IMG/VR virus record: IMGVR_UViG_3300038300_000071
Coordinates: 64,001 to 128,000 of that record
DNA length: 64,000 bases
Direction: 5' to 3' (one strand)
From: a virus
Taxonomy: Duplodnaviria > Caudoviricetes
How positions within the stretch are numbered: position 1 is the stretch's first letter; each line of letters starts with the position of its first letter. Shown here piece after piece: positions 1 to 64,000 of the stretch. The position numbers were made by a program, and so were the translations under genes. The notes under the pieces were generated by a model. The model was not told where the DNA came from. It worked only from the letters and a program-made list of their open reading frames with translations, and did not search any database.

Positions 1-138
1 AAGTTGGAATTGAAGAATATGCTCCTGTTCCTGAAAAGATTTATTATTGTTATGGAACGTAAGAATAAGTTCATGTGAGATAAATTTAATATTGTTATTG
101 TTAGTGTAAGATGACAATATTAAATAACGAGGTTAAGC

Positions 139-1038
139 ATGAACATTTTGATAAGTTATGCATTTATAAGAAGAAGTAAAGCATTGTTCAACTATGCATT
201 GGCAATTTCTAAACATTGTAATGTATTGATCGATAGTGGCGCATTCAGTGCCTTTAAGTCTGGAGAAGTAATAACGTTAAAGGAATATAATAATTTCTGT
301 AAGAAGTATGGAAAAAACTTTACAGGATATATTCAGCTTGATGTTATTGGAGATAAAGTACAGACTGAAATAAATTACCAAAAAAGCTTAGACGAGGGAT
401 TGACTCCAATTCCCGTTCTTCAGGTTGATGAGGATGTAGAGAAGTCTATAAAGTTAAAAGAGACAACTGATTACATTTGCATATCAGGCCCAGCCGTAAG
501 AGGAATTTCGAAAGAGTGGGTTTCTGAGAGGATCAGACAAGTTTATGATTTAACTGGATTGAAGATGCATGCTCTTGGCTTAGGCCCAACTGATGATATA
601 GGAGATATACCTTTGTATTCTTGCGATAGCTCTGGATATACTATTCCGGGTATGAACTATCTTATTTCGCTGTTCAATGGAAAGAATTCGCTGCTTCATG
701 AGCTTGATGATATGAAGTCTCTAGTGTTTGCTTCTAAGTGCGAAACAAAGGCTTTAAAAAATGGAAACAACAGTTTGTCTTACTTCTCTGGATTTTATTC
801 TTATCTTCTGTATCAGCATTATATAAAAGAGAGTTTTGATAAGAACTATTATTTTGCAATTGCAAATAGTGACAATCTGAGAAGGCTTGCTTATATTTGT
901 AGTACGAGTACTGTTGATAAACCAGATTATATGGGATATTATCATACGTTTAGAAATTACCGCATTAGCAATAGTAAAAAGCATATGATGACTGCTGTCC
1001 TTAAATATGGAAGTATGTTTAAATATTCAAACTTTTAG
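139..1038 (+). CDS. TGT/DpdA-like (queuine tRNA-ribosyltransferase fold) protein, possible 7-deazaguanine insertion enzyme
   Basis: LIDSGAFSAF, QLDVIGD, PIPV, HALGLG and DSS motifs typical of phage TGT-like proteins. Confidence 0.65.
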   Translation: MNILISYAFIRRSKALFNYALAISKHCNVLIDSGAFSAFKSGEVITLKEYNNFCKKYGKNFTGYIQLDVIGDKVQTEINYQKSLDEGLTPIPVLQVDEDVEKSIKLKETTDYICISGPAVRGISKEWVSERIRQVYDLTGLKMHALGLGPTDDIGDIPLYSCDSSGYTIPGMNYLISLFNGKNSLLHELDDMKSLVFASKCETKALKNGNNSLSYFSGFYSYLLYQHYIKESFDKNYYFAIANSDNLRRLAYICSTSTVDKPDYMGYYHTFRNYRISNSKKHMMTAVLKYGSMFKYSNF

Positions 1039-1116
1039 AAACGTGCTCCTTAAAATATCATAAGTTATTCGATAGAGTAGAGATAGTACAATTTTAAATT
1101 AGATTAGGAATATTTT

Positions 1117-2049
1117 GTGAAAAAATTAACTGTAGTGATCCCATTCGCAAACGAGGGTGCTTATCTCAAAAAGACTTTAAATGGTATAAGGTTGACAGCA
1201 GAGGAAGAAGTTGACATTGTTCTGATTGATGATGCGTCAAATGATGGTATTGATTATGAGGAAATAGCAGAGGCATATAATTGTAAGTATATTAAAAATG
1301 AAGAGAGGATTGGGCCTACCGCAAGCAGGGGGAAAGGCGTGGCTTTAGCGGACACTCCTTATATTTTGCTCACAGACGCTCATATGTCCTTCTATTTCAA
1401 TGATTGGAATGTTCAGCTGGAAGATGCTTTAGATGACAACAGCAGGGCTGTATACTGCGCTAATCCGGTTCCTTTGAATAGATATGCCAGAAGGGATGCT
1501 CAGATATTAGATGGTCTTTTGCGTGAGGCTAATGTAATTGGAGTAAAGGCTAAAGATTCAAGAACGAGTTTTGTTCATGTTAGTGATGGGGAGACAAATA
1601 TAATACCAATTCTTTTTGGTGGAAGTTATGCCATTTCAAAGGAGTATTATAATACCTTGCATACATCTGAAAGTCTTAAAGGGGTTGGTTGCTTTAATTT
1701 GCTTTTAAGTTTGAAAGTGTTCTCGGAGGGCGGCGATCTTATATTCTTAGAAGACGTTGAGATCGGTCATGTTTATACTGATCTTTTATCATATGATGCT
1801 GATGAGTCTGCGTGTAGGGATGACAATCTTTTGTTGACTGGACTGATTTTAGATCTGTCAGGAGAGGATAAAGATAAATTCTTTGCCAGTGCAGTTGAAG
1901 GGGATGCGAAAGAAGATATTGATAGAAGGGCGGAAGATCTGGATCGATTGAAGGAGTTCATGTGTGATAATCTAAACTCAAGAGGGGCTGAGGAATTTAT
2001 GTTATTTAGAGATTCGTTTCAAGAAGATCTCATAGGGGATATTCCTTAA
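1117..2049 (+). CDS. Glycosyltransferase family 2
   Basis: VVIPFANEG, IVLIDDASND, SRGKG, LLTDAH (DxH) motifs of the GT-A fold. Confidence 0.85.
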   Translation: MKKLTVVIPFANEGAYLKKTLNGIRLTAEEEVDIVLIDDASNDGIDYEEIAEAYNCKYIKNEERIGPTASRGKGVALADTPYILLTDAHMSFYFNDWNVQLEDALDDNSRAVYCANPVPLNRYARRDAQILDGLLREANVIGVKAKDSRTSFVHVSDGETNIIPILFGGSYAISKEYYNTLHTSESLKGVGCFNLLLSLKVFSEGGDLIFLEDVEIGHVYTDLLSYDADESACRDDNLLLTGLILDLSGEDKDKFFASAVEGDAKEDIDRRAEDLDRLKEFMCDNLNSRGAEEFMLFRDSFQEDLIGDIP

Positions 2050-2086
2050 GTCTATATCGGAATAACAATTCTGTAAACATCTTATC

Positions 2087-2161
2087 AAAAGCCAGTGTTA
2101 ACTCTCATATTTTTTTTATAAGAAAGCATCTTATAGAGGTAGAGTCAATGCTGGCTTTTTT
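2087..2161 (+). terminator. Probable intrinsic terminator with a large loop
   Basis: AAAAGCCAGTGTT...AATGCTGGCTTTTTT inverted repeat followed by a T-tract. Confidence 0.5.
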
Positions 2162-2200
2162 GTGTTTAAAAACAAGTTTAAAATTAAGATGGGTGTTCAG

Positions 2201-2947
2201 ATGTTAGTATATACGTGTAAAAAAAGATTTTTTTGTCCCTCATTGAAAAGGCACATTCCAGTAGGAACAGAAATGTTACGTTTTGAAAACATTACAAAGC
2301 TTACCATTAAAGAGTTTGATTCCAAGGGAAGAGCGACAGTTTATCATTACACAAGCGATGAAGAAGTTATATGGTTTCATGGAATGGAGTTAAATGCTGG
2401 CTTCTTTACTCCTAAGGGAAAATTTCAGGAAAGTGATGCCGGAAGAGTTATAATGGAATCCGGCGAGCCTACATTAACTCTTAAGGTGTTGAGTACTAAT
2501 GATAGAAATAAAGAAGGCTTTCAGATAAAGGGAGCATTTCATTTCAACAGGGATAGGAACAGGATAGAAGTATTTGATGGTGTTGTTTGGTTGAATGAAG
2601 ATTTAATTAAACTTAAAAACAAATCAGGGAAAGATCTGTATGAGGGTCATCCTGTAGTAGTAAGTAAAAATTTTAGCAATGCAGTAACTACAACAGATGT
2701 AGAAAAAGACGTAAATGTTTTAGGAGTTGTGGTTGATGGCAATCATGATGGTAGCTTTTTGACAGTGGCGATCAGCGGAGAATACAGAGTTAACATTACA
2801 GGCTCTATTCAAAGTGGCGACTTTATTACATCGGACAGCGATGGAAAGGCAAAGTCTAACGGATCGAACAAGGATGGATCTGTTTTTGGGATTGCACTGC
2901 AGAATGGTGAGAACGGCCTTATTAGGGCATTTATATTTCAAGGATAA
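2201..2947 (+). CDS. Probable virion structural protein, C-terminal capsid-cement/DUF2190-like domain
   Basis: VLGVV...VAISG...IQSGDFITSDSDGKA...FGIAL pattern; start at ATG 2201 chosen by alignment with the N-terminus of the next gene. Confidence 0.5.
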   Translation: MLVYTCKKRFFCPSLKRHIPVGTEMLRFENITKLTIKEFDSKGRATVYHYTSDEEVIWFHGMELNAGFFTPKGKFQESDAGRVIMESGEPTLTLKVLSTNDRNKEGFQIKGAFHFNRDRNRIEVFDGVVWLNEDLIKLKNKSGKDLYEGHPVVVSKNFSNAVTTTDVEKDVNVLGVVVDGNHDGSFLTVAISGEYRVNITGSIQSGDFITSDSDGKAKSNGSNKDGSVFGIALQNGENGLIRAFIFQG

Positions 2948-2950
2948 ATT

Positions 2951-4123
2951 ATGATTGTATACAAGTGTTTAAAAACATTCTTCTGCTCGCAGCTTAAAAG
3001 ATATATAGCTATAGATGCGATTGTTTATAGGTATGAGAATTCCACTAAGATAAATATAAATGGCTCTCCTTATACTGACTCAACAACTCAAGTTACATCA
3101 AACAGTTGGGAATTCGAAGATGAAACAGAAGTAACATGGTTCTACGAGCTTGAACCAGCTCCGAAAGGAACGTCTCTGTCAGGATTTTTTGAGTTTGTAA
3201 CGTATCTTCCAGAAGATGAAGCAGGCGGTGGTATTGGGGCTGGAACTGGCCCTGCTGGAGATATGATTTACATTGGGGATATTTTAGTTAGTGGAGATTT
3301 CCCAGATCTAATCGATAGAAGAATAGGCGATGTGTATCTAGTAGAAGCTCCCGTAACAGATCCAGAAACTGGTAATGATTATACTAATAATCAAACAATC
3401 ATGTGGGATGGGACTGAGTACGTAATTATAGGATTGTCTGATATTGAGGCAACTTCGTCAAATGAAAGAATAATAGAGCAGACTGCTCATGGATTCTCTC
3501 TTGGGGATATTGTAAGAATAGATTCGGTAACTGATTCATATGTTCTTGCGCAGTCTGATACTGATGTCAATTCGGAAGCAGCAGGAATGGTTACATTTAT
3601 AACAGACGTAGATCATTTTACCCTTACGACAGATGGATATTTTGACTTAACTGGATCTGGAGCCTCTGCGCTTCCTCTGGATATAGGATGTGTTTATTTC
3701 TTAAGCACAACCGTCGCAGGAGGAGTTCAGTTGACCTCTCCTAGTTTTGTTGGACAAATAACAAAGCCAATATTCTTATCTGAAACTGCAAACACTGGTT
3801 ACATTAGAATAATGAGAGGAGTTGAAATACTTCCTGCTCCTACAATTGTAGATGATGAATCTGACAGTGGTTACTTGGATATTGGTGATGCTAGAATTCA
3901 GTGGGGAAGAACTTCTTCAACTTTAGATACTGGCGAAACAATAGCATTCAATGTTCCGTTTGGAGTTGTGCCAGTTGTAACGACCACTTTAGAGCATCTT
4001 GGAAGCGAGGGCGGTGGAATATCAAGCATTACTGTTAATGACTTTATATATAATAGAGATGATGCTGTGGCAAATCCGGCATTTATTCATTGGCATGCTG
4101 TTGGTAAAAAGCCTATAGTGTAA
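2951..4123 (+). CDS. Probable tail fibre/structural protein
   Basis: QTAHGFSLGD and YFLSTTVAG motifs; C-terminal IQWG...IAFNVPF...WHAVG (gp53-like/H-lectin-like fibre domain). Confidence 0.55.
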   Translation: MIVYKCLKTFFCSQLKRYIAIDAIVYRYENSTKININGSPYTDSTTQVTSNSWEFEDETEVTWFYELEPAPKGTSLSGFFEFVTYLPEDEAGGGIGAGTGPAGDMIYIGDILVSGDFPDLIDRRIGDVYLVEAPVTDPETGNDYTNNQTIMWDGTEYVIIGLSDIEATSSNERIIEQTAHGFSLGDIVRIDSVTDSYVLAQSDTDVNSEAAGMVTFITDVDHFTLTTDGYFDLTGSGASALPLDIGCVYFLSTTVAGGVQLTSPSFVGQITKPIFLSETANTGYIRIMRGVEILPAPTIVDDESDSGYLDIGDARIQWGRTSSTLDTGETIAFNVPFGVVPVVTTTLEHLGSEGGGISSITVNDFIYNRDDAVANPAFIHWHAVGKKPIV

Positions 4124-4140
4124 AAAGTTTAATAAAAAGT

Positions 4141-4169
4141 TTGACATGTAAAGAAGTTAGAAGTATACT
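4141..4169 (+). promoter_or_regulatory. sigma70-type promoter of tRNA operon 1
   Basis: TTGACA-17 nt-TATACT. Confidence 0.85.
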
Positions 4170-4206
4170 GTAGTTATAAATTTAAAAAAATTAATGAGTA
4201 GATATA

Positions 4207-4287
4207 ATGAAAAGCCAAGTGATAGTCATAGATAGAGTGAGACGACAGGATTCTGATCGTCAAGTTCTGCGTGTGTCTAATGGCTAA
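4207..4287 (+). CDS. Leader peptide of tRNA operon 1 (MKSQVIVIDRVRRQDSDRQVLRVSNG)
   Basis: 26-codon ORF between promoter and terminator; 18 of codons 4-23 are Val/Ile(ATA)/Asp/Arg/Gln, the tRNAs encoded downstream. Confidence 0.8.
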   Translation: MKSQVIVIDRVRRQDSDRQVLRVSNG

Positions 4288-4310
4288 GTTATAAATCTAC
4301 ATTATTTTTA

Positions 4311-4349
4311 AAAAGCCCTTAGATGTAAAAATCTAAGGGCTTTTTTTTT
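4311..4349 (+). terminator. Attenuator terminator upstream of tRNA operon 1
   Basis: AAAAGCCCTTAGAT-loop-ATCTAAGGGC followed by T9. Confidence 0.9.
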
Positions 4350-4395
4350 GGATTGATTTGACTTAGTATGAAAGAAGGATAAAGTAAGTAAATAA

Positions 4396-4469
4396 GCACG
4401 AGTAGCTCAATTGGTTAGAGCATCTGGTTTACACCCAGAAGGTTGTGGGTTCGAGTCCCTCTTCGTGTA
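4396..4469 (+). tRNA. tRNA-Val(TAC)
   Basis: Cloverleaf; TCTGG-TTTACAC-CCAGA anticodon arm; TTCGAGT T-loop. Confidence 0.92.
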
Positions 4470-4478
4470 TTTAAAGAG

Positions 4479-4551
4479 GCAGCTATGGTGAAATGGATTA
4501 TCACCTTTCTCTACGAAAGAAAAGTTCTGAGTTCGAATCTCAGTAGCTGTA
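4479..4551 (+). tRNA. tRNA-Arg(ACG)
   Basis: GCAGCTA/TAGCTGT acceptor; TTTCT-CTACGAA-AGAAA anticodon arm. Confidence 0.9.
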
Positions 4552-4627
4552 TTAAAAGTGAAAGAAAGTTAGAATGATAGATTGAAATATTTACAATAGG
4601 ATGTAGTGTAGTTAAAGAAATTTTAAT

Positions 4628-4821
4628 CGATGGATAACTCAATTGGTATGAAGTGAAGAACAGAAAGATATTCTAGAATGTCTTCCTGTAAGTAGCGTAA
4701 TTATTAGATTACTTTTTAGTAGGGTTTGATTCCCTAACTTGATTCGTCAAGATTGTAATCTAATTAGAGTGCCTAGAGTTGTATCTAGGAAGTGGAGGTT
4801 CGAGTCCTTCTCCATCGGCCA
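4628..4821 (+). ncRNA. tRNA-like RNA with ~118-nt structured insertion in the D-loop
   Basis: CGATGGA/TCCATCG acceptor plus G-CCA; ACTC/GAGT D-stem split by 4648-4765; non-canonical CCTAG-AGTTGTAT-CTAGG arm; GGAGG-TTCGAGT-CCTTC T-arm. Confidence 0.7.
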
Positions 4822-4847
4822 TTTTAAAGAAAGAAAAGAATATGTAT

Positions 4848-4922
4848 GCTCCGGTAGCTCAGTTGGATTAGAGCATCTGCCTTCTAAGCAGAAAGTCCTT
4901 GGTTCGAGTCCAAGTCGGAGTA
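4848..4922 (+). tRNA. tRNA-Arg(TCT)
   Basis: Cloverleaf; TCTGC-CTTCTAA-GCAGA anticodon arm. Confidence 0.93.
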
Positions 4923-4946
4923 CTTTTAAGAAAGTAAGGAAAGAAG

Positions 4947-5117
4947 ATGGAATATGTTATTAAGACAGGAATTTATTACTTTATGTTTTCAGGATTGCAC
5001 ACATGTACTACAAATTGTATAGAAGGTGCAACTAAGATTACTAATATAAATCATCTGAATAAAATGCTGAAATATGTCAGTACGAAATTTGAAGATGTGT
5101 CTTACGAGAAGGTGTAG
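4947..5117 (+). CDS. Small hypothetical protein (56 aa)
   Basis: ATG with AAGGA RBS, open to TAG; read by hand, not in the ORF track. Confidence 0.5.
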   Translation: MEYVIKTGIYYFMFSGLHTCTTNCIEGATKITNINHLNKMLKYVSTKFEDVSYEKV

Positions 5118-5308
5118 AAATGAAAGAGATTTATCACTGTTCTTTGACCCGTATGGAAGATCTTTTGAATGCAGTAGATGAAGGATGTTTGTATGTGTAT
5201 GATACTTTCCCCGCATCGTCTTGGAGGGAGAAAGAAGATGAAAGAATGAGAGGGAAGCTGGAAAGACACTTTTCTGGAAAAGGAGATTGATGTAAAGAAT
5301 AAATTTAA

Positions 5309-5382
5309 GGGATTTTAGCTCAGTTGGTTAGAGCGGCGCTCTCATAAAGCGAAGGTCGTGGGTTCGAGTCCCTCAAGTCCCA
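5309..5382 (+). tRNA. tRNA-Ile2(CAT) (lysidine type; Met not excluded)
   Basis: GCGCT-CTCATAA-AGCGA arm; GGG-start acceptor and overall Ile2-like sequence; the operon leader uses ATA codons. Confidence 0.8.
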
Positions 5383-5440
5383 CTTAGCAAGTGAAATGAT
5401 TAATGTGTGATAAAGAATATTATAGATGGAAAGTAGTTCT

Positions 5441-5517
5441 GGGGTTAGAAGGTTTATAAGAAGTAAAAAACCGCATGCGGCATATTTCTTATCTGAGTTC
5501 AAGTCTCAGTAGCTCCA
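5441..5517 (+). ncRNA. Miniature tmRNA-like (tRNA-like-domain-only) RNA
   Basis: GGGGTTA/TAGCTCC acceptor with G3.U70 and discriminator A; no D-stem; 10-bp ATAAGAAGTA/TATTTCTTAT stem; CTGAG-TTCAAGT-CTCAG T-arm. Confidence 0.6.
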
Positions 5518-5519
5518 TT

Positions 5520-5649
5520 AGTTCTAAGAGTACGATGGAAAGTACAGGCAGTGAGTAAGTCCTAAGATGCAGAAGTCGCGAACTGCTGAGAATTCTAGCG
5601 AACGATTCCCCGAAAGGGATGGATATGGGTTCAAATCCCATTGGAACTA
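5520..5649 (+). ncRNA. tRNA-like RNA with expanded anticodon and variable regions
   Basis: AGTTCTA/TGGAACT acceptor; GTAC/GTAC D-stem; GGCAGT/ACTGCT stem with 29-nt loop; ATGGG-TTCAAAT-CCCAT T-arm. Confidence 0.6.
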
Positions 5650-5823
5650 TTAAGGCACTATTACAGGCCTTGTGCGCACAAAAGCGATTAGACTATTATG
5701 CTCTGTCGCAGTATAGGAAGTTATGAAATGGGATTATGGCGTCGTATCATGATTTTAGGAAGTAATTTTTGAAATACTTATATTGCATAGCAGCGGCGGT
5801 TGTAAGCGGTATAAGTATATTTT

Positions 5824-5897
5824 GGCGATGTAGCTCAATTGGCTAGAGCACTGCCCTGTCACGGCAGACGTTGCGGGTTCGAATCCCGTCATTGCCG
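5824..5897 (+). tRNA. tRNA-Asp(GTC)
   Basis: Cloverleaf; CTGCC-CTGTCAC-GGCAG anticodon arm. Confidence 0.93.
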
Positions 5898-5919
5898 CTT
5901 TTAAGTAAAGGAAGGTGTT

Positions 5920-6102
5920 ATGGAAGTTAAAGCAGAAAGATTCTATAGGGATCAGATACGATTGGGACTTTATAAGCTACCAAGTGGATGGTTGGATAAG
6001 TTTGATAGAATATATGGCTCTGTCGAAAAAGTACCTGTTGATAAGTTGGATTCAGCTTTAGGTTTGGTAGAGAGAAGTTTGTTAAGTTTAAAAATTAAAT
6101 AG
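5920..6102 (+). CDS. Hypothetical protein
   Basis: ORF with GAAGG RBS. Confidence 0.55.
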   Translation: MEVKAERFYRDQIRLGLYKLPSGWLDKFDRIYGSVEKVPVDKLDSALGLVERSLLSLKIK

Positions 6103-6114
6103 TAGGTTGAGTTT

Positions 6115-6666
6115 ATGTTTGTAGAATCAGGTGATCATGTTCATAGTTTTGGTTGGATTGGAGTTCCTATTGAAGGAACTCAAAAGGATATGCTGTTGTC
6201 GATAGCGAATAAGATAGACAAGGAAGATTTATTCGAAGAAGACGATGATACTGGAATCGAAGAAGATAGCCATGTGACAGTTCTTTATGGAGTTCATGAT
6301 AAACAGAATTTCAAAGTAAAGGCATTGCTTGGATCTGTATTGCAAATGAATGGAGAGCTTGTAGGACTTCATATATTTGAAAATGAAAGATATGATGTTT
6401 TGGTCGTTAAGGTTGAAAGCGAAGACCTGAAAGATTTAAACAAAAAGTTGAAAGACGGTCTTAAGTATACTAATGACTATCCAGAATATAAGGCACATGC
6501 TACAGTCGCATACCTGAAGTCTGGAACAGGGAAAAAGTATGTAGAAGATTTTAAGAAAGTCGATTGCGTGTTTGATAGAGTTTTTTACAACAATTCTGAC
6601 AATACGCACAACGAGAAGATTGAGCTTAAGAAGAATGACATTGATGAAATGTTGAAAGGAATTTAA
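6115..6666 (+). CDS. 2H phosphoesterase, Acb1/T4 gp57B-like (possible anti-CBASS)
   Basis: Two HxT motifs: HVTVLYG and YPEYKAHATVAY. Confidence 0.75.
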   Translation: MFVESGDHVHSFGWIGVPIEGTQKDMLLSIANKIDKEDLFEEDDDTGIEEDSHVTVLYGVHDKQNFKVKALLGSVLQMNGELVGLHIFENERYDVLVVKVESEDLKDLNKKLKDGLKYTNDYPEYKAHATVAYLKSGTGKKYVEDFKKVDCVFDRVFYNNSDNTHNEKIELKKNDIDEMLKGI

Positions 6667-6676
6667 AAGTATTCAT

Positions 6677-6748
6677 TGCTCTGTGGTGTAATTGGTAACA
6701 CTTTGCCTTTTGACGGCAACATTACAGGTTCAAGCCCTGTCGGAGCAT
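6677..6748 (+). tRNA. tRNA-Gln(TTG)
   Basis: TGCTCTG/CGGAGCA acceptor; TTGCC-TTTTGAC-GGCAA anticodon arm. Confidence 0.9.
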
Positions 6749-6766
6749 TATAATAAAAGGAATAAG

Positions 6767-6988
6767 ATGATTGTTAATGTCAGATTTGAAAAGAATGAAG
6801 AATATAAAGAGTTTGAAGTTGAGATAGGTGAAAATGAGCATGTGGAAAATACAAACACTATACCGATCAAATTATATTCCGAGATAACGCAAGATCAATT
6901 AGACTCTGTGGTTGGAAAAGCAAATAAAATGCTGGAAGGAACTGATTGGGATTCTCCAGATGCTTATTTCGTAAATTACTGGCTATAA
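6767..6988 (+). CDS. Hypothetical protein
   Basis: Start moved to ATG 6767 (AAGGA RBS), downstream of tRNA-Gln. Confidence 0.6.
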   Translation: MIVNVRFEKNEEYKEFEVEIGENEHVENTNTIPIKLYSEITQDQLDSVVGKANKMLEGTDWDSPDAYFVNYWL

Positions 6989-7059
6989 GTAGAGCGTTGG
7001 AAGCGTTTGCAATTTGTGTAAGAGCTGTTAAAGTAAGATGAAATTAAATAAAAGAAAGG

Positions 7060-7839
7060 ATGGCTATGATACTATTGCATGGTGACTGTTTAAAGGAGAT
7101 GGAAAATATTGAGAGTGGATCTATTGATTTGGTTTTGGCAGATCCACCTTACGGAACGACAAATTGTAAGTGGGATTCAATAATTCCACTTGGGCCAATG
7201 TGGCAGCAATTGAAAAGAATTGTTAAGCCTACGGGCGCTATCGTTTTAATGGGGAATGAACCATTTACTTCAATGTTAGTATGTAGTAATATTAACGAAT
7301 TTAAGTATCGCTGGGTGTGGGAGAAAAATAAATCTACAGGCTTTTTAAATGCTAAGAAACAGCCTTTAAGATGCATTGAAGATGTTTGTGTTTTCTATAG
7401 AAAGCAATGCACTTATAATCCTCAGAAGACATTTGGCCATAAGCCTGTCAATAGTTTCAAGAAGAATACTGGCGATGGCGAAACAATGGGAAAGACAAAG
7501 ATTGGCATTTCCGGTGGTGGTCAAACTGACAGATACCCTAAAAACATTATTAAGAATATCAGAGTGATGAATAATGATGGAAGTCATGGCAAAAAGACTA
7601 ACGCAACTCAGAAGCCAGTAAAGCTTATGGAGTATCTTATCAAAACTTATTCTAACGAGAATGATAAAGTGTTAGATTTTGCCATGGGAAGCGGTACAAC
7701 TGCGATTGCTTGTCTAAACACAAAGAGAAGCTTTATCGGTATAGAACTTGAAGCAGATGGCTTTAAAGATGCCTCAGAAAGAATAGAGGCTCATGCTAAG
7801 ACAATTGATTCTGCCCCAAAAGTATCGTATATTTTATAG
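7060..7839 (+). CDS. DNA methyltransferase (N6-adenine/N4-cytosine, beta class)
   Basis: DPPY catalytic motif, TQKP, VLDFAMGSGTT SAM-binding motif. Confidence 0.92.
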   Translation: MAMILLHGDCLKEMENIESGSIDLVLADPPYGTTNCKWDSIIPLGPMWQQLKRIVKPTGAIVLMGNEPFTSMLVCSNINEFKYRWVWEKNKSTGFLNAKKQPLRCIEDVCVFYRKQCTYNPQKTFGHKPVNSFKKNTGDGETMGKTKIGISGGGQTDRYPKNIIKNIRVMNNDGSHGKKTNATQKPVKLMEYLIKTYSNENDKVLDFAMGSGTTAIACLNTKRSFIGIELEADGFKDASERIEAHAKTIDSAPKVSYIL

Positions 7840-7905
7840 AAGTATTGTAAAATCAAAAGGAGTGTGAACTTATGAAGATCTAATAATCAACATAAGGAGT
7901 CCCAG

Positions 7906-8283
7906 ATGGGGAATACATATAAGAATAAATCACATACTGGATATTATAGGCGTTGCAGAGGACATAAGAAGGCAAGGATAAACAAGGCGAGGAGTATTCC
8001 TCCTGATGGTTGGGCTGAAGAAAGATGGCCTTGTAATATAAACAATATACCTTGGATTATCGTTGAGAGAATGTTTAATGATGGTTGGCCTGAGTATGAA
8101 GCTTTTGAAAGAGTAATGAGAAAGTGCAGGATCAGCAGGAGTAAGGCATCGGATATAACGAAGTTTTTCTACCATAGAATGCGATGGTATAGAAAAGGAA
8201 AGCCTGAACCTGATAATAAAACTCCAGAAGGATATTTAAAAGTTTGGAGAATAACAAGAGTTAAGGTAAATAAATACAAATAA
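7906..8283 (+). CDS. Hypothetical basic protein
   Basis: ORF with TAAGGAG RBS. Confidence 0.6.
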   Translation: MGNTYKNKSHTGYYRRCRGHKKARINKARSIPPDGWAEERWPCNINNIPWIIVERMFNDGWPEYEAFERVMRKCRISRSKASDITKFFYHRMRWYRKGKPEPDNKTPEGYLKVWRITRVKVNKYK

Positions 8284-8670
8284 ATAAAGGGTCATGCTGA
8301 AAAGTGTGGCCTTTTATATTTCAATAGGAATGGATATGGCTGTAGATTGCTTGGGAAGAGATATGAAGGTTGGAGATTGGGTTTCTTATACAAACACATG
8401 GCAGGCTGCTGATGTGAGAGTTGGTAAAATATCGATAATAAGAGATAAGCGTAAAGATGGAAAGCCAAGAGTTCATGCAGAGATCACAATATCTGGAATA
8501 GAGGGATATTGTACAAACGTAAATAGAAGTGGATATATATGCTTAATGGAGGCTCCCTTTGACAAGTTGAAAGGAGCGCTTGGAGTGGGAGATAAGTATA
8601 AGATGTAGTTGTATATTTTTTCAATATTTGGGAAGTATTGGAATGTATAACAACAGAAAGGGGTAGTAAG

Positions 8671-9342
8671 ATGTTAAAAGGAATAAGTTTAAATATACTT
8701 TTTGCCTTCTTCATAGCAATGTTCAGCTCTTCTGCTGGAATTATCACTCTTGACTCGGATGCAAGTCTTTCCAGTGTGGGAAATTACACTAAAACCAAAA
8801 TAAAGAAACCGAAGAGCGAGGTGTTTACTTATGGCTCTGGGATCGCTAGTGTATTCAAAACTGGAAAGCCGAAAAAGGGAGATGCGACACCAGAGAGCGA
8901 ATCAAGAGCTTATTTTGTTTTCGATTTATCCGAGGTGACTACCGAGATACTGAATGCTAGTATTGATTTCAGCGGCAGCGGTGATATTTTGAACTTTGAG
9001 TTTTTTCAAGTTAAATCAAATATAGAAGATTTGCGAGATGGGGTCGGAAGCGGTGCTCAGTTTGAGGAGTTTTATGATGACTTAGGGAAAGGCGTAAGAT
9101 ATGCAAATGGTAAAAGCACTAGCTTTAACTTCGATTCAGCATTGATTGATATGAATAATACCAGAAGTCTAGGAAGTTCTTTATTTGCCTTTGGTGTAAA
9201 GAGTAAAGATAAGAAATACTTCCTCTTTGAAAATGTCAAACTAACCTTGACGACTGCGGTTCCTGAGCCTAGAGAAATCCTTCTTCTCCTGACAGGTGTC
9301 ATTTCAGTGTTTCTCCTCCGCCGTAAGAAATCATTGGCTTAA
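8671..9342 (+). CDS. PEP-CTERM sorting-domain surface protein
   Basis: N-terminal signal peptide; C-terminal VPEP, transmembrane helix, RRKK. Confidence 0.88.
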   Translation: MLKGISLNILFAFFIAMFSSSAGIITLDSDASLSSVGNYTKTKIKKPKSEVFTYGSGIASVFKTGKPKKGDATPESESRAYFVFDLSEVTTEILNASIDFSGSGDILNFEFFQVKSNIEDLRDGVGSGAQFEEFYDDLGKGVRYANGKSTSFNFDSALIDMNNTRSLGSSLFAFGVKSKDKKYFLFENVKLTLTTAVPEPREILLLLTGVISVFLLRRKKSLA

Positions 9343-9425
9343 GTGTTATTGAGATATTTCCTTGGTATATTTTTTCAATATTTAGGGGTTGTTGACAGAT
9401 ATTAACTACAACAAGGGATGAAAAG

Positions 9426-9866
9426 ATGTTAAAAGGGATGGTAATGTTTATATTGGTTGCATTTATTGCTTCCAGCTTAACTTCATGCGGTATTATGCAG
9501 ATCACTCCGGGTCTTACTGGAAGCGGTGTTTATGAGCTAGGAGAAATAGGTGGTGTTAAGTATTACACTGTTCACTCTAGCCATATTGCAGGCCCAAATC
9601 AGACTGTAATGGTTTCACACGACACGCTTAAAGAAGGAGCAAGGCCTGTTAATATCGCTGTTAATGGCGGAGAAGGAATTGGCAAGTCTATTGTGGGAGC
9701 AGTTGGAAGTGTTGGATCTTCTTATGTGTTCGGAAAGTCTTTAAAGCCATCGAGTGAGAGCTCTTCTGTTGATGTGTCGGGAGGAAATGCTGCAGGAGGC
9801 GATGGAGGTAGTTCAACTTCCAGAGGTGGAAACGCAACTTCCAGAAATACCAACAATAATAGATAG
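9426..9866 (+). CDS. Lipoprotein
   Basis: Hydrophobic signal peptide with LTSC lipobox; Gly/Ser-rich tail. Confidence 0.7.
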   Translation: MLKGMVMFILVAFIASSLTSCGIMQITPGLTGSGVYELGEIGGVKYYTVHSSHIAGPNQTVMVSHDTLKEGARPVNIAVNGGEGIGKSIVGAVGSVGSSYVFGKSLKPSSESSSVDVSGGNAAGGDGGSSTSRGGNATSRNTNNNR

Positions 9867-9884
9867 AAATTAAATTAAAGAGTC

Positions 9885-9913
9885 AAAAGGCCCCACCTTG
9901 GTTGGGGCCTTTT
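9885..9913 (+). terminator. Intrinsic terminator
   Basis: AAAAGGCCCCA-loop-TGGGGCCTTTT. Confidence 0.8.
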
Positions 9914-10252
9914 GTTTGAACCTGTTTAATGGGTGATAATTGCACTACAAATACTTAGAGTGAAAACAGCGGATATTTAGACATATTGAGAAAATTATAG
10001 GATGAAAAACCTGTATGTAAGATGTTAGTTTGCAGTTAATTGTAATCATATCAGATTTTCCTAAAAATTTCCTATTATTATAAGTAGTATTCATACCGTC
10101 CAAGGCCTGCGCCATTTATTAGCTCCATATCTTTCGTAAAAAAATAAGAAATCTAGGACACTGAGATAAAATATATCAATAGACAAATTAAAATCCTCAA
10201 CAACGCAGTGCATGTTAGATTTAATAAGAGAAAATTCGTACAGGAGAGAAGA

Positions 10253-11068
10253 ATGCAGTTGATAAAAAAAACAAACGAACACGTTAGAAGATTAAAATCT
10301 CGACTTACTGGGATTGATTATCAGCTTGTCTTTGGTGGGGCTGTCAGAGATTCATTAATGGAAAGAAGTTACCAAGACGTAGATTTATTTTTCACAGACA
10401 GGACAAAATATATAAACACTGTGGGAAGATTGTGTGAAGAGGGATATTCGATAGTAGAGTTGTGCAGGAGAAAGTGGTCAAAGAATTTCATTTGTTTGTT
10501 CGGCAGGTATGAGAAAGAAAACCGTTTTAATAAATCGGGAAAAGAATTTGTAGATGTGATGTTGTTTGATTGCACAGAGGAAGAGTTAATTGCAGATTTC
10601 AAGTTGAGTTTTGATTTTGGTGTAAACGTGTGTTATATGAAAGATGGCGAAATTTATGCAAGTGACAGGTGCTTAAGTGAAATAGAGGATGGTGGTGTTT
10701 TAGAATTAGTGTCTGATAAAATTTCAATAGGGAACTGTATTGTAAGGGCTGAAAAGTTTCGAAGCAGAGGTTTTAAAGTCGGATCTAGTGTGATTGGATA
10801 TATTATAAAAGAAATAGAGCTGATGGAGGATTCTCCAGAGGATTACGAAAGTTCGAGATATATTAAGGTTCATGGTGGATATGGAACCTATTGTAATATA
10901 AAAGGCAAAAAGTTATATAGAGATTTTTTTAAACTAATTGACGAGGATACATTAATATTGGCAATGATGAGCAGTAGTGAAAAGATATTAGATTATTCTA
11001 AAAATAATCACAATAAGAAAATCAATAAGAAAGGTGTAGTTTCTAAAATAAGGAATTTGTTTGCATGA
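10253..11068 (+). CDS. Nucleotidyltransferase, CCA-adding/poly(A) polymerase head-like
   Basis: FGGAVRD...DVDLF and FDF motifs; ATG 10253 has an AGGAG RBS. Confidence 0.7.
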   Translation: MQLIKKTNEHVRRLKSRLTGIDYQLVFGGAVRDSLMERSYQDVDLFFTDRTKYINTVGRLCEEGYSIVELCRRKWSKNFICLFGRYEKENRFNKSGKEFVDVMLFDCTEEELIADFKLSFDFGVNVCYMKDGEIYASDRCLSEIEDGGVLELVSDKISIGNCIVRAEKFRSRGFKVGSSVIGYIIKEIELMEDSPEDYESSRYIKVHGGYGTYCNIKGKKLYRDFFKLIDEDTLILAMMSSSEKILDYSKNNHNKKINKKGVVSKIRNLFA

Positions 11069-11943
11069 AATACAACGCAGAGGTTATAAGTATAGAGGAG
11101 GTCAGTGAAAATCTAAGAATATTTAGAATAAAGCCTGATTTCCCTGTCAATAGTTATGAAGCTGGCCAATATACCACTTTGGGGTTAGATGGGAGCGAAG
11201 CTAGAGTACCAAGAGCGCAAAAGGAAGAGTTGGCCGAGGGAATGCTTAATAAAGTCCAAAAGAGGGCTTACAGCATATCTTCTCCGGTTTTCAAAGAGGA
11301 TCATGATTTGGTAGATCATAATGAATTGGATTATTTAGAGTTCTATATTTCATTAGTACCAGTTGGGCACAAGAGTTATCCTCCTTATTTGACTCCGAGA
11401 TTGTTTATGCTTAAGGAAGGCGATAGAGTAAACATGGGAAAGAAGATAACGGGTAATTATCTTTTAGGAGATGTAGATGATAAAGATACGATTATATTTA
11501 TATCTACTGGAACTGGATTGGCTCCTCATAACCCGATGTTGTCAAAGTTGCTAAGAGATGGGCATGAGGGGAAAATAGTTATAGTTGAGTGTAATCGTTA
11601 TAGCTGTGAGTTTGGCTATAGTACGCAGATAGAAGAAATTGTCGAATCTTATCCTAACGTGTTTCATGAAGTAATGATTACATCAGAGCGCGAAGATTAT
11701 TACATACAGAATTTATTTTCTGAGAATGTTTTAGAGGATAAGTATGATTTCAAGATTGAGGCGAAGAATACAAAAGTGTATCTTTGCGGAAGTCCTAGAA
11801 TGATTGGCGCTCCTAAGTTGGTAGATGGCAAAGAAGTATTTGACAACAAAGATGGAATGGTTTCACTCCTTCAGTCAAAGTATGGATTAAAGTCTAATTA
11901 TGAAAATGACGAAGGTCAGATTAATTTTGAGAAGTATTGGTAA
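11065..11943 (+). CDS. fpr: Ferredoxin-NADP+ reductase
   Basis: GQY, RAYSISS, STGTGLAP, YLCGSP and C-terminal EKYW motifs. Confidence 0.9.
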   Translation: MKYNAEVISIEEVSENLRIFRIKPDFPVNSYEAGQYTTLGLDGSEARVPRAQKEELAEGMLNKVQKRAYSISSPVFKEDHDLVDHNELDYLEFYISLVPVGHKSYPPYLTPRLFMLKEGDRVNMGKKITGNYLLGDVDDKDTIIFISTGTGLAPHNPMLSKLLRDGHEGKIVIVECNRYSCEFGYSTQIEEIVESYPNVFHEVMITSEREDYYIQNLFSENVLEDKYDFKIEAKNTKVYLCGSPRMIGAPKLVDGKEVFDNKDGMVSLLQSKYGLKSNYENDEGQINFEKYW

Positions 11944-12240
11944 GAGTGTAAATGGGAGTAGAAACATGGAGAGAGTAGAATTGAAGTTGAAAGATTGTGA
12001 TTTAGATGCAGTTGATCTAGATGGTGGTTGTTGGGGCTTTGGAAGTATGTATGGCAATGATTGGCATATATATCATGTAGATGATCATCTTAACGAAACC
12101 TCCTATGCCTTCCCTGAGTGGTTAAACGATTTGATTAATGCTAAATACAATCAAGGATCGGATGATAAAGTGAGCGAGATAAGAAAGGCTTTAAATCTGT
12201 GAGAAGGTGGAAGTTTTAAATTTAACATATTTTAAATAAA

Positions 12241-12282
12241 AAAACCCTTTTTAGTGAGTTATTAACTAAAGAGGGTTTTTTT
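12241..12282 (+). terminator. Intrinsic terminator
   Basis: AAAACCCTTTTTAGT...ACTAAAGAGGGTTTTTTT. Confidence 0.65.
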
Positions 12283-12687
12283 GTGGACAAAATGACAGTA
12301 TTAAATGGGATAGCGGCCATCAGCAGCATGAATGATAAATTCCAATATATAATAAATTTAGCGAAAGCGGCAGATGGTCTAGATGATTCAGAGAAGGTTC
12401 ACAAATATAAGATAAGAGGATGCAATTCCAAATTGTGGTTAGTTCCTAAGTTTGAGAATGGTCTTGTTGAGTTCAGAGTGGATGGTGAGGCGATGATACC
12501 TAAAGGAATAGGAATTATATTAGCCTTGGCTTATTCTGGGATGACGCCTGATGAAGTTATTGGAAAAGATCCTATCTTTTTAACTCAGTACGGGATAACT
12601 CATCACTTGACAGCCAGTCGTAGAAACGTCCTCAGTGGATTATACAAACAGATGAAATATTATGCTTCTGCTTATAAGAACATGTAA
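12283..12687 (+). CDS. sufE: SufE family Fe-S cluster sulfur acceptor
   Basis: IRGCNSKLWL, DGEAMIPKG and HLTASRRN motifs. Confidence 0.85.
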   Translation: MDKMTVLNGIAAISSMNDKFQYIINLAKAADGLDDSEKVHKYKIRGCNSKLWLVPKFENGLVEFRVDGEAMIPKGIGIILALAYSGMTPDEVIGKDPIFLTQYGITHHLTASRRNVLSGLYKQMKYYASAYKNM

Positions 12688-13090
12688 GGCCTCGGATTGA
12701 ATTGTCATTGTTTAGAGGATATATTAAGAGTGAATACAAGTGTGCTGAATTAGAATTCGTATGAATAAAACTTTTATTTTATTCCTTTTTATACGGGTGC
12801 TTACTTTTTTAGGATAAAATTAAATATATAATCTATCATTTTAAAAGGATCGGAGGCATACAATGAACTTGCATAGCGCAATTGGTGATCTATGTTCATC
12901 GTGCGAAGAAGTTGGGAGATTATCTCAAGCTATTGATCTTATGTACGCAAAGAACGAAATTGAAGACGTATATTCAAAAGAAGAAGTTTCAAAGAGGGAG
13001 TCGGAAGTCCATGTTAAGATTTGCAGATGTAATAATCTTAGGGTTGAGATTGAAGGTTTCATCAAGGCGGAATTAAAACGAGGCGGGTGA

Positions 13091-13465
13091 ATGCAATCTG
13101 GAAATGTAGTTAGATGTCTGAGGGCCGAGTCAGCAATTGATCCTTATGGCAGTTCTTATGAGAAGACAGGATTAAAGGATGGCGCATATTATTTGGTAAT
13201 ATTGAATTCTAATGAAAAGTTGAAGTTATTTGGAGTTAGAGGATATTTCAAGAAGGATTTATTTGAGCTCAAACATGATGTGGAGTATCATTCTCTTCCT
13301 TGGTTTAAGAAAGATTATTCTAAATGTGGGAATTGGGTTCTTGTTGATGGGATGAATTGGAGGTTTAAATATTCTTCCAACACTTACGGAGGCCCAGATT
13401 ATCCTAAGATAAAGAACGCATTGTTTGTAGACCCTCATTCAGTAGAGAGAGTGTGCGAAAGTTAA
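13091..13465 (+). CDS. Hypothetical protein
   Basis: ORF in a tightly packed + strand run (12863-14311). Confidence 0.55.
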   Translation: MQSGNVVRCLRAESAIDPYGSSYEKTGLKDGAYYLVILNSNEKLKLFGVRGYFKKDLFELKHDVEYHSLPWFKKDYSKCGNWVLVDGMNWRFKYSSNTYGGPDYPKIKNALFVDPHSVERVCES

Positions 13466-14337
13466 GAATTTGAGTTATTGTTCGTATAGTTGTATGTGAG
13501 TATAATTGGAATTGAAGGAATTGATGATGGCGCTTGGTAATGGATTAGACGTGTCTTGCTTTAACTACATTGGAGGGAATTTAACTTCAATGCCTTCGGA
13601 GGTGGAAGTTGCCTACACGAACAAGATAAAAAATTTAAATAAGATGGTATCGGTTTTATCAGAGGAAGTGGATTTGGATAAATTCGATAAAAGTTTCAAA
13701 GGCAATATAGAGGAAGTTTTAGAAGAACGCTACAGAGATAAGATAGAAGGCCATGAGTCTTTAATCAATTTATTGAAGGGTGAGATTTTAGAACATGAGT
13801 CTCTTATTGATAAAATTAAAAGTTTAGGTGGTGTGGCTGGTGGTGAGTTGCTTGAATCTTACAGATTATGCAAGGGCGAATTGGCAGTTGCGCAAAACAT
13901 AAAAGAGAAGGATTTATGATGTCAATATTTAAAGATATAAAGCTATTGGATGCTCTTGAAAGCGGGTGTATAACTTTACAAATGAAAAATTGTTACTCCA
14001 AAGAGGTTGATTTGGTGTGGAATGGAATAGCGAAGCACATATTTACAGATTTTTATTTCCTAGAGGTTGAGATTGCGGACAGCAAAGATCCGGCAGAAGA
14101 AGTTCAGTATTGGAAGGTATTAAATAAAATCTTCGAAGAAGTAATTGAGATAAATACCAGAAAAGATTTAGTAGCAAACATAATTTATGCAGTTTCTTCA
14201 GGTTATGTTCCGGTTGGAGTTCCAAAGTCATTCCTTGATAACATTGTAAAGTCATACAAAAACCACACAAAAGGCATCGATTTATTTAAAAGAAGAGCTA
14301 AGGATAAATAAAAGATTATATTTTTTCAACAAACAGT

Positions 14338-14366
14338 TTGCAAATTAAGAGTTGTTAAAGTATATT
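14338..14366 (+). promoter_or_regulatory. sigma70-type promoter of tRNA operon 2
   Basis: TTGCAA-17 nt-TATATT. Confidence 0.7.
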
Positions 14367-14410
14367 GTTAAATAACGAAAGATTAAAATTTATTTAAGAG
14401 AAGTAGAAAA

Positions 14411-14497
14411 ATGAAAAACTTTACAGAAAACACAACACATCTAGGCCTTGTACTTCATGGTACGTGGTTTATGGGTTGTATTGGGTTTTCTGAATAA
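14411..14497 (+). CDS. Leader peptide of tRNA operon 2 (MKNFTENTTHLGLVLHGTWFMGCIGFSE)
   Basis: 28-codon ORF between promoter and terminator; 14 of codons 8-22 are Thr/His/Leu/Gly/Trp/Phe/Met, the tRNAs encoded downstream. Confidence 0.8.
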   Translation: MKNFTENTTHLGLVLHGTWFMGCIGFSE

Positions 14498-14523
14498 GTA
14501 TATTTTTACATATATAGTTTTAG

Positions 14524-14557
14524 AAAGCCCTTTGAGAAATCCTCAAAGGGCTTTTTT
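14524..14557 (+). terminator. Attenuator terminator upstream of tRNA operon 2
   Basis: AAAGCCCTTTGAG-loop-CTCAAAGGGCTTTTTT. Confidence 0.9.
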
Positions 14558-14563
14558 GTTTTT

Positions 14564-14636
14564 AGGGAAGTAGCATAATTGGTAGTGCAGTGGATTCCAA
14601 ATCCAAAGGTTGTGAGTTCGAGTCTCTCCTTCCCTG
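14564..14636 (+). tRNA. tRNA-Trp(CCA)
   Basis: AGGGAAG/CTTCCCT acceptor; TGGA-TTCCAAA-TCCA anticodon arm. Confidence 0.9.
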
Positions 14637-14661
14637 CTTAAAGATAAAGGAAAGAAAAAAA

Positions 14662-14937
14662 ATGATTACGATTAAAGATTTTTGCGAGAAGCATGAAATA
14701 GAGAGAAGAGTAGAGAAGTATGGTGATTATAGCGATTTGTATGTGGATATTTGTAAAAGGTATAAATCGGAAGTAGAGGTTTGGTTTGAGATGGGTGCTG
14801 ATGGAAATGATTGCAAGCATATGTTAAGATATTATAAGGAAGGAGATTTGAAGGAATACTTTAAAGAGTTTTATGGTTTTACAGAGGAGATTCCAGAAGG
14901 GATGTTATCTGTAAGTGATAGTGAAGAAGTGGAGTAA
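14662..14937 (+). CDS. Hypothetical protein
   Basis: Start moved to ATG 14662, downstream of tRNA-Trp. Confidence 0.6.
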   Translation: MITIKDFCEKHEIERRVEKYGDYSDLYVDICKRYKSEVEVWFEMGADGNDCKHMLRYYKEGDLKEYFKEFYGFTEEIPEGMLSVSDSEEVE

Positions 14938-14943
14938 AGATAA

Positions 14944-15017
14944 GGCGTGTTAGCTCAGTTCGGTAGAGCGGTTGATTGAAGCCCAACAGGTCACTGGTTC
15001 AAATCCAGTACGCGCCA
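14944..15017 (+). tRNA. tRNA-Phe(GAA)
   Basis: Cloverleaf; TTGAAGC anticodon loop. Confidence 0.9.
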
Positions 15018-15019
15018 CT

Positions 15020-15092
15020 TCCAGAGTAGCCTAATTGGTAAGGCGACAGATTGTGACTCTGTTAATTGCGGGTTCGAGTCCCGTCTCTGGAC
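15020..15092 (+). tRNA. tRNA-His(GTG)
   Basis: ACAGA-TTGTGAC-TCTGT arm; discriminator C; the -1 position is T, so G-1 is not encoded. Confidence 0.9.
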
Positions 15093-15094
15093 TT

Positions 15095-15180
15095 TGGATG
15101 ATGCACGACTGTCTTAAGGCAGTTAGGATAAGGCGCTCCGATATAAAGGAGAGATTCGTTGGTGAAAATCCAGCCATCTA
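15095..15180 (+). ncRNA. Degenerate tRNA-like RNA
   Basis: TGGATG/CATCTA terminal stem; GTTGG-TGAAAAT-CCAGC T-arm-like hairpin; two internal hairpins. Confidence 0.35.
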
Positions 15181-15205
15181 TTTTTTGAAGAAGAAAGAAA
15201 TTTAT

Positions 15206-15278
15206 GCATGTGTAGCTCAGTTGGTAGAGCAATGGATTTGTAACCCATAGGTCAGGAGTTCGAGCCTCCTCTCATGCT
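15206..15278 (+). tRNA. tRNA-Thr(TGT)
   Basis: Cloverleaf; TTTGTAA anticodon loop; one T-T mismatch in the acceptor. Confidence 0.85.
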
Positions 15279-15283
15279 TACAT

Positions 15284-15356
15284 AAGTATGTAGCTCAATT
15301 GGTAGAGCATCTGAATCATAATCAGAATGTTGCAGGTTCGAGTCCTGTCATGCTTA
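15284..15356 (+). tRNA. tRNA-Met(CAT)
   Basis: TCTGA-ATCATAA-TCAGA anticodon arm. Confidence 0.85.
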
Positions 15357-15360
15357 CTAT

Positions 15361-15434
15361 GTCAGTGTAGCTCAATTGGCTAGAGCATCTGGTTGCCAAT
15401 CAGAAGGTTGCAGGTTCGAGTCCTGTCACTGATA
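15361..15434 (+). tRNA. tRNA-Gly(GCC)
   Basis: TCTGG-TTGCCAA-TCAGA anticodon arm. Confidence 0.9.
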
Positions 15435-15483
15435 TTGAAGTTTAGGAAATGTTAAATTAAAATTATTTACATGGGACTTACAG

Positions 15484-15975
15484 ATGCGATCAAAGAAGGG
15501 GTTGACGGCGAAGGATATAACTGCTGGCATATTTAAGCATTTTCATAAGAAGAGCAAGTGGATAATTGAAAGTATCTACTTGCTTTTTGACAGTGAGAGT
15601 GACGTTGTAACGATGTCAAAAGCAGGATATATTACAGAGTATGAGGTAAAAGTTGCGCTGAGTGACTTTAAAAGAGACATGGCAAAGAGGTATAAGATGG
15701 GAAGAGTGTCTAAGAATAAGCATTCTGCGTTATCTAGCGGTAAGACGGGAATAAAGCACTTTTACTTCTGTGGCCCAAAGGATATGATACCTTTAGAGCT
15801 TATACCGAGTCATGCAGGCTTAATGGAATTCTGGAAGCAAGGAGGAAGGGTGAGGTATAGGATTGTAAAGAAAGCTCCTACTCTTGTGAACGCGACTAAG
15901 GCGTCTTTTAAAATGGAGAAGAAAATTATAACTTCTATGAAGTGGAAGTACATGAACAAAGTGATGAAAGAGTAA
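15484..15975 (+). CDS. PD-(D/E)xK nuclease-like protein (MmcB-like)
   Basis: ESDVV...EYEVKVALSDFKRD...FYFCGP...AGL pattern. Confidence 0.65.
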   Translation: MRSKKGLTAKDITAGIFKHFHKKSKWIIESIYLLFDSESDVVTMSKAGYITEYEVKVALSDFKRDMAKRYKMGRVSKNKHSALSSGKTGIKHFYFCGPKDMIPLELIPSHAGLMEFWKQGGRVRYRIVKKAPTLVNATKASFKMEKKIITSMKWKYMNKVMKE

Positions 15976-16074
15976 AAGATGTTGAAGACTAAGAAATAGA
16001 GTGTTAAATTAATATAGTGGAGTTGAAAATTATAGGACTGCCATTATAGTAATTTAGAAATAAGGAAGTTGGCT

Positions 16075-16266
16075 ATGGATTACAATGTAATAGTTTTTAA
16101 AGAGGATGGAGATTTTATTGCAACGTGCAAGGAGATGCCTAGCATTTCGGGAATAGGAGACACAAAGCTGAAGGCAATAGAAGAGTTTCACATTGCAATT
16201 TCTCTTGCAAAAGAGATTATGGATGAGCAGGGAACTCCAATGCCGGAAAGAATTGATGGAGTATAA
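16075..16266 (+). CDS. HicB-like antitoxin domain protein
   Basis: FIATCKEMPSISGIGDT...AIEE...EQGTPMP pattern. Confidence 0.75.
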   Translation: MDYNVIVFKEDGDFIATCKEMPSISGIGDTKLKAIEEFHIAISLAKEIMDEQGTPMPERIDGV

Positions 16267-16722
16267 GTGGTTTTTTTGTTTTCCTTGTGGTGGGCCGTCC
16301 ATGATTTGCATGGATTGCGATGCTTCAATTTGTACAGGAGGTTGTAGGCATGCTACGGAGTTATTTGAAGTTGAGCCTAAGTTTTGGGATGAAGACGACA
16401 CAAAGGACGTGGGAGATATTACACCTAAGAGAGCGAAAGAGTTGATAGGCGAATGGAATGACTATGGAAGGAAGATGAGGAGTGGTTGTCTTGGAATACT
16501 TGAGAAAAAAGAAATATGAGGTGTAGATTGACATGTTGTTCAGATCTCTTGGAAAGGAAGCACTTTGGTTGGGTTCTTAGTCGATCTTGGGATGTTTATC
16601 GCAAGAGGTGTCTTATAGATTTCGAAACTTTAGATGGTGAAAGTTTTACAGTTCCGATTGAAAATCTTTGTGGAGATTCTCCGAGTGGATTTTTGATTGT
16701 GGGAAATAAAGAAGAAATACAC

Positions 16723-16795
16723 GCCAGTGTAGCTCAGTTGGTAGAGCAGGTCACTTGTAATGATCAGGTCAACGGTTCGAATCCGTTCACTGGCT
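16723..16795 (+). tRNA. tRNA-Thr(TGT), second copy
   Basis: GCCAGTG/CACTGGC acceptor; GGTCA-CTTGTAA-TGATC arm. Confidence 0.93.
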
Positions 16796-16818
16796 TTAGG
16801 AAAGAAGGAATAGATTAA

Positions 16819-17046
16819 GTGGTTATAGATGTAGAGATTGATAATTGTTGTGGTGGAGGTCATTGTGGGCCAGTACCCGGATATACTTATGAATGTCCAG
16901 TATGTGAGAAGAGCACGATGTGTAGGACTAGGAATGGACGTGCTCTTGATGTTGATGAAAGTTTAACTTGCTCATTATGCAAGGAAGAAATAACAGTTGT
17001 AGAAGTGTTGAGTGATGGAACATTCGATTTTGATTTTGAATTGTAA
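16819..17046 (+). CDS. Small zinc-finger protein
   Basis: CPVC and CSLC pairs. Confidence 0.55.
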   Translation: MVIDVEIDNCCGGGHCGPVPGYTYECPVCEKSTMCRTRNGRALDVDESLTCSLCKEEITVVEVLSDGTFDFDFEL

Positions 17047-17059
17047 GTAAGTTTATTAT

Positions 17060-17169
17060 GCCGGAGTAGCTTAATTGGTTAGAGCATAAGTGAAGCGCAT
17101 CATCGGAGACTAGTTAATCCTTTGTTGCTAGTATCTTAAAGGTTGCAGGTTCAAGTCCTGCCTCCGGCA
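17060..17169 (+). ncRNA. tRNA-like RNA with 44-nt segment replacing the anticodon loop
   Basis: Perfect GCCGGAG/CTCCGGC acceptor; canonical D- and T-arms; TAAG/CTTA stem enclosing 44 nt. Confidence 0.75.
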
Positions 17170-17191
17170 CTTTTTAGGTAATAAGTTTTAT

Positions 17192-17294
17192 GCGGGAGCC
17201 TGTTGGTTAGGGCTTAGTGAAGAGTATTTTGATGCACCTGGTTAAATCATAATGCAAGTAGCTTTGTACGGGGGTTCGAATCCCTCCTTCTGCT
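17192..17294 (+). ncRNA. tRNA-like RNA with extended central arm
   Basis: GCGGGAG/CTTCTGC acceptor; GGGGG-TTCGAAT-CCCTC T-arm; GTGAAGA...AAGTAGC motif. Confidence 0.6.
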
Positions 17295-17350
17295 TTGGTT
17301 TTAAAGTATAGGCGAATTAAATAAGATATTTTGGGAAAGGGTGAAACTGA

Positions 17351-17986
17351 ATGATTAGTCATAAACATAAGTTTATTTTTTCGCATGTTCCCAAGGTTGC
17401 TGGAACATCGATAGAGATTTCTTTAAGGCCATATGATGATTCTGGCTTTAAGTGGGGATTAAGGAATGATGATTTGGGAAATGCGATTGCAAATCATAAG
17501 GATTATTTTGTATTTGGATTTGTTAGAAATCCTTATGACAGGTTGGTATCGGCGTGGAAGATGTCGAAGGTAAATGGAAAGCATGATATGCCATTTAGGG
17601 ATTATGTGACGTGTGTTGGCAAATTCCTATCTCATGATTATGAAACGTTGATAAAGTTGTACAGAAGTAATAAGTGTTGGAAGAATGGATATCCTTTGAC
17701 GATGAAGGATGCGGGATTTTTAGACCCTGTTCATGATAAGTATCATACTGTATATCAGTGGAACTTTACTTATGGTTGTAAGTTTGTAGGAAGGTATGAG
17801 CGTTTGGATGATGATTTTAAATTGGTATGTGAAGTATTAAAGTTGAATGTTGATGATCTTCGGAGGGGAAATAAGTCTGGGGATGGCAGCAATTACAAAG
17901 AGCATTATGATAAAAATTTGCAATCTCAGGTGTATGAAATGTACAAGCAAGATTTCTTAATGTTTGGTTATCAATACAAGCTGTAG
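17351..17986 (+). CDS. Sulfotransferase family protein
   Basis: FSHVPKVAGTSI, FVRNPYDRLVS, VGRYE motifs. Confidence 0.88.
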   Translation: MISHKHKFIFSHVPKVAGTSIEISLRPYDDSGFKWGLRNDDLGNAIANHKDYFVFGFVRNPYDRLVSAWKMSKVNGKHDMPFRDYVTCVGKFLSHDYETLIKLYRSNKCWKNGYPLTMKDAGFLDPVHDKYHTVYQWNFTYGCKFVGRYERLDDDFKLVCEVLKLNVDDLRRGNKSGDGSNYKEHYDKNLQSQVYEMYKQDFLMFGYQYKL

Positions 17987-18045
17987 TTTGTGCTTAGATA
18001 ATTTTTTTATAATTCTCCAGAAATTATAAAAGGAGATTTAAAAAA

Positions 18046-18210
18046 ATGAAATACGAATGTTTTGATTGCAGTTCAATATTTGACATAGATGCATCCAATG
18101 ATGGAAGTTGTCCAAGTTGTGGAAGTTCTAATGCGGCGCGGTATAATAATGACTATGCTAGATATGATGATGAAGATGAAGAGAGTTATAAAGATGAGTA
18201 TGATGACTAA
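18046..18210 (+). CDS. Small zinc-ribbon protein (54 aa)
   Basis: YECFDC...CPSCGS; AGGAG RBS; read by hand. Confidence 0.65.
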   Translation: MKYECFDCSSIFDIDASNDGSCPSCGSSNAARYNNDYARYDDEDEESYKDEYDD

Positions 18211-18216
18211 GTTTGA

Positions 18217-18291
18217 ACCTCTGTGGGCAAATTGGCAAAGTCGCTCCGTTTAGGCCGGAGAGTTTTCTGGGTTCGAGTCCCAGCAGAGGTA
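18217..18291 (+). tRNA. tRNA-Leu(TAG), short variable loop
   Basis: ACCTCTG/CAGAGGT acceptor; CTCCG-TTTAGGC-CGGAG arm. Confidence 0.88.
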
Positions 18292-18565
18292 TTAAGGAAA
18301 CAATAAGAGGGATGGTGCTGTGAGTGATTGGGGCGATAGAGATGATGACGACTGGTTTAAGGATCGTCAAAGGCAAGGATTAAAGGAGGAGTTAAGCAGG
18401 CCGCAAAAGCTTTGCAAATGGCTGTTGGAAAAAACATTTGTCATGGCTTTTATTGCATTTGTGTTATCGTTTGCAGTGGGAAGTTTAATACCGCTGTGTG
18501 TATTTTTTGCAGTAGAGTCGGCTGCTTTGTTTTATTTGTTAGTATTTAATTAATGTAAAGGCGGT

Positions 18566-19108
18566 ATGGTTATGATCAGAAGGATAAATTTCCTTGGTGG
18601 AGCTTGCACTGGAAAGTCAACCATGGCCGCTGGTATATTTTCAAAGTTAAGAAAGAATGGATTCAGCGCAGAACTTACAGGAGAGTTTGTAAAGGATTGG
18701 GCTTATACTGGCAGAGTGGCTACTAAATTTGACAGCCTGACAACTTTTTCAAATCAGCTTTACAGAGAAGAGCTTCCACTGAAGAGTGGGATTGACTTAG
18801 TGGTCAATGACAGTCCTATATTGTTGAGTATAATTTATGCAAAAAATGATAGCGTGGGAATAGAAGAGGCAATGCTTCAAATTCTCAATAAGTTTGAGAG
18901 TTATTATCCTTCATTGAATATATTTCTAGAGAGGGATGGTATTGATTATGAGAATGAGGGAAGGTATTCCGGTTTAGACGTCGCTGAAAGAATAGATGGT
19001 GAAATATTAAATGCTCTAAGTTCAAATGGCATCGAGTATAAGCTGATGAAAAGCTTAGATGATAGTGCGGTATATGAATATATAATGAATGAATTAAATA
19101 AAAATTAA
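18566..19108 (+). CDS. P-loop ATPase/kinase (NadR/AAA_28-like)
   Basis: GGACTGKST Walker A; DSPILLS; YENEGR. Confidence 0.8.
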   Translation: MVMIRRINFLGGACTGKSTMAAGIFSKLRKNGFSAELTGEFVKDWAYTGRVATKFDSLTTFSNQLYREELPLKSGIDLVVNDSPILLSIIYAKNDSVGIEEAMLQILNKFESYYPSLNIFLERDGIDYENEGRYSGLDVAERIDGEILNALSSNGIEYKLMKSLDDSAVYEYIMNELNKN

Positions 19109-19156
19109 ATAATCTAATGTTAGTGTTAATTGTTAGTTATTTAATGGGATTGGAAA

Positions 19157-19789
19157 ATGGAATCTTCAAATGTAGCACATCGTAAGACTTTAGTTCTTAA
19201 TCGTAATTTTAGCCCAATAAGTATAGTAGATAGTTTGGAAGCCATATGTAAGGTTTACACGGGAGCGGCAAAAGTTCTAGGCTCTGACTGGCAGAAGTAC
19301 GACTTTACCGATTGGGTAGACAATTGGGAAGACATTGCAGAGATGACTGGATGCGAAGTGGATTCAGGAAGATTAATAAATGGAACTTTCATTTCTCCTG
19401 AAATAATAATACTGGAAGTATACAAGGGTCATCACAGGCCTCATTCTAATTTCTCAAGAAGAAATATATTCATAAGGGATGAGAATACGTGTCAATACTG
19501 CAGTTACCATTCAAACGATAGAAAGAAATTCAATTTAGATCATGTTGTTGCAAAGTCGAAAGGTGGATTGGCGACATGGGAAAATATAGTTTTGTCATGT
19601 TTTCCTTGCAACAGAAAGAAAGCAAGTATGACTTTGAAGGAGGCTAATATGAAATTGTTAAGAGAGCCTAAGAAGCCTTTGTTTAATCAGCCAGAGTTTG
19701 GATTTGGTTCGAATAAGAAAGTTTCTACTCCCAAGAGTTGGGATGACTTTGTAGGAAGTCTATATTGGAATACAACCTTGAGGGACTGA
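19157..19789 (+). CDS. HNH endonuclease
   Basis: SRRNIFIRD..CQYC, DHVV..SKGG..WENIVLSCFPCN. Confidence 0.92.
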   Translation: MESSNVAHRKTLVLNRNFSPISIVDSLEAICKVYTGAAKVLGSDWQKYDFTDWVDNWEDIAEMTGCEVDSGRLINGTFISPEIIILEVYKGHHRPHSNFSRRNIFIRDENTCQYCSYHSNDRKKFNLDHVVAKSKGGLATWENIVLSCFPCNRKKASMTLKEANMKLLREPKKPLFNQPEFGFGSNKKVSTPKSWDDFVGSLYWNTTLRD

Positions 19790-19928
19790 TTCAAGGATTG
19801 GGATGCGTTGAGTTTTAATCATAATGAAAGGTGTTTTTGATAATGAATGTGAATTAGTGAAGGTTTAGTTTCTCCCGATGTTTTAGATTTATTAGATTAT
19901 ATAATGAACGAAGTTTAACAGATAGAGA

Positions 19929-20186
19929 TTGCCAGTAATGCATCATATTGAAATAGAGTTGTTACCGTGTCCGTTTTGTAGAAGTAAAGATATTGAGCTT
20001 GTGAGTATTGATTGGAGGAAGGGGGTTAGGTGCAACTCTTGCCATGCCCAAGGCCCAAAAGTTCAAACGCCTCCAGATGTCGCATTTAGCAATGAAGCGG
20101 CTGTAAGATGGAATGAATATGGAGTAAATATAGTGGGAGTTAAGAAAAAAAATAATAAAAACATTGAAAAAAAGCAAATTGCATAG
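19929..20186 (+). CDS. Lar (restriction alleviation)-like zinc-finger protein
   Basis: LLPCPFC...CNSCHAQGP...AAVRWN. Confidence 0.7.
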   Translation: MPVMHHIEIELLPCPFCRSKDIELVSIDWRKGVRCNSCHAQGPKVQTPPDVAFSNEAAVRWNEYGVNIVGVKKKNNKNIEKKQIA

Positions 20187-20267
20187 AAATTTTTAACTTC
20201 TTTGTTGTAGTATATATGGATGTCCGTGGAAGCGGATAAAAATATAAATAAACAAGGAAGAATAAAA

Positions 20268-20648
20268 ATGCAAAAAACAGCAAATGCGGAAAAGTTAGCG
20301 GAAGCAGGAAGAAAGTCTTGGATAACTAGAAGAGAGAATGAACTAAAGCGTAAGCGCAGTGAAGCTGGCAAGAAGGCGGCTCTTACTCGTAAAGCCAATC
20401 GTGATGCTCTTCTTAAAGAAGAAGCTAAAGTTGCTCGTGCAACTAAGCGAAAGTCTACATCTAAGGCTAAGAGTTCTACACCTAAAGCTAAGTCAACTAC
20501 CGCTAAGACAAAAACTTCAAAAGCTAAGAAGGCTGTGGCAAAGAAGGTTGAAGTTTCACCTTTGACTAAGAATCAGAAGTTGAAACTTCAGCGTAGCGAA
20601 GCTGCTAAGAAATCATGGGCAACAAGAAGAAAGAACGCAAAGAAGTAA
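20268..20648 (+). CDS. Lys/Ala-rich histone-like DNA-binding protein
   Basis: Three (S/A)EAx(K/R)Kx(W/A)xTR(R/K) repeats and a KAK-rich linker. Confidence 0.6.
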   Translation: MQKTANAEKLAEAGRKSWITRRENELKRKRSEAGKKAALTRKANRDALLKEEAKVARATKRKSTSKAKSSTPKAKSTTAKTKTSKAKKAVAKKVEVSPLTKNQKLKLQRSEAAKKSWATRRKNAKK

Positions 20649-20979
20649 AAAGTACTCTAGGGGGAAATACTCCTAGAAGTGCTGCACTGGGGGGAAGAAC
20701 GACATTTACTGAATACAAATGTCCGATTTGCTCAGAAACAGATGCGTACTACTACATTGTAGATGCCGCAGGGTCGAGAGGTAACTCTTGGCTTTGCGGC
20801 ATTTGTGGTTCTAGGAATTCGCCTTATTTGTCCGATTTGCCATTCGGATGCTTAGCAACAGGCATTAAGAAAGGTGTCTGAGATTATTAGAATTAAATAC
20901 AGGATCATTAATATGCGTAGAAATCTCTATGGTATATGATTATAATTGATTCTTAATCTTAAAAGTTAGGTAAATTAAT

Positions 20980-21735
20980 ATGCGGAAGAAGAAGAGAGCG
21001 GAAGAATCGTCTTTAAAGAATACTGGTGGAAAAAATAATCCTGTTGGAGAAGACTGGAAAAAGCCTTGGTGTACTTTTAAAGGCAATGATAACGGACTTA
21101 AACAGAAGCAATATTGCGATTTAATAGGTAGCAGCGAAATAACTATATGTGCTGGCCCAGCTGGAACGGGGAAATCATATATCTCAATATACAAGGCGTT
21201 GGATTTGCTATGGAAGAAGGGTAATGGATATGATAAGATAACTTTATTTAAGCCAGTAGTTGAAGCTGATGAGAAGATAGGATTCCTACCTGGCAGCGTC
21301 GAAGATAAGATTTCCGTATATTCAAGTTCTTCTTTGAGCATAATTGACAAGATAATCGGGAAAGAGAAGAGATTGGAATTGGTATCAATGGGAATTATTG
21401 AATGTAGAGCTTTGGCCTACATAAGAGGAGATAGTTTTGATCATACCATTCTAATTCTAGAAGAGGGGCAGAACTCTAGCCCAAGGCAGATGAAAACGTT
21501 ATTGACGAGAATTGGTGAAAAGACTAAATATATTATCAATGGAGATATGGATCAGTCTGACAGATTCAAAGATTACACAAAAACAGGCCTTTATGATGTG
21601 GTTAATAGGCTAAAGGGAATTGAAGGTGTTGGAACGTTTGAGTTTGAAATAGGCGACATCGTTAGGAATCCGATTATCAGTAAAATTCTTGAAAGGTATG
21701 AAGATGACTATGATGATGGAAGAATGTTTGAATAA
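20980..21735 (+). CDS. phoH: PhoH-like ATPase
   Basis: GPAGTGKS, IGFLPG, AYIRG, EEGQN, LTRIG, GDMDQSD motifs. Confidence 0.93.
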   Translation: MRKKKRAEESSLKNTGGKNNPVGEDWKKPWCTFKGNDNGLKQKQYCDLIGSSEITICAGPAGTGKSYISIYKALDLLWKKGNGYDKITLFKPVVEADEKIGFLPGSVEDKISVYSSSSLSIIDKIIGKEKRLELVSMGIIECRALAYIRGDSFDHTILILEEGQNSSPRQMKTLLTRIGEKTKYIINGDMDQSDRFKDYTKTGLYDVVNRLKGIEGVGTFEFEIGDIVRNPIISKILERYEDDYDDGRMFE

Positions 21736-21759
21736 TATTTAAAAAAAAGAAAAAGCAAG

Positions 21760-21788
21760 TGGACAATATTAGTTTCATGCGCTATAAT
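21760..21788 (+). promoter_or_regulatory. sigma70-type promoter
   Basis: TGGACA-17 nt-TATAAT. Confidence 0.7.
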
Positions 21789-21859
21789 AAAGACATAAGC
21801 TTCAATATATAAAGAATCAGGCAAAATAAAAAAGTGATTAATTGAGAGGCTTATGTTTT

Positions 21860-21946
21860 GGATATATAGCTCAGCGGCCAGAGCAGAAGGATTCTAACCC
21901 TTTGGTAGTCGAAAGGCAGGCGCAGGTTCGATTCCTGTTATATCCT
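21860..21946 (+). tRNA. Atypical tRNA with long variable arm; possible amber suppressor (CTA), anticodon register ambiguous
   Basis: GGATATA/TATATCC acceptor; normal D- and T-arms; GAAGG-ATTCTAAC-CCTTT arm; GAAA-capped variable arm. Confidence 0.6.
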
Positions 21947-22164
21947 TTTCTTATATTCATTGCGGCGACGCTAGTACATGCGGACTAAAGCGAACGGTGG
22001 AGCACCTCTAAAGTGTTCTTGACAAGCAAGGAAATGTACTGCTTGTCAAATATAAGATCGAGGCTTGATTTTCTTGTTGCGGAAAATCTGATCGCAAGCG
22101 GTAGAAGTCCGAAGTAACATTATTTTTTAACGTAAGTAAACAAAAGCAAAGTAAGGAAAAGAAA

Positions 22165-22269
22165 ATGAAAAAAGTATTCTTGTAGATCAAAAGAGGCCCT
22201 CCGGCATTAATTCGGTGTTTAAAAGTTTTTAGAGTTGAATTAATTAAATATATCGGAGAAGAAAAATGA
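22165..22269 (+). promoter_or_regulatory. Amber-interrupted uORF MKKVFL*IKRGPP...EEK (putative translational attenuator)
   Basis: AAGGA RBS; TAG at 22183-22185; RGPP follows after two codons; final TGA overlaps the ATG at 22266. Confidence 0.6.
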
Positions 22270-22634
22270 TTACTATTGAAAAAAATGAAACAGAAGTAAG
22301 TGAAATAGAAGTAAACAAGATTAGAGCAGTTAAGGCTAACTTGAAGACGAAGATTAAAGACCAAGCTGTTCTTCAGAAGAGAGCCAAGTCTAATAATAAA
22401 GAAGTACAGCGTGAAGTAACTAAGTGTGGATGGAATTCAGATCTTTACAAGAGAAGAATGATCAATTTGTCCTACGACATTACGCTAACCCACATTCTTT
22501 ATAATCGCCTAAGAAATAGACCTCCTCATACAGGATCTGTCGAAAGCGATAATTCATACATGTCTACGTATGGAGATTACTCAAATATAAAAAATGATCT
22601 AGAGTCTAGATTCTCAATAAGCTTGGGAGTTTAA
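22266..22634 (+). CDS. Hypothetical protein upstream of the Pth2-like gene
   Basis: GGAG RBS; one nucleotide separates it from the next gene. Confidence 0.7.
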   Translation: MITIEKNETEVSEIEVNKIRAVKANLKTKIKDQAVLQKRAKSNNKEVQREVTKCGWNSDLYKRRMINLSYDITLTHILYNRLRNRPPHTGSVESDNSYMSTYGDYSNIKNDLESRFSISLGV

Positions 22635-22635
22635 G

Positions 22636-22962
22636 ATGGAATCTAGAATGTATATCTTAGTCAATAAGTCGTTGACCAAATCTCAAAGAATACCTCAATC
22701 ATCTCATGCAGTGGCAGAATTTATGCATACTCATGGGTCTGACAAAAAGGTTAAGACTTGGGTGGAAGATCACAGAACGATGGTTGTCCTTGAATCTGAC
22801 TTTAGCAATATGGATGACATATTAAATACAGTCGAAAAGGATGGATATAAGGCCAGATCTTTTAGAGAGCCTGATTTGAACGATGTGGTGACTGCTATTG
22901 CTTTTGAACCTATGACAAGGCAGGAAGGCGGAAAGTATTTTTCAAGATTAAAATTGGCGTAA
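22636..22962 (+). CDS. Peptidyl-tRNA hydrolase 2-like protein
   Basis: MYILVNKSL..SQ..PQSSHA, MVVL, FREPDL...TAIA pattern. Confidence 0.75.
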   Translation: MESRMYILVNKSLTKSQRIPQSSHAVAEFMHTHGSDKKVKTWVEDHRTMVVLESDFSNMDDILNTVEKDGYKARSFREPDLNDVVTAIAFEPMTRQEGGKYFSRLKLA

Positions 22963-24303
22963 TGAAGCATTGGAGAGGCTTTACGGCCTCTCTTTTCTTT
23001 TTAAAGGAGTAAAGATGAAAAAAGAAAATTATGATAAGTTGGTAGAAGAATTTGTCGATCTTGAAGATTTGGTTTATGGTCATATTGAAAGGTATAAGGA
23101 GTTCTATGGCGATGGGTGTTGCCATGTCGGTATGGATTCTTTTGATGAATGTACTGTAGAACTTAGCGGAGTTGAGACATGGAGGTATGGAGGTCGAGAG
23201 GAGCATTTCTTAACTTTAGAAGTTGATGATCTGTTTAGCGAAGAGAGAATGAATGTTAAGCTTAAAAAGAGAAGTGATGAGATTATAAAAGAGAAGAATA
23301 AGAAGAAGAGAGCGGAGCAAAGAAAAAAGAGGGAAAAGATTAAAGCTGCTCGTAAGTTGCTAAAGGATAATAACGAATTATGAATGTAAGAGAGCTGATA
23401 AACGAGTTGAAGGGATGCGATCCTGATGCAATAATTTGCACTGGGGGAAATGAGTCTATAAATTATATAGAGTGTTTACCTTCTTATTATGATGGAAGAC
23501 TTATGCATGTAATGCAGGATGAATGTGGAAACCCTGTTAAGATATCGATGAGGAGTGGTGGATCAAAGGTCAAAATGCATTCGTATGACATTGAGGATGT
23601 TATTTTTGATAATCCAAGAATAGAAGTTGAAACTGGGGATGGCTTTAACTCATCTTTAAGTACTTATGCTGAGTGGAGACAGGAAGGTTTAGATTATGAA
23701 AGAAATGCAAGAAAAAAGTTTTATCATTACGGTTATTTAGAAAAGTATGACGACATGTTGTTTATATGGGATGTGGTAGAATTATGAGGAGAAGAGATAT
23801 GAAGAAGGAATTTATAAAAGTAAAGACGGATGGCTTTGAGAATCTAACAGAGGGTAAGATTTATTCAGTTTTGTCTTGCGATGTGTGGGATATGGCCCTA
23901 GTTTATCTTTTTTTTAATGATGTGGGGAAGTTGGTTCAGCATCATGACTGGGAGGATTATTGGGAAGATAACTTTGAGTTAATTAACGAGGAGATGACAG
24001 ATAGGGAGGTGATGATATTTAACAGTGGAATATCTCACGGACTTTGTATAGCAAAGACAGATGTTGACGAAGAGTATGGAATGAAATGCTTTGAGAGGGG
24101 GAAGAAGAAGCGCAAGAGTCTGAAGGAGAAAAAAGGATATCTTTGGTTGGACGATGGGGTTGAGAAGATAAGGAGTAATTTAAATAGTCTTTACAGTGAG
24201 AAGACAGATCATTTCTATGACAGTGGTGATAAAGATGGTATAGTTTGATTTAGAAGTTGAAAAATAAATAATGACGTGTATTGTAATGTAAGAAAAAATA
24301 TAA

Positions 24304-24532
24304 GCCTTGGTAGCTCAATTGGCGTAGAAGGTGAATTATGTATTCGGTGTTTAATAATTGCAATTGTTAATCGGAGAATATATATGAAGCATCTGCACTC
24401 CAACTAATATAAAGGTTTAAGAGTTGGTTATAGAGCGCTGAATTGTGAAGACTGTGAGAGAAAGGCCTTTTAAAGTATCTTATAGAAGTAGCAAATATTC
24501 AGAGGTTTGAGGTTCGAACCCTCACCAAGGCA
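24304..24532 (+). ncRNA. tRNA-like RNA with insertions in both D-loop and anticodon loop
   Basis: GCCTTGG/CCAAGGC acceptor; GCTC/GAGC D-stem split by ~107 nt; CTGAAT/ATTCAG stem enclosing 53 nt; TGAGG-TTCGAAC-CCTCA T-arm. Confidence 0.72.
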
Positions 24533-24553
24533 CTTTTAAAAATATAAAAAATA

Positions 24554-25048
24554 ATGGATAATGATATGATAACAATGATGTTCGCAAGTGATGAAGATGG
24601 TTTGATTGGAGATGGTTTAAAAATGCCTTGGCATATTTCATCTGATTTTAAACACTTTAAGAAGTACACTACTGGAAAAAATATAGTGATGGGAAGAAAG
24701 ACAGCTGAGTCTCTTGGCAAGCCTCTTCCAGATAGGGTAAATTATGTATTGTCTAATTCAAAAACAAAAGATACAGAATTCGGCATTAAGTCAGAAGATG
24801 GGTGGATCTATATTGACCATATTGATTTGCTATGGACGGCTGACAATGAAATGGAAGATTTTGTTGTTATTGGTGGGTCTCAAATTTATTCATTGTTCGA
24901 GCAGTATGCTGATAGAATATTATGGACGCAAGTTAATGGAAGCCATAATGGGGATGTTTATTTTAAACTTAAGGATGATTGGTCTAAAAAGGTTCATCTT
25001 GGAGAAGATCCAGAGGGCAAGTGTGTTTTTTGGGAGCTGACTCGTTAA
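24554..25048 (+). CDS. folA: Dihydrofolate reductase
   Basis: GLIG..MPWHISSDFKHFK..T.G..IVMGRKT.ESLGKPLPDR, IGGSQIY, GDVYF. Confidence 0.95.
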   Translation: MDNDMITMMFASDEDGLIGDGLKMPWHISSDFKHFKKYTTGKNIVMGRKTAESLGKPLPDRVNYVLSNSKTKDTEFGIKSEDGWIYIDHIDLLWTADNEMEDFVVIGGSQIYSLFEQYADRILWTQVNGSHNGDVYFKLKDDWSKKVHLGEDPEGKCVFWELTR

Positions 25049-25597
25049 TGAATCCTAGGTCTGATGTGGTGGTGTGTAGTTATTGTGGAATGGATACATG
25101 CGAAGTTTATGAAGAGAATGGAGAGCTTGATGAGTCTTGCGGAATGTGTGGATTTTACAGAGATCCAGTAATGGAGAGAATTCCAAGCCTGCGCGAAGCA
25201 AGTGATGCTATTGATTTTGTCATCTTCTTTAAGGAATGGGCTAATAAGAGGAATATAGAAGAGCCTTCTGACTATGCCATAATGAGGTCAAGAAAAGACG
25301 GAATATCGATGTGGATGAATTTGGAAGATTTACCCGATGGGAAGAGCTTTGCCGAGTATAATGGGGAGCTTGGTTATGACAAGCTGAAGGAAGAAAGCGT
25401 AAAGATTTTTAATTTCTTTTTCAACGATGAAGTTTTCAATGGCGGCCTGAGTGTAACTGAAAAAATGGAAATTGGAAAGGAGGGTGTTGATTTAATGGAA
25501 TATATAATTGGCTGAGAAATATTTTTTTTATATTTAGAACTCTTATAGGAATTAATTAATTAATATATATATAATTTACTTTAGGAGAAAAAGGCCA

Positions 25598-25978
25598 ATG
25601 ATTGACAGTAGCAATGTTATTGAGATTATTGCAATACTACTTACGCTTGGATTGGCATTCAATCAATGGCTTTCGGCTGTAAAGAGAAAAGCCACAGACG
25701 GAGATAGACAGAAGGAGCTAGCCAAACTCAAAGAAGAGATTAAAAGGGAGTTTGACAAAGAACTTGATGAAGTCAAATCTGAATTGGTATCCTTTCGAGG
25801 AGTTAAGTCAAAGGTTGATTTGATAGAAGCGAGAGTTGGCGATATTTTTACTATAATGAATAAGATGTCGGATAATCTTGACAAGTATGTGGAAAAGATA
25901 GAAGCAAACATAGAAAGTAAAAATCAAAAGCATGAAGAGAAAATTAACAATCTTTATTCCATCAAGGTTGATAAGTAG
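25598..25978 (+). CDS. Membrane-anchored coiled-coil protein
   Basis: N-terminal transmembrane helix followed by a heptad-rich region. Confidence 0.55.
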   Translation: MIDSSNVIEIIAILLTLGLAFNQWLSAVKRKATDGDRQKELAKLKEEIKREFDKELDEVKSELVSFRGVKSKVDLIEARVGDIFTIMNKMSDNLDKYVEKIEANIESKNQKHEEKINNLYSIKVDK

Positions 25979-26316
25979 TGAAGAATCTTAAAATACTGCT
26001 GCTTGAAGATGAAGAAGCAGCAGTATATTTTTCTGGGAAAGAGTTATTGCTTAGTTTTCCAGATGCAGAGTTTGCATTCGTAGCAATTCCAATGTTCAAG
26101 CCTGATATCATCATCCTGCGGTATCAATTCCAAACTTCCACGGCAAAAATAATATTTGAAAAGATTAAAAAGTTCAAAGGCTTGGTAATCTTGCATTCAG
26201 ATATGGATCAAAAGTTTTTAGAGGAAGAATTCAAAGATATTCCGAATATTGCAATCGCAAATAGATCAGATGAAAAAAAGTTAGTAGAAATTATAAAAAA
26301 GAGCTTTAAAAAATAA
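25978..26316 (+). CDS. Response-regulator receiver-like domain (degenerate)
   Basis: KILLLEDE and PDIIIL pattern; the expected phosphoacceptor Asp appears replaced by Arg. Confidence 0.5.
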   Translation: MKNLKILLLEDEEAAVYFSGKELLLSFPDAEFAFVAIPMFKPDIIILRYQFQTSTAKIIFEKIKKFKGLVILHSDMDQKFLEEEFKDIPNIAIANRSDEKKLVEIIKKSFKK

Positions 26317-26719
26317 ATAGAACATATATATTCTTATAAATAAATTTAGCTGTGTCTATCAGATACAATAATATAAATAAGGATATATATGAAAAAGAAA
26401 GAGACTGGCGATTGGCTTGAAGTTAGAGGTCAGGAGTTTACAGCAGATGAAGCTCGGCAAGCATCAGACTTTGCCGACACGGTATCAAACTACCACGTTC
26501 AACCCGAAGAATTAAAAGATTTCCTCCTAGAGAATGTTAAATTAGGCCATAGACTATTTATGGCTGAAATGATGCCTATTGATGATATGGGCATTTTATT
26601 ACTTAGTGAAGAAGATGAAAGGCTTATTAAAATTGCTAAAGATAGATGCAATGGAGATAGTGGTGGGTTGTATATCCCTGGGTCATCCAGTGGAATAATA
26701 TTAAAATTAGGAATATAAA

Positions 26720-28006
26720 ATGGCTCAATTAAACGTTCAAAAGGAAGTTGTCAAAGGAATTGTTGATCTTATCAGAAACAAACAGTTCTACGGGCACATC
26801 CTTCAACAGTTAACAAAAGTATATATTAAGGATGAAAATCATCCTTTGAAGACTATGGCTGTTGGTAAGTATAAAGATGATCAGCTTATTAAGTTGTTCG
26901 TCAATGAAGACTTTGTAAGAAATACAGTATATGCAAAGGATAGGAATGAAGATGAGGCTTGGGATTTACTTGTTGCAGCTCTTGAGCATGAAGTACTTCA
27001 TGTTGTGTTTAGCCATCTTACTCTTGAATTCTCAGATAAAGAAAGAAGCGCAGTTGCGGTTGATTGTGTTGTTAATTCTTGCATAGAGAATATTAAGTAT
27101 CTTGATGGGATTATACTTCCTGAGCAGTTTGGTTTCGACAAACATAAGTCAGCTCAGTGGTATTATAATAATCTGAGAGATAACGATCAGTTTGATAAAA
27201 TGCGAAAGAATATGCAAGGGCAAGGACAGGGCCAAGGGCAGGGGCAGGGGCAGGGGCAGGGTCAAGGGCAGGGTCAACAAGGCCAAGAAAAAGGAATGGG
27301 AGACTTGAAGGAGTCTATGGATTCTCACAAGATGTGGGAAGAGGCTATGAAAGATCCTATGTTAAAAGATTTTGTTAAGGATATCATCAGACAGGCAAAA
27401 GATCTTTGTAATGGAGACTATGGTTCTGTGCCGGGTGAAGTTATGGAATCTGTAAATTCAAGACTTGCAAAGAAGAAAGCAATCGTGCCATGGAATAAGG
27501 TTTTAAGGTCTTTTTGTGCTTCGTCTACTGAATCAGAGCTTAGCTATACCATGAAGCGTGAAAGTAATAGATATGGAACAAGGCCGGGTATCAAAAAGGA
27601 AGATGTTCTTCATCTTTGCGTTTGTGTTGATACGTCTGGATCTGTTTCCGCCAAGCTGTTGGAGATATTCTTTAATGAGATAAAGTGGATTTATAAGAAT
27701 GGAGCTAAGATTACAATCTATGAGGCAGATACAAGAGTTACAAGGGAGTATAAGTTTAAAGGTAAGTTTAAAGGAGATATAACTGGAAGAGGCGGTACTC
27801 ATTTCGAGCCTGCTATAAAACAAGCATCAGCATGTCATAAATTTGACGCAATGATATATTTTACTGACTTTTGTGCGCCAAAAATAGAAAAAAAGTACAA
27901 AATTCCGATACTATGGGTATTGACGGAAGATATGCCGAAGTCGCAGTATCCCTATAAATGGGGTAGGCACGTGAAGATTCATGAAGCTTTGGGAAGTAAA
28001 TATTAA
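26720..28006 (+). CDS. DUF2201-like metallopeptidase + vWA domain protein
   Basis: HEVLH, (GQ)n linker, DTSGS, GRGGT, YFTD motifs. Confidence 0.88.
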   Translation: MAQLNVQKEVVKGIVDLIRNKQFYGHILQQLTKVYIKDENHPLKTMAVGKYKDDQLIKLFVNEDFVRNTVYAKDRNEDEAWDLLVAALEHEVLHVVFSHLTLEFSDKERSAVAVDCVVNSCIENIKYLDGIILPEQFGFDKHKSAQWYYNNLRDNDQFDKMRKNMQGQGQGQGQGQGQGQGQGQGQQGQEKGMGDLKESMDSHKMWEEAMKDPMLKDFVKDIIRQAKDLCNGDYGSVPGEVMESVNSRLAKKKAIVPWNKVLRSFCASSTESELSYTMKRESNRYGTRPGIKKEDVLHLCVCVDTSGSVSAKLLEIFFNEIKWIYKNGAKITIYEADTRVTREYKFKGKFKGDITGRGGTHFEPAIKQASACHKFDAMIYFTDFCAPKIEKKYKIPILWVLTEDMPKSQYPYKWGRHVKIHEALGSKY

Positions 28007-28024
28007 AACAAAAGGAGAAGTATA

Positions 28025-29945
<1,921 letters not shown>

Positions 29946-29957
29946 GTCATTAGGTTT

Positions 29958-29992
29958 AAAAGCCCTGAGTCGGTTTGATTCGGGGCTTTTTT
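29958..29992 (+). terminator. Intrinsic terminator
   Basis: AAAGCCCTGAGTC...GATTCGGGGCTTTTTT. Confidence 0.8.
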
Positions 29993-30469
29993 ATGGATTT
30001 ATTTTATTTTTTTAGTAAAAGGCCAGTTCATTGTTGTATAGTAATATGTAACGGAGATGTAATTGAATGAAAACGTTTTTAATTTGTATAGAGTACAATA
30101 TAAACAATCATGTTGGTGAAGAATATGATGACATTCTAGAGGTTGAAGATATGCCTACTCAAATGACTATAGCTCACTGGGCTGATAGAATTAAGGGTAG
30201 AATAAGGAAGCTTTGGAATGAGGATAGTGATATTGATGAGGATGACGGAAGTAAGATTGAGAATTGGGAAAGAGGTGTGGAGATATATTTAGATGGAACC
30301 GCTCCCTATCATACAATTTTGATGAGACTTCAACTTGTCATGAAGAAAGAGGAGGGTATTGATTTCGACGTTCCATATGTAGAAGATTTGGACGAAGAGG
30401 TTGTGAGTGACTCTCAAAAAGAAGATTTTTTAAGAAAAAGAAATAAAATATAAAAAGGAATAAATAGTT

Positions 30470-30988
30470 ATGGCTAAGAATGTAGATTTTATAGTGTCAG
30501 GTGAGATTGCAGGATTGATGGAAGATATGATTGACGGTTTTCCGGCACTTTTTGATGGATTTGATGTATCGAGAGTTGCCTGTGTGATGACTCAGAGAAA
30601 GAAGGCTAAAGTCGCTGTCAAGCTTCATAATATTGGTTATCCGAAAGAAGTTCTAAGTGATAAAGTATATATCGTGGAGGTTTTTGCTGAATCATGGAAG
30701 GATATGGATGCTAAGAAAAGAAATTTAGCTTTGTTTCACGCTATGTGTGGCGTTCCGGTTGGTGGTTTCGATGAATTGAGTAAGAATTATGGTAAGAAGA
30801 AAAGACCTGATTACTCAATGTATCTTGAAGAGTTTGCCGTTTCTGGTGGTGTTCCCAACTGGATGGAGAACGATGCGGCTCAAGATCCAATGGACTTGGC
30901 GGCTGAGATTGCAGCAGAAGACGAAAAGGATGATGGCGTACAGAGAAGTGCCTTAACTCCTGCCGATGTTGCTAATATCGGAGAGTAG
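30470..30988 (+). CDS. Putative phage metallopeptidase-like protein
   Basis: YIVEV...W..M...RNLALFHAMC...PD....EEF pattern; HExxH degenerate. Confidence 0.45.
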   Translation: MAKNVDFIVSGEIAGLMEDMIDGFPALFDGFDVSRVACVMTQRKKAKVAVKLHNIGYPKEVLSDKVYIVEVFAESWKDMDAKKRNLALFHAMCGVPVGGFDELSKNYGKKKRPDYSMYLEEFAVSGGVPNWMENDAAQDPMDLAAEIAAEDEKDDGVQRSALTPADVANIGE

Positions 30989-30999
30989 TAGTATATTAA

Positions 31000-31638
31000 A
31001 TGGCTCATTATCGATTAAATGATTTTCTCAAGCTTCCACCAGAAGAAAGGCGGAAGAGAACTTTTTCAAATGTAAATGAAAAAAGGTTCTATGGAAGAAG
31101 AAACTTTTCTGAGGAAGAGATTGTAACCTATTTAACTATAAATGGGTTGGATACTTCAAGGAAGCTTGCGAATTTTAGAAAAGATAATGAGCCAACAGTT
31201 TATGATTGCGTAAAGGCTTTTGGAAGCTGGAAGGAAACGAAAAGAGCGGTATTTGGAGTCGGCATTGATGATATTATCAATGAAGAACCTAAGTGCGATG
31301 CGGAGTATTTAGTTAAGGCAGTAATTGAAAACAATTTGTGGACATGGAGGAGTTACTTGGAAGCCAGAAAGAAAAGGCCAGATATAATTCCATCCACGAA
31401 TCAAATAAAGAAGAACTGGAAAGCTTTTTCCGATTTAATTAATTTTTCAAAGGCATATTCGATAAAGCACAGCGCGGTTAGTTTCTTGAGTTTGAAGAGA
31501 GAAATTGGTAGGACTCCTACCAAAAAGGATTGCGAAAGTGCTGGAATAAATTTGGAAAGAGTTATAGATAAGTTTGGCGGAAAGAGAGAGTTTGATAAGT
31601 TCATTAAAAACATGGAGTTAATCCAAGATGCGATCTAA
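31000..31638 (+). CDS. Homing-endonuclease-associated repeat protein
   Basis: Repeated PT...FGSW, PS...W.AF and GRTPT...KFGG units. Confidence 0.5.
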   Translation: MAHYRLNDFLKLPPEERRKRTFSNVNEKRFYGRRNFSEEEIVTYLTINGLDTSRKLANFRKDNEPTVYDCVKAFGSWKETKRAVFGVGIDDIINEEPKCDAEYLVKAVIENNLWTWRSYLEARKKRPDIIPSTNQIKKNWKAFSDLINFSKAYSIKHSAVSFLSLKREIGRTPTKKDCESAGINLERVIDKFGGKREFDKFIKNMELIQDAI

Positions 31639-32113
31639 AGATGAAGTACTAGAGAAATTTTATGACTTATATCAAAGAAGACTGAAGGAAAGAAAGAAGA
31701 AGTATTTAAGCAAGGGTCATATGAATTGCAAGTTTAACAAAAAGAGCAGAGTTAAAGATTGCGGTGTTGTTGGTTTTTGTGGAAACGATAAAATTATTAA
31801 TAGATTTAATAGAAGCTCTTTGTTTCTATGCGATGATGATGGCGTTTCAGAGGCTTGCGGTAAGTTTGTGTGCAAGCATACTGAAAAATCTGTTGAGAGT
31901 GACTTTATTGATGTGATTAAAAGCCCTTCAAGGTGTGGACAAGAGTATCCAAAGTTGGCGGTTATGATATGGATAATGCAGGACGAAAGTATTACCGCTG
32001 GGAAGGAGAGAATTTCTACAGATGGAAAGAATGGACTTGAGTCTAGTTTGTTTGGAAAGAAGAAAAGTGGTTATTTGAAAAGTATTCTAAATGCGGTTTT
32101 GAAAAGGTAAATT

Positions 32114-32746
32114 ATGGAAGGGAAGTGGGTCTGCATTTTATTAAATCATCAATATTCTAAGAAAGAAAGTTTGGATATTGTAAGAAAAGAGATGGACAAA
32201 GTTTTTGGCAAGGACAACTTGGGAGTCGAGATAGCCAAAAGTGGTACGTGTGATACAGAGGGTTTCGGCTATTATGCATTCGTTAATTGCTTAAACTATG
32301 ATGATCATGTATCTGGGCTTAGAAGGAGTAGAGTTATCTATGATGTATTGCCTTCATACAAGAGCCCTCACTTTCTTTCGGAGGAGGAGGTATTGTCCTT
32401 TAAGGACTCGGCTGAAAATGAAGGAAGGCCAAAGGAGCTGTTCTATGGGGATTTGGTTAAAATTGAAGATGGGTATTTAAAGAATTTGTATGGTATTGTG
32501 AAATATAAAAATGATGATGGTAGTTATAAAGTTTTTTTTAAATTGTATACAATGAAATTTGATGAAGATTTATCACCCAGAGTGTTGGGTTTGCAGAGAA
32601 ATATATTTGACAAAGTAAGGGTTCCAGTAGTAGAGTATCATGACAACGTAGTTGAAATTATGAATATCTGCTCAAGGGAAACCATAGATGATAAGATGTA
32701 TAGGCCAGAATATAGAGAACATGGCTCAAAGGGGTTCGAATCCTGA
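32114..32746 (+). CDS. NusG-like transcription elongation factor
   Basis: N-terminal W, GYYAFV, FLSEEEV, and KOW-like GDLVKIEDGYLKNLYGIV. Confidence 0.7.
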   Translation: MEGKWVCILLNHQYSKKESLDIVRKEMDKVFGKDNLGVEIAKSGTCDTEGFGYYAFVNCLNYDDHVSGLRRSRVIYDVLPSYKSPHFLSEEEVLSFKDSAENEGRPKELFYGDLVKIEDGYLKNLYGIVKYKNDDGSYKVFFKLYTMKFDEDLSPRVLGLQRNIFDKVRVPVVEYHDNVVEIMNICSRETIDDKMYRPEYREHGSKGFES

Positions 32747-33269
32747 AAGGGTTAAAATACCAATGTTCACTGTTGAACAGGTGAAGCACTTCAAACCAAT
32801 ATTAAAGTTCTTAAATGAAAAAGACAGAGATATTTTATATTTAATCTTTGTTGCAAATAAAAAACAAAAGTCAGTGCAGAAGATATTAGACAGAAGTCAG
32901 CCTTCTTTGTGCTATGATATTAGGCGCATTAGGAGAAGGCTGAAATTTATATTTTACCTAACATCTGTTTCAGATGTATTTTTAAACTTCATAAAGAATG
33001 ATTCTGGCCAGTATGATTCCGAGGCAATAGAAGTTTTAACATTGATGTTTTACACAACGTCATTCACTCAAGTGGCAAAAGTATCTAATAAGAGACAAAT
33101 AAGGATTAGATATATATATGATAAGATGGTCTGCAGACTTGCAAAAGAAAAAAATTGGCCTCTTTTTGAAATATTCCAAGCCATTAGAGAAAATCTCAAT
33201 ATAGTTAAGCGCGTTTATAAAGATAGTTATGATGGTTACGGCTCATATGATATATTTGTACCCGCTTGA
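32688..33269 (+). CDS. Sigma-factor region-4-like HTH protein
   Basis: LNEKDRDILYL...QKSVQKILDRSQPSL....RRIRRRL plus a second HTH-like unit; start uncertain. Confidence 0.55.
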   Translation: MIRCIGQNIENMAQRGSNPERVKIPMFTVEQVKHFKPILKFLNEKDRDILYLIFVANKKQKSVQKILDRSQPSLCYDIRRIRRRLKFIFYLTSVSDVFLNFIKNDSGQYDSEAIEVLTLMFYTTSFTQVAKVSNKRQIRIRYIYDKMVCRLAKEKNWPLFEIFQAIRENLNIVKRVYKDSYDGYGSYDIFVPA

Positions 33270-33576
33270 TTAATATTTTTTTTAATTTCTTATATTAAGA
33301 AGGAGGTACAAACCATGGAAAATGTATTTGAAAATTTTTATTGGCATAGCGCAATAGGAATGGATGAAGAATTGAATGTAAGTAAAAACTTTGCTGTTAA
33401 GATGGCAAATACTGATGAAAACATCGGAAATTTCATTAAGGCTGGTGATAGTTTATTAATACATAAAACTACACAAGCCTTATGGAAGATAACTGATGAC
33501 AAGGATTCAATAGAGCCTGTATTTGGTTCTGACATCTTAACGGAAGACGAAATAAATAACTGGCAGGGATAAGAGA

Positions 33577-34599
33577 ATGGAACTTAATGATTTGTTTGGG
33601 TCTGAACCAATTCAAGATGTAAGTCTTGTAGACGAAAGTGTACTGAGTGCAGGGGAGATTTCCAGCGAGGATATGTCTCTTGATGCTGGTAGCTTGGGTG
33701 GTTTTGAATTTGGAAGTGGAATAGAAGAAAGAGAATCTAGTTTAGAGAAGTCCGAGGTGTCTATTGTGAAGTTTGCCCACGAGCAAATGTTGCAAGGGAA
33801 AATGGGGTCTGAGCTTGTTGGTAGTATTAAGTCAAAATATGGATCGGATACCTTGGCTGTTGCTAAGGATCAGCTGTTGGCGCTTTCCAAACAGGAAGGG
33901 ATTGTTGGTACGATTGTTGTAGATGCGAGTGAGTTTGAATCTTGTAAAGAGGCAATCGCTCACACTAAGAATTCTCCATATAAGAATAGTTTAAAATTTA
34001 TCAAGGGTTGCAAATGTGATCATCATGAAGTTGATGATTACGACAATAGTGATTATCTAAACACAAACTATGAAGCTAATTTTGACAATGCTATAGACAA
34101 CTACTTCGATGACGTTAACTATGAGGCAAAAACTATTAGAGTTTGTAAATCTACAGGATTGAAGGTGTTCGCGGGATATGGAGATTTGGACAGTGAAGAT
34201 CTTGCAGACGGATTTACCGAAGGAATAAATATTGATGATGGCGACAGAGAGAATATGCCAAAGCCAGAAAGAAAGGATAAAGAGTCCTCTCTTCAGTTTG
34301 TTCAAAGATGTTTTAAAGAGTCGGCAATGAGCAAGACAAGATCTCTTCAAGTTGCAATTCCTCCAGAGGATGTTGCAAAGCATACGGTAGAGCAGGGCGA
34401 ACTGCACGTTGAGATAGTTGAGGAAAAGGAGGCTGGTGAGGAAGTGATTGTAGATCCTGTAAATCACGCAGCGGATCAAGAAATTGAATTATTTTCTTCT
34501 CTGAGTGAGTTTGATGATGTTAGCACAGATGCGGGTGAAATCGTGTTAGGGTTGGACAGTCCTTTTAGTTCTATTGACATCGAAGAACAGGCTAAGTAA
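33577..34599 (+). CDS. Hypothetical acidic protein (late module)
   Basis: Long ORF upstream of the terminase. Confidence 0.6.
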   Translation: MELNDLFGSEPIQDVSLVDESVLSAGEISSEDMSLDAGSLGGFEFGSGIEERESSLEKSEVSIVKFAHEQMLQGKMGSELVGSIKSKYGSDTLAVAKDQLLALSKQEGIVGTIVVDASEFESCKEAIAHTKNSPYKNSLKFIKGCKCDHHEVDDYDNSDYLNTNYEANFDNAIDNYFDDVNYEAKTIRVCKSTGLKVFAGYGDLDSEDLADGFTEGINIDDGDRENMPKPERKDKESSLQFVQRCFKESAMSKTRSLQVAIPPEDVAKHTVEQGELHVEIVEEKEAGEEVIVDPVNHAADQEIELFSSLSEFDDVSTDAGEIVLGLDSPFSSIDIEEQAK

Positions 34600-34607
34600 G
34601 AGTTATT

Positions 34608-35219
34608 ATGGCTAAAAAGAATTTGGATGAATTTGAAAAAGCGGATAAGGAGCGTGGAGATTTTTTGCCAGCTCCTTCTCCTGCAGGGATGGTTATTGCT
34701 CCAGCGATTGACGAAGGTGAAAGTTTACCATCGGCTCCAAAAAACATGCTGGAAGTTAGAGATAATCTAGTGAAAGAGTATCACAAAGGAAGCTCTTCTC
34801 TTGCGGAGAAGTTAGAGAATGAGGGAAAAAACAACCTTGAGGGGTTGATCATGTCATTGGTTGATGAAGTTATCAAAGAGACTGATAGCTTGCTGGCAAA
34901 TGAGCTCGTTTCAATATCTCAAGGAGACCTGAGAGATGCTTCAATTATTTCCTACAAAAGATCCGAAGTTCTGGAAAAAGCGATTAAAGCGGTTCAGGCA
35001 AAGCAAGTATTTGAAAAGGAGAATGGAGTAGATGTTAATTCTCCATCGATGTTGGTTGTGTTTAAATACTTCATGGGGAAGGTAAAAAATGTCTTTGGAG
35101 AGATGAACGCTGATGACGAGTTGTCCGATACATTTTTTAGAAACCTAGCTTCTAATTTATCCGAATGGAAGAAAGAGCTTGGAAGCGAACTAAATGATTT
35201 AGATAAACTAGACGGGTAA
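34608..35219 (+). CDS. Possible terminase small subunit
   Basis: Helical protein immediately upstream of TerL; positional inference only. Confidence 0.35.
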   Translation: MAKKNLDEFEKADKERGDFLPAPSPAGMVIAPAIDEGESLPSAPKNMLEVRDNLVKEYHKGSSSLAEKLENEGKNNLEGLIMSLVDEVIKETDSLLANELVSISQGDLRDASIISYKRSEVLEKAIKAVQAKQVFEKENGVDVNSPSMLVVFKYFMGKVKNVFGEMNADDELSDTFFRNLASNLSEWKKELGSELNDLDKLDG

Positions 35220-35221
35220 AA

Positions 35222-37060
35222 ATGTCCAATGATCCTTTAATAAATTTAGCAGAGTCTTTTTTATCTGGTAATAATGAAAGCGTAGTTGACATTATAACTT
35301 TTGTTGAGGCTCCTTGGGGTCTCAATTTTAAGTTATTCCCAGCTCAAAAGTTTATGCTTAAGTGTTATTATGGATTGCCTCTGGATGGTAGGATTAAAAA
35401 CATTGAAGTTCCAGATGTTGTAAATGATAGAATATTATTTACATTCACTGAGGTGGAATTCTTACAGTGGCTGTATGAAGAGGGAAGGTGCAATACAAAC
35501 ATAGTTGAAGGAAAGATTTTCCGAGAGCTTATATTGGTAATTGGGCGTAGATCTGGAAAATCAACGATTGCCTCATGTATTTCTAATTATGAAATGTATA
35601 AGCTGATAAAGCGTGGTGATCCTTCAGCATACTACAGTTTTCCTCCAGACTCTCAAGTTGCCATATTGAATGTGGCTCCAACAGACCCGCAAGCTGGTGT
35701 TGTTTTTGGAATGATTAGAGGTATGACGTCTAGATGTAATTACCTTCAGAATCGTGTTTTAAATTCAACTCAGAATTATTTCAATATTTCTACAGATACT
35801 GATTTAAAGTCAGTTGGCAAGAAGAAAGCTTCAATAATATCAATGGCTGGCGGTTGTTCTTCAAACTCTCTTCGTGGACGTAATAGTATCGTCGTAATTA
35901 TGGATGAATTTGCATTCTTTATTGACAATGGCGGACGTTTTGCAGGAAGTGAGGTTTATAAAGCTCTCACGCCATCCACGGCTTCATTTAAGCGTGACGG
36001 CAAGGTTATTGTTATATCATCGCCGTATGCGAAGTATGGAGCCTTCTGGGATAGATATAATGAGTCGTTTGATGAGGAAGAAAGTACTCTTATGTTTAAG
36101 ATGTATACTCCAATGGTAAATCCGACAATTGATAAGTCTATATTAAAGGCTGAGAGGAAGAGAGATAAGATTGGGTTTATCGGGGAATATGGGGCGGAGT
36201 TTTCAGACTCTGTTGTAGCTTGGATAGATGATGAAGATGTCTTCAAGTCTTGCATTCCGAGTACGAAAGTGATAAATGCCAAGGGTAGAGAAGATGTGGT
36301 TTACAATAAAGTAGGGCCTGAAAGAGGAGTTACTGGGGTAAGATATTATGCTGGTATCGATTTGGGCTTAAAAAATGATGGAACTGCAATTTCAATTGTT
36401 CACAGGGAAGGAAAGAAAATAATTTTAGATTACGCTAAAGTTTGGTATTCTGGATCTTCTGATGTTTGGGATTTTCAAAACAGTATATATAAAGATTGTG
36501 GCGAGTTTAAAGATGATGAATATTTAAAGATAAGAGACATAATAAAAGAAATAAAAGAGATAAATAAGCTTTTCCCAGTCTATCAAGGTTTTTTTGACCA
36601 GCATAATGGCGCAGCTTTGATGGAAATGTTACATGAAGATGGATTAACTCAGTTTGAGATGGAGCATGTTTCAGATACAAGCGCAAGTAAAATATATAAT
36701 TTGGCAAAAACTCTCTATCAGGATCAGTTGTTGGAGCTGTTCTATGATCCAGTGTTAATTCCAGAGCTTTTATCTTTAGAGGCTGAAAAGAGATCTAAAC
36801 AGAAGATTATTGTCAGAGGACAAACTAAGAAAGGCGCACACGATGATGTTAGCGATGCCTATATAAGGGCCGTGTGGGCTTGCTATCAAGATTCCAAGGA
36901 TAAGAGTGCGAATGTTGCAACTAATAGATTTGGAGTGGTTCGCAAGCCATCTGTGGGTGCAAAGGGAGCATCTGTAAATACTTTTGCTCTTAATAAAGAA
37001 AAAGCCCATGGAGCACATCCAAGGCTTGGAAGTGTTAGATCGAGAAAGGGAAGAAGATGA
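35222..37060 (+). CDS. terL: Terminase large subunit
   Basis: GRRSGKS Walker A, VIMDEFA Walker B, ISSP, EYGAEF, GIDLG nuclease motif, HDD. Confidence 0.93.
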   Translation: MSNDPLINLAESFLSGNNESVVDIITFVEAPWGLNFKLFPAQKFMLKCYYGLPLDGRIKNIEVPDVVNDRILFTFTEVEFLQWLYEEGRCNTNIVEGKIFRELILVIGRRSGKSTIASCISNYEMYKLIKRGDPSAYYSFPPDSQVAILNVAPTDPQAGVVFGMIRGMTSRCNYLQNRVLNSTQNYFNISTDTDLKSVGKKKASIISMAGGCSSNSLRGRNSIVVIMDEFAFFIDNGGRFAGSEVYKALTPSTASFKRDGKVIVISSPYAKYGAFWDRYNESFDEEESTLMFKMYTPMVNPTIDKSILKAERKRDKIGFIGEYGAEFSDSVVAWIDDEDVFKSCIPSTKVINAKGREDVVYNKVGPERGVTGVRYYAGIDLGLKNDGTAISIVHREGKKIILDYAKVWYSGSSDVWDFQNSIYKDCGEFKDDEYLKIRDIIKEIKEINKLFPVYQGFFDQHNGAALMEMLHEDGLTQFEMEHVSDTSASKIYNLAKTLYQDQLLELFYDPVLIPELLSLEAEKRSKQKIIVRGQTKKGAHDDVSDAYIRAVWACYQDSKDKSANVATNRFGVVRKPSVGAKGASVNTFALNKEKAHGAHPRLGSVRSRKGRR

Positions 37061-38625
37061 AAAAGAAAAATTCAAAAGGGCCAATGACCAAAGAAGAAAG
37101 GAAGAGAAGGACTAAAAAGATTAAATCCGTTAGGCATTTGGCTCAAAACATACATAAGCTTAGAAGTGCGGTAAGAACGGATTTAAGATCTGACGATGAG
37201 AAGAAAAGACTTACTGCTTTGGCTGTTGCTTTGATGGATAAGACGGCAGAGCGCGTTGGAAATGAAGCGTCTGCAAGAGATAATGGTCATTTCGGAGTAA
37301 CTGGATTTAGAAATAATCATATTGAGGTCAACGGCAATAATGTAAAAATAGACTATGTCGGAAAGTCAGGAGTTAAGCAGAGTAAATCTTTCAGTGATAA
37401 AGCGATTGCTGATGCTGTAAAGAAATGCAAGGGAAATTGCAAGAGCGGGAATGACAATGTTCTGACAACATCGGATGGATTTAGAGTAAGGGCAGACAGA
37501 GTTAATAGATATTTAGAGAGATTTGATATTACTGCAAAAGATATCAGAGGATATTCTGCAAATAAGATGATGCATGATTATCTTACCAAAGTAAAGAAGC
37601 CTAGTACTCCAGAAGAAAGAAAAAAAGTTTTTTTAGAGGGTTTGGCAAAAGTATCAGAAAGAGTAGGACATGGGAAGAATACCCTTAGATTGCATTATTT
37701 GTTGCCGAAAATAGAAAAATCATACATAAACAGTGGTAAAGTTATGAATATAAAGAAAGCCTATGATGAAAGGCAAAATGCAGAGGTTCAGAATATACTG
37801 GAAGATGTATATCCAGAAACGGCTCAGACTTTATTGCTAAAAAATGCAATGGACTACTGGGATACGACGAGGAATTATCCGAATGGGGATTGGAAGGGAG
37901 CGGAGAAATTTTATTTTTGGTTGGCTGTAATGAATGATACGGCGGCATTGGAAATTTCACATAAGGATAGTTACCCTTCATCTCTGCAAGATTCGAATGG
38001 AAGTGCTTGGAGAGTTTTAGTTCCGCATGAAGATGCGGACAGAAAAGCAATTGTTTTAGATATAAATAGCATCAAGCATGATGGCGTTAGTACTTTAGGG
38101 ACTCAAATATACTCAACAAATGATATTGACTTGTCTGAGTTGAATTGGATTAGTAGCGGAGACCATTGGACAAGATCTATACTGTGGCTTATAGAAGAAG
38201 CTAAAATGCTATCGGAAAACGGGGAAGATTTGTCAAAAGTTATTAATGGGTATAATCTAAGGTTAGAAATAGTTAGCTTAATGCATACTATTAGATTGGA
38301 GTTGACGGTTGAGATGAAAGAGATTTATAAAGCTATGACGGGAGTTGAGTTGACGCTGCCCAATGTAACGATAGCTTTGAATGATTGGAATTTTACTCCA
38401 GAGTCGGTTGCATCATTGATGTATCCTTCTGGGTGTCTGAAGTGGGCAGTCGTAACGGTATCTCCAAAGGCGTTTAAGCATGGAATGGAATATGTTAGAT
38501 ATGTTATAATGCACGAATTAATTCATTTGGCAGTAGGCGAAGGCGATAAAGATGGCCATGGGCACGGTGCTAAATTTAATATGTTAGCAGAGTCTATGGG
38601 TCTTCCTAAACAATTTAGAGATTAA
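37057..38625 (+). CDS. DNA topoisomerase IB catalytic domain fused to SprT-like metalloprotease domain
   Basis: RVGNE, YVGKSG, AKDIR, VGH, HYL (TopoIB residues); C-terminal HELIH...HG..F. Confidence 0.8.
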   Translation: MKKKNSKGPMTKEERKRRTKKIKSVRHLAQNIHKLRSAVRTDLRSDDEKKRLTALAVALMDKTAERVGNEASARDNGHFGVTGFRNNHIEVNGNNVKIDYVGKSGVKQSKSFSDKAIADAVKKCKGNCKSGNDNVLTTSDGFRVRADRVNRYLERFDITAKDIRGYSANKMMHDYLTKVKKPSTPEERKKVFLEGLAKVSERVGHGKNTLRLHYLLPKIEKSYINSGKVMNIKKAYDERQNAEVQNILEDVYPETAQTLLLKNAMDYWDTTRNYPNGDWKGAEKFYFWLAVMNDTAALEISHKDSYPSSLQDSNGSAWRVLVPHEDADRKAIVLDINSIKHDGVSTLGTQIYSTNDIDLSELNWISSGDHWTRSILWLIEEAKMLSENGEDLSKVINGYNLRLEIVSLMHTIRLELTVEMKEIYKAMTGVELTLPNVTIALNDWNFTPESVASLMYPSGCLKWAVVTVSPKAFKHGMEYVRYVIMHELIHLAVGEGDKDGHGHGAKFNMLAESMGLPKQFRD

Positions 38626-39156
38626 GCAGAGGTCAATTATGGAAGAAGAAGGTTATAAAAAGCTGATAAACGGTAACGTAATTAACAGCTTAAAGAATTT
38701 AGAGGATAAGTTAGAAAAGAATGATCCTAGTTATTCTGATGAGTTGGCAGCTTTGCCTTCTGGACATCCATTGAGGACTGCTATAGAAGATGCCAAGCAG
38801 AGAAGAGAAGAGCGTTTAAGCAGAGAAGAATCTGTAAAGAAGACATCTGCTAGGATTAGAGAGAATAGAATGGCGAAAAAGGTCAAAAGCGCAGAGAAGA
38901 GAAAAGAAAGAGATACAATAACTCAGGATGAAGTTGATCAAGGAAGAAGCGCAGTAGACGATTTAAATGAAAAAATAGAATCTTTAAGGATGGCATCAGC
39001 CGATCTTTTAAGGGCAATACCTAAAATAAAGGATGACTTGCAAAAGTTTCCAGATGAAATGACAAAACTTTCAAGACTGGAAAGAATAGTAGGGTCAATA
39101 CATAAAGGCATGAGTGAAACAAATTTTAATAAAATTAGAATTACAGGGGAAGAATA

Positions 39157-41118
39157 ATGTCAGACGACAAAATAAAGAGAAGACCTATAACTGCCTCTGA
39201 TATTGGCGTTCCTATACCCGGTGATCCAAACTATACAAGCCACAAGGGCGGAATAGCAAGGCCAGCGGTAACTAGTGGTCAAGCAGATCCAGTAAAGGGA
39301 GCTCAGGCAAGAAAAGTCAACAAGTCTCTTACAGCTGGCGGTGGGGTAAAGACTGCCGGAATGATGATTGATAATGTTCCTAATATGAATACAAGCTATA
39401 GCACAAGATACTTGGACGCTTATAGAACTTCTTATGCTTCTGGTGGTGATGACAGGGGTGGAACTTATGATGTTCCAACATACTTTGTTGAAATGAATGA
39501 TAAGAATGGCGGCGTTATATATTGGCCAACAACATTAAGAGAGAAATACTCTTGGTATAGATATTTTTACAGAACTGATGCATATGTTGGCAGAGCTTTA
39601 GATTTATTGACAGACTTGCCTATGTCTAAGTTGACCTTAAATATGCCGAAAGCAAAGGGAATGACAAAGAAGCAAAAAGAAGAGATTAATAATTTCTACG
39701 ATCATATGATGGAGAGATTAGGACTTTTTGACGTTTTGAGGTCATCGTTGTTTGAAGTAAATTGTATAGGAAACTCTTTTTTGTTTCATGAGTGGGATGA
39801 TAAAATGAAGATGTGGTCGAGCATTCAAATGCTACCTCCTGAGGAAGTTTCAGTTTTCCAGTTTCCATTTTCAGATAAGAAGCGCATAGAGTATAGGCCT
39901 GAAAGATTGATAGGGTTGATTAAGCAGCACGATAGTGACAATGGCGAAGAAGGGGGTTTTAACTATTCTGACAGTAGTTCTGACAGCTCTTTGTCAAGTG
40001 ACATTGTTGACTTGATTCCAGAAGACATAAAGAATATGATAAACGAAAGCGGAGCAATTATGATGGATTCAGATCCTATGAGTGGATCTTTCACCTATCA
40101 CATGACAAGAAAAAGAGCTCCTTATTTAGAGCTTGGCGCTTCGCTTTTAGAAAGAATTTTAGTTCCTTTACTTCAGAAGGAAAACTATAGATATACTCAG
40201 TTGAGTTTAGCAAATAGAAATATGACGCCTAAAAATTTAATAGTTGCTCCAAACCTAACAGGTGAAGAGTTGGAAGATTTGCGTTTGCAGGTTGACTTAT
40301 CATATTTAGATCCTGACTATTCAATCATTACAAACTATGAGGTTGATTGGAGTCAAATAGGCGCAGATCAGAGGTTGCTTGATTTGAGTAAAGAATACGA
40401 AACTATTGATAATCAAATTTTTTCCGCACTTGGAGTTACAAGAGAGTTGTTGACTGGTGAGGGAGCTTTTGGCGGAAACAAGATAACAGTTGAAATTTTA
40501 AATACAATGTTCTTACATTCTAGACAAATGTTGATTGACTACGTAGAACAGCAGTTGTTTAAGCCAGTGGCAGAGGCTAATGGTTGGTATTCAACGGATT
40601 CAAATGGCATTAAGAATTATTGGTATCCAAGAGTTGGATTTAACAGATTGACTATTCGTGACAACTCTGAAGTGTTTGACTCGTTGTTCCAGTTGTATCA
40701 GAAGGGTAGCCTTCCTGTGGATGTTATTTATGAATTATTTAACTTGGATGCTGATTCATTGAGTGAAAAGCTTGAAGAGCAGTTGTTTACGGTTAAGGAT
40801 GCTACATTCAACAGATTGCTTGAAGAGGCTAATTTAGAAGTGGGAAGAAATCTAATAGATAGGTCAAATATAGTAGAGAAGGTGACAAAATATTTAAATT
40901 TAGATTACAAAGAACCGGATGAAGGTGGAGATGTTGAAGGCGGGGAAGATGGCTTTGGCGGTGGCTTTGAAGATGAAGCAGAGGGGCCACAAGCCCTTCC
41001 TGATGATATTGTAGATGGAGTGGCAGACATATCCATAGATGAAGGTAATTTAGGGCCAGACTCAACAGATCAGGAAATTGAAGAGGCCGTACAAGAAGGG
41101 ATTAACAAGACATCATGA
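39157..41118 (+). CDS. Portal protein
   Basis: Position after the terminase; ALDLLTDLP, GNSF, GASLLER, ALGV..LL.G patterns; acidic tail. Confidence 0.8.
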   Translation: MSDDKIKRRPITASDIGVPIPGDPNYTSHKGGIARPAVTSGQADPVKGAQARKVNKSLTAGGGVKTAGMMIDNVPNMNTSYSTRYLDAYRTSYASGGDDRGGTYDVPTYFVEMNDKNGGVIYWPTTLREKYSWYRYFYRTDAYVGRALDLLTDLPMSKLTLNMPKAKGMTKKQKEEINNFYDHMMERLGLFDVLRSSLFEVNCIGNSFLFHEWDDKMKMWSSIQMLPPEEVSVFQFPFSDKKRIEYRPERLIGLIKQHDSDNGEEGGFNYSDSSSDSSLSSDIVDLIPEDIKNMINESGAIMMDSDPMSGSFTYHMTRKRAPYLELGASLLERILVPLLQKENYRYTQLSLANRNMTPKNLIVAPNLTGEELEDLRLQVDLSYLDPDYSIITNYEVDWSQIGADQRLLDLSKEYETIDNQIFSALGVTRELLTGEGAFGGNKITVEILNTMFLHSRQMLIDYVEQQLFKPVAEANGWYSTDSNGIKNYWYPRVGFNRLTIRDNSEVFDSLFQLYQKGSLPVDVIYELFNLDADSLSEKLEEQLFTVKDATFNRLLEEANLEVGRNLIDRSNIVEKVTKYLNLDYKEPDEGGDVEGGEDGFGGGFEDEAEGPQALPDDIVDGVADISIDEGNLGPDSTDQEIEEAVQEGINKTS

Positions 41119-44100
41119 ATTGGGAAGAATTGGCAATTAAAGCGGAATTTAAGGAACTTATCAAGATTGCAGGGGAAGAATCGTTCTCGGAAGAGGATAA
41201 GCAGGCAATTATTGAAAGGGTTAAAGAGAAGTTGAGGGATCATGGCGTTAGCAACGTCCATGCTGAAAATCTTATTCTAGAGGGAGATTCGGACGGAGAT
41301 GGTGATGCCGAATTGGTCGCCAGTGCTAGTTCTAAGATTGCGGCTAGTATTATTGCTGAAGAAAATACCCTGTCCGATCTTGGTCTTACGAAAGATACCG
41401 AAATAACATCTGACAATATTGATCAGATTATGGATTATTTTAAAGGGCAAGCTAAAGAAGAAGATTCTGCCGATGAAATAATTAAATCTCTTGATGGTGT
41501 TTTCGATAGGATAAAATTGCTTGTAGACTCGCTTGGTGGTGAGAGCAAGGGAGTTGATGATGAGGAATTGGCGGGAAATGACAAGAAGAAAGAAGCTTCT
41601 TTGAAATGTGCTGAAAAAAATATCTTATCAGATTTTATTGTAGATGAGTTGGTGAAGTATGCCAAGAGATTTGAATATCAGTCAGAGTTGGACAAGTATC
41701 TTAGAGATCATCCAGATGCCGATAGATTGGATCATAGCTATGATAAGAAGGGAGAGTCTGGGAAGGGAAGGCCTAGAAATTCTAAGCTTTGGCCTACTAA
41801 AAACCAGATGGAGACTTATTTAGACAATCATCCAAAAGCTGACAAATCAAAGCATCAGTATAAGAAAGATGACAAAGGCAACGGCCATCCTGATGTTTCA
41901 AAAGTGGATCAGGGAGGAGGTTCTGGCGAAGAAAAGAGAAGAACTCCAGCAGAAAAAGAGAAGGAGTTTTACAAGGATAATCCAGAATTGGATGGGCCAG
42001 ATCTTGAAATACTTACTCCAGAGCAGCAGAAAGAAAAGGAAGACGCTAGGCCAATTTCTGAAAGTCCTGAAAAGCAGAAAGAAATAAGAGATAAGATAGA
42101 AGAGGTAAAGGAAAAGATAGAGGCTGAGAAGTCTGGAGAAAAGCCCTCTGATGGATTGGAAGATTCTCATATTGAAAAGGATACTCCTCATTGGTTTAAT
42201 GAGAATGAGAATATAGATCCTTTGAATAATGTTCAGATGGAAAAAAAAGGATTTGAGAAAGGGTTTTCAGATTTAATGGATGAAGATGTCTTTTATGATG
42301 TTAGAACCGGAAAGGCTCATAAATTTTCAGATCTTCCAAAGAAAGTTAGAGAAAAGCTTGCAGAAAAAGCCAGCACGGGAGAGCTTTGGCACTCACAGCC
42401 TTCTAATAATAGAAAGAATAAGCTCAAACTTAAGGAGACTGCGCCTTTGACCGAGGGCGACAAAGATAAAGGACTTAAGGAAAATTCAAATGATTTATTT
42501 AGCGACAAGGTAAACAAATCAAAGAAAGACTTTTCTAAAGAGATTGTTAAGAATGAAAAAGAAATAAGAGATACGATGGTCGATGAAGGAAAAGTCATCG
42601 GAGATCTGTTTAATAAATTTAGGGAAAAGAGAAATCAGGAAATTCTTGATAACAGTGAAAATCCTGAAAGTGATGTTTTGTTTGATAAGAATGATGAAGC
42701 TTATCATTTTGAAAAGCCTCAAGCTGAATCTGACAAAGGAATGCTGCCTTCTTCTCGCAAGCCTGAGAGGAATGATTCTGTGATGATGAAAAGTCAAAAG
42801 GGGAAAGGGCCAGCTTGGAATGTTGAAAAAATAGAAGGAGATACTGCCTTTTTGAGGAATGAAAAAACTGACAAGGTAATGCAGTCTCCTTTGAATCAAT
42901 TGGAGTTTAGCGATAATAGCAAGTCTGTCAAGAAAAAAGACACTAAAGATAAGCCTCTTGACAAAAAGAAAATGACAATGAAGGATTTCTTAGAGAATGT
43001 TCCAAATGAAGAGGCTCTTACGGATAGGGAAAGAAAGATTGTAGAGAAGATGTTTGACGTTCCTGAGAAGGAATCTCCCAAGAAGGAATCTCCTAAGAAG
43101 GAATCTCCTAAAAAGGAATCTCCTAAGAAGGAAGTGGTTGAAAAGACTACTGATAAGATAGTTCCTAAAAAAGAAGATTCTAATGAACCTGGAACGTCTA
43201 GAGAAGATGTGTTTAAAACTCTTGGATTTAAGCAATTTACTAATAAAAATATTGGCGAGAAATCAAGGGGCTATAGTCCTGACAAGGTTAAGGGAGCTAT
43301 AACATCGATTTATAGAAATATATTAAACTCAAGGCCAGTCCATCCTCCTACAATAGGGAAATTAACTAAGAAGGAGTTGGAAAAAACCATGGATATGTTG
43401 GGAATATCCCATGAGGATCTTGGCACTACTTCTAATTCATCCGTGGGTGACATTGCGAAGGGAGTTGTGAAGGAAGTCAGTGATATGACGCCTGCTTATG
43501 GAGAGGAGAGTGTATCTCGTAGAAATACAAGATATAGTCCAAGCAGCAAGAGAGAAGAGCCTAAGAAAGATGTAGCTGAAAAAAATACAGATAAGATAGA
43601 CCCTTCTCAAAAGGATAATTCCGATGAAAAGCCTCCCGCAGAGAGTAACAGACGAGTTAAACCTAAGCCTTCTGCACGTCTTCAGAAGATTGGAGATGGA
43701 GATTATCAGCATGAGGGAAAGTATTCCCAAAGAATCCAAAAGAGTGGTGGTGGGTATTCTGTTTCCACCAAAGATGGAAACAAGATTTTGCCAGCGATGA
43801 GTTTTAAGAATTTGGCTGGAGTTCGCAGTTGGATAGGATCTGTTAATCAGGGTGATATAGTTTTTGATGGTAAGTCTTGGCAGGATAAGACTCCTGAGAA
43901 AGATTTAGTTGAAAAGGTTACAGACAAGATAGTTCCTAAAAAGGAAGCTCCTAAGAAGGATGTAGTTGAAAAGGTTACAGACAAGATAGTTCCTAAAAAG
44001 GAAGCTCCTAAGAAAGAATCTCCTAAGAAGAAGGATGATTCGTTTAAGGATTTTGAAGAAACGTTAGATCCAAAAACTGTTTCTAAAATAGTAGATGCGT

Positions 44101-47100
44101 ATGGAGACGGAGTAAATAATCATATCACCGATTATTTAGATTCTAATAATATAAAATTAGATAAAAAGCAGCAAGATGCGCTGTGGCACAGGGTGGATGC
44201 TCTGGGAATGGAAGAAGTTGGATCTGGAAGTTACAATGAGCAAAGTTCATTGGATAGAATTGAAGGAAGGCTTCCATCTATAATGGATGCTATAACCAAT
44301 CCTAAGAAAGAAACTCCTAAGAAAGAAACTCCTAAAAAAGATGTAGTTGAAAAGATCACAGACAAAATAGCTCCTAAGAAGGTGTCTCCTGAAAATACAG
44401 TTACTAAGGTTGATGCTCCTAAGGGAGAAGTACCCAAGTTAGATCCTAACAAAGAGCCTAAGGGCGGCCCTAGACAGACTTTCCATTTTGGAAACAAGGA
44501 GTGGGATATAGATCAAGGGCTTAGATATGTAGAAGAGAAAGGATTGAAGCCAGAGTCTGTAAAGACTGACGACCTTAAAGGTTATCTTGGAATTGTCAAA
44601 GTGGATCAGGACTATGCTTCGAAGTTAACAAACAAAGAGCCATTGTTGGCGATTACAAGTGAAGATGGAAGCATGGTTGTTGATGGTTATCATAGAATTC
44701 AAAAGGCGGTAAACGATGGTGTGGAGAATTTAGATGTTGTTTTCCTTAATGATAAGCAGTCTAAGGATATAGAAATACCAGATCATGCTGGAGCGCGTTC
44801 TAAAGCTCATAATGATTTCTACAAGAAAAAAAGGCCTTCTAAGAAAGTAGCTCCTAAGAAAGAAGATTCTAAGAAAGAAGATTCTAAAAAGACAGTTACC
44901 AAGAAAGAAGTTTCTGAGAAGAAATCTCCTGAGAAGGGTGAAATTAGCGTTAGTCACAAAGATAAGAAATTCGATGATACAACTATTAATATTAGCAAGT
45001 ATGAGTCTCCTAATGGGAAAATTGAAATATTCAATAACAGTCCTTGGGCTGGTGGAAGGGATTCAATCACTGAGACAACGGTAAATAAGGACTTTAGAAG
45101 AAATGGAGAGGGATCAAGAATTCTCAAGAAAGCATTGGAGGGGAGGACTCAAGTTTCTGCTCAAACATCCAGCAAGGGTTCAACAACTTTCTTTTATAAC
45201 AATGGGTTTAGACCAGTTGAAAAGCCTGACGCATCTCTCAAAGAGACGGTGGAGATGTTTAATGAGAATCAATCTCTGGGAATGGAGTGGAATGCCAAGA
45301 AGGAAACTCCTAAGAAGGATGTAGTCGAAAAGGTTACAGACAAGATAGTTCCTAAAAAGGAAGCTCCTAAGAAAGAGACTCCTAAGAAAGAGACTCCTAA
45401 GAAAGAGACTCCTAAGAAAGAGACTCCTAAAAAGGAAGCTCCTAAAAAGGAAGCTCCTAAGAAAGAGACTCCTAAGAAAGAGACTCCTAAAGTGGAAGAT
45501 CTTAAAAAGCGCAGGGAGGAGTTACACTATCTTAATGATATTGCTGAAAAGAAAATAAGAGACTTTGATGGTGAAAAGAAACAAAATGGTCAATATAGAA
45601 AGCAATACCAGATGGATCTTGACAATTTAAAGGAACAGTCAGAATCTTATAAGAGAACAATAGATAGAATAAATGATGGTATTGATAAGGAGTCTCAGCC
45701 TAAAAAAGATGTAGTTGAAAAGATTACAGATAGGATAGCTCCTAAGAAGGAATCTCCTAAGAAGGAAGAGTCGGCAGGCGGTACTATGGTGAAGAAGTTT
45801 AATGACATGCAGAATGCCAGCAAGGCTATTGCTGATCACGCCAATGCCAAGATGATGCATGATGGGGCTAAGAAGAAGCATGACGATTATTCAGTGTCGA
45901 AGACAAAAGACGGAAAAGTCGTAAAGAAGTCTCAAAAGATTAAAGACGATCTTAAGAAAGATTTAGATGTTCGAAGAAAGAAGATGGACGATTTGGATAA
46001 AAGCATACCTGCTGAGTTTAAAGGTAAGACATTGTCGGATATGAGCAAGATGACTGGCGATCTTTATACTAAAATAAAGAAAGGGCCTTCCAAATCAGTA
46101 GCTCCTAAGTCAGTAGCTCCTAAGAAAGTATCTCCTAAGAAAGAGACTACCAAGAGTGAATCTGGGAAGCATTATGATTCATTAAAATCTATGGGAACCT
46201 CGGCTGAGCGTAGGAAGTATGTTAAGGATCAAATGTCGGATAAATCTTTATCTAAAAGCGATCAAGCAAAAATACATGAAGATTATAGTAAATTAATGAA
46301 AGATGAAAAGGATGACTTTTCAGATCAGTTGATGGTTAGTCAGGGCGATGCAGCTAAGACCAAAAAGATAATGGATCACATATCTAAAACCAGAGGAGAT
46401 GTTTTTGCAGAAGGCGTAGAGAAGATGGTTGATAAGAAAAAGAAAGAAGCTCCTAAGAAAGTAGCTCCTAAGAAGGTAGAGCCTAAAAAAGAAGCTCCTA
46501 AAAAAGATGTAGTTGAAAAGATTACAGATAAGATAGCTCCTAAGGCGGTAGAGCCTAAAAGAGAAGCTCCTAAGACGGTAACTCCTAAGAAAGAAGCTCC
46601 TAAGAAAGAAGCTCCTAAAAAAGAAGCTCCTAAAAAAGAAGCTCCTAAGAAAGTAGAGCCTAGGAAGGTAGAGCCTAAGAAGGTAGAGCCTAAAAAAGTA
46701 GAGCCTAAAAAAGAAGCTCCTAAGAAGGTAGAGCCTAAAAAAGAGACTCCTAAAAAAGATTTAGTTGAAAAGGTTACAGACAAGATAGCTCCCAAGGAAG
46801 AATCTGGGAAGCATTATAACTCATTAAAGTCTATGGGAACCTCGACTGAGCGTAGGAAGTACATCACGGATCAAATGTCGGATAAATCTTTATCTAAAGC
46901 GGATAAGAAAAACATACATGAAGACTATAAAAAATTAATGAAAGATGAAAAAGATGACTTCTCGCAGCAGTTGATGGTTAGTCAGGGCGATAAAGCTAAG
47001 ACTAAAAAGATAATGGATCACATGTCTAAAACTAGAGGCCAGTCTTTTGCAGAAGGCGTAGAGAGTATGGTGGAGAAAAGAATGAAGGATGGAGAAGAGG

Positions 47101-47504
47101 GAAAGCTCGTCAAGAAGATAATGGACAGTCAGGGAGATGATGACAAGATCAATAAGATCATGGATGAAATCATTGAAACTAAAGGCGAAGATTTCGCAGA
47201 CGGAATTGGAGATATGGTTAAGAATAATAAGGGAAAGATTCCTGTTAGGGAAAAAGCTGAAGCCACAGCAGCGGATTTAAATGAAATAGAAGCGGCTGCG
47301 TTTCTTGAAGGAATGACTGATAGATTAGTCGAGGCTGTAAAAGATAGAGATCTTATGAGAGACACTGGTGGGCAAAGCAAAATGAGAGACAGAGAGCCTC
47401 ACAATAAGCCTCCAAGAGATGATTGCAAAAGCAGGTATAGAAATAAAAGATTGACTCCTGATGAAAGAGATAGGGATACCGATAACGATAAAGATTTAAA
47501 TTAA
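41115..47504 (+). CDS. 2129-aa Lys/Glu-rich repeat protein with ParB-like and GNAT-like domains
   Basis: PKKE(S/T/A) tandem repeats; VVDGYHR; FRRNGEGS...FFYNNGF; internal duplication. Confidence 0.75.
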   Translation: MNWEELAIKAEFKELIKIAGEESFSEEDKQAIIERVKEKLRDHGVSNVHAENLILEGDSDGDGDAELVASASSKIAASIIAEENTLSDLGLTKDTEITSDNIDQIMDYFKGQAKEEDSADEIIKSLDGVFDRIKLLVDSLGGESKGVDDEELAGNDKKKEASLKCAEKNILSDFIVDELVKYAKRFEYQSELDKYLRDHPDADRLDHSYDKKGESGKGRPRNSKLWPTKNQMETYLDNHPKADKSKHQYKKDDKGNGHPDVSKVDQGGGSGEEKRRTPAEKEKEFYKDNPELDGPDLEILTPEQQKEKEDARPISESPEKQKEIRDKIEEVKEKIEAEKSGEKPSDGLEDSHIEKDTPHWFNENENIDPLNNVQMEKKGFEKGFSDLMDEDVFYDVRTGKAHKFSDLPKKVREKLAEKASTGELWHSQPSNNRKNKLKLKETAPLTEGDKDKGLKENSNDLFSDKVNKSKKDFSKEIVKNEKEIRDTMVDEGKVIGDLFNKFREKRNQEILDNSENPESDVLFDKNDEAYHFEKPQAESDKGMLPSSRKPERNDSVMMKSQKGKGPAWNVEKIEGDTAFLRNEKTDKVMQSPLNQLEFSDNSKSVKKKDTKDKPLDKKKMTMKDFLENVPNEEALTDRERKIVEKMFDVPEKESPKKESPKKESPKKESPKKEVVEKTTDKIVPKKEDSNEPGTSREDVFKTLGFKQFTNKNIGEKSRGYSPDKVKGAITSIYRNILNSRPVHPPTIGKLTKKELEKTMDMLGISHEDLGTTSNSSVGDIAKGVVKEVSDMTPAYGEESVSRRNTRYSPSSKREEPKKDVAEKNTDKIDPSQKDNSDEKPPAESNRRVKPKPSARLQKIGDGDYQHEGKYSQRIQKSGGGYSVSTKDGNKILPAMSFKNLAGVRSWIGSVNQGDIVFDGKSWQDKTPEKDLVEKVTDKIVPKKEAPKKDVVEKVTDKIVPKKEAPKKESPKKKDDSFKDFEETLDPKTVSKIVDAYGDGVNNHITDYLDSNNIKLDKKQQDALWHRVDALGMEEVGSGSYNEQSSLDRIEGRLPSIMDAITNPKKETPKKETPKKDVVEKITDKIAPKKVSPENTVTKVDAPKGEVPKLDPNKEPKGGPRQTFHFGNKEWDIDQGLRYVEEKGLKPESVKTDDLKGYLGIVKVDQDYASKLTNKEPLLAITSEDGSMVVDGYHRIQKAVNDGVENLDVVFLNDKQSKDIEIPDHAGARSKAHNDFYKKKRPSKKVAPKKEDSKKEDSKKTVTKKEVSEKKSPEKGEISVSHKDKKFDDTTINISKYESPNGKIEIFNNSPWAGGRDSITETTVNKDFRRNGEGSRILKKALEGRTQVSAQTSSKGSTTFFYNNGFRPVEKPDASLKETVEMFNENQSLGMEWNAKKETPKKDVVEKVTDKIVPKKEAPKKETPKKETPKKETPKKETPKKEAPKKEAPKKETPKKETPKVEDLKKRREELHYLNDIAEKKIRDFDGEKKQNGQYRKQYQMDLDNLKEQSESYKRTIDRINDGIDKESQPKKDVVEKITDRIAPKKESPKKEESAGGTMVKKFNDMQNASKAIADHANAKMMHDGAKKKHDDYSVSKTKDGKVVKKSQKIKDDLKKDLDVRRKKMDDLDKSIPAEFKGKTLSDMSKMTGDLYTKIKKGPSKSVAPKSVAPKKVSPKKETTKSESGKHYDSLKSMGTSAERRKYVKDQMSDKSLSKSDQAKIHEDYSKLMKDEKDDFSDQLMVSQGDAAKTKKIMDHISKTRGDVFAEGVEKMVDKKKKEAPKKVAPKKVEPKKEAPKKDVVEKITDKIAPKAVEPKREAPKTVTPKKEAPKKEAPKKEAPKKEAPKKVEPRKVEPKKVEPKKVEPKKEAPKKVEPKKETPKKDLVEKVTDKIAPKEESGKHYNSLKSMGTSTERRKYITDQMSDKSLSKADKKNIHEDYKKLMKDEKDDFSQQLMVSQGDKAKTKKIMDHMSKTRGQSFAEGVESMVEKRMKDGEEGKLVKKIMDSQGDDDKINKIMDEIIETKGEDFADGIGDMVKNNKGKIPVREKAEATAADLNEIEAAAFLEGMTDRLVEAVKDRDLMRDTGGQSKMRDREPHNKPPRDDCKSRYRNKRLTPDERDRDTDNDKDLN

Positions 47505-48806
47505 AGGGGTTAATATTAATGGATAATAAAAAGGTAGAGAAAATGGCAAACAAAATAGCTGGAGCTGATGATCCTCTTGTGAGCGTTGATCAGGCAATTA
47601 ATAGCATTATAGAAAGTATATATGTTATGGATAAGAATTTATCAAAGATAGAAATAAACAGTCCAGAAGAGAAAGCTGCTGTTGATAAGATACAAAATTT
47701 ATTAGATACAGCCATAGCGCCATATATGGCTGATGTAGCTAAGGAGTACTTGACGTTCGAAGATGATGAATAAATAAAAATTTTATATTTCATCGTTTAT
47801 GAAAGAACCTCATGGAGAAAAATAATGGCAAGTGATAAATATACAATTATACATACAGAGATTGAATTTAATCAATACTCACCTTCCCATAGTGGGCAGA
47901 CAATGTATACACCGGGTAAGGCTAGTAGTAAGTCGTTAGACCAAAACTGGCCGACAGATTTTATAATTCCTACGGGAACACCAGCGGTTGATAGTCAAGT
48001 AGATCCTACTAAAGGGCAGACAAGAGCGAGAGTTTTTGTCAGAGGTGGAATGACTGGAGTGGTGTCTGGAATGGATCAAAGACAAATTGATTCTGACAAT
48101 GAGTTAGTAAGCATGACAGGATTGGCTGTCCCTATTCTTGGGATTATTGGTGATGATAGAAGTGGTAGTACTGCGTCGTCTCCAACTGGAGTATATGATG
48201 ATCCAGGTATGCCAACTCAGGATAACAGTGGCGTTAATGAAAGGCAAACAGGGTACAATGGTATAGTTTTACCATAAGGAAGCTAAATGAGTGATTGTGG
48301 CGAATTAGGAAGTGGTGAGAGTGGGAATTCTGCAGCACGTAATGACTGTAAGGAGACTGAGTCTGAAAAGATAGAGGTTTGTTCCAATGCTACCGAGTCG
48401 GAGAATATGATTGAGAGAATAATCAATTATGTTCCTTTGGAAAAGGATGTCACTTTAATAATGGCTCAAGAGAGTTTCCCTTATCCTGAATTGGGAAAAA
48501 CTGCTAGGCCCGCCGGACAAGGATGCAGAACTTGCGTTCATAAGACCTACTGTGAGGCGTTTTATTGGTTTGTAAGAAGAGATGTTATTTTTTCCGACTC
48601 TCATGTCGGATTGGCTTGCCTCTCTTGGTCGGAGAATCCAGATGACAATGTTCAGTTTGGAAATAAGTATGATATTAATGAGAATACAAGAAGGAATATA
48701 CCAAGTCCTACTTCTCCTATAACGGAGCAGGCTGACCTTGGATATAAGAGTAGTCAATTTAATGACTTAGGAAACGGGCCTTCAGCTCCATAAAGGGAAA
48801 ATATAA

Positions 48807-49247
48807 ATGCCAAGAGATTTAAAAGCACCTAGTAAAGACGTAAGCGATAGCTTGCAAGTTTTTAGCAGTAGGAAGAAGTTAGAAGATTTTATTAAGGAGC
48901 AGTATGAAAAAGCTCCTAGAAGAAAGCCAACAAGGGCCAAAGCTTCCAAGGGGAAGAGAGGTACATTGTTTGCAAAAAGAAATAAAAATTTAGCAATAAG
49001 AGAGGCAGCTTTAAGAAAGTCACAGATTGTGATTACTTATAGGAAAACAACGACAGGCGAAACCAATCAATATGTGGTTGCGCCTTATGAGTTTGCCTTT
49101 AAGAGACTTAAGGTGGGAGCAAGGAAGATCCTTTGGGCCTACGATATGAAAGATAAAAGAATAAAGAATTTTGCAGTTAGAAATATTTCAAAAGTTGCAA
49201 TTACGGATAGAAAATTTACGCCGAAATGGCCGATTAAAATAAGCTAG
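48807..49247 (+). CDS. WYL-like domain protein
   Basis: IVITYRK......YVVAPY...LWAYD......KNFAVRNI. Confidence 0.6.
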   Translation: MPRDLKAPSKDVSDSLQVFSSRKKLEDFIKEQYEKAPRRKPTRAKASKGKRGTLFAKRNKNLAIREAALRKSQIVITYRKTTTGETNQYVVAPYEFAFKRLKVGARKILWAYDMKDKRIKNFAVRNISKVAITDRKFTPKWPIKIS

Positions 49248-50664
49248 GAGTATGAGATGAAAAGAAGAGGTAGTTATTGGTCAGGAATTTATGGCGGCAT
49301 GATAGAGCGCTTTGAAAAGGGTATGATTGTGGAGCCTGTTGTTGTAAGCAGAAGAGGGTTCTACGGAACGGTGACGGAAGTAAACACGGCTGAAAATAAA
49401 GTTTATGTCGCATGGGGAAATGGAGCTATATCTCAAGAAGATCCAGATATGATTATGCCTTCTGACTTAAATTCAGCAAAAACAAGAAGAGAGTCTTTGC
49501 CAAAAGTTCTAGATAATAAATATAGAACAGTAGCTAAGGAACTTGAATCTAAAGATTGGGAATATAACCCATGGGCAGTTTGTCACACTACAGTTGATAA
49601 AGATAAGAATCCTAAGAAGTTCGAGGATTGCGTCAAGGGCGTAAAAGAACAGCAGGCTTCTAGAAGATCAGTCTATAGTTCGGACAACGGTAAAGTTTAT
49701 CAGAAGACTGTAAAGGGTATAATGAAGAAATGAATATTGCTGAAGAAATAGCCAAAATAGCTGAGCTTATAGCCGAGGCTCATGAATTGATTGCTTACAA
49801 GCAGTTTAGAAAGAAAAAGATAAAGCAAAAGAGTAAAGATAAAACTAAAGCTAAAAAGAAATATCTTGAGACTAAAGTGAAAACGCAAAAGAAGCAAAAG
49901 AAATACCGTCATAGATGGAAAGAGCAGTTGAAGGGTAGGAAGTAGTTTAAAAAAATCAATATTGCTATTGACAGTATTATGGTTGTGAAACAATAAGGAG
50001 AGAGTTATGGCAAATCCAAAGGCATATCAAACAGTAGTTGCAGGAAGAGTTAGAGAAGATGAGTGTATAGATATGTTTCATCATAATCTTGTAGCCCTGC
50101 CAACTGGAAGAAAGGCCATTCGCGATTCAGGTGGAGGACATCTAACGCAAATGCCATCGGAAAGCACTGCTGGAAATACCACAGTGATAACAGTTGATCA
50201 TTTAGCAGATGATCAACTTGGGAAAGATTCAAGTTTAAGAAGTCCTGAATTGGGAGCCTATACTGGCACTCATGCTCAGGGAACAAATGACGACATTTAA
50301 AAAGGAGAGCTGTTAAAATGGCAAACGTACTTGGAGTAACTACAACTAGGAATCAAGTTCCTAGTGAAAGAACAGTAATTAACGAAGCATTGAACGATCT
50401 AAACATTAGTGGTGGCGGTTCTGCATCTACTGGTTTTTTCAAAGACAATGCAGTATCATCTGGAGCAAATCTAGCTACTGCGGTTTATAGCGGTGGTGGC
50501 GATCTTGGAACGCCAGTAGCTGAGTCTATCAACGGAACAGCTTGGAGTTCAGCATTGGAAGATACACAAATTGGAAAGCCTACTAACAGAGGTAAATTCC
50601 AAGAGGTTCAAGCTAACACTTATAGCGCTGGAAGTTACAGCATTATAGCTAGAGCTTAAATTAT

Positions 50665-50692
50665 AAGGGGTCGTAATGGCCCCTTTATTTTT
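50665..50692 (+). terminator. Intrinsic terminator
   Basis: AAGGGGTC-GTAAT-GGCCCCTT followed by a T-rich tract. Confidence 0.7.
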
Positions 50693-50710
50693 ACTTAAGG
50701 ACTTGAGAAA

Positions 50711-51709
50711 ATGGAAAGACGTTGCAAAACTGAAAATTGCCTGATAAGGGCAAAAGGAAGAAAGAGTTTCGGTGTAGATTTTTCACATGCAACATTGATG
50801 AAAAATCCGAAACAGGAATGGAGTGGATTGAGTAGAAATAAAATTAAAGTTGCTCATGACAGAAAGTTAAATGTAGATTGGGAAAATTTTAACAATGACA
50901 ATTACCTATTCACCCATGCTACAATTGTTGCATCTGTAGACACAGACGGAACACATCAAATTAAAGCACCATGTAATGGGCTTATTAATAATAATGGTAA
51001 TGCTTGGACGAATGAAGTTATGTTAGCAACATTCAGATCGTTCGTTGGTGGAGAAAATTACTACGAGCATGTTCAAATACCAGAGTTGTCAAAGGGTAAG
51101 ATTCTAGACGCTGTAATAAAGCCTGTTAAGTATGCATCTGAAACTGGTGAACTGGCAGATGTTTATTATGTAGACATACTAGTAGCAACAAACAGAAGAC
51201 ATGACGATCTTGTAAGAAGAATCGGCAATGGAGAGTTATCCACAATGTCTATGGGATGTATTGCAAATGTATGTACATGTTCTAAATGCGGAAAAGAGTT
51301 AAAAGATAATGATAGAAACTGTCATCATTTAGATAATCAAATGAGACAAGAGTATACTGACTTTCAAGGAAACAGAAGAGTGGTTGCAGAACTATGTGGA
51401 AGAACTTACATAGATCCAATTACTAAAAAGAAAGTTGGTGATCCAGAGTCTGTTCAATTTATTGAAGCCAGTTGGGTTGAGAAACCAGCATTTAGAGGAG
51501 CAGTAATTAATCATTATGTTTCTGATGTTTCTAAAGTGGCTAAAGACATTATCGGATTCAGCGATAGAAAGCTTGAAGAAGTTGTAGAAGACCTATTTAA
51601 AATAAGAGTTGCTAATCAAGATGCAATGATTGCTTTAAGAGTTGCCCATGAAGAATTGCAGAGACGCAAGTGGGAAGCAATGGTAAACAACGTTACTAGA
51701 GAGTTCTAA
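50711..51709 (+). CDS. Probable prohead maturation protease
   Basis: NNNG, EH, GKILDA, SMGC, CSKCG zinc insert, EASWVEKPAF; lies upstream of scaffold and capsid genes. Confidence 0.7.
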   Translation: MERRCKTENCLIRAKGRKSFGVDFSHATLMKNPKQEWSGLSRNKIKVAHDRKLNVDWENFNNDNYLFTHATIVASVDTDGTHQIKAPCNGLINNNGNAWTNEVMLATFRSFVGGENYYEHVQIPELSKGKILDAVIKPVKYASETGELADVYYVDILVATNRRHDDLVRRIGNGELSTMSMGCIANVCTCSKCGKELKDNDRNCHHLDNQMRQEYTDFQGNRRVVAELCGRTYIDPITKKKVGDPESVQFIEASWVEKPAFRGAVINHYVSDVSKVAKDIIGFSDRKLEEVVEDLFKIRVANQDAMIALRVAHEELQRRKWEAMVNNVTREF

Positions 51710-51726
51710 AGATAAAGAGCTTATTA

Positions 51727-51761
51727 AAAAGATCTTAGTTTAAAAGCTAAGATCTTTTTTT
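51727..51761 (+). terminator. Intrinsic terminator
   Basis: AAAAGATCTTAG...CTAAGATCTTTTTTT. Confidence 0.8.
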
Positions 51762-51945
51762 ATTTGTATAAGAGGGTTAAAGAAATTGGTTATAACTAAG
51801 TGATATGGAAGTTTGTTTTTAATAAATTTTCTTTATTATTTTTTTTCAAGCTTATTTGAGCTTAAAATGTATGCACAATTTTTTTATATTTTTTTTATAT
51901 GTTGTAAACAACCTATTTTTTATTTAAACAATCTAGGAAATAAAA

Positions 51946-52674
51946 ATGAGAGAAAGAATGACTGCAACAAGGTCCCTTGCAGCCGAGATTAACGATTTGG
52001 AAATTCAGATCGAATCCGCAGAAAGAGACCAGATATTAGCCGAGACTGAAGGTCTAACTCAAAGAGTTATTGAGTTAGAAGCGAAGCTTGAAGAAGCTGG
52101 TCAAAATTCTGATAGTAATGATTCCAAGAATATTGGTATTGGAGATTGGGCCGAAGTTAAAACTAAAAAATCAAGTGAAATAGAGGGCATGGATAACATG
52201 AATTACATGAAAAAAATGAATTACATGAAAGACATGGGATATATGTCTGACATCGATCATGATAAAATGATGAGTTATATGAAAATGATGGACGACATGG
52301 ACATGGCTTGCACAAAGCACATGGGAAGTGAAGAAGTCGTTTCTGCTGATGAAGAAGAAGTTGTCGAAGAAGTAGAAGCATCTGCTGTTGAAGTAGAAGC
52401 TGCTGTTGAAGTAGAAGCTAAATCTGATGAAGAGCTCAACTCAGGTGATGACAAAGCACTTGAGATCGATCAAGATTTCCTAGACGACGTTGAAAAACTT
52501 CGTGGAAAAGAGGATTTGGCAGACGCCAAGTCAATGTTAGCAATCGCATCCGACCGTTTGGACAAAGTAGCAAGCTACTTGGAAGAAACAGGCAATGATA
52601 AAATGGCTTTCGCTGTTGATCAGCTTGCAGATGTAATTGATTCAAAAATCGCAAGTATGAAAGAGGAGAAATAA
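51946..52674 (+). CDS. Acidic scaffold-like head protein
   Basis: Glu-rich, with a Met-rich patch; in the head operon. Confidence 0.5.
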   Translation: MRERMTATRSLAAEINDLEIQIESAERDQILAETEGLTQRVIELEAKLEEAGQNSDSNDSKNIGIGDWAEVKTKKSSEIEGMDNMNYMKKMNYMKDMGYMSDIDHDKMMSYMKMMDDMDMACTKHMGSEEVVSADEEEVVEEVEASAVEVEAAVEVEAKSDEELNSGDDKALEIDQDFLDDVEKLRGKEDLADAKSMLAIASDRLDKVASYLEETGNDKMAFAVDQLADVIDSKIASMKEEK

Positions 52675-52676
52675 GA

Positions 52677-53741
52677 ATGAGCAGAGAAAGACTTACTCGC
52701 AGAGCTGCCGATGGATCAATTCCTTATCCAGGTATGGTTGGCAACGAAGATAGAAAGTTTAAAAAAATGGATGAATATTCAAATTTTAAACAAGAAGTAA
52801 ATCATGAACTACCTGACAATCGTACAGAGTGGGAAGATAATCCACGTGACGAAGTCGGCTTTGGTATTCCAAAAGAACAGACTGGTGTTAAAGAAAGTCT
52901 TAAGCACACTGTTGCTGGAGTAAGACAAGCCGCTTCTAAAGCTGTTAAGCTTGCTGTATTGTTACTAGGCGAAAAGGCTGATGAAGCTACTCTAGAAACT
53001 CAAGCACGTGCTTTCATGGCCATGGGTCCTGACGAGCTAGATGCAACTCTAGACCGTTTCGCTTCTACTGAGCATCTTTATGTTGCTAAAGAAGAAGTTG
53101 AAGAAGTCGAAGAAGAGAAAGAAGAAGTAAAAGAGTCTTCTGACAAACTTGCTGAACTTCAATCTGAAATTGACACTCTTCAAGCAAGCTTTGAGAAGCA
53201 AGCTGAAGAAGTTGAAGAAGAAGTTGAAGAAGTAAAAGAATCTTCTGATAAGGTTGCTGAACTTGAAGCGCAGTTAGCTTCGTTCAAAGAGTTTGCAGCT
53301 AAAGGTGAAGTTCCACCACAATTTCTTGAGAATATCAAAGAAAAGAAAGAAGAAAAAGAAGAAAAAGAATCATCTGAGACGGTTGCGGAAGAAGTTTCCG
53401 AAGAAGTTGAAGAAGAAAAAGAAGCTGGTACAATCGACCCAGAAATGGATGAGGAATCTGATAAGGATGACGACAAGATTGGATCAGTTGACAGTGGTCT
53501 CGACGTTGAACTGAATAGCGTTGTTGCAGATTATGAAAATGCTCCTGAGGGCGAAGAGACATTGGCATCAATTTTTGATGACAGTACTCCTTCTCAGGAT
53601 GATCTCAATAAATTAGCTTCTTCTAAGGAAGGTATTAAATCTCTTGGCGGACAGCCAAAAGTAGCTTCTTCTAAAGATGCTGAGAAAAATATTGGTTCAA
53701 TATGGGACGACGCACCGGACGTAAGTTCAGTGTTTCAGTAA
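52677..53741 (+). CDS. Capsid scaffold-like protein
   Basis: Glu/Lys-rich coiled coil upstream of decoration and capsid genes. Confidence 0.55.
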   Translation: MSRERLTRRAADGSIPYPGMVGNEDRKFKKMDEYSNFKQEVNHELPDNRTEWEDNPRDEVGFGIPKEQTGVKESLKHTVAGVRQAASKAVKLAVLLLGEKADEATLETQARAFMAMGPDELDATLDRFASTEHLYVAKEEVEEVEEEKEEVKESSDKLAELQSEIDTLQASFEKQAEEVEEEVEEVKESSDKVAELEAQLASFKEFAAKGEVPPQFLENIKEKKEEKEEKESSETVAEEVSEEVEEEKEAGTIDPEMDEESDKDDDKIGSVDSGLDVELNSVVADYENAPEGEETLASIFDDSTPSQDDLNKLASSKEGIKSLGGQPKVASSKDAEKNIGSIWDDAPDVSSVFQ

Positions 53742-53789
53742 TTAAACAAATAGGGATTCATTAAGAATCCCTTTAAAAGGAGAAATAAG

Positions 53790-54251
53790 ATGGCATTAAG
53801 TGTATTAATACATGGTCAGCAAAATTCTTTGCCAGTTCTTGAAGACGCAGGATTTACAAAAGTCAACGCAGGTGCTAACGCAACTGTTGGCGTAAATACT
53901 CCACTAGGCGTACTTGGCGGAACTGTAGCATCGTATTCAGCAGACTACACAGTAGGCGCAGCTGACGAAGCTTCAAACATTGCAGGATTGTTTTTAAACA
54001 ATGCAGCTGGTGCAGCTTTCGAGAATAGTCCAGCAGTTGCTTCTGGTAAGGTAACAGTTCTTAAGGGAAATGCTTCAGTAGAAGTTGACGTTTATGCAGA
54101 TGACGTAACAGGTTTGGCCGTTGGTGCAGATCTTTATTCTGATGCAGACGGATTCTTAACTGGAGTTGCAGGCAGCGGAGCAATTATCGCTGTTGTTACT
54201 AAGGTTCCTTCAGTCTCTAGCCCAACATTAGGATTAGACATGCGTATCTAA
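53790..54251 (+). CDS. Head decoration/cement protein
   Basis: Ala/Gly/Val-rich; SGKVTV, VGADLY..ADG.LT; directly precedes the capsid gene. Confidence 0.65.
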   Translation: MALSVLIHGQQNSLPVLEDAGFTKVNAGANATVGVNTPLGVLGGTVASYSADYTVGAADEASNIAGLFLNNAAGAAFENSPAVASGKVTVLKGNASVEVDVYADDVTGLAVGADLYSDADGFLTGVAGSGAIIAVVTKVPSVSSPTLGLDMRI

Positions 54252-54301
54252 TCTTCGGATTAAATTGCATGACTAACTAATTAATTAAAGGAGTTTTTAA
54301 A

Positions 54302-55162
54302 ATGGCTGTAAACAATCAGATCAAAAATGAAATAATCTCAAAGTACATCAAGACTGCCGCTGGCCGTCAGAAACTAGCTGCGTCTATGATTCAGCCTTTG
54401 AGAAGAAGAAGAGATTACACATCAATAGGTCGTAAGGCGTTTTTCGTTGAGCAACTTCCTGATGGAGCTCTTCCAATCTATGACAAAGATCCTAACATCA
54501 CTGCTTATGTAGTTGGTGAAGAAGGAATGAACATCGTTGCTGTTGCAAAACCTAAGCGTGTTCTTTTCCCTCTTTTCGAGATTGCGTCTAACCCTGAAAT
54601 CCAATTAACAGAATTGAAGCAACGTCGTTTTGACCTTGTTGAGCGTTCAGTTGATTTGGCAAAAGCTGAAATTCAAGCTGAAGAAGATCGTAAGGTTTTC
54701 GCAGTTATGGATGCACTTTCTGCTGATCCAACTAACCCTAACCCAGCGATTCCTGTTACTGGTAACTTAACTTCTAACGCTCTTGCTGATGCATTCGCTA
54801 ACATTGAAAGAACAGACATCCGTGTCGCTAATGTTTTTCTTAATGCTAAAGACTATGCTGATTTAAGAAAGTGGGACAGAGATACTCTGGACATCGAAAC
54901 TCAAGCAGTACTTCTTAAGACTGGTCTTATGGCTACTCTTTGGGGCGCTAAGCTTATCGTTTCTCGTATCGTTCCAGAAGGTAAAGTATATGTTTGTGGT
55001 GAGCCTGAGTTCTTTGGTCGTATTCCGGTACGTACTGAGCTTACAGTTCTATCTGCTGATGATCCAAAGCTTCGTAGAATTGGTTTCTCAATTTTCGAGC
55101 AGATCGGAATTGGCGCATACAACCCGTTCGCACTACAGGTACTTGACATTACACGTGTCTAA
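54302..55162 (+). CDS. Major capsid protein (HK97-like fold)
   Basis: GRQKLAASM..PLRRRRDY, LPDGALP.YD, EIASNP, IQAEED; high-expression codon bias; followed by a terminator. Confidence 0.88.
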   Translation: MAVNNQIKNEIISKYIKTAAGRQKLAASMIQPLRRRRDYTSIGRKAFFVEQLPDGALPIYDKDPNITAYVVGEEGMNIVAVAKPKRVLFPLFEIASNPEIQLTELKQRRFDLVERSVDLAKAEIQAEEDRKVFAVMDALSADPTNPNPAIPVTGNLTSNALADAFANIERTDIRVANVFLNAKDYADLRKWDRDTLDIETQAVLLKTGLMATLWGAKLIVSRIVPEGKVYVCGEPEFFGRIPVRTELTVLSADDPKLRRIGFSIFEQIGIGAYNPFALQVLDITRV

Positions 55163-55207
55163 TACCAGCGTTATTAAAGTGTTGTAGTTTGGCACTTTAG
55201 AGATTGT

Positions 55208-55243
55208 TAAAGCCCAAGAGTTTTACTCTTGGGCTTTTTTTTT
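55208..55243 (+). terminator. Intrinsic terminator after the capsid gene
   Basis: AAAGCCCAAGAGT..ACTCTTGGGC followed by a T-tract. Confidence 0.88.
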
Positions 55244-55677
55244 GCTTAAATACAATAGAGGTTCGTTAGTGATTCAAGTAGTTTGCAATAATTATTTTTT
55301 TATATTGGGCTATTTATTGGACACATGAGAGTTTCAAAAAAGGAGAAACAAATGGCATATATACAAAATCCAACTGACATCGGTCAGGGTCAGAGAGAAA
55401 GAGCAGAGTTCGACAGTGGAGTTCCTGTTTTCCAAGATGGTAAGACGAGATCAGTACAGGCTGGCGATGGTGGAGCTGCTCCAAGAACATCGCATGAAGT
55501 TGGATCTTATTACAGTAATGCGGGCGTAGCAATGCCTTTTAACGATAAGCCGGGTATAGATTTTTCGGGTCTTATTGGAAAAGCGTAAGTTGAAGTAATG
55601 CATGGTGGCCTTTCAAAGGGCCATTGTGTAGATGGGCAGCACCGAAAAAGTAACAAGTAACATTACTAGGGGTCGTT

Positions 55678-56151
55678 GTGATTAAGGATAAATTGAAAGG
55701 CTTTTGTAGAAAAGTATTCAGATGGGGATGGTATATTTTTGCCTCTTGGTTGTTAGTGCAGATATGTATGTATATGAATACATACATTGACTTTGCGGTA
55801 AGAGAGTTGAGAATATTTAAGTATGATATATTGGTGTCAATGTTTGGGGCCGTTATTGTCGCTCCTCTGGTGGAAGAGTATACTAAGAGGCTTGCCTCGA
55901 AGGGTAGATTCTTATACGTGTATGCAGTTTTATTTGGATTCTTTGAATTGGCTGTATATGTGTCAATGGGAGCTCCTTGGGTGATGCGTCTTCCTGTTGT
56001 CTTTGTTCATCTCTTCTTCGCATCTGTTCATCATTATTTTGAAAGAAAGTCAAAAGAAGAAGGTAATAAATATATAAGTTGGATTGGATTCCTTCTTGCA
56101 GTTTTATTTCATGCCACTTACAATTTTATGGTAAGTTTAGGCAGTATGTAA
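55678..56151 (+). CDS. PrsW-like glutamic intramembrane protease
   Basis: APLVEEYTK, FGFFE, VH and AVLFHATYN motifs within hydrophobic helices. Confidence 0.7.
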   Translation: MIKDKLKGFCRKVFRWGWYIFASWLLVQICMYMNTYIDFAVRELRIFKYDILVSMFGAVIVAPLVEEYTKRLASKGRFLYVYAVLFGFFELAVYVSMGAPWVMRLPVVFVHLFFASVHHYFERKSKEEGNKYISWIGFLLAVLFHATYNFMVSLGSM

Positions 56152-56668
56152 AAATTATAAATTAAATGGAGTGTTTAAAATGGCACGAAAGAAAAATACG
56201 GAAAAGAGTGAAAGCGCAGCAAAGTCTAAAGCGGCTTCAAGTAAAGAAGTTTTGAAGAATGGGCTGGTAAGCATTGAAAGTGATTCGAAGAAAGAATTAT
56301 CAGATTTGAAGAAAGAGCTGTCAGATCTTAAGAAGTCTAACATAGAGATGAAATCTAAATTGGATTCTCAGAAGAAGGAGTCTGATGGGATTGACTCATT
56401 GAAGGAGTCAAACAAAAAACTTACATCTGTTTATAATAACGCCAAGACGAGAATTTCCAAGCTTGAAGAGGTTGAAGCTCACAGTAAAGTTTTAGAGAAA
56501 GAAATTGAAGACCTTAAAAGTAAGAGCAAGCATGGCGGCTCTGAAACGCCAGTGGCTTCCAGTTTTAATGGTGTAGTTGAGGCTCATGGAGATCACATTA
56601 GTAGATTCGGAAGTGATCAAATAGGCAGAGCTTGATTTGATTGAATAAATTGACTCCAGTGCCAAAAG

Positions 56669-56908
56669 CATACTGGAGTTTTTTTATGTCTTTATCTTTT
56701 AGATTAACCCAGTGATCGAATGGGTTGGCAATGACGAATCATGGGATTGCCTTTCTAATTCGTATTATCAGGTTTAAAGTCCAACTCCAGTATATTATAA
56801 ATAATAATTTTATATTTAGTTATTTATAATAAGACATACTGGAGTTTTTTTATGTCTTTATTTTTTAGATTAACCCAGTGCTCGAATGGGTTGGCAATGA
56901 CGAATCAT
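56669..56908 (+). repeat. Two ~74-bp direct repeats (56669-56742, 56835-56908)
   Basis: CATACTGGAGTTTTTTTATGTCTTTAT...AGATTAACCCAGTG(A/C)TCGAATGGGTTGGCAATGACGAATCAT present twice. Confidence 0.9.
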
Positions 56909-56979
56909 TCTGATTTGGACTTTGTTGGGGTTAACGTTCGTATCCCCGAAGAGTAAAAAACGTAAAAAAGGAATATAAA

Positions 56980-57762
56980 ATGGCAGCAAGTACAACAGCA
57001 AACTGGTGGCAGTATAGCAGATGGTTATATGCTACTGGTAGAAACTTAAGAACAATGTTGTTAGATCCTAGTAACATTGCAGGAAATGCAAACGAAGCGA
57101 CTTTGAATTCTTATGTTAATGCAATCAGAGGTTTCAATAGCATCTTTTTTGACTATGGGACTAGTGCTTCATTCGACATAACAATTACTGCTTTAACTTT
57201 AGATGCAGCTGACACAATCGACATCGTTGATGTTGCAAGTGATCCTGATGTGCCTTTGGCTCAGATTGATGGATCTCAGTTGGACAACAGCACTTTAGAT
57301 ACAGCGGCATATACTTTGGCAAATCTTATTAATGCAGAAGCAGCCACGGCTGGCGCGGCATTATTCGCAATTGCTCTTCAAGATGGAAGTGGCGTATGTA
57401 CGGTGTATAGCACAATAACTGGCGTTATTGGCGATACAAACACAGTGACTATTGTCAGTGCAGGCGGAGAAATTACTCCAGCTGGTGCAGGCGTATTCTC
57501 TGGCGGCGGAACAGCTGTAAGTGGAACAAGACCTTGGCTTTCTTACTGGTATGATAAGAAGAATGCTTCATCTCAAGCTCTTAGCTGGACTTTGTGGCCA
57601 GTAGCTAATCTTCTTGAATTTGAGAAGATAATTGCTAGAGATGTTAAGAAGGTTCCAATTACCGACATTGAAGCTGCAGCAGCAGATGCTTTGTTTGCGG
57701 TGACGGGCAATTTAAGACTTGGTACAGGCGCTATCTTCGGACAAGTGAGTGGTAACGAGTAA
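56980..57762 (+). CDS. Virion structural protein
   Basis: Ala/Gly/Thr-rich; strong RBS; lies in the structural module. Confidence 0.55.
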   Translation: MAASTTANWWQYSRWLYATGRNLRTMLLDPSNIAGNANEATLNSYVNAIRGFNSIFFDYGTSASFDITITALTLDAADTIDIVDVASDPDVPLAQIDGSQLDNSTLDTAAYTLANLINAEAATAGAALFAIALQDGSGVCTVYSTITGVIGDTNTVTIVSAGGEITPAGAGVFSGGGTAVSGTRPWLSYWYDKKNASSQALSWTLWPVANLLEFEKIIARDVKKVPITDIEAAAADALFAVTGNLRLGTGAIFGQVSGNE

Positions 57763-58539
57763 ATAAGACTTAGGCGGCTCTAGGGCCGTCTAAACACCTT
57801 ATAAGCATTATGTTTATAAGTTCATTAAATGATAATATATATATGAGGAAAGAAAAATGAGTGAAGTTAAAACGGAAAAGTGGATTCTTAATAAGAGCAT
57901 GCATCTTGGATACATTAAAGATTCTTTCGCTAAGGGTGTTACAATTGAGCACTTTATCGAGGAAAAGTCTTTATTGATTGATGGTAGAAGGTTTGAAGAG
58001 ATCAGAGATTTAACGATCCTGAAGAGTCAGGCAGCAAAGAATCCTAGTGATCCTTGGGTTTTACCATTCTCAGAAGAGGCGATAGAAAAAGCTCAGGCTA
58101 CATCTGTTCCGGTTGTAAAGCCGAAGCCAGTTCAGAATGAGAAAAAGGAGATGAATGTCGTAAAGTGTGATGACGATATGATGGGTCAGATTGATATTAG
58201 CCATACGCAAATATCAAAGATTAAGAAAGAAGCAGCGGATGCTGAAGTTGCATCTGCTAAAGAGAATTTAGAAGTTGTTAGAGGCGATGAGTCTCAGCAA
58301 GAGAGAGTAGTAAGACTGGGAGAGACTATACCTGACATGCCAATCGTAAAGGATGACAGTCTGGGTGAAAGTGTATCTGGTGGAATTTCTCTTAATGCTG
58401 GAACTGTTAAGACGAAGACGGCGGAAGAGATTGAAGCTCTTAGATTGGAAGCCGAGCAAAAGGCAAGTGGAGAAAAAGTAGCACGTATGCCTGTTGTTAG
58501 TGAGGATGAAACTGATGCTTTGTTAGGGAGCAACTAAAA

Positions 58540-58803
58540 GTGACTTTTGAATATAAGTGTCAGGAAAGCGACACGGTTATAGAGCGTGATTTTACAATAG
58601 GGAAGGCTTCGAAAGAAGTCTCTTGTAGTTGTGGTTCAAGCGCAAAAAGATATTTTAGCTCTATGAATTTCCAGTTAAACGGAGGAGGATGGCCGGGTAA
58701 GTCATCTAAGTTCGACAAGGAAATGACAAAGAAAAACGAGGCGGCAGGAAAGCGAATGAGGAAGGAGCATGATCCCCCTCCCAAGCTTATCGATCAAAGA
58801 TAA
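58540..58803 (+). CDS. FmdB-like zinc-ribbon protein
   Basis: FEYKC...CSCG....R.FS...FQLNGGGW. Confidence 0.7.
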   Translation: MTFEYKCQESDTVIERDFTIGKASKEVSCSCGSSAKRYFSSMNFQLNGGGWPGKSSKFDKEMTKKNEAAGKRMRKEHDPPPKLIDQR

Positions 58804-58832
58804 AAATTAAATTAAATTAAAAGGGTAGGATT

Positions 58833-59093
58833 ATGATTGATAGTGAATATACTTTCTATAAGACTAGTGACATATACTTTTCAGCGTACTTGTGCGCTTT
58901 AGATGTGCCGCTCCACACTACTGAGTCAGAGAAGAGCAACAATGCGATGAATAAGAAGATCATATTCATTTTCAAAGTTCCTGTAAAAGATTTGGCTAGA
59001 TTGAAGGCGTCTTATTTTGGAGGATCAGGAACAGTCAAAGCGTTAAAGATGGTGCAGCAGTTGAGAAGTCTTAAGAGTATGTGCTTCACCTGA
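58833..59093 (+). CDS. DUF5659-like small protein
   Basis: YKTSDIYFSAYL...IFIF pattern. Confidence 0.5.
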   Translation: MIDSEYTFYKTSDIYFSAYLCALDVPLHTTESEKSNNAMNKKIIFIFKVPVKDLARLKASYFGGSGTVKALKMVQQLRSLKSMCFT

Positions 59094-59138
59094 TTCTTAA
59101 TGTAGTGCAAGACTGTAGAAAAAACTAAGGAGAATAAG

Positions 59139-59966
59139 ATGGCGACATATCCAGGTTCGAACATACCGATAAATGATTTAAGTAATACTAGATTGAATTC
59201 TATTATTGATAATCTTTTGACACCAAAGCTTATGGCTTTTCGTGAAATATGTATTTATGATGAAAAAGCTACTTTGATGTCAGATGGTTCTACTTGGAGA
59301 GTCACTTATTCTAATTGGTTGCCAAGATTTGATTTGGGAGTAAGGAAGAACGGACAGTCTCTGGGGCCGGGTGGTGGTTATGAGAATGTTAATTATTGCG
59401 ATGGAACACTAACCGCAGGAGCTATTGACTTTGGGCCTGATGGAAGATCGAAAGACTCTTTAGAGTTGACGTATCAGTTTGATTATTTCCCAGCAGTAGT
59501 GTTAGCTGGTTACTTGTATGCAGCGATTGAAACTGTAAACACGGGAGCGGCAGGCCCTCCTACTGATTTTGGCTTTGATTCAAACAATGAGCCTCCTGCT
59601 TATTGGGATGGAGTTTTGTCAGATCTTGCATTTGCAATGGCGATGGAAAGATTAATTTTAGATTACGATTTATGGAAGGGAAGACTAGTTTTTGCTTTAA
59701 ACCCAGGTGATGTTTATGACGGCTCTGGATCTGGTTCAAATGTAGTAAGTCAGTTGGAACTTCTGAAGAAGAATGCAGAAGAAAGAGCTCAGAATACACT
59801 AGACAATCCGAAGTTCAAGATAGGCGGGAATATAACTTCTGCTCCTACTGCTGTTTATTATTCAGCAGTAAGAGGCATTGGTGGAAGAAGTTCAGGTTGT
59901 TTGGGGCCGGGTGGCAAGGTTATCAGCGGGAAGCTTAGAGGCTTTGGAAGGAATAGACTTTTTTAA
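59139..59966 (+). CDS. Probable neck/head-tail structural protein
   Basis: Position in the module; YQFDYF..V...YL..A...VN pattern. Confidence 0.45.
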   Translation: MATYPGSNIPINDLSNTRLNSIIDNLLTPKLMAFREICIYDEKATLMSDGSTWRVTYSNWLPRFDLGVRKNGQSLGPGGGYENVNYCDGTLTAGAIDFGPDGRSKDSLELTYQFDYFPAVVLAGYLYAAIETVNTGAAGPPTDFGFDSNNEPPAYWDGVLSDLAFAMAMERLILDYDLWKGRLVFALNPGDVYDGSGSGSNVVSQLELLKKNAEERAQNTLDNPKFKIGGNITSAPTAVYYSAVRGIGGRSSGCLGPGGKVISGKLRGFGRNRLF

Positions 59967-59976
59967 GGAATGAAAA

Positions 59977-60657
59977 ATGAGTAATGAAATTAAGTATAAC
60001 TTTAGTTTAAAATATGCCAATGGCAAATTGAAGAACAGCACTGATAGCGGCAATGTATGTATTTCGCAGGACGAAGCGAAGATGATAGCCACTGTGCAGA
60101 CAATTGGATATCTGGCGCATGAAGCACTTTGTATTTGTGATTTAACTTCTGTTGGAGTTTCTACATTTTGTAATTTGGATGACACTAACAGTGTAAGTAT
60201 TGGTTCAGATGTTCCATGTACTATAGCAGCAGCCACTGGAAATATATCTATTGATGACTTTAGTTTGTTGTCTGGTGTTACTGTGACAATAGATGGAACA
60301 GATTTAGTTGAAGGAGTTGACTGGATTGCCGCTGCTGATAATGACTCAACAGCTACTTCATTGGCATCGGCAATAACGGGCATTGTAGCGTCGGTTTCTG
60401 CCGCAGCTATTACAAATTCAATAGTGATTACGGCAGTTGCTACCGGAATAGCAGGAAACAACATAACAATGGTTTCTAGTACGGCTTTGGGGATTACATT
60501 GTCTGGAGCTACATTAACAGGTGGATCTGATGGATTCGTTCCTTTTATTAAGTTGAAGCCATTGGAGCAGTATATAGTTAGGCTTGGGACAATGAATTTA
60601 TACGCATTGGCTGAAAATGCAGATGTAGATTTGCAGTTCACAATCTATGCCGACTAA
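59977..60657 (+). CDS. Structural protein with an inserted ~100-aa module
   Basis: Shares the DFSLLSG...LVEGVDWIA module with 62032-63138. Confidence 0.55.
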   Translation: MSNEIKYNFSLKYANGKLKNSTDSGNVCISQDEAKMIATVQTIGYLAHEALCICDLTSVGVSTFCNLDDTNSVSIGSDVPCTIAAATGNISIDDFSLLSGVTVTIDGTDLVEGVDWIAAADNDSTATSLASAITGIVASVSAAAITNSIVITAVATGIAGNNITMVSSTALGITLSGATLTGGSDGFVPFIKLKPLEQYIVRLGTMNLYALAENADVDLQFTIYAD

Positions 60658-60948
60658 GGGTTAAAAGAATGGATATCAATAGAGAGTTATTTGAGATTGG
60701 CAAGTTGTTAACTTCTTCTCATCTTATAAACGAGGTAAGAAGAGAAGTCAATGAAGCGGTTAGGGATCATTTTGCTATGGTTGTTGACGGTGAAGTGTCT
60801 GGTAGATCTGGATATGAGGTGGTTGTAATGAATTGCAAGGCTTCGGATCTAGAATTGGTCAAGAGAAGGATAAAAGCAAACATACCAGATGTAGAGGTTG
60901 ACAGGCTGATAGATAATGTAATTGGTATCAAGAAAAAGGATAAGTAGA

Positions 60949-61428
60949 ATGGGATCAAAATATACAGGGCAAGATTTCTACAGCGGTTCTTGGAAGGATA
61001 TTCAAAACATTGTAAGAGTGTTAAATATTGGAAGTGGAAAGCTGGCAGTAGTAACGCAGGAGTTGGTGGAGTACTATCAGGAAATGGTAGATCGCGATAT
61101 TGATTCTCAATTGACTGAAGTAGTTCATGTTCCTTTGATTTGTTATAATCAAGTAGTTCCTGATGGCACTACCAAACAGCAATACCCAGGTGCAGTGGTT
61201 AGATTAGCTCGATATTGGACAGCTGGATTATTATTGGCAAATGAATTTCAGAGCTTGGATACGAACGCTTCTGAGTCGGCAGAGAAGTATATCTTAGATG
61301 CCAAGGATGAACTGTTCAAGATGATAAGATTTAATCACAGATTGAAAGGGCAAGAATACAAAAGTAATATCAGCAGAACGATGCCTCCGGGTATGCAACC
61401 TCCTGATCTTCCTACAAAGGATTTCTAA
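60949..61428 (+). CDS. Probable head-tail connector protein
   Basis: VDRDIDSQL.....VPL...YP.AV..LA pattern reminiscent of gp6/gp36-like adaptors. Confidence 0.5.
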   Translation: MGSKYTGQDFYSGSWKDIQNIVRVLNIGSGKLAVVTQELVEYYQEMVDRDIDSQLTEVVHVPLICYNQVVPDGTTKQQYPGAVVRLARYWTAGLLLANEFQSLDTNASESAEKYILDAKDELFKMIRFNHRLKGQEYKSNISRTMPPGMQPPDLPTKDF

Positions 61429-62010
61429 ATGTATACGAATGTATCTAACTTAATAAAAACAGTGATAAGTCTTCTAGAACTTAATAAAGAAAGCATTGAC
61501 AAGTGCATTCAGATTTATGATGACAGAAGGACTTTACTTGTATTAGAGGGAATGAGAAAATCGTTGCCTGCTGATGCATTTCCTGTCTTGGAAATTGAGC
61601 CTTTAAGTGGAACTACTGAATGGGCTACAACAAGAGCTCAAAGGCCACGATATCAGTTTGAATGCACTTTAACAGTTATAAATAACAATGAAGAGTTAAG
61701 CGTTGAATACGTTGCTACAATTGCTAATGCAATAATAAGCATCATGTCTAATCCTCAGAATCTTCAGATGATAGTTGACAATGAGTTTATGTGGAATGTA
61801 AATGGTGGGCTTAATCCAACTAAGATTTTAGATAGTAATGTAGACAATGTAATCTACAATTCGAATAAGGAAGGAACGATAAGGGTGATAACATGGTATT
61901 GGTATGCATTGATACATGAAACATATCCAACGTGGGCTTTCGACTGTGGGCAGTTGAATGCAAATGTTCCTACTGTGGTAAAGCCTAAGAGTATAGATTT
62001 GGGCGACTAA
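61429..62010 (+). CDS. Probable tail completion/terminator protein
   Basis: Position; FPVLEIEP motif. Confidence 0.45.
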   Translation: MYTNVSNLIKTVISLLELNKESIDKCIQIYDDRRTLLVLEGMRKSLPADAFPVLEIEPLSGTTEWATTRAQRPRYQFECTLTVINNNEELSVEYVATIANAIISIMSNPQNLQMIVDNEFMWNVNGGLNPTKILDSNVDNVIYNSNKEGTIRVITWYWYALIHETYPTWAFDCGQLNANVPTVVKPKSIDLGD

Positions 62011-62031
62011 TAAAAAATTAAAGGTAATGAA

Positions 62032-63138
62032 ATGGGATTAATTGATCCAGTAACACTAATAGAAGTGATTGACAGAGCTGCTTGGCAATACGAGCAGTTG
62101 CTGAATGTTAGCTTGATTATAAATCCAGATCCAACAAACACTGGATATTATCAAATGATTACAATTACCGATGACCCAGATCAAGAGATACCTATGTTGC
62201 AAGGGCTTTTGACTGTAGACAGCGACTTTGCTGTTGAGGGAATGGTAAGAGGAACTAAATTGCCTAATGTAGTTGGAATAATGCAAAATCACTTTATAAG
62301 AGTGACGGAAGCAGGCGGCATGGATGGTTATCTTTTTACGAACAATCTAAGGGCAAGTGATTTTTATAGTCAAATTAATAAAATTAGTCTTGGCCAGTAT
62401 TTGCTTGCAGTAAATGTATTTTCAGAAGCAGACGATACTTTTGGATTTGTCGAGATAACTACTGGGCCGCTGATAGATTTTACAGATGGTATAAACTATG
62501 GAAATGGAAGTCAGTTTCAAGAAGCGGATGGAACAGCTTTTGCAGCGACTCAATTAAAAATAGTCACTACAAGTATTATTGGAGCTTCAAATATAGAGCT
62601 GACAATATCTGTAAAGGATATAAATGATAACCCAGCGACAATTGACATTACCATTCCATCTGGGAGTGCGTTGGGAACAGAGTTGCTGATAGGAACAACA
62701 TCGGATAGATTTTTAGATGTAATGGGTGTAAGCTATCAAGGAGCTGCTACTCAGTTTGGAACAGTAGGAGATACGTTTAGAATTGCGAATGAAAAAGAAA
62801 GACAAATCACGGCAGCAAAGGGTGGAATTTTAATAAATGATTTCAGTCTGTTGTCTGGGGATACAGTAACGGTGGATGGAGTAGCTTTGGTTGAAGGAGT
62901 TGACTGGATTGCCTCTGCTGATAATAATGCAACATCTGTTTCATTGTCAGATGCTATTAATGGTAATGTACCAAGTGTAGAAGCGGTAACTGCTGGCAAC
63001 ACGTTGGCAGTTGGAAGTTGGATAATCATTACGGCAGATGTTGCCGGAACAGCAGGAAACAGTATAGCGATGACAACTGATGATGTAGACTCAGGTCTTG
63101 CATTGTCAGGAAGTACATTGTCAGGCGGATTGGATTAG
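62032..63138 (+). CDS. Virion structural protein
   Basis: C-terminal module shared with 59977-60657. Confidence 0.55.
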   Translation: MGLIDPVTLIEVIDRAAWQYEQLLNVSLIINPDPTNTGYYQMITITDDPDQEIPMLQGLLTVDSDFAVEGMVRGTKLPNVVGIMQNHFIRVTEAGGMDGYLFTNNLRASDFYSQINKISLGQYLLAVNVFSEADDTFGFVEITTGPLIDFTDGINYGNGSQFQEADGTAFAATQLKIVTTSIIGASNIELTISVKDINDNPATIDITIPSGSALGTELLIGTTSDRFLDVMGVSYQGAATQFGTVGDTFRIANEKERQITAAKGGILINDFSLLSGDTVTVDGVALVEGVDWIASADNNATSVSLSDAINGNVPSVEAVTAGNTLAVGSWIIITADVAGTAGNSIAMTTDDVDSGLALSGSTLSGGLD

Positions 63139-63286
63139 AATAGTGCTTAATGGCTATTGTTGTTTGATTCAAAGTGTTTAAGTGAAAGGCGGATAGCGCC
63201 TTAAGTATATTTTTTTTATATTATTGTTTTATATGACATGTATAAAGAAAAAATTTTATGATCTATTATTATTAAGGAGATAAATT

Positions 63287-64000
63287 ATGGGTATGGGATA
63301 CCAAGGGTTCGTTAGAATCTTCGAAAATGGCGGAACGCCTCCAACAAATCCAGTTGTTTTATTGGCAACTGGTGCTAGTGTTAACTTGATTCTTGAACCT
63401 ATTTATTCCACATCCGTGTGGGGTGCTGGTTGGTACAATGCAGCTACTACAGCTCATTACGCCGATGGCCCAATTAGATTCGAGGGTACTGTTGATATTG
63501 AGTTACAGACAAATGAAACTTGGGAATTTTTAAGACAATGGGTAGTTGACAGAAGAGCTTTTCCACGTTCAATTGATATTTCACCAGATGGTGTTTTTCT
63601 ATATCAGTATCACACTGCGGATGCCTATGGAACTCCAACACAGTGTGCTGCAACATTAGGAGCATGGTGTTCAAGTTTTGATTTAAGTACTTCTGAAGGT
63701 TCATTCGTAACTGCCTCAACTGGTATTACTGCGTTGAATCGTAATGAAATACAGTTAGGTGTTGACAATCAAAATCCAGCAAGTACTGCCAACCCTGCGA
63801 TTACTTATTGTACTCAGCAGTTTGGTATTGTTGCCGGAGACTATGCTTCTTCATTCGGCCCTTCAAATCCATTAAACCCTTGTGCGGACAATGTTAATCC
63901 GATTCCATTCTGGAAAACACAAGCGAGTATTTTTGACTTGGAAGCTGAAAGAACAGGAAGTTGCGCATTGGATACATCAGTAATGCCTTATAGTGTTTTC
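63287..64000 (+). CDS. Probable tail tube protein (runs off the window end)
   Basis: AAGGAG RBS; MGMGYQGFVRIF...FEGTVDIEL; open to the end of the window. Confidence 0.55.
   Translation, partial: MGMGYQGFVRIFENGGTPPTNPVVLLATGASVNLILEPIYSTSVWGAGWYNAATTAHYADGPIRFEGTVDIELQTNETWEFLRQWVVDRRAFPRSIDISPDGVFLYQYHTADAYGTPTQCAATLGAWCSSFDLSTSEGSFVTASTGITALNRNEIQLGVDNQNPASTANPAITYCTQQFGIVAGDYASSFGPSNPLNPCADNVNPIPFWKTQASIFDLEAERTGSCALDTSVMPYSVF

Follow-up and report, generated by a model that had tools for sequence, protein, structure and literature searches.

Leader-peptide attenuators of enterobacteria, including thrL, ilvL (of ilvGMEDA), trpL, hisL, leuL and pheL, combine a short promoter-proximal open reading frame (ORF) rich in regulatory codons with an intrinsic terminator. 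A ribosome that has reached the end of the ORF masks an antiterminator that excludes the terminator, and when the leader is untranslated a protector hairpin forms. In thrL and ilvL, one leader senses several amino acids. Attenuators of this type cannot tell whether a tRNA is absent or uncharged, as is established for trp and his. The enterobacterial leaders control biosynthetic enzymes. One E. coli leader, pheM, attenuates a component of the decoding apparatus itself: it controls pheST, encoding phenylalanyl-tRNA synthetase, and responds to the supply of charged tRNA. T-box riboswitches also choose between terminator and antiterminator according to the state of a specific tRNA.

To our knowledge, almost nothing is known about the regulation of phage tRNA genes, which have been debated for decades. 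A literature search for leader-peptide control of tRNA genes found no published case. E. coli pheV was considered as a possible precedent for an attenuator-like leader and dropped: its upstream region in K-12 contains a promoter only and no leader ORF. In the Pseudomonas phages 201phi2-1 and PAK_P3, experiments revealed short abundant RNAs produced by premature termination just 5' of tRNA genes. They were interpreted as candidate sRNAs, and, unlike in the units described here, neither a leader ORF nor a codon match was reported (PMC11512511, PMC10914365).

Here we describe a phage locus with the layout of the enterobacterial leaders. Unlike them, it appears to regulate tRNA genes, so that the product would act directly on the sensor. 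The phage sensors extend over about 17–20 codons for five or six amino acids, and four units partition the whole code. The same comparison separates the phage units from pheM, which is bacterial and serves the synthetase of one amino acid rather than tRNAs, and from T-boxes, which bind uncharged tRNA through a specifier codon without a ribosome and control synthetase, transport and biosynthesis genes.

Results

Architecture of the tRNA units

The window analyzed here comprises positions 64,001–128,000 (64,000 nt) of IMG/VR virus record IMGVR_UViG_3300038300_000071, from a member of the Caudoviricetes with a genome of 202 kb. We refer to the locus at 4141–6748, tRNA operon 1 of the original prediction, as unit C and to the other leader units of the genome as A, B and D. 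The promoter, the 26-codon ORF, the terminator and the six tRNA genes of unit C were each found where the original prediction had placed them (Table 1).

Table 1 Features of unit C and of the second unit in the window.
Feature	Position	Strand	Remarks
Promoter P1, TTGACA-17-TATACT	4141..4169	+	11/12 consensus positions
Leader ORF, 26 codons + TAA	4207..4287	+	Sensor codons 4-23; codon match to cluster
Segment 1, protector strand	4213..4230	+	Predicted to pair with 4272-4286 in untranslated RNA (MFE and centroid structures)
Segment 2, antiterminator 5' strand	4272..4286	+	Last five leader codons and stop
Intrinsic terminator	4310..4349	+	5' arm 4310-4324, loop, 3' arm 4331-4345, T-run to 4349
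Candidate promoter P2, TTGACT-16-TAAAGT	4358..4385	+	9/12; between terminator and tRNA-Val
tRNA-Val (TAC)	4396..4469	+	
tRNA-Arg (ACG)	4479..4551	+	
tRNA-Arg (TCT)	4848..4923	+	
tRNA with anticodon CAT	5309..5383	+	Non-initiator; Ile2 proposed
tRNA-Asp (GTC)	5824..5898	+	
tRNA-Gln (TTG)	6677..6748	+	
Second unit	14338..14557	+	Promoter 14338-14366; 28-codon leader 14411-14497; antiterminator strand 14483-14491; terminator 14522-14557
tRNAs of second unit	to 15435	+	Trp (6 nt past terminator), then Phe, His, Thr, Met, Gly-GCC

P1 is the top-scoring promoter site in the interval 3000–9000. The + strand of the whole 202-kb genome carries just six motifs of its form, four of which belong to the four leader units. 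Each of the four tRNA clusters, which jointly cover all 20 amino acids, is preceded by a promoter, an ORF of 25–28 codons and a terminator. In unit C the ORF starts about 30 nt past the predicted P1 transcript start, and its start and stop codons both lie close 3' of the promoter, as in known attenuators. The leaders' Shine-Dalgarno sites are weak, just GAG at 10–12 nt 5' of the ATG, compared with AAGGA or AGGAG in phage genes. The unit C terminator has a stem of 15 bp and a hairpin energy of −21.3 kcal/mol and is nearly invariant in relatives; the terminators of all four units fall between −21 and −22 kcal/mol.

In three units the terminator T-run is followed by the first tRNA after just 14, 13 and 6 nt, and read-through would be obligatory for transcription of their tRNAs. 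Unit C alone has room for a promoter at this point. Its candidate P2 is conserved in L002 and L004, which keep the −35 element and the spacing and have TATAGT as the −10 element. Because this conserved candidate lies 3' of the terminator, the attenuator may not be the sole control of the unit C operon, whose tRNAs could also be made from P2, bypassing the switch. In relatives, an insert of ~130 nt separates P1 from the leader; an Rfam search of the insert returned no credible match.

No Rfam leader family matched at the locus, and a T-box search of positions 3500–23000 at E ≤ 1 gave no match. The downstream genes are tRNA genes, not the amino-acid biosynthesis or synthetase genes typical of the attenuator class.

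Codon match between leaders and tRNA clusters

Within codons 4–23 of leader C we counted five Val, five Arg, three Gln, three Asp and two Ile codons, reproducing the 18 of 20 that had been claimed. Overall, 16 of 25 codons (64%) are strictly decodable by the leader's own cluster, against a background of 19% (binomial P 1.4e-6). None of 45,836 windows of the same size taken from long ORFs reached this level, and the leader ranked first for the codons of its cluster among the 855 small ATG ORFs of the whole genome.

The other units behave in the same way. Each of the four leaders is rank 1 of 855 for its own cluster, and a matrix of codon match for every leader with every cluster has diagonal values of 0.52–0.71 and off-diagonal values of 0–0.19. 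Chance was rejected as the source of the match on the strength of this matrix, the ranks and the leader–cluster assignments in distant phages.

The match was also said to extend to isoacceptors. Both Ile codons of leader C are indeed ATA and its Arg codons are AGA (twice), CGA and CGT (twice); the CGN codons are rare, and they fit tRNA-Arg(ACG) rather than phage codon usage. For leader C by itself the isoacceptor claim did not hold up statistically (16/18, P 0.12), but it did for the four leaders pooled, in which 59 of 65 synonymous codons fit the anticodons present where 47.7 were expected (P 1.4e-4).

Leader content also bears on tRNA annotation. The original prediction labeled the fourth tRNA of unit C as Ile2. 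Its position and CAT anticodon were as described; the label was an interpretation, ARAGORN calls the gene Met, and neither identity was favored by resemblance to annotated phage tRNAs, by comparison with the phage's own tRNA-Ile(GAT) or by the form of the cloverleaf. ATA makes up 29 of every 1000 codons in the phage, which lacks a tRNA with a UAU anticodon, and leader C has two ATA codons and no internal ATG, whereas leader D has ATG and no ATA. We propose that the CAT tRNA of cluster C reads ATA. Leader B contains four Tyr codons, which predicted a Tyr tRNA; one was then found in the phage genome at a lowered ARAGORN threshold, and in the relatives it is detected at the default threshold.

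Predicted alternative structures and ribosome masking

The RNA of the unit C leader folds with a z-score of −7.7. When untranslated, it is predicted by both the MFE and the centroid structure to form a protector hairpin between segments 1 and 2 together with the terminator. No site in the unit C leader complements the 5' arm of the terminator better than segment 2. Checked by hand, the proposed pairing of 4272–4285 with 4314–4327 involves 13 of 14 positions, three of them G.U, and the duplex of segment 2 with the arm has an energy of −12.4 kcal/mol (P 0.03 by comparison with 3000 windows of the genome).

This placement recurs in all four units: the leader ORF always has its best match to the 5' arm of the terminator near its own 3' end. 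The antiterminator duplexes of units A, B and D have energies of −23.8, −10.0 and −13.3 kcal/mol with P values of 0.0007, 0.29 and 0.03; that of unit B is thus no better than chance, though it lies at the equivalent position, and in units C and D the terminator is far stronger than the antiterminator.

In footprint models, a ribosome at the stop codon covers segment 2, and one with its A site in the early sensor codons leaves it free. Stalling at any sensor codon had been expected to allow read-through. The models agree for early codons, with the antiterminator winning in MFE models of unit C for stalls at codons 1–9 and 11 only, but not for codons ~18–23, where the stalled ribosome would itself cover the antiterminator.

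Conservation and covariation

Relatives with about 73–76% identity in the flanking genes share codons 9–27 of leader C at 19/19 and 18/19 positions, and the nucleotide conservation of the leader region exceeds that of neighboring genes. In one relative the core of leader B carries four amino-acid changes, all four of which remain within the amino-acid set of the cluster.

Codon-matched leaders are also present in Tunturi_5 and LR745208 (TerL 28–34% identical) and in the unrelated phage phiCbK. These phages partition their tRNAs differently, and each leader follows its own cluster: the true leader–cluster assignment is the best of 6 and the best of 24 permutations. The covariation of leader codons with tRNA content anticipated by the original prediction therefore holds among distant phages. 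It fails in the L004/L025 lineage, where the two Arg tRNAs of cluster C and the majority of those of cluster D are gone but the leaders have hardly changed; over short times, leaders and tRNA content therefore do not keep step.

A scan of IMG/VR with the upstream gp53-like protein gave no match, and no cultured relative was found through this protein. A DNA search with the region returned generic tRNA similarity only. Inspection by eye of the sequence upstream of phiKZ gene 302 and of the PAK_P3 tRNA region, for which premature termination has been published, revealed no clear codon-matched leader.

Discussion

We conclude that unit C is probably a ribosome-mediated (leader-peptide) transcription attenuator that regulates tRNA genes, and put the probability of this reading at about 0.7. 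The attenuation of the trp/his type suggested by the original prediction is supported because the arrangement is repeated fourfold, the antiterminators lie at the 3' ends of the ORFs, the untranslated RNA is predicted to fold into a protector structure, and leaders of distant phages follow the partitions of their own tRNAs. The sequence-level predictions checked here were borne out, making a case that is strong in silico. The unit would work like the trpL/hisL class, with tRNA genes as the new element in its output.

The sequences show the layout of the units, their codon match and alternative pairings, their conservation and the covariation between phages; translation of the leader, the sign of the regulation and its physiological trigger are inferred. 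A host-type RNA polymerase would start from P1 at ~4176, and a ribosome would translate the leader of 26 codons. Rapid decoding of its Val, Arg, Ile (ATA), Asp and Gln codons would bring the ribosome to the end of the ORF, where it would cover segment 2; the terminator would then form, and a transcript of ~170 nt would be released. If the cognate charged tRNAs are scarce, slow decoding would stall the ribosome in the first half of the ORF. Such an early stall would disrupt the pairing of segments 1 and 2, segment 2 would pair with the terminator 5' arm, and with this antiterminator formed the polymerase would continue into the tRNA genes. The set of tRNAs would thus probably be made when ribosomes slow on its codons. 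Because the tRNAs produced are those that the leader samples, the outcome would be negative feedback on decoding capacity, and four units with separate codon sets would jointly monitor all 20 amino acids.

The same switch could instead serve a different signal, amino-acid starvation or a general slowing of translation, with tRNA output tuned to host physiology. The blindness of attenuators to missing versus uncharged tRNA leaves room for this, leaders with codons for several amino acids recall the multivalent ones of thr and ilv, and the L004/L025 leaders were kept after the matching tRNAs were lost. Extra tRNA would, however, bring no relief from amino-acid starvation, and a match that is specific to each cluster and reaches the level of isoacceptors, including CGN codons that fit tRNA-Arg(ACG) and not phage usage, is hard to explain on this basis; we regard it as unlikely. 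Marginally less likely still is that there is no regulated switch at all: an ordinary, partly leaky terminator would end upstream late-gene transcripts and short transcripts from P1 (an sRNA or a micropeptide message), and the tRNAs of unit C would come from P2. The conservation of P2, the weak Shine-Dalgarno sites and the reading of short abundant RNAs 5' of phage tRNAs as sRNAs in 201phi2-1 and PAK_P3 (PMC11512511) fit such a view. It does not account, however, for the cluster-specific codons in each of four unrelated ORFs, for the matching leaders of distant phages or for the complementarity between the terminator arm and the ORF's 3' end, and units A, B and D have no space for a second promoter.

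The sign of regulation does not follow from codon matching alone, and a leader that is translated efficiently might conceivably promote read-through, for example if a closely coupled ribosome suppressed the hairpin or Rho, so that good decoding reinforced tRNA synthesis. In all four units, however, the stop codon lies 23–30 nt before the terminator 5' arm, beyond the cover of a terminating ribosome, which would mask the antiterminator strand instead, and we consider this reversal highly improbable.

Attenuation that responds to slow decoding of the cluster's own codons remains our preferred reading. A broader proposal, which we hold tentatively and at somewhat less than even odds, is that large phages possess a complete, partitioned decoding monitor, each block of tRNAs being transcribed only when its codons slow ribosomes, under autogenous feedback. 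If true, such a monitor would let a phage substitute its own tRNAs for host ones that are in short supply, broken down during takeover or cleaved by host anticodon-nuclease defenses. The link to host anticodon nucleases, which the original prediction raised, is speculation, and the units may offer phages a route against defenses that deplete host tRNAs.

A leader that samples the codons of its own operon would, if confirmed, be the first cis-regulatory logic described for phage tRNA genes, and would put classical attenuation to a new use, with direct feedback of the product on its sensor. It would also explain why large phages have their tRNAs divided into fixed blocks. Leader codons also provide a route, from sequence alone, to defining tRNA operons and predicting missed or ambiguous tRNAs, as with the Tyr tRNA that was found and the CAT tRNA proposed for ATA, and the units could serve synthetic biology as natural multi-codon sensors of decoding speed. 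The design is present in the cultured phages Tunturi_5 of Tunturiibacter psychrotolerans and phiCbK of Caulobacter and is therefore directly testable. If the broader proposal is true, the logic of the monitor would have arisen or persisted in very different phage lineages, whose hosts range from Acidobacteriota to Caulobacter.

Leader units at the tRNA clusters

The phage contig is a single sequence of 202,452 bp (37% G+C; the window spans bases 64001-128000) that carries every long ORF on one strand. It encodes a portal, a large terminase, GroEL, T4-like baseplate proteins and ~30 tRNAs, and therefore belongs to a large tailed phage; its genes use AAGGA/AGGAG ribosome-binding sites. The original prediction placed a promoter, a leader ORF, a terminator and a tRNA block at tRNA operon 1, and every one of these features was found in place. 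We refer to this set as unit C.

Leader units and other features of the phage contig
Feature	Position (window unless marked genome)	Description
Unit A	genome 52442-52659	upstream of the window
Leader A	genome 52514-52591	
Unit B	genome 62278-62506	upstream of the window
Queuine tRNA-ribosyltransferase-like protein	139-1038	
Promoter P1 (unit C)	4141-4169	11/12 consensus positions matched
Leader ORF C	4207-4287	26 codons
Terminator C	4310-4349	15-bp hairpin, nine-T tail
Candidate promoter P2	4358-4385	TTGACT-16-TAAAGT
Cluster C	between 4396 and 6748	six tRNAs
tRNA-like element	4629-4812	~110-nt insert
tRNA-like element	about 5440-5520	
tRNA-like element	about 5530-5650	
Acb1/2',5'-RNA-ligase-like 2H phosphoesterase	6115-6666	within cluster C
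Unit D	14338-14557 (genome 78338)	within the window
Sub-threshold trpB ncRNA motif match	14420-14563	coincides with leader D and terminator
tRNA with insert	17060-17169	110 nt
tRNA(CTA)	21860-21946	
GroEL homologue	28332-29945	

Codons 4-23 of leader C include five for Val, five for Arg, three each for Gln and Asp, and two for Ile. Under strict wobble rules, cluster C anticodons read 16 of its 25 post-start codons, against a background of 19% in the long ORFs of the phage (binomial P = 1.4e-6), and no 25-codon window of those ORFs scored as high. Codons rare in phage genes (CGA and CGT) are used, and tRNA-Arg(ACG) adjoins. Both the architecture and the codon match are real and lie well outside what chance would produce.

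Ahead of the remaining three tRNA clusters there is likewise, in each case, a promoter of this distinctive type, an ORF of 25-28 codons, a spacer of 23-30 nt and a strong terminator. When the promoter pattern is relaxed, it still matches just six coding-strand sites genome-wide, four of which are units A-D. The fraction of leader codons read by the cluster tRNAs is 0.58, 0.71, 0.64 and 0.52 for the actual pairs and 0-0.19 for all others, and every leader, C included, ranks first among the 855 small ATG ORFs of the genome for its own cluster. Every one of the 20 amino acids has a tRNA in one or another of the four clusters. Leader B has four Tyr codons, while no Tyr tRNA had yet been called in the genome; a lowered ARAGORN threshold detected one at the end of cluster B, and its counterpart in relatives is called at the default threshold. 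With amino acids fixed and phage codon usage as the expectation, synonymous choice across the leaders fits the anticodons present (59 of 65 versus 47.7 expected, P = 1.4e-4); on leader C by itself this test was not significant (16/18, P = 0.12). The last codon of leader A is TAG, with TGA immediately after it (TGG-TGA in a relative).

A predicted RNA switch

The segment of the whole transcript that best complements the terminator 5' arm is, in each of the four leaders, the 3' end of the ORF, the putative antiterminator. The duplex energies for units A-D are -23.8, -10.0, -12.4 and -13.3 kcal/mol (P = 0.0007, 0.29, 0.03 and 0.03 against 3000 random genomic windows), with a perfect 12-bp match in unit A. 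When a 28-nt ribosome footprint was imposed in folding, the antiterminator formed with the A site in early sensor codons and was masked as the ribosome approached the stop. In the minimum free energy model of unit C, it was limited to stalls at codons 1-9 and 11; a ribosome stalled at the last sensor codons would itself cover the antiterminator strand. In the predicted fold of untranslated RNA, this strand paired with codons 3-8 and the terminator formed, which is the classical protector arrangement of leader-peptide attenuators. Compared with shuffled controls, leader C RNA is much more strongly folded (z = -7.7). The terminator arm begins 23-30 nt beyond the stop codon, out of reach of direct blocking by a ribosome that is terminating there, and this spacing favours the classical sign of regulation. 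The trpB motif match (34.9 bits versus a cut-off of 59, E = 0.13) probably reflects likeness in attenuator-like shape, not membership.

The T-run is separated from the first tRNA by 14, 13 and 6 nt in units A, B and D, so these first tRNAs need terminator read-through. In unit C the gap, which here ends at tRNA-Val, is 46 nt and contains P2, whose -35 element and spacing are kept in both close relatives, where the -10 is nearer consensus. Given this sequence and its conservation, operon 1 may also have an unattenuated promoter; with P2 active, the attenuator would modulate expression of the operon instead of being its sole control.

Conservation in close relatives and distant phages

Two close lineages (loci L002 and L004/L025), retrieved via an upstream gp53-like protein (74% and 71% identity), retain all leaders. 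Codons 9-27 of leader C are identical at 19/19 and 18/19 positions, and flanking genes have just 60-75% codon identity where the amino acid is conserved. At the leader C 5' end one Val codon is shifted, and the Val/Ile order is altered with the same composition. Leader B of one relative has seven differences; the four of these that fall in the sensor region all keep to the set Ser, Asn, Leu, Cys and Tyr.

In the L004/L025 lineage neither Arg tRNA of cluster C survives, and cluster D is down to Gly-GCC and one decayed tRNA. The leaders of this lineage are nearly unchanged, which counts against simple co-variation of leaders and tRNAs. The decayed tRNA lies at the tRNA-Trp position behind leader D (L025:12706-12790), and its acceptor stem is broken. 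The lineage also lacks tRNAs for Phe, His, Thr and Met and has restriction-modification and HNH genes close by, a pattern that suggests recent erosion of the clusters. Both relatives share a ~130-nt GC-rich structured insert between P1 and leader C (L002:11226-11340, L004:5000-5130) that is absent from the window and has no credible Rfam match; it could be an additional regulatory RNA upstream of the attenuator.

Terminase searches matched the cultured Tunturiibacter phage Tunturi_5 (28% identity) and the uncultured 485-kb LR745208 (34%). Both partition their tRNAs otherwise, with short ORFs and then terminators ahead of the clusters. Tunturi_5 has three leaders, one rich in Leu/Cys/Ser/Tyr, one in Gln/His/Thr/Phe/Ala/Pro/Gly and one in Asp/Ile/Arg/Gly/Lys/Val/Trp/Glu/Met, and each matches the tRNAs behind it. 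Among the 6 permutations of leaders and clusters in Tunturi_5 the actual pairing comes out best, as it does among the 24 in LR745208. Two sub-arrays of phiCbK, an unrelated Caulobacter phage, have the same kind of match.

Unusual tRNA-like elements

Three tRNA-like elements in cluster C were uncalled by ARAGORN and Rfam. In the one at 4629-4812, a matching acceptor stem, D-arm and T-arm flank the insert; this element is conserved in L002 (11902-12088) with some compensatory pairs, and it could be a tRNA that carries an intron or is unusual in some other way. The 2H-phosphoesterase gene lies near it. The 110-nt sequence at 17060-17169 (Rfam tRNA, 51.8 bits), found by ARAGORN only with introns allowed, is a further tRNA with an insert. 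ARAGORN labels the amber-reading tRNA(CTA) as Pyl; this tRNA has a promoter to itself, without leader or terminator.

Relation to known systems

At the unit C locus, Rfam matched neither a known leader nor a T-box or any other family. Our full-text literature search turned up no account of tRNA genes under leader-peptide attenuation, and neither leaders nor attenuation are mentioned in the paper on Tunturi_5. The closest published observation is of prematurely terminated short RNAs adjoining tRNA genes of Pseudomonas phages, read as sRNAs (PMC11512511, PMC10914365); the phiKZ and PAK_P3 loci showed no clear codon-matched leader when inspected by eye. The proposed mechanism is like that of classical ribosome-mediated attenuators, with tRNA supply as the output here. 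Judging from sequence, we consider the most likely mechanism, with a probability of roughly 0.7, to be classical attenuation with this new output, which would place tRNA supply under feedback control.

Follow-up and report, generated by a model that had tools for sequence, protein, structure and literature searches.

tRNA-Like Elements of an Uncultured Phage Share a Module with Covarying Helices and Are Candidate Non-Decoding Small RNAs

Introduction

The window analyzed here is a 64-kb stretch of a 202-kb record, about 62% complete, from an uncultured phage. The nearest kin of its GroEL are found in Lentisphaerae/Verrucomicrobia, which indicates a bacterial host setting. Five loci of the window have the ends of tRNA genes together with large internal insertions, and the question that they raise is whether they are interrupted tRNAs, decayed tRNAs or small RNAs of another kind built on a tRNA body. 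Ordinary tRNA-His and two ordinary tRNA-Thr genes are encoded by the same phage (ARAGORN).

Results and Discussion

The tRNA Scaffold

The initial annotation had described the five loci as tRNA scaffolds with structured insertions, and this description stands: the 7-bp acceptor stem pairs in all five and each ends in a GGTTCRANYCC T-loop. None was called a tRNA by ARAGORN. The elements, the module copies that they contain and the associated features are as follows:

4628..4818, + strand: tRNA-like element e4628, acceptor CGAUGGA/UCCAUCG, D-stem ACUC/GAGU, T-arm
4653..4696, + strand: module copy 1, GUGAAGA, hairpin apex UAUUCUAGAA, AAGUAGC; opens the D-loop insertion of e4628
5440..5517, + strand: tRNA-like element missing from the initial list, acceptor GGGGUUA/UAGCUCC with G3.U70, one long arm, T-arm
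5520..5649, + strand: tRNA-like element e5520, acceptor AGUUCUA/UGGAACU, D-like arm GUAC/GUAC, T-arm
17060..17169, + strand: tRNA-like element e17060, full cloverleaf, anticodon arm extended by the variant module
17090..17135, + strand: module copy 2, variant, GUGAAGC, hairpin with conserved loop GACUAGUUAA, UAGUAUC
17192..17294, + strand: tRNA-like element e17192, acceptor with G3.U70, reduced D-arm, T-arm
17217..17262, + strand: module copy 3, GUGAAGA, hairpin with conserved loop CACCUGGUUAA, AAGUAGC
24257..24284, + strand: promoter-like site TTGAAA-16-TATTGT, about 20 nt upstream of e24304
24304..24532, + strand: tRNA-like element e24304, acceptor, D-stem GCUC/GAGC, T-arm; fold z = −4.1
24323..24427, + strand: D-loop insertion of e24304, long hairpin with conserved apex UUAAUAAUUGCAA and conserved single-stranded GAUAAAGGUUUAAG
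24445..24492, + strand: module copy 4, GUGAAGA, hairpin with conserved interior GAAAGGCCUUUUAAA, AAGUAGC

The scaffold stems covary in the acceptor of e24304, the D-stem of e17192 and the anticodon stem of e4628, the last reading CCUAG/CUAGG in the window and CUCAG/CUGAG in the orthologue L062:6999-7176. This stem closes a non-canonical loop of 8 nt in e4628 and of 10 nt in L062, the two sequences being unrelated. The D-loop insertions of e4628 (about 120 nt, after GG) and e24304 both begin after the conserved G18 G19, a position at which tRNA structure tolerates extra nucleotides. When introns were allowed, ARAGORN read e17060 as a Thr(agt) tRNA interrupted by a 37-nt intron, a model that leaves the 7-nt loop CUAGUAU (CUAGUAC in the orthologue L034:7771-7880). 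The predicted fold of the L034 RNA is a cloverleaf in which a 7-bp and a 10-bp stem lie on either side of a 5 × 5 loop; the minimum-energy structure is identical to the centroid (z = −3.1). In e17192 the module takes the place of the anticodon stem-loop, which is therefore lacking; this element is 81% identical to L034:7900-8004, with compensatory changes in the D-stem and the hairpin and with G3.U70 retained in both.

Against the Rfam tRNA model RF00005 (gathering score 29 bits), e17060 reached 51.8 bits, a score that requires 44 nt of the anticodon loop to be skipped, and e4628, e17192 and e24304 gave no match even at E ≤ 10. In their encoded form the four module carriers all lack a conserved 7-nt anticodon loop with U33 on a 5-bp stem; e17060 and e24304 would gain a 7-nt anticodon loop only after a hypothetical excision. 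A gene for a 2H-phosphoesterase/LigT-like protein lies within the tRNA operon at 6115-6666.

The Shared Module

Exact matches to GTGAAGA-N15-45-AAGTAGC were found at 4653-4696, 17217-17262 and 24445-24492, all on the + strand, as against 0.04 expected by chance, and none of 100 shuffled sequences reached three. The three loci, and the starts of their 3′ strands at 4690, 17256 and 24486, are those first annotated, and the variant noted there in the 17060 element was also recovered (GTGAAGC...TAGTATC at 17090-17135). All four copies lie inside tRNA-like genes that retain the acceptor stem, D-stem and T-arm. The insertion site is the anticodon arm in e17060, e17192 and e24304; in e4628 the module sits in the D-loop insertion instead.

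An alignment of 11 copies (A2; the four paralogues and their orthologues) gave a common architecture: a lower helix, a 5 × 5 internal loop in which GAAGA faces AAGUA, and an upper hairpin. Pairing in the upper helix reaches 92%, and six of its eight pairs have changed on both sides; in the lower helix U:A is replaced by A:U at two pairs and U.G by G:C at one. The covariation score of 0.599 compares with 0.25 for shuffled alignments (0/500 reach 0.599) and at most 0.21 for slid controls. Compensatory changes were seen copy by copy as well: C:G to U:A between copy 1 and L062, three pairs between copy 3 and L034, and covariation with L034 in the closing stem of copy 2. The loop letters G9 A10 A11 G12 and A50 G51 U52 A53 are invariant; the 3′ strand of copy 4 reads GAGUAGC in three relatives. 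Since the U8.G54 pair becomes G:C in one orthologue and the same GU letters recur in the D-loop copy, the “GUG” is a feature of the module and not an anticodon. A covariance model of the module (R1) scored copies 1 to 4 at 50.8, 46.4, 56.8 and 68.5 bits, respectively.

The hairpin tips differ among the four paralogues, yet each is conserved within its orthologue group (CACCUGGUUAA, GACUAGUUAA, UAUUCUAGAA and GAAAGGCCUUUUAAA), a pattern that suggests a variable specificity element.

As the initial annotation had proposed, the AGUA and GAA strands are opposed between two covarying helices (A2 columns 9-13 and 49-53), which is the sequence signature of loop E, and the 5 × 5 loop is predicted to form this sarcin-ricin bulged-G motif, whose three-dimensional hallmarks are an S-turn with a bulged G and trans Hoogsteen pairs. 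The motif occurs in loop E of eukaryotic 5S rRNA, the sarcin-ricin loop of 23S rRNA and loop E of PSTVd. The likeness extends to the Watson–Crick or wobble flanks and the fixed loop letters. Unlike the classic examples, GAA is here on the 5′ strand and AGUA on the 3′ strand, the setting is a tRNA arm rather than rRNA, and the 5 × 5 loop has an extra G.A or C.U step.

Elements without the Module

One of the five loci did not hold as a family member. In e5520 the model R1 found no match, and the AGTA...GAA noted there is a loose match in reversed order. This element has an enlarged anticodon region and a long variable arm, scores just 18.7 bits against the Rfam tRNA model, and shares 88% identity with L062:7721-7849, the acceptor showing a compensatory change of G:C to A:U; it is a well conserved tRNA-like RNA outside the module family. 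The neighboring element at 5440..5517, also without the module, folds alike in the window and at L062:7640-7717, and the block is conserved.

Element e24304 and Its Surroundings

This element stands alone, immediately upstream of a DHFR gene, and carries two insertions: the D-loop holds one of about 105 nt, and the module extends the anticodon arm, on the stem CUGAA(U)/(A)UUCAG. In an alignment with five distinct orthologues (A1), 97.9% of the cells are paired and seven pairs are changed on both sides, which none of 500 shuffles matched; four of the seven acceptor pairs are changed on both sides, as are several pairs of the D-loop insertion hairpin. The hexamers and the spacing of the upstream promoter-like site are identical in L029 and L031. 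The letters preceding the module form a tRNA-His-like loop, UUGUGA(A), with the insert exactly at 37/38, and are invariant in the five orthologues. The anticodon loop of the phage's own tRNA-His is UUGUGAC, and this tRNA has C73 where e24304 has A73.

Conservation and Distribution

Orthologues of the module-bearing elements are present in close phage relatives (GroEL 87-90% identical), and no module copies were found beyond this phage clade. Four-fold degenerate sites of GroEL, TerL, DHFR and sulfotransferase are just 52-63% identical between phages, as compared with 77% for e24304, 81% for e17192 and about 85-90% for the module region. Conservation thus exceeds the neutral level and the module-bearing elements are under purifying selection, so that the original view of selection rather than decay is supported by both identity and compensatory changes. 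The elements are nevertheless dispensable, since four of the five listed, three of the module carriers among them, are missing from one relative with 87% GroEL identity. Among the relatives an element is either kept whole or entirely absent, and an insert-free allele was not found.

Comparison with Known RNA Families

A match to a described Rfam family would have ended the case for a new one; the module matched none in an Rfam search of the elements, and homologues and covarying helices exist. The group I intron model RF00028 had no match on the elements at E ≤ 10, the inserts measure 44-120 nt and have no P3-P8 core, and the best group I match in the 202-kb record, 9.5 bits where at least 50 are required, lies elsewhere. 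A kink-turn, in which tandem sheared G.A pairs follow a 3-nt bulge and both strands contain GA, was rejected because the AAGUAGC strand has no GA step and the Watson–Crick upper helix begins directly after the loop. Against tmRNA (RF00023, at least 47 bits needed, along with a tag reading frame and pseudoknots) e17192 scored 17.2 bits, sharing only G3.U70 and the missing anticodon arm with that RNA, and ARAGORN found no tmRNA.

Archaeal bulge-helix-bulge tRNA introns are short inserts in the D-loop or at 37/38, sometimes several per tRNA. In contrast to these and to other archaeal/eukaryal protein-spliced introns, the elements have no 3-4-3 bulge-helix-bulge, the sole 3-nt bulge (AAU, in e24304) being on the wrong side of the helix, and they belong to a bacterial host setting. 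No splicing endonuclease EndA, RtcB or RNA ligase (PF01974, PF01139, PF09414) was found in the 202 kb searched; as the record is 62% complete, the host or the missing remainder of the phage genome could still encode them.

Small non-tRNA RNAs among phage tRNA genes have a precedent in the tRNA cluster of phage T4, which encodes the stable RNAs species 1 and 2 (rnaC, rnaD), released by tRNA-processing enzymes. The T4 RNAs are not known to carry the GAAGA/AAGUA module. In the engineered tRNA scaffold of Ponchon and Dardel, a structured RNA is reportedly grafted over the anticodon stem-loop and the tRNA body provides processing and stability; that design, which has a follow-up study (PMC3753655), is man-made, whereas the present one is natural and uses the D-loop too.

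Interpretation

For these loci the initial annotation had offered tRNA-processed RNAs acting as decoys or protein ligands, or else a small intron-like element. On comparative grounds, retained RNAs that do not decode are favored over splicing. Tentatively, and as the leading interpretation, the four module-bearing loci are putative unspliced, non-decoding tRNA-scaffolded small RNAs in which the module would serve as a binding platform. The acceptor, T-arm and D-stem would allow RNase P, RNase Z and CCA addition to cut out and stabilize an RNA released from the phage tRNA operons or, for e24304, from the transcript of its own predicted promoter. One arm of the cloverleaf would be extended by the fixed module, namely the anticodon arm or, in e4628, the variable pocket of the D-loop. 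The putative loop E platform would be retained in the mature RNA and may present a rigid S-turn to one common partner, most likely a protein, with the paralogue-specific hairpin tip as variable cargo or specificity element. That the RNAs do not decode is suggested by the unrelated 8- and 10-nt loops of e4628, the missing anticodon stem-loop of e17192, the phage's own tRNA-His and tRNA-Thr genes, and A73 in place of C73.

The main rival, somewhat unlikely in our estimate, is that the inserts are small excised tRNA introns, protein-spliced or otherwise, of the “enigmatic” Lak-megaphage kind: the GAAGA/AAGUA loop would mark splice sites for an endonuclease, a ligase would reseal the tRNA, and the products would be tRNA-His-like and tRNA-Thr(AGU)-like molecules. 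Two observations fit an intron and go against our preferred reading, namely the invariant UUGUGA(A) junction at the canonical 37/38 position of e24304 and the 7-nt loop of the Thr(agt) model of e17060, kept in L034. The tRNA score of e17060 and the LigT-like gene in the tRNA operon may be counted on the same side, as may the conserved, unclassified tRNA introns of megaphages (Devoto et al. 2019; 10.1101/356790; PMC6784885). In the Lak phages, Tyr, Phe, Gly and Thr tRNAs that are otherwise normal carry the insert in the anticodon region; these inserts show strong conservation among related phages and have no Rfam class and no known removal route (PMC6784885). In both cases the tRNA genes are oversized and the phages are uncultured and very large. 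Here, however, one insert is in a D-loop, two carriers are non-decoding and a helix-loop-helix module is common to the elements, and neither GTGAAGA nor AGTAGC occurs in the accessible portion of the Lak intron table (Table S6). Moreover, whatever splice register is chosen relative to the module, e24304 and e17060 are not both left with a 7-nt anticodon loop, exact removal of the module giving UUAAAUA in the former and no loop in the latter. Excision would leave e4628 with its non-conserved 8- or 10-nt loop, e17192 has no anticodon arm to restore, and e24304 would need two excisions; the covariation of U8.G54 as a structural pair, the bulge arrangement and the search for splicing proteins in the incomplete record speak in the same direction.

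It is very doubtful that the loci are decaying tRNA pseudogenes with insertions as relics, for example, remnants of deletions that left group I intron 3′ ends, although the absence of most elements from one close relative would agree with this. Five group I introns in IMG/VR tRNA genes (L004, L005, L039, L043, L049) do hold both motifs in the same order, as in L005:3736-3966, and AGUAGCAAAU of e24304 resembles the L005 intron end AGUAGCAAG. The co-occurrence reflects ascertainment, since the IMG/VR pattern scan selected on GGUGAAGA (J8/7) and AGUAGCA(A)G, the latter (P9.0/omega-G) just before the 3′ splice site. Those introns are ribozymes of at least 200 nt with P3-P9, as against modules of 44-48 nt here, and their motifs are mutually unpaired, whereas here they are paired with covariation around them; the likeness is coincidental. 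A group I 3′-end profile matched no element (its best match, with E about 3, falls elsewhere in the window), R1 had no match on the group I loci, the phage record holds no group I intron, and the identity above four-fold sites and the compensatory changes argue against decay. Almost as improbable is a cis-acting leader or switch of the downstream DHFR operon, proposed for e24304 at least, in which the module region would switch between two mutually exclusive folds and so govern how an mRNA starting at the conserved predicted promoter is processed or expressed. The promoter-like site, the lack of a terminator before DHFR and a position kept in five relatives are consistent with it, and RNAalifold prefers an alternative fold (GCUG/UAGC with UUGUGAAG/CUUUACAA) whose pairing is 96-100% across the orthologues, without exception. 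The alternative helices, however, show no changes on both sides and have an A.C mismatch in the window copy, as against three compensated pairs for the module fold; the other three carriers lie within tRNA arrays and not before genes, and RNase P and RNase Z would be expected to release an RNA with such tRNA-like ends.

Conclusions

The four module-bearing elements are thus read, tentatively, as non-decoding small RNAs on a tRNA scaffold. That the GAAGA/AAGUA loop instead marks sites, in the anticodon loop and the D-loop alike, for a protein-dependent excision from tRNAs of bacteria or phages is decidedly unlikely; if true, it would make these genes split tRNAs that mature by a splicing route undescribed in bacteria.

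Identification of the tRNA-Like Elements

The pattern GTGAAGA-N15-45-AAGTAGC was matched exactly at positions 4653, 17217 and 24445 on the + strand of the window, against 0.04 matches expected by chance, in agreement with the three loci of the initial annotation, and no further exact match was present in the rest of the 202-kb record. Eighteen T-loops of the form GGTTCRANYCC were found in the window, of which five belong to the five loci of that annotation and were not called as tRNA by ARAGORN. One more uncalled match, at 32733, falls within a gene and was rejected as due to chance. A pairing 7-bp acceptor stem and T-arm, both claimed earlier to be kept, were present in five of the five loci. 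Four of these carry a module composed of two helices separated by a 5 × 5 internal loop. The elements are as follows, with identities given relative to the respective orthologues.

4628–4818 (e4628): module forming the first part of a D-loop insertion of ~120 nt placed after the GG; own anticodon stem CCUAG/CUAGG with an 8-nt loop; conserved in the 5′ half only, module included there
5520–5649 (e5520): acceptor stem, D-like arm, T-arm, long variable arm and enlarged anticodon region, without module; 88% identity
17060–17169 (e17060): complete cloverleaf, the anticodon stem lengthened by a variant module GUGAAGC...UAGUAUC; ~70% identity
17192–17294 (e17192): module in place of the anticodon stem-loop, D-arm reduced; 81% identity
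24304–24532 (e24304): D-stem GCUC/GAGC surrounding an insertion of ~105 nt after the conserved D-loop GG; anticodon stem CUGAA(U)/(A)UUCAG bearing the module; 77% identity, module region almost invariant

A Rfam search of the window gave tRNA as the only family, which on 17060–17169 scored 51.8 bits with 44 nt where the anticodon loop should be. Permissive Rfam searches (E ≤ 10) over all elements revealed no ribozyme and no other credible family, and a COG2827 RNA match on the minus strand at 24337–24396, over the apex of the e24304 D-loop insertion (19.4 bits versus a 49.1-bit cut-off), was probably due to chance. Readings as bulge-helix-bulge, kink-turn or hammerhead were ruled out by strand inspection. 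When the insert-free scaffolds were compared with the phage's own tRNAs, no close paralogue was detected. The fold of e24304 gave z = −4.1 against shuffles, and that of the e17060 orthologue (locus L034) was a cloverleaf containing a 7-bp stem, a 5 × 5 loop and a 10-bp stem, the minimum-energy fold being identical to the centroid.

Three further odd tRNA-like loci were observed in the same phage outside the window (G000, the whole record, 54101–54216, 62830–62905 and 63250–63330). The last of these contains AGTAGCAAAT, like the 3′ strand of the module in e24304, without GTGAAGA; the corresponding cluster of a close relative (90% GroEL identity) has a normal tRNA-Tyr. Another tRNA-like element is located directly upstream of e5520 at 5440–5517 (orthologue L062:7640–7717), with an acceptor stem GGGGUUA/UAGCUCC including G3·U70, a T-arm, no D-arm, and a single long arm with CCGCAUGCGG as its terminal hairpin; its fold was identical in both phages. 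It resembles the tRNA-like domain of tmRNA but has no tag frame.

Phage, Host and Relatives

The phage record (202 kb, 62% complete), of which the window represents bases 64001–128000, has in this part 36% G+C, a strong skew of G over C and nearly all genes on the + strand, among them those for GroEL, the large terminase, DHFR and more than 30 tRNAs. The closest matches to the phage GroEL come from Lentisphaerae, Victivallales and Verrucomicrobia (~70–75% identity), which makes a PVC-group bacterium the probable host.

Close relatives were picked by GroEL (90% and 87% identity), their contigs were walked, and metagenomes were scanned with DHFR. Five distinct orthologues of e24304 were obtained, all upstream of DHFR, and a promoter-like site TTGAAA-16-TATTGT precedes e24304 and all five of them. 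Orthologues of e4628, e5520, e17060 and e17192 were found in the 90% relative (contig of NCBI GCA_011087655.1); these four are missing from the 87% relative, in which other genes fill their places. The IMG/VR phages with ~52% TerL identity (G001, G003) showed ordinary tRNA arrays and no module, and IMG/VR loci around the sulfotransferase gene came only from distant phages lacking tRNAs.

Several features of this region were observed in addition. A gene within the tRNA operon (6115–6666), kept at the same place in all close relatives, matches the Acb1 and 2′-5′ RNA ligase (2H phosphoesterase) superfamily. A tRNA with the anticodon CUA (amber suppressor; ARAGORN label 'Pyl') and a long variable arm is found at 21860–21946 and at the same place in the 87% relative (L036:13317–13389); the 90% relative has there an 86-nt tRNA called Arg(tct) (L034:14012–14097). 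Reading frames appear intact with the standard code. The large terminase encoded in the window has 612 amino acids and no intein, and that of the 87% relative 1037 amino acids, with an intein bearing a LAGLIDADG endonuclease (L031:16874–19987, L032:7978–11091). In another phage (G005) two neighbouring tRNAs with 8-nt anticodon loops occur at L028:5036–5185, designated '???' by ARAGORN, with cttg and cttt as four-letter anticodons.

Covariation and Conservation of the Module

Eleven copies of the module were aligned with the two motif strands in register. The upper helix was 92% paired, with six of eight pairs altered on both sides, and in the lower helix U:A was replaced by A:U at two pairs and, in a single orthologue, U·G by G:C. 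A covariation score of 0.599 was obtained, versus 0.25 in shuffles (0 of 500 reached 0.599) and ≤0.21 with slid partners. The 5 × 5 loop between the helices has GAAG(A/C) opposite (A/G/U)AGUA, with invariant core letters; the GAA and AGUA strands thus lie opposite each other, as had been proposed, between two covarying helices. Opposed GAA and AGUA strands flanked by helices characterise the loop E (bulged-G) motif at the sequence level and, as judged from the alignment, the loop of the module bears this signature.

The covariance model called for in the initial annotation was built from these copies (R1). In the phage record it detected only four copies (46–68 bits; next best match 18.6 bits), so that e5520, grouped earlier with the module RNAs, does not belong to them. 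Among 52 other loci the orthologues were the only matches. The pattern combined with a T-arm gave 51 loci in prokaryote genomes, none of which reached E < 1 with R1, and 18 IMG/VR loci, all of them group I introns or chance matches. By these searches, the module family is small and restricted to a single clade of uncultured phages.

In four genes shared between the phages, identity at four-fold degenerate sites was 52–63%, versus ~70–88% for e5520, e17192, e24304 and e17060; e4628 was conserved in its 5′ half only. In e24304 both sides were changed in four of the seven acceptor pairs, and the module hairpin had three compensated pairs. Compensatory changes likewise maintained the D-stem and hairpin in e17192, the e4628 anticodon stem and the stem closing the e17060 hairpin. 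The earlier suggestion of selection rather than decay therefore holds, and an origin of the elements as decaying relics is highly improbable. The comparison of orthologues indicates that the architecture of tRNA body, platform and tip is under selection.

In the acceptor stem of e17192, G3·U70 was found in both phages (17192–17294, L034:7900–8004), the adjoining G5·U68 having changed to G:C. G3·U70 is an alanine identity element under the identity rules of AlaRS; because of these rules and its retention in both phages, it is a possible identity element here, and e17192 might be charged with alanine.

Intron, Switch or Retained Arm

The first IMG/VR pattern scans matched tRNA genes with group I introns, which were observed in phage tRNA anticodon loops (Leu-UAA, Glu-UUC and others) at loci L004, L005:3736–3966, L039, L043 and L049. 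Their common 3′ segment consists of GGUGAAGA, AGUCCAGACUACAA, two hairpins and AGUAGCA(A)G, where GGUGAAGA covers the last part of P8 together with J8/7, and AGUAGCA(A)G lies just before the 3′ splice site. The likeness to the module is regarded as a coincidence, since the scan had chosen for exactly those letters, a profile of intron 3′ ends missed the elements, R1 had no match on the introns, and no group I intron was found in the phage; a group I relic was rejected as the origin of the elements on the same grounds.

Excision of the insertions as introns of another kind would be in keeping with the letters before the e24304 insertion, UUGUGA(A), which resemble the loop UUGUGAC of the phage's own tRNA-His, with the position of this insert at 37/38, with the Thr(agt) call of ARAGORN for e17060 when introns were allowed, and with the conserved, unexplained tRNA introns of Lak megaphages (Devoto et al. 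2019, PMC6784885). However, no fixed splice register gave 7-nt loops in both e24304 and e17060, and neither removal of exactly the module nor other fixed registers did so in all carriers. The 'GU' in the putative anticodon forms a covarying base pair that is also present in the D-loop copy, the e4628 orthologues have unrelated anticodon loops of 8 and 10 nt, e17192 has no anticodon arm, and e24304 lacks the C73 present in the canonical tRNA-His of the phage, which already has ordinary tRNA-His and tRNA-Thr genes. Also against splicing, the 202-kb record, at its 62% completeness, gave no match to a splicing endonuclease or ligase family, and GTGAAGA and AGTAGC were not found in the Lak intron table. 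From these points taken together, splicing appears rather unlikely, and retained, non-decoding tRNA-scaffold RNAs are favoured over it, tentatively and at somewhat less than an even chance.

For e24304, a cis-acting switch upstream of DHFR was also considered. At window positions 24438–24500 (columns 135–190 of A1, the alignment of e24304 orthologues), UUGUGAAG followed by UUGUAAAG (CUGUGAGA in the window) forms an imperfect tandem repeat, either copy of which is able to pair with CUUUACAA, giving two mutually exclusive folds. Both are kept in all orthologues, but the alternative fold has no compensated pairs, and this role is improbable.

Proposed Role and Significance

In retained RNAs of this type, the tRNA body would provide processing and stability, and the invariant loop may be a docking site common to the RNAs. 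Neither D-loop insertion displaces G18 or G19, so that formation of the tRNA elbow would still be possible. The hairpin tips, conserved inside each orthologue group and different from paralogue to paralogue, would for that reason be the specific part of each RNA; reverse complements of the four tips were absent from the phage record at ≤1 mismatch, apart from trivial AT-rich matches.

Enlarged phage tRNA genes bearing unexplained inserts have already been published for Lak phages (Devoto et al. 2019, PMC6784885). New, so far as searched, are the module, its use in two cloverleaf arms, and the evidence for at least two carriers being unable to decode. Odd tRNA-like genes are many in large phages, and annotation pipelines pass over them or label them pseudogenes; the present elements form a small family whose architecture of tRNA body, loop-E-type platform and variable hairpin tip is defined and covarying. 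If retained, the RNAs would be a naturally occurring equivalent of the engineered tRNA scaffold and would suggest a phage ribonucleoprotein or a decoy against a host factor; if instead the module is cut out, this would be a type of tRNA splicing new to the bacterial world. In both cases, the module provides a concrete signature searchable with R1.

Follow-up and report, generated by a model that had tools for sequence, protein, structure and literature searches.

Why large phages carry and deploy many tRNA genes is debated, and the usual answers, compensation of codon usage and replacement of degraded or cleaved host tRNAs, are silent on regulation. The phage DNA analysed here (the window; 64,000 nt, positions 64,001 to 128,000 of the IMG/VR record IMGVR_UViG_3300038300_000071) contains a block of tRNA genes that is separated from its promoter by a short open reading frame and a terminator. 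Leader-peptide attenuation is a classic control of amino-acid operons, and the question raised by this locus is whether the same principle is applied to phage tRNA genes. We regard it as likely that positions 14338-14562 represent a ribosome-mediated (leader-peptide) transcription attenuator gating the tRNA block, an interpretation made without expression or termination data. The phage would then probably make the tRNAs of the block only when ribosomes read the codons of the leader slowly, for which expression data are equally missing.

Architecture of the module and its tRNA block

All classical attenuator parts are present in the expected order, i.e. promoter, short ORF, intrinsic terminator and tRNA-Trp, and the promoter, 28-codon ORF, terminator and tRNA list of the preliminary description were all recovered. 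The elements of the module, the tRNA genes and the internal promoter-like site are located on the plus strand. The sigma-70-type promoter (14338-14366) consists of the -35 hexamer TTGCAA, a 17-nt spacer and the -10 hexamer TATATT; in the two related clades B and C the hexamers are fixed in position and the spacer is variable. It belongs to a small promoter family, TTGMMA-17-GTATAYT, in which the four tRNA modules of the genome (see below) account for four of the nine plus-strand matches genome-wide. The upstream gene ends at 14311, and no terminator separates it from the module. A purine-rich, Shine-Dalgarno-like tract (14396-14403) is situated 8 nt upstream of the ATG and kept in clades B and C; it is weak relative to the AAGGAG-type sites general among the genes of this phage. 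The leader ORF (14411-14497) comprises 28 codons, of which 4-22 are presumed to be sensing, followed by TAA. Clades B and C retain the ORF together with its frame and stop; that it is translated is inferred from the sequence.

The leader region is far more stably folded than shuffled sequences (z-score -4.85), and the predicted fold includes a long hairpin (regions 1:2; 14424-14492) whose outer stem pairs 14424-14431 with 14485-14492. Region 2 (14483-14494), corresponding to the final four leader codons, is invariant in the three clades and represents the candidate 5' strand of an antiterminator. The spacer between stop codon and terminator contains a small, conserved A/U hairpin (14498-14517) predicted by the three-clade consensus fold. 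Region 3 (14519-14530), the candidate antiterminator 3' strand, overlaps the 5' arm of the intrinsic terminator (14522-14562), which is conserved in clades B and C and is composed of a stem-loop at 14522-14556 (15 pairs, about -21.7 kcal/mol) and a T-tract extending to 14562. The gene for tRNA-Trp(CCA) (14564-14637) starts only 2 nt past this T-tract, a distance too short for a separate promoter; hence, it can be transcribed only via the terminator.

Further downstream follow tRNA-Phe(GAA), His(GTG), Thr(TGT), Met(CAT) and Gly(GCC) (14944-15435), a second tRNA-Thr(TGT) (16723-16795), a tRNA with a 37-nt insert (17060-17169; 51.8 bits with Rfam), which ARAGORN reads as Thr AGT when introns are allowed, and tRNA-Leu(TAG) (18217-18291). 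A tRNA-like stretch is also present at 17193-17290. Between the block tRNAs, protein-coding ORFs are found, and the genes downstream of the module include small phage ORFs and a sulfotransferase-family gene. The extent of the transcript is inferred, and it is doubtful that a single transcript from the module promoter reaches tRNA-Leu at 18217, because a promoter-like site at 16023-16050 (TTGAAA-16-TATAGT) is conserved in all three clades, with an invariant -35 and a kept -10 hexamer. The distal tRNAs Thr (16723) and Leu (18217) may be transcribed independently from this site.

Codon match in four modules of the same genome

In the leader, 18 of 27 codons are cognate to the downstream tRNAs (binomial P 5.9e-5 at the amino-acid level and 1.9e-6 at the codon level), and among all 737 small ORFs of its own genome it ranks 4th for its amino-acid set. 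The match is present in the open frame only. The codon count agrees with what had been described before: each of the seven amino acids is represented in the leader, 14 of the 15 codons 8-22 are cognate, the Thr codons are ACA/ACG, the Leu codons CTA/CTT, and Gly is mostly encoded by GGC or GGT (GGC, GGT, GGT, GGG). The number of Gly and Leu codons is too low for a significant statement on matching at the isoacceptor level.

The whole 202-kb genome contains four such leader/terminator/tRNA modules, the one discussed above being module 4. Module 3 lies in the window as well (4141-4345, plus strand) and comprises a promoter (4141-4169), a 26-codon leader (4207-4287) and a terminator (4310-4345) in front of Val, Arg, Arg, CAT, Asp and Gln tRNAs (4396-6748). 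As claimed earlier, the two leaders are operon-specific: the one at 4207 contains no Phe, Thr, His or Trp codons, the one at 14411 no Arg, Gln or Asp codons. It had also been predicted that further leader/tRNA pairs (Lys, Asn, Glu, Ser, Cys, Pro, Ala) exist elsewhere, and two modules were indeed detected outside the window (genome positions 52442-52660 and 62278-62506). Each of them fits its own tRNA block, hence the modular, operon-specific match is real. In the 4x4 matrix of leaders versus blocks, the diagonal shows 16/24, 14/24, 16/25 and 18/27 cognate codons, compared to 0-9 for the other blocks. Canonical hairpin-plus-T-tract terminators are found in all four modules. In module 3, a promoter-like site is situated downstream of its terminator.

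Altogether 19 amino acids are split over the four modules, with Tyr included only via a tRNA present in the relatives, where Tyr(GTA) is found at the end of block 2. A canonical tRNA-Tyr was not found in block 2 of this genome; two tRNA-like stretches at genome positions 62829-62903 and 63246-63320 are low-scoring and without assignable identity, and the second one does not align with the tRNA-Tyr of the relatives. In block 3, the sequence of the CAT-anticodon tRNA permits no decision between Ile2 and Met. A suppressor tRNA(CTA) at 21860, for which there is no sense codon that a leader could monitor, possesses a promoter and neither leader nor terminator. The recoding of TAG hinted at by this tRNA was dismissed, as 40 of 208 long ORFs end in TAG and little coding length is gained when it is read as sense.

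Conservation in related clades

Clades B and C were found via a protein search, and their metagenome contigs were walked by protein look-ups. Searching a phage collection by DNA returned tRNA-to-tRNA matches only, searching IMG/VR by neighbouring proteins returned no relatives, and a metagenome scan gave none besides these two clades. Every recoverable leader is kept in both of them. The clades differ at 5-8 of the 87 nt of the leader (approximately 91-94% identity), compared to 78-80% identity of the flanking DNA, and the leader at 14411 is separated from that of clade C by six synonymous and two amino-acid changes. Variable leader sites are distributed over codon positions 1/2/3 as 8/5/17 (P 0.007), and a leader indel between the clades is in frame. 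Moreover, replacements in the sensing part remain cognate (Asn to Ser, an added Asn, Ser to Leu, Tyr to Cys, Leu to Phe, and Val/Ile swaps). In clade C, the Trp, Phe, His and first Thr tRNAs are missing, and so are the Arg tRNAs of block 3; nonetheless, the leaders have stayed intact. At least in block 4, the loss is suggestive of a recent deletion that occurred between tRNA genes.

Distantly related phages

The same design with other amino-acid groupings is found in LR745208.1, a GC-rich uncultured phage with a TerL of 34% identity. Six of its leaders match blocks for Arg/Gly, Thr, Pro/Ala, Tyr/Cys/His, Leu and Glu/Asp (Fisher combined P 4e-14), and among 720 permutations the true assignment ranks first; for three or four other tRNA blocks of this genome, no clear matched closed ORF was detected. 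The hairpins after the leaders are devoid of T-tracts there, so that LR745208.1 may use some mechanism different from intrinsic termination. The cultured Tunturiibacter phage Tunturi_5 contains three leaders (P 9e-5, 0.017 and 7e-4), each followed by a canonical hairpin-plus-T-tract terminator, and its amino-acid groupings likewise differ from those of the present genome. As a negative control, the Streptomyces phage Jay2Jay was analysed, in which 19 ORFs precede tRNAs and none of them shows an excess of cognate amino acids. Thus, such leaders are not universal among tRNA-rich phages.

Candidate antiterminator and folding predictions

The 12-bp pairing proposed in the preliminary description, between 14483-14494 and 14519-14530, exists in the sequence as well as in the predicted fold and consists of 10 Watson-Crick and 2 G-U pairs. 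The energy of this duplex (-13.3 kcal/mol) is equalled by 4% of random genomic segments. In the same comparison with random segments, module 1, which has a perfect 12-bp antiterminator, reached P 0.002, module 3 0.05 and module 4 0.04, and no significant antiterminator was found in module 2. As to the suggested anti-antiterminator, the pairing itself (the outer stem of the leader hairpin) is found in sequence and fold, but its role is not clear-cut in folding simulations. When a ribosome footprint was masked in the simulation of module 4, the antiterminator formed with A-site codons 1-21, and formed neither with codon 22 nor from codon 24 to the stop. This simulated range fits the location of the cognate codons. 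For modules 2 and 3, the footprint simulation was uninformative. Furthermore, folding of truncated transcripts of module 4 predicts that the antiterminator forms even without a ribosome; according to the model, the untranslated state is therefore not clearly terminating in this module. Compensatory base-pair changes were observed in none of 49 pairs across the three clades. Covariation does not support the hairpins, as the relatives are too close. Synonymous changes in clade C break three central hairpin pairs.

Proposed mechanism and alternative explanations

In the attenuator model, host RNA polymerase would initiate at the module promoter and a ribosome would translate the 28-codon leader. 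With ample aminoacyl-tRNAs for Thr, His, Leu(CUN), Gly(GGY), Trp, Phe and Met, the ribosome would reach the last codons or the stop and cover 14483-14494, which would permit the terminator at 14522-14556 to form, and transcription would stop 2 nt upstream of tRNA-Trp. Slow decoding of any of these codons would instead stall the ribosome within codons 4-21 and open the leader hairpin; 14483-14494 would then remain free to pair with 14519-14530 and sequester the 5' arm of the terminator. The polymerase could continue into the Trp, Phe, His, Thr, Met and Gly genes and possibly beyond. The sensing codons are read by the very tRNAs that the circuit produces, which would make it a negative-feedback controller of tRNA supply. 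The direction of this switch is inferred as well.

Strictly, the codon match proves no more than that translation of these codons is linked to the tRNA block. It is conceivable, albeit unlikely, that the leader senses decoding but has a non-classical output, such as Rho access, RNase processing or precursor stability, or the opposite polarity, in which fast translation leads to read-through. The antiterminator evidence, which is moderate in modules 3 and 4 and absent in module 2, and the missing T-tracts in LR745208.1 leave space for such an output. Yet it has to face the canonical terminators of modules 1-4 and of the three Tunturi_5 modules as well as the perfect antiterminator of module 1; and the stop codons are placed 23-30 nt upstream of the terminator stem, too distant for a terminating ribosome to melt it.

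Two further explanations do without any sensing by the leader. The element could be a small RNA gene, or its terminator could end the upstream operon, with an untranslated ORF, tRNAs that result from constitutive leak-through, and a codon match that is a mere by-product. Many small RNAs combine a stable fold with a terminator end as seen here, and the gene ending at 14311 is not separated from the module by a terminator. We nevertheless give this possibility very little weight: it explains neither the frame- and block-specific match, which is found in four modules here, six in LR745208.1 and three in Tunturi_5, nor the third-position bias, the in-frame indel, the cognate-to-cognate replacements and the synonymous changes that break hairpin pairs. 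Finally, the match could reflect chance composition of an ORF that was picked post hoc, as the ORFs are short and were selected by eye, and three or four LR745208.1 blocks have no clear matched ORF. However, the product of the four empirical ranks among the small ORFs of the genome is approximately 1.6e-10, the match is replicated in other genomes and the negative control behaved as expected, which makes chance barely tenable. Hence, the ribosome-mediated attenuator remains our preferred explanation.

Relation to known systems and implications

The module shares the promoter-ORF-terminator order with the multivalent attenuators of enterobacteria (ilvL of ilvGMEDA for Ile/Leu/Val, thrL for Thr/Ile; also trpL, hisL, leuL, pheL), as well as an ORF rich in regulatory codons, a ribosome that (in the phage only by inference) at the ORF end masks the upstream strand of the antiterminator and, in the multivalent cases, the sensing of more than one amino acid per leader. 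In contrast to the biosynthetic enzymes of those operons, the phage targets are tRNA genes, the product of which would act directly on the sensing step. Moreover, the phage leaders address five to seven amino acids each with mostly scattered codons, whereas enterobacterial leaders contain long runs, and the system is phage-borne with four copies of complementary codon sets. The pheST attenuator of E. coli (pheM leader) likewise controls a gene of the translation apparatus by cognate codons for the same amino acid, but it acts on an aminoacyl-tRNA synthetase specific for one amino acid instead of on tRNAs for many. In T-box riboswitches, too, terminator read-through depends on the supply of a specific tRNA by way of an antiterminator switch; however, they exceed 200 nt and bind one uncharged tRNA directly without translation, using a specifier codon and the conserved T-box sequence. 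A scan of 3500-23000 with the T-box model (RF00230) gave no match up to E = 1, and at gathering score the related loci gave none either. None of the Rfam leader families, including the Trp, His, Thr and Leu leaders, reached its gathering threshold, the best being the trpB motif (34.9 bits versus 59, E 0.13), and the His and Thr leader models scored approximately 20-22 bits on a relative, with thresholds of 49-55. The tRNA cluster of Jay2Jay resembles the present one in that small ORFs are interspersed among many tRNAs within a single region of a large phage genome, but differs in the missing cognate enrichment.

To our knowledge, all described leader-peptide attenuators regulate genes for amino-acid biosynthesis or aminoacylation. 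The genes behind the target module, i.e. tRNAs, small phage ORFs and the sulfotransferase-family gene, belong to neither category, and we found no publication on leader-peptide control of phage tRNA genes, or of any tRNA genes. On balance, we favour the assumption that in this huge-phage lineage (the present genome with its two sister clades, LR745208.1 and Tunturi_5) tRNA genes are feedback-controlled units, in which each block is turned on when the ribosome slowly decodes the matching codons of a leader dedicated to it, although expression data do not exist. If true, tRNA genes under leader-peptide attenuation would be without precedent, and attenuation would extend to a new target class, whose product feeds back directly on the sensor. 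The phage would gauge decoding speed codon by codon and supply tRNAs on demand, with a built-in sensor of host tRNA depletion, caused for example by host shut-off or anticodon nucleases; expression of the phage tRNAs should then respond to such depletion. It would also provide a regulatory reason for the sorting of tRNA genes into blocks, and the leaders would allow co-regulated tRNAs to be predicted, as well as the identity of tRNAs with an ambiguous CAT anticodon. Such compact multi-input translational sensors could possibly be used in synthetic biology. Tunturi_5 and its host are available in culture, hence the idea is directly testable.

Organization of module 4 and codon content of its leader

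The record is a single virus of 202,452 bp, of which the window comprises bases 64001-128000. All long ORFs of the window lie on the plus strand, the GC content is ~37% with a strong GC skew, AAGGAG-type ribosome-binding sites are found at many genes, and a large terminase, a portal protein and a GroEL homologue are encoded. Of the 29 tRNA genes that ARAGORN detected in the genome, all but a suppressor-type tRNA(CTA) standing alone fall into four blocks, and Rfam added a few further atypical tRNAs.

The elements named in the preliminary description for the leader unit before the fourth block (module 4, 14338-14562) were all found, at the positions it gave. A TTGCAA-17-TATATT promoter (14338-14366) precedes an ATG-initiated leader ORF of 28 codons (14411-14497) and a terminator of 15 pairs (14522-14556) with a T-tract up to 14562. 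The tRNA-Trp gene starts at 14564 and is followed by Phe, His, Thr, Met(CAT) and Gly(GCC), a second tRNA-Thr (16723) and tRNA-Leu(TAG) (18217). The fold of the leader region contains a long hairpin (14424-14492), and the region is far more stable than shuffled sequences (z -4.85). The proposed pairing of the last leader codons (14483-14494) with 14519-14530 is present in the sequence and comprises 12 pairs, two of them G-U; among random genomic segments, 4% reach its duplex energy of -13.3 kcal/mol.

Of the 27 leader codons that follow the initiator, 18 specify amino acids of the downstream tRNAs, against a background of 29% in the proteins of this phage (P 5.9e-5). At the codon level the match is 17/27 against 20% (P 1.9e-6), and it is restricted to the open frame.

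Further leader/tRNA pairs in the genome

The expectation that more such pairs exist elsewhere in the genome was borne out by two units upstream of the window. Module 1 (genome 52442-52660) stands before tRNAs for Pro, Ala, Ile, Glu, Pro, Gly(TCC) and Lys, and module 2 (genome 62278-62506) before Ser, Cys, Ser, Asn, Asn, Leu(TAA) and Leu(CAA). Both share a layout of a promoter with 17-nt spacing, a 25-codon ORF and a terminator of about -21 kcal/mol, with the first tRNA at most about 14 nt from the T-tract. Together with module 3 (window 4141-4345, leader at 4207), four leaders could be compared with four tRNA sets, and the resulting table is sharply diagonal: the matches to the own set are 16/24, 14/24, 16/25 and 18/27, those off the diagonal 0-9. 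Among the 737 ORFs of 20-35 codons that start with ATG on either strand of the genome, the four leaders rank 1, 6, 2 and 4 for their own set. Their promoters are recognisably of one family and account for four of the nine plus-strand matches to a relaxed pattern.

The lone suppressor-type tRNA(CTA) (21860-21946, 87 nt, amber type, with a long variable arm) has a promoter, seen as a promoter-like site at 21760-21788, and neither leader nor terminator; for such a tRNA no sense codon is available to be sensed. A TAG recoding of the genome is not apparent, since TAG terminates 40 of 208 long ORFs. A tRNA of similar length (86 nt, anticodon TCT according to ARAGORN) is present in sister clade B (locus L010, 18136-18221), its homology to tRNA(CTA) not being established. 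The module 1 leader ends with TAG directly followed by TGA (genome 52589-52591 for the TAG; L001 2589-2591), where clade B has TGG and then TGA. This TAG could be open to one-codon read-through by the phage's own CTA-anticodon tRNA.

Conservation in two sister clades

Through a neighbouring 390-residue protein (71-74% protein identity) two sister clades were reached and their contigs walked along, clade B being an NCBI metagenome contig and clade C an ENA contig plus JGI contigs. Every leader recovered there keeps start, frame and stop; the clade C copy of module 1 was not among them. The module 4 leader differs between clades at 5-8 of 87 nt (about 91-94% identity), compared with 78-80% identity for the surrounding DNA. 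Replacements within the sensing stretches exchange cognate for cognate (Asn to Ser, an added Asn, Ser to Leu, Tyr to Cys, Leu to Phe, Val/Ile swaps), and the sole indel among the leaders is one whole codon. Variable sites fall on codon positions 1, 2 and 3 in numbers of 8, 5 and 17 (P 0.007). As far as can be judged from sequence comparison, this variation bears the mark of a sequence that is translated and in which the identity of the codons counts.

The four Tyr codons of the block 2 leader can be explained by the relatives, in which tRNA-Tyr(GTA) ends block 2; a canonical tRNA-Tyr was not found in this genome. Block 2 contains two degenerate or atypical tRNA-like sequences (genome 62829-62903 and 63246-63320; L001 12829-12903 and 13246-13320). 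Clades B and C, not this genome, carry a conserved insert of 140-165 nt between the module 3 promoter and leader (L002 11206-11345; L004 4983-5135), for which three hairpins are predicted and no Rfam family match was obtained.

Clade C has kept its module 4 leader although the Trp, Phe, His and first Thr tRNAs are missing. A deletion brought the 5' end of tRNA-Trp onto the Met(CAT) gene and left a tRNA with a mismatched acceptor stem, and because the fused gene is visible at this junction, the loss is probably recent. The chimeric tRNA (L012 12720-12792) has a Trp-like 5' acceptor strand, the rest being Met(CAT)-like, and marks the deletion between the tRNA genes. Further along the block that holds the chimeric tRNA, a type I restriction-modification system (HsdM, HsdS) has been inserted. 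The Arg tRNAs of block 3 are also absent from clade C.

Possible mechanism of module 4

Classical ribosome-mediated attenuation is the best-supported reading of module 4, and we regard it as probable; it draws on sequence statistics, on conservation and on recurrence, the mechanism itself being unmeasured. A ribosome reaching the leader end would cover 14483-14494 and thereby let the terminator form. Stalling of the ribosome at the sensing codons would open the leader hairpin and free 14483-14494, which would then sequester the 5' arm of the terminator. As the tRNA-Trp gene starts 2 nt past the T-tract, this tRNA would be made only by read-through, and the loop would be self-limiting because the tRNA products relieve the stall. 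In a crude simulation, in which the ribosome footprint was masked and the transcript folded up to the terminator loop, the antiterminator formed with A-site codons 1-21, not with codon 22 nor with codons 24 to stop, a range that fits where the cognate codons lie; however, without any ribosome the simulation also yields the module 4 antiterminator. In this module the clades do not differ in the outer stem, the antiterminator strands or the terminator, three central hairpin pairs are broken in clade C by synonymous changes, and the clade comparison gave no covariation support for the RNA structures. Compared with random genomic segments, the antiterminator energy of module 1 convinces (a perfect 12-bp copy, P 0.002), that of modules 3 and 4 is borderline, and module 2 shows no such support.

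A mere chance match is hardly credible: four of the 737 small ORFs, the module 4 leader among them, reach its cognate fraction, and all seven cognate amino-acid types, which this leader contains, occur together in only 1.6% of these ORFs. Quite improbable, too, is an untranslated small RNA or a plain terminator. A translation-dependent mechanism with another output than attenuation is unlikely.

A promoter-like site at 16023-16050 is kept in all three clades. Separate transcription of the distal Thr and Leu(TAG) tRNAs from a promoter of their own is therefore possible, and the single 3.7-kb transcript assumed in the preliminary description remains unproven. In module 3, a promoter-like site lies between terminator and first tRNA and is better preserved in the relatives than here. 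The attenuation reading is directly testable in a cultured phage-host pair.

Distant phages and known attenuators

Within the phage collection, the terminase most similar to that of this phage (34% identity) is encoded by LR745208.1, an uncultured GC-rich phage of 485 kb, whose 36 tRNAs form about nine blocks sorted by amino acid. Upstream of six blocks (Arg/Gly; Thr; Pro/Ala; Tyr/Cys/His; Leu; Glu/Asp) stand a consensus promoter and a short ORF rich in the amino acids of the block, with individual P values of 4.6e-6 to 0.04 (Fisher combined P 4e-14), and the true leader-block assignment is the single best among 720 permutations. No clear closed matched ORF was found at three or four blocks of this phage, and the hairpins behind its leaders lack T-tracts. 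The next terminase relative (28% identity), the cultured Tunturiibacter phage Tunturi_5, has a short ORF and a hairpin-and-T-tract terminator ahead of three tRNA blocks, with own-set enrichment (P 9e-5, 0.017 and 7e-4) and no off-diagonal enrichment. These leaders are at about 231156-231254, 239171-239335 and 251573-251722 of the record, and the cultured host is Tunturiibacter psychrotolerans X4BP1. Of the three ORFs, one carries the annotation hypothetical protein and two are unannotated; the describing paper lists 43 tRNAs, and neither "leader" nor "attenuat" occurs in its text (PMC11924767). In the Streptomyces phage Jay2Jay, used as negative control, none of 19 annotated ORFs directly upstream of tRNAs was enriched (all P above 0.1).

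The phage modules resemble the multivalent ilv and thr leaders in their proposed mechanism and the pheST leader in logic. Unlike all described attenuators, they have tRNA genes as targets, would respond to five to seven amino acids through each leader and form a four-part phage system. Rfam leader families and T-box gave no match at threshold. A full-text literature search yielded no description of tRNA genes controlled by a leader peptide, which is no proof of absence.

Additional observations on the tRNA regions

The leader of block 3 has two ATA codons, which fits an AUA-reading Ile2 identity of the CAT-anticodon tRNA at 5309-5383, a point not settled by sequence alone; the block 1 leader uses only ATT for Ile, and its block has tRNA-Ile(GAT). 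At 17060-17169, a tRNA gene (Rfam 51.8 bits) is interrupted close to the anticodon loop by an insert of 37 nt and is read as Thr AGT by ARAGORN with introns allowed. It is followed by a tRNA-like stretch (17193-17290), to which no tool assigns an identity; its T-arm is good and its acceptor stem rich in G-U pairs. Clade B contains a homologue of this region (L010 about 11650-12138). Genes lying among the tRNAs (6115-6666, 7060-7839, 17351-17986, 18566-19108, 19157-19789) include those for an Acb1-like or 2H-phosphoesterase-family protein (anti-CBASS family), a DNA methylase, a sulfotransferase-family protein, an AAA_28 ATPase and an HNH endonuclease. Between blocks 1 and 2 (genome 55982-62076; L001 5982-12076), six tandem ORFs of similar length encode 313-343 residues.

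What the first reader, a model, noticed from the sequence alone, without database searches (positions are those of the whole stretch)
22150..22962. Amber-interrupted RGPP uORF gating a Pth2-like operon
Seen: an AAGGA RBS, then ATG AAA AAA GTA TTC TTG TAG ATC AAA AGA GGC CCT CCG (MKKVFL*IKRGPP). The frame stays open after the TAG and ends at TGA 22267-22269, overlapping the ATG of the next gene. The Pro-Pro codons contain CTCCG, complementary to the downstream gene's RBS region CGGAG. An inner ATTAATTCGGT/GTTGAATTAAT helix supports that fold. Established: RAPP/RGPP-type motifs arrest bacterial ribosomes, and Pth enzymes recycle peptidyl-tRNA. Inference: amber read-through or slow RF1 termination parks a ribosome on the anti-SD and switches on the unknown protein plus the Pth2-like hydrolase, making this a stop-codon read-through sensor.
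Basis: partly seen in the sequence, partly recalled or inferred. Interest (0 to 1): 0.8.

Follow-up and report, generated by a model that had tools for sequence, protein, structure and literature searches.

The report
Amber-gated stalling leader in phage
A 202-kb phage puts a tiny leader gene, with a UAG stop codon followed by the ribosome-stalling motif Arg-Gly-Pro-Pro, in front of a two-gene peptidyl-tRNA-hydrolase operon. The operon is therefore probably translated only when UAG is read through, and I found no paper describing this design, which dozens of distant phages share.

Summary
AAGGA (22153-57) precedes ATG 22165. TAG lies at 22183, RGPP codons at 22192-22203, and TGA 22267-69 overlaps the next ATG. 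CUCCGG (22199-22204) pairs with the next gene's UCGGAG ribosome site (22253-58).

The arrangement is not chance. Upstream of the homologous two-gene module (122-aa protein plus Pth2-like hydrolase) I found 30 distinct leaders in metagenomic phage loci of 32-66% GC. Their consensus is Met-x(1-7)-TAG-(x)-Gly-Phe-Thr-TAG-x-x-Arg-[Gly/Ala]-Pro-Pro. Variation is codon-periodic, TAGs are strongly in frame, and the Pro codons pair with the downstream ribosome-binding site. A CUA-anticodon tRNA lies nearby in most loci. In 31 of 41 Pth2-like genes a second in-frame TAG sits at one fixed position.

Best reading: read-through of UAG lets a ribosome reach RGPP, a published arrest motif. It stalls on the anti-SD and unmasks the operon.

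The window carries a reduced version. It has one TAG, no TAG in the hydrolase gene, a tRNA whose anticodon reads CUA or UCU, and an otherwise standard-code genome.

I found no publication of such a switch. This scan has already noted the same design on other DNA (at least 28 genomes, AI notes). What the operon does is unknown.

The parts
21760..21788 (+). Promoter-like site TGGACA-17-TATAAT for the whole unit
   Evidence: 11 of 12 consensus matches. Conserved in L001 and L019.
21860..21946 (+). tRNA, probably an amber suppressor. The anticodon is ambiguous (CUA or UCU). The variable arm has a GNRA-capped insertion.
   Evidence: ARAGORN reads CTA; the Rfam tRNA alignment gives UCU. The syntenic tRNAs in other loci have clean CU-CUA-AA loops. 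It is not a copy of the phage's tRNA-Arg(UCU), and its D-loop has C20 rather than A20.
21947..22152 (+). Spacer between tRNA and leader. It includes an insertion of about 150 nt that is absent from L001 and L019.
   Evidence: Alignment A5. Unique in the genome. Fold z-score -0.86.
22153..22157 (+). Shine-Dalgarno AAGGA of the leader
   Evidence: Invariant in three relatives.
22165..22269 (+). Leader ORF MKKVFL-amber-IKRGPP..., 34 codons if TAG is read
22183..22185 (+). In-frame TAG (the gate). The context F-L-TAG-I-K-R fits the family consensus [F/Y]-x-TAG-x-x-R.
22192..22203 (+). Arg-Gly-Pro-Pro arrest motif (AGA GGC CCT CCG)
   Evidence: Arrest motif described in PMC12992588 and PMC10951233.
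22199..22204 (+). Anti-SD CUCCGG, inside the Pro-Pro codons
   Evidence: Pairs with 22253-22258 in the MFE and centroid structures.
22206..22244 (+). Inner hairpin that stacks under the anti-SD:SD helix
   Evidence: Two G-U to A-U changes in L001 and L019 keep the hairpin.
22253..22258 (+). UCGGAG, containing the SD of the 122-aa gene; sequestered
   Evidence: Pair probability 0.81-0.97.
22266..22634 (+). 122-aa helical protein with the motif HILYNRLRNRPPHTGS; conserved partner of the hydrolase
   Evidence: Homologues lie directly upstream of Pth2-like genes in about 30 loci. Fused to the Pth2 domain in L011-L017. No Pfam, PHROG or fold match.
22636..22962 (+). Pth2-like peptidyl-tRNA hydrolase (108 aa)
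   Evidence: PF01981, E 2.5e-7. The family profile aligns along its full length to archaeal Pth2 2zv3.
22972..23003 (+). Intrinsic terminator ending the unit
   Evidence: 9-bp stem with 5 GC pairs, followed by a T-run.

Best explanation
The leader is a translational switch whose input is decoding of UAG.

Shown or strongly supported by comparison:
- A small ORF with its own SD contains an in-frame TAG, then Arg-Gly-Pro-Pro two codons later.
- The peptide is under amino-acid-level selection on both sides of the TAG.
- The Pro-Pro codons base-pair with the SD of the next gene.

Inferred mechanism:
- Without a UAG-reading tRNA, RF1 ends the leader after six residues. The CUCCGG:UCGGAG helix and its inner hairpin stay closed, and the 122-aa gene and the hydrolase gene that follows it 1 nt later are poorly translated.
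- When UAG is read through, the ribosome moves five codons further.
- The ribosome then arrests with Pro codon 1 in the P site and Pro codon 2 in the A site, as published for RAPP/RGPP peptides.
- The stalled ribosome covers about 22183-22215. This melts both helices and frees the SD at 22255-58 for new ribosomes.

The operon is thus expressed in proportion to amber read-through. The window holds a reduced form of a wider module: most relatives have two TAGs in the leader and a further TAG inside the hydrolase gene. What the two proteins do for a suppressor-carrying phage is not known.
For: - Specificity: the pattern ATG..TAG..R-x-P-P hits only the gene strand just upstream of the module in 294 kb of loci, and hits once in the 202-kb genome. 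There are 30 distinct leaders.
- Frame: in the 60 nt before the Arg codon, TAG is in frame 50 times and out of frame 12 times. TAA and TGA are in frame 8 times and out of frame 48 times.
- Association: all 28 R[GA]PP sites with an in-frame upstream TAG lie upstream of the module. The 8 background sites on the opposite strand have none.
- Coding signal: third codon positions vary freely (entropy 1.5-1.9 bits) while first and second positions are fixed. Arg is CGN or AGA. Phe or Tyr stands at -2 from the TAG in 26 of 28 leaders.
- No consistent start codon follows the TAGs.
- RNA: MFE folds pair CCUCC with the downstream SD in 18 of 19 loci. Pro codon 1 is CCT in 26 of 30 leaders. An added helix onto the start-codon region is significant in about 10 loci, with changes such as CGU/ACA to CGC/GCA that keep the pairing.
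- Window: SD pair probability is 0.87-0.91. The SD-to-RGPP stretch is invariant in three relatives whose proteins differ by 15-26%.
- Suppressor link: a tRNA(CUA) lies in 34 of 63 fetched stretches, often within 40-400 nt of the leader.
- Second lock: 31 of 41 Pth2-like genes carry TAG at one fixed position, where database homologues have Gln.
- Literature: RGPP and RAPP give robust, EF-P-refractory arrest with Pro codons in the P and A sites (PMC12992588; PMC10951233).
Against: - Nothing has been tested at the bench: neither arrest, nor read-through, nor SD unmasking.
- The window's tRNA can be drawn with a UCU anticodon. That register keeps the canonical single nucleotide 26, and the L019 variant favours it. 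This phage may therefore lack a working amber suppressor.
- The genome otherwise uses TAG as a true stop (52 of 278 ORFs). No Pfam domain spans a TAG.
- The window's structure is weak and AT-rich, with folding energy no better than shuffles.
- The extra helix onto the start codon is absent from the window clade.
- The nascent chain at arrest is only about 12 residues, shorter than the studied RAPP peptides.
- The host is unknown.
Confidence: 0.7

Rival explanations
1. RNA-only element. TAG is the real stop, so the leader is a six-codon minigene (MKKVFL) or is not translated at all. The 'RGPP' codons are conserved only as an anti-SD strand of a constitutive or protein- or RNA-regulated hairpin.
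For: CCUCC is conserved at the nucleotide level, with Pro codon 1 being CCT in 26 of 30 leaders. The whole 5' part is nucleotide-invariant in the window clade. The genome uses TAG as a stop. The window's tRNA anticodon is ambiguous. L010 keeps the CGTGGTCCTCC element without a recognisable leader start.
Against: ATG, TAG(s) and R-G/A-P-P keep one frame in all 30 leaders despite length changes, and TAG is 50 times in frame against 12 out of frame. Arg switches between the CGN and AGA codon families. Third positions of Gly, Phe, Thr, Arg, Gly and Pro2 vary freely. L024 (CCG CCT) and L042 (CCC CCT) break CCUCC but keep Pro-Pro.
Confidence: 0.12
2. An ordinary RGPP arrest leader in which TAG is simply a sense codon of a recoded phage and senses nothing. 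Regulation comes from something that relieves the arrest, for example the operon's own hydrolase acting on the stalled peptidyl-tRNA.
For: Feedback by the downstream product is the rule for known arrest leaders such as SecM-SecA and MifM-YidC (established knowledge; PMC7897499). The product here is a peptidyl-tRNA hydrolase.
Against: Leaders of 10-20 codons carry one to three TAGs, whereas the 122-aa genes contain none. TAG in the hydrolase gene sits at one fixed position only. The window genome is standard-code. Fetched loci show no more coverage gain from reading TAG as sense than from reading TGA as sense.
Confidence: 0.1
3. A lambda bar-like minigene. The very short Met-x-stop or MKKVFL-stop ORF provokes peptidyl-tRNA drop-off, so the leader reports the need for peptidyl-tRNA hydrolase rather than suppression.
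For: Many leaders begin ATG-NNN-TAG or even ATG-TAG. The downstream enzyme is a peptidyl-tRNA hydrolase. Bar minigenes are toxic when Pth is limiting (established knowledge, from memory).
Against: It does not explain the conserved in-frame peptide after the TAGs, the second TAG, the linked CUA tRNA, or the TAG inside the hydrolase gene.
Confidence: 0.05
4. A chance ORF in an intergenic spacer.
For: The ORF is short, the region is AT-rich, and the folding energy is not exceptional.
Against: Conservation in 30 loci from 32-66% GC, and a unique occurrence in the genome.
Confidence: 0.01

Closest known systems
RAPP/RGPP-type regulatory arrest peptides (ApdA, ApdP, ApcA, CruR, Streptomyces uORFs; SecM with RAGP). 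Sources: PMC7897499, PMC10951233, PMC12992588.
   Same: A small upstream ORF ends in or contains R-[A/G]-P-P. The ribosome is expected to stall with the two Pro codons in the P and A sites. The stall site overlaps a structure that hides the next gene's SD.
   Different: The known cases are bacterial. They mostly carry a signal or membrane segment, and pulling on the nascent chain relieves the arrest. Here the leader is phage-borne and 10-35 codons long, has no targeting signal, and has its access to the arrest site gated by one to three in-frame UAG codons. The published uORF survey (PMC12992588) does not mention phages.
prfB (RF2) autoregulatory frameshift site
   Same: An in-frame stop codon early in the message measures how well that stop codon is decoded, and this sets expression of a translation-termination-related product (established knowledge).
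   Different: prfB uses a +1 frameshift at UGA within the gene itself. Here read-through by a suppressor tRNA feeds an arrest peptide that opens a downstream SD.
Leader-peptide attenuators (trpL, hisL, ilvL)
   Same: A short leader enriched in the codons of one tRNA reports that tRNA's availability (established knowledge). Earlier notes of this scan propose such leaders before this phage's tRNA blocks.
   Different: Those act on a transcription terminator and respond to slow decoding. Here there is no terminator between leader and gene, the test codon is a stop codon, and the output is SD exposure.
PepNL of E. coli (PMC11890864)
   Same: An arrest leader whose behaviour depends on stop-codon read-through.
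   Different: In PepNL the arrest occurs at the UGA stop, and read-through by Trp-tRNA cancels it. Here read-through is needed to reach the arrest site.
Synthetic amber-codon leader switches and suppressor-tRNA feed-forward circuits (PMC6412442, PMC7969014)
   Same: Gene output is made conditional on amber suppression in a leader or in the gene (titles and abstracts only).
   Different: Those are engineered. This one is natural and uses an arrest motif.
'Code change module' of recoded phages (bioRxiv 10.1101/2021.08.26.457843) and PTH2 of jumbo phages (PMC7824862)
   Same: A phage suppressor tRNA is clustered with translation factors. PTH2 is known to occur in jumbo phages.
   Different: Neither paper links Pth2 to suppressor tRNAs or describes a TAG-gated leader. 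The window phage is not recoded.

Membership tests
RAPP/RGPP-type arrest-peptide leaders | R-[A/G]-P-P motif in a small ORF upstream of, and co-oriented with, the regulated gene | tested here: met
   RGPP at 22192-22203 in a 34-codon ORF that ends at the start of the next gene. R[GA]PP occurs only twice in six frames of the genome.
RAPP/RGPP-type arrest-peptide leaders | Ribosome arrest at the Pro-Pro codons, demonstrated by toeprinting or peptidyl-tRNA detection | not testable with these tools
   Needs in vitro translation. Only the motif and its conservation are shown.
RAPP/RGPP-type arrest-peptide leaders | The stall site overlaps an mRNA structure that sequesters the downstream ribosome-binding site | tested here: met
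   Predicted pairing of 22199-22204 with 22253-22258, pair probability 0.81-0.97. The same pairing appears in 18 of 19 loci. Covariation of an added helix is seen in other clades.
RAPP/RGPP-type arrest-peptide leaders | N-terminal signal or transmembrane segment (monitoring-substrate class) | tested here: not met
   Only 9 residues precede RGPP, counting the amber position (MKKVFL-x-IK), which leaves no room for a targeting signal. This leader would be a different class within the arrest-peptide kind.
Pth2 peptidyl-tRNA hydrolase (PF01981) | Match to the family model above its curated cut-off, over the full length | tested here: met
   31.3 bits against 23, profile positions 2-114 of 115. The family profile matches archaeal Pth2 2zv3 along its full length, E 2e-6.
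Pth2 peptidyl-tRNA hydrolase (PF01981) | Conserved Lys, Gln, His, Asp and Thr columns of the active-site region, and hydrolase activity | tested here: inconclusive
   The K, Q, H, D and TAVA columns align with 2zv3, but the DAGxTQ loop is 4 residues shorter. Activity cannot be tested here.
Amber suppressor tRNA | Cloverleaf with a CUA anticodon in a canonical 7-nt loop | tested here: inconclusive
   The cloverleaf is met (53.8 bits). ARAGORN reads CUA, while the Rfam alignment and the L019 variant favour UCU. The syntenic tRNAs of 27 other distinct loci are clean CUA.
TAG-recoded phage (code 15-like) | In-frame TAG in many conserved genes, and higher coding density when TAG is read as sense | tested here: not met
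   TAG ends 52 of 278 ORFs. The coverage gain from reading TAG as sense is no larger than that from reading TGA as sense. In six candidate fusions no Pfam domain spans the TAG.
Leader-peptide transcription attenuator | Intrinsic terminator between the leader and the regulated gene, with an alternative antiterminator | tested here: not met
   No terminator-like site lies between 22165 and 22266. The only ones reported are inside the tRNA and after the operon at 22972.

The most novel reading that the evidence does not exclude
The cassette (CUA tRNA, amber-gated RGPP leader, 122-aa protein, Pth2-like hydrolase) may be a self-regulating 'genetic-code-state' device. The leader measures how often UAG is read through. 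The two proteins it switches on would act back on that process, for example by hydrolysing peptidyl- or aminoacyl-tRNA(CUA), or by releasing ribosomes that have read through. Suppression would then be held at a set level in a phage that still uses TAG as a stop. This would be a natural feedback controller of stop-codon meaning, and a new role for Pth2-type enzymes.
Probability: 0.2. Interest if true: 0.92.

Novelty: new variant of a known kind. Interest (0 to 1): 0.8.

Why it matters
It would be the first natural switch I can find described that reads the meaning of a stop codon and converts it into gene expression. It joins two well-studied mechanisms, RAPP/RGPP ribosome arrest and suppressor-tRNA read-through, in a design that synthetic biologists have built by hand.

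It ties phage Pth2-type hydrolases, so far explained only loosely as ribosome-rescue aids, to amber suppressor tRNAs. It also shows that suppressor tRNAs in standard-code phages are wired into dedicated circuits, which bears on how phages move between genetic codes.

The elements are short and portable. The model can therefore be tested directly with reporters in laboratory strains that carry known amber suppressors.

Tried and rejected
- GenBank phages have no nucleotide match to the region. IMG/VR has no close relative of the 122-aa protein.
- tblastn of two 122-aa family members against 50,697 GenBank phage records found nothing. The 30%-identical Pth2-like genes of cultured Aeromonas and Escherichia phages lie in other contexts, without a leader or a CUA tRNA.
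- Rfam found no RNA family in 21600-22700 other than the tRNA. The tRNA-leader spacer does not fold better than shuffles.
- A fixed-column covariation count on a MAFFT alignment failed, because the helix registers differ between clades. I used per-locus duplex energies with shuffles instead.
- The crude coding-density test does not separate TAG-sense from TGA-sense in the fetched loci.
- The 122-aa protein has no Pfam or PHROG family, no Atlas neighbour, no Foldseek match with E <= 0.001, and a best VIA Z of 5.9 to generic helical proteins.
- A 14-base pattern scan of IMG/VR returned mostly chance hits. Only 4 of 31 are real leaders.
- I considered the ATGA overlap as a translational-coupling device and set it aside as not conserved (L019).
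- I considered a transcription attenuator and rejected it, since there is no terminator.

Full report
WHAT IS THERE. The window is bases 64001-128000 of a single 202,452-bp contig with 37% GC, 29 tRNA genes and nearly all genes on one strand, that is, a large phage.

The region forms a compact transcription unit:
- a promoter-like TGGACA-17-TATAAT at 21760-21788
- a tRNA at 21860-21946
- a 219-nt spacer
- the leader, 22165-22269
- a 122-aa ORF, 22266-22634
- a Pth2-like ORF, 22636-22962 (PF01981, E 2.5e-7)
- an intrinsic terminator at 22972-22993

AAGGA stands 7 nt before ATG. The peptide is M K K V F L, then TAG (22183-85), I K, and R G P P (22192-22203). The frame stays open to a TGA that overlaps the next ATG.

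IS IT MORE THAN CHANCE. In the whole genome R[GA]PP occurs twice in six frames. The pattern ATG, 1-9 codons, TAG, 0-14 codons, R-x-P-P occurs once, at this spot.

Homologues of the Pth2-like protein led to 62 loci from metagenomes and IMG/VR. They have 32-66% GC, and their hydrolase is 29-85% identical to the window's. In these loci the 122-aa protein is the conserved upstream neighbour of the hydrolase. In L011-L017 it is fused to the hydrolase in one polypeptide.

Directly upstream of this module I found 30 distinct leaders. Their consensus is Met, 1-7 residues, TAG, (x), Gly-Phe-Thr, TAG, two to four residues, Arg-[Gly/Ala]-Pro-Pro, and then a stop after 0-20 more codons. Examples are M Y * G F T * V A R G P P M G P (L041), M L * I T S Y F C Q T R A P P (L044) and M T * I G F T * K F A R G P P... 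(L024).

The pattern never occurs on the opposite strand or elsewhere in 294 kb of loci. A pattern scan of IMG/VR added four more leaders, each next to a CUA tRNA.

IS THE LEADER TRANSLATED THROUGH THE TAG.
- In the 60 nt before the Arg codon, TAG is in frame 50 times and out of frame 12 times. TAA and TGA show the opposite, 8 in frame against 48 out.
- All 28 R[GA]PP sites with an in-frame upstream TAG lie before the module. The 8 background sites on the other strand have none.
- Variation is codon-periodic. Third positions of the Gly, Phe, Thr, Arg, Gly and second Pro codons vary (entropy 1.1-1.9 bits), while first and second positions are nearly fixed. Arg alternates between CGN and AGA. 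Phe or Tyr stands two codons before the last TAG in 26 of 28 leaders. Exactly two codons separate that TAG from Arg in 15 of 30.
- No consistent start codon follows the TAGs.

The window's F-L-TAG-I-K-R-G-P-P fits this core. It corresponds to the second TAG of the full leader; the first has been lost.

THE RNA SIDE. Minimum-energy folds pair the CCUCC of the Gly-Pro-Pro codons with the SD of the downstream gene in 18 of 19 loci, enclosing a variable hairpin. The first Pro codon is CCT in 26 of 30 leaders across the whole GC range, a nucleotide-level constraint on top of the peptide. L024 and L042 lose CCUCC but keep Pro-Pro.

In about ten loci the two to three codons before CCUCC also pair with the first codons of the downstream gene, far better than shuffles or other windows of the same locus (z -2 to -7). 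Changes such as CGU/ACA to CGC/GCA keep this pairing. The window clade lacks the extra helix.

In the window the pairing is 22199-22204 with 22253-22258, plus the hairpin 22206-22215:22235-22244. The GGAG pairing probability is 0.87-0.91, although the total energy is unremarkable.

The Arg codon lies 63-85 nt before the downstream start in 17 of 19 loci (43 and 175 nt in the other two). This is far enough for a stalled ribosome to leave the SD free.

THE LINK TO AMBER SUPPRESSION. A tRNA with a clean CU-CUA-AA anticodon loop lies in 34 of 63 fetched stretches, often 40-400 nt before the leader.

In 31 of 41 alignable distinct hydrolase genes an in-frame TAG occupies one fixed position, after AEFMxxxG. 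Complete database homologues have Gln there. Three loci have TAA at that position, and three leaders have TAA where TAG is expected (L027, L029, L062). The module is therefore built around stop-codon read-through.

THE WINDOW IS A REDUCED MEMBER.
- The leader has one TAG.
- A Ser codon (TCT) stands at the hydrolase lock position. Close relatives have TCC, CTG or TTG.
- The genome is standard-code. TAG ends 52 of 278 ORFs, and no Pfam domain spans a TAG in six candidate fusions.
- The anticodon of its tRNA is ambiguous. ARAGORN reads UU-CUA-AC with an A-C closing mismatch. The Rfam alignment reads AU-UCU-AA with an internal A-C mismatch. The L019 variant favours UCU.
- Against an arginine identity, the tRNA is unrelated to the phage's own tRNA-Arg(UCU), and it has C rather than A at position 20. 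A20 is an ArgRS identity element in E. coli (from memory).
- Synteny with clean CUA tRNAs favours a suppressor origin.
- The leader from its SD to the RGPP codons is nucleotide-invariant in the window, L019 and L001, whose proteins differ by 15-26%. It is therefore under selection in this clade.

MECHANISM. Published work shows that RAPP and RGPP cause robust arrest that EF-P does not relieve. The third and fourth codons occupy the P and A sites, and peptide-bond formation to the A-site Pro-tRNA is blocked (PMC12992588, PMC10951233).

Putting this together (inference): termination at UAG leaves the anti-SD helix closed. Read-through brings the ribosome five codons further, where it stalls on top of the anti-SD and the 5' arm of the hairpin. 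This frees the SD of the 122-aa gene; the hydrolase gene starts 1 nt after that gene's stop codon.

A ribosome merely waiting at UAG would not reach 22199, so slow termination alone is not enough. The ATGA overlap is not conserved: L019 shifts frame after RGPP and stops 22 nt early. This fits ribosomes normally not translating past the arrest site.

WHAT THE OPERON DOES is open. The hydrolase keeps the Lys, Gln, His, Asp and Thr columns of archaeal Pth2 but has a shortened DAGxTQ loop. The partner protein is all-helical (pLDDT 75) with no recognisable fold or family. Possible logics are a timing gate, a safety interlock, or feedback on suppression. The data do not choose between them.

COMPARISON AND NOVELTY. 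The closest known systems are RAPP/RGPP arrest leaders, the prfB stop-codon sensor, codon-matched leader attenuators, PepNL and engineered amber switches. This element works like an arrest leader but fails the monitoring-substrate feature (no targeting signal), and it adds a stop-codon gate.

My searches found no description of it. They covered papers on phage recoding, jumbo-phage PTH2 and arrest peptides. The published uORF survey does not mention phages.

Earlier AI notes of this scan report the same design in at least 28 other genomes. I reached the same reading from my own loci, but those notes are not independent evidence.

Noticed in passing
window 21860-21946; L019:3384-3469; L001:1063-1135: The tRNA of this clade has an anticodon arm that can be read as CUA or UCU. 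In the window and L019 it also carries a variable-arm insert forming a 3-bp stem capped by a GNRA loop (GUC-GAAA-GGC and GUC-GUAA-GAC, with a U-G to U-A change). L001 lacks the insert and is 73 nt long.
   Followed up: partly
window about 21970-22115: An insertion of about 150 nt in the tRNA-leader spacer, absent from L019 and L001 and unique in the genome. It contains a 10-bp palindrome, TTGACAAGCA...TGCTTGTCAA. Rfam gives no match, and it does not fold better than shuffles.
   Followed up: partly
L053:3316, L039:4103, L044:4103 and 28 further loci: An in-frame TAG sits at one fixed position of the Pth2-like gene (after AEFMxxxG) in 31 of 41 distinct genes. Complete database homologues have Gln there. 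The window clade has Ser or Leu codons, each one or two changes away from TAG.
   Followed up: yes
L029, L045, L050 (hydrolase gene); L027:3981-4000, L029:~95, L062:~3270 (leaders): Variants use TAA where the others use TAG, both inside the hydrolase gene and after G-F/Y-T in the leader. This suggests ochre-type versions of the same module. I did not look for a matching UUA tRNA.
   Followed up: no
L011:3555-3633, L015:3548-3628, L016:~3556-3640, L017:~3545-3625: tRNA-like RNAs with normal acceptor, D and T arms but anticodon loops of 12-13 nt. They lie directly upstream of short M-x-TAG-V-S-K-P-P-stop leaders in the loci where the 122-aa domain is fused to the hydrolase. A normal CUA tRNA follows the fused gene.
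   Followed up: no
L007:4953-5003: The Pth2-like gene appears to start at an SD-preceded ATG TTA TAG that is in frame with the called TTG start, 62 nt after a CUA tRNA. This would be a TAG lock at codon 3 of the enzyme itself, with no separate leader.
   Followed up: partly
window 17060-17169: A 110-nt Rfam tRNA match (51.8 bits) that ARAGORN does not call, possibly a tRNA with an insertion. The phage set of 29 called tRNAs has no tRNA-Tyr.
   Followed up: no
genome 37422-38573 (L068): The phage encodes a peptide deformylase (PF01327, E 4.5e-39). Its ORF follows, in the same frame, an upstream ORF that ends in TAG. The Pfam domain lies wholly after the TAG.
   Followed up: partly
L005:7500-9260, L009:6211-7950: Two related phage contigs carry a Ro60/TROVE gene a few kb from the Pth2 module, preceded by gaps of 1.2-1.5 kb that contain tRNA genes.
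   Followed up: no
L010:3500-3530: The nucleotide element ACTCGTGGTCCTCCG is kept upstream of the module, but with no leader start or TAG, right after a terminator-like hairpin. It may be a decayed or RNA-only version.
   Followed up: no
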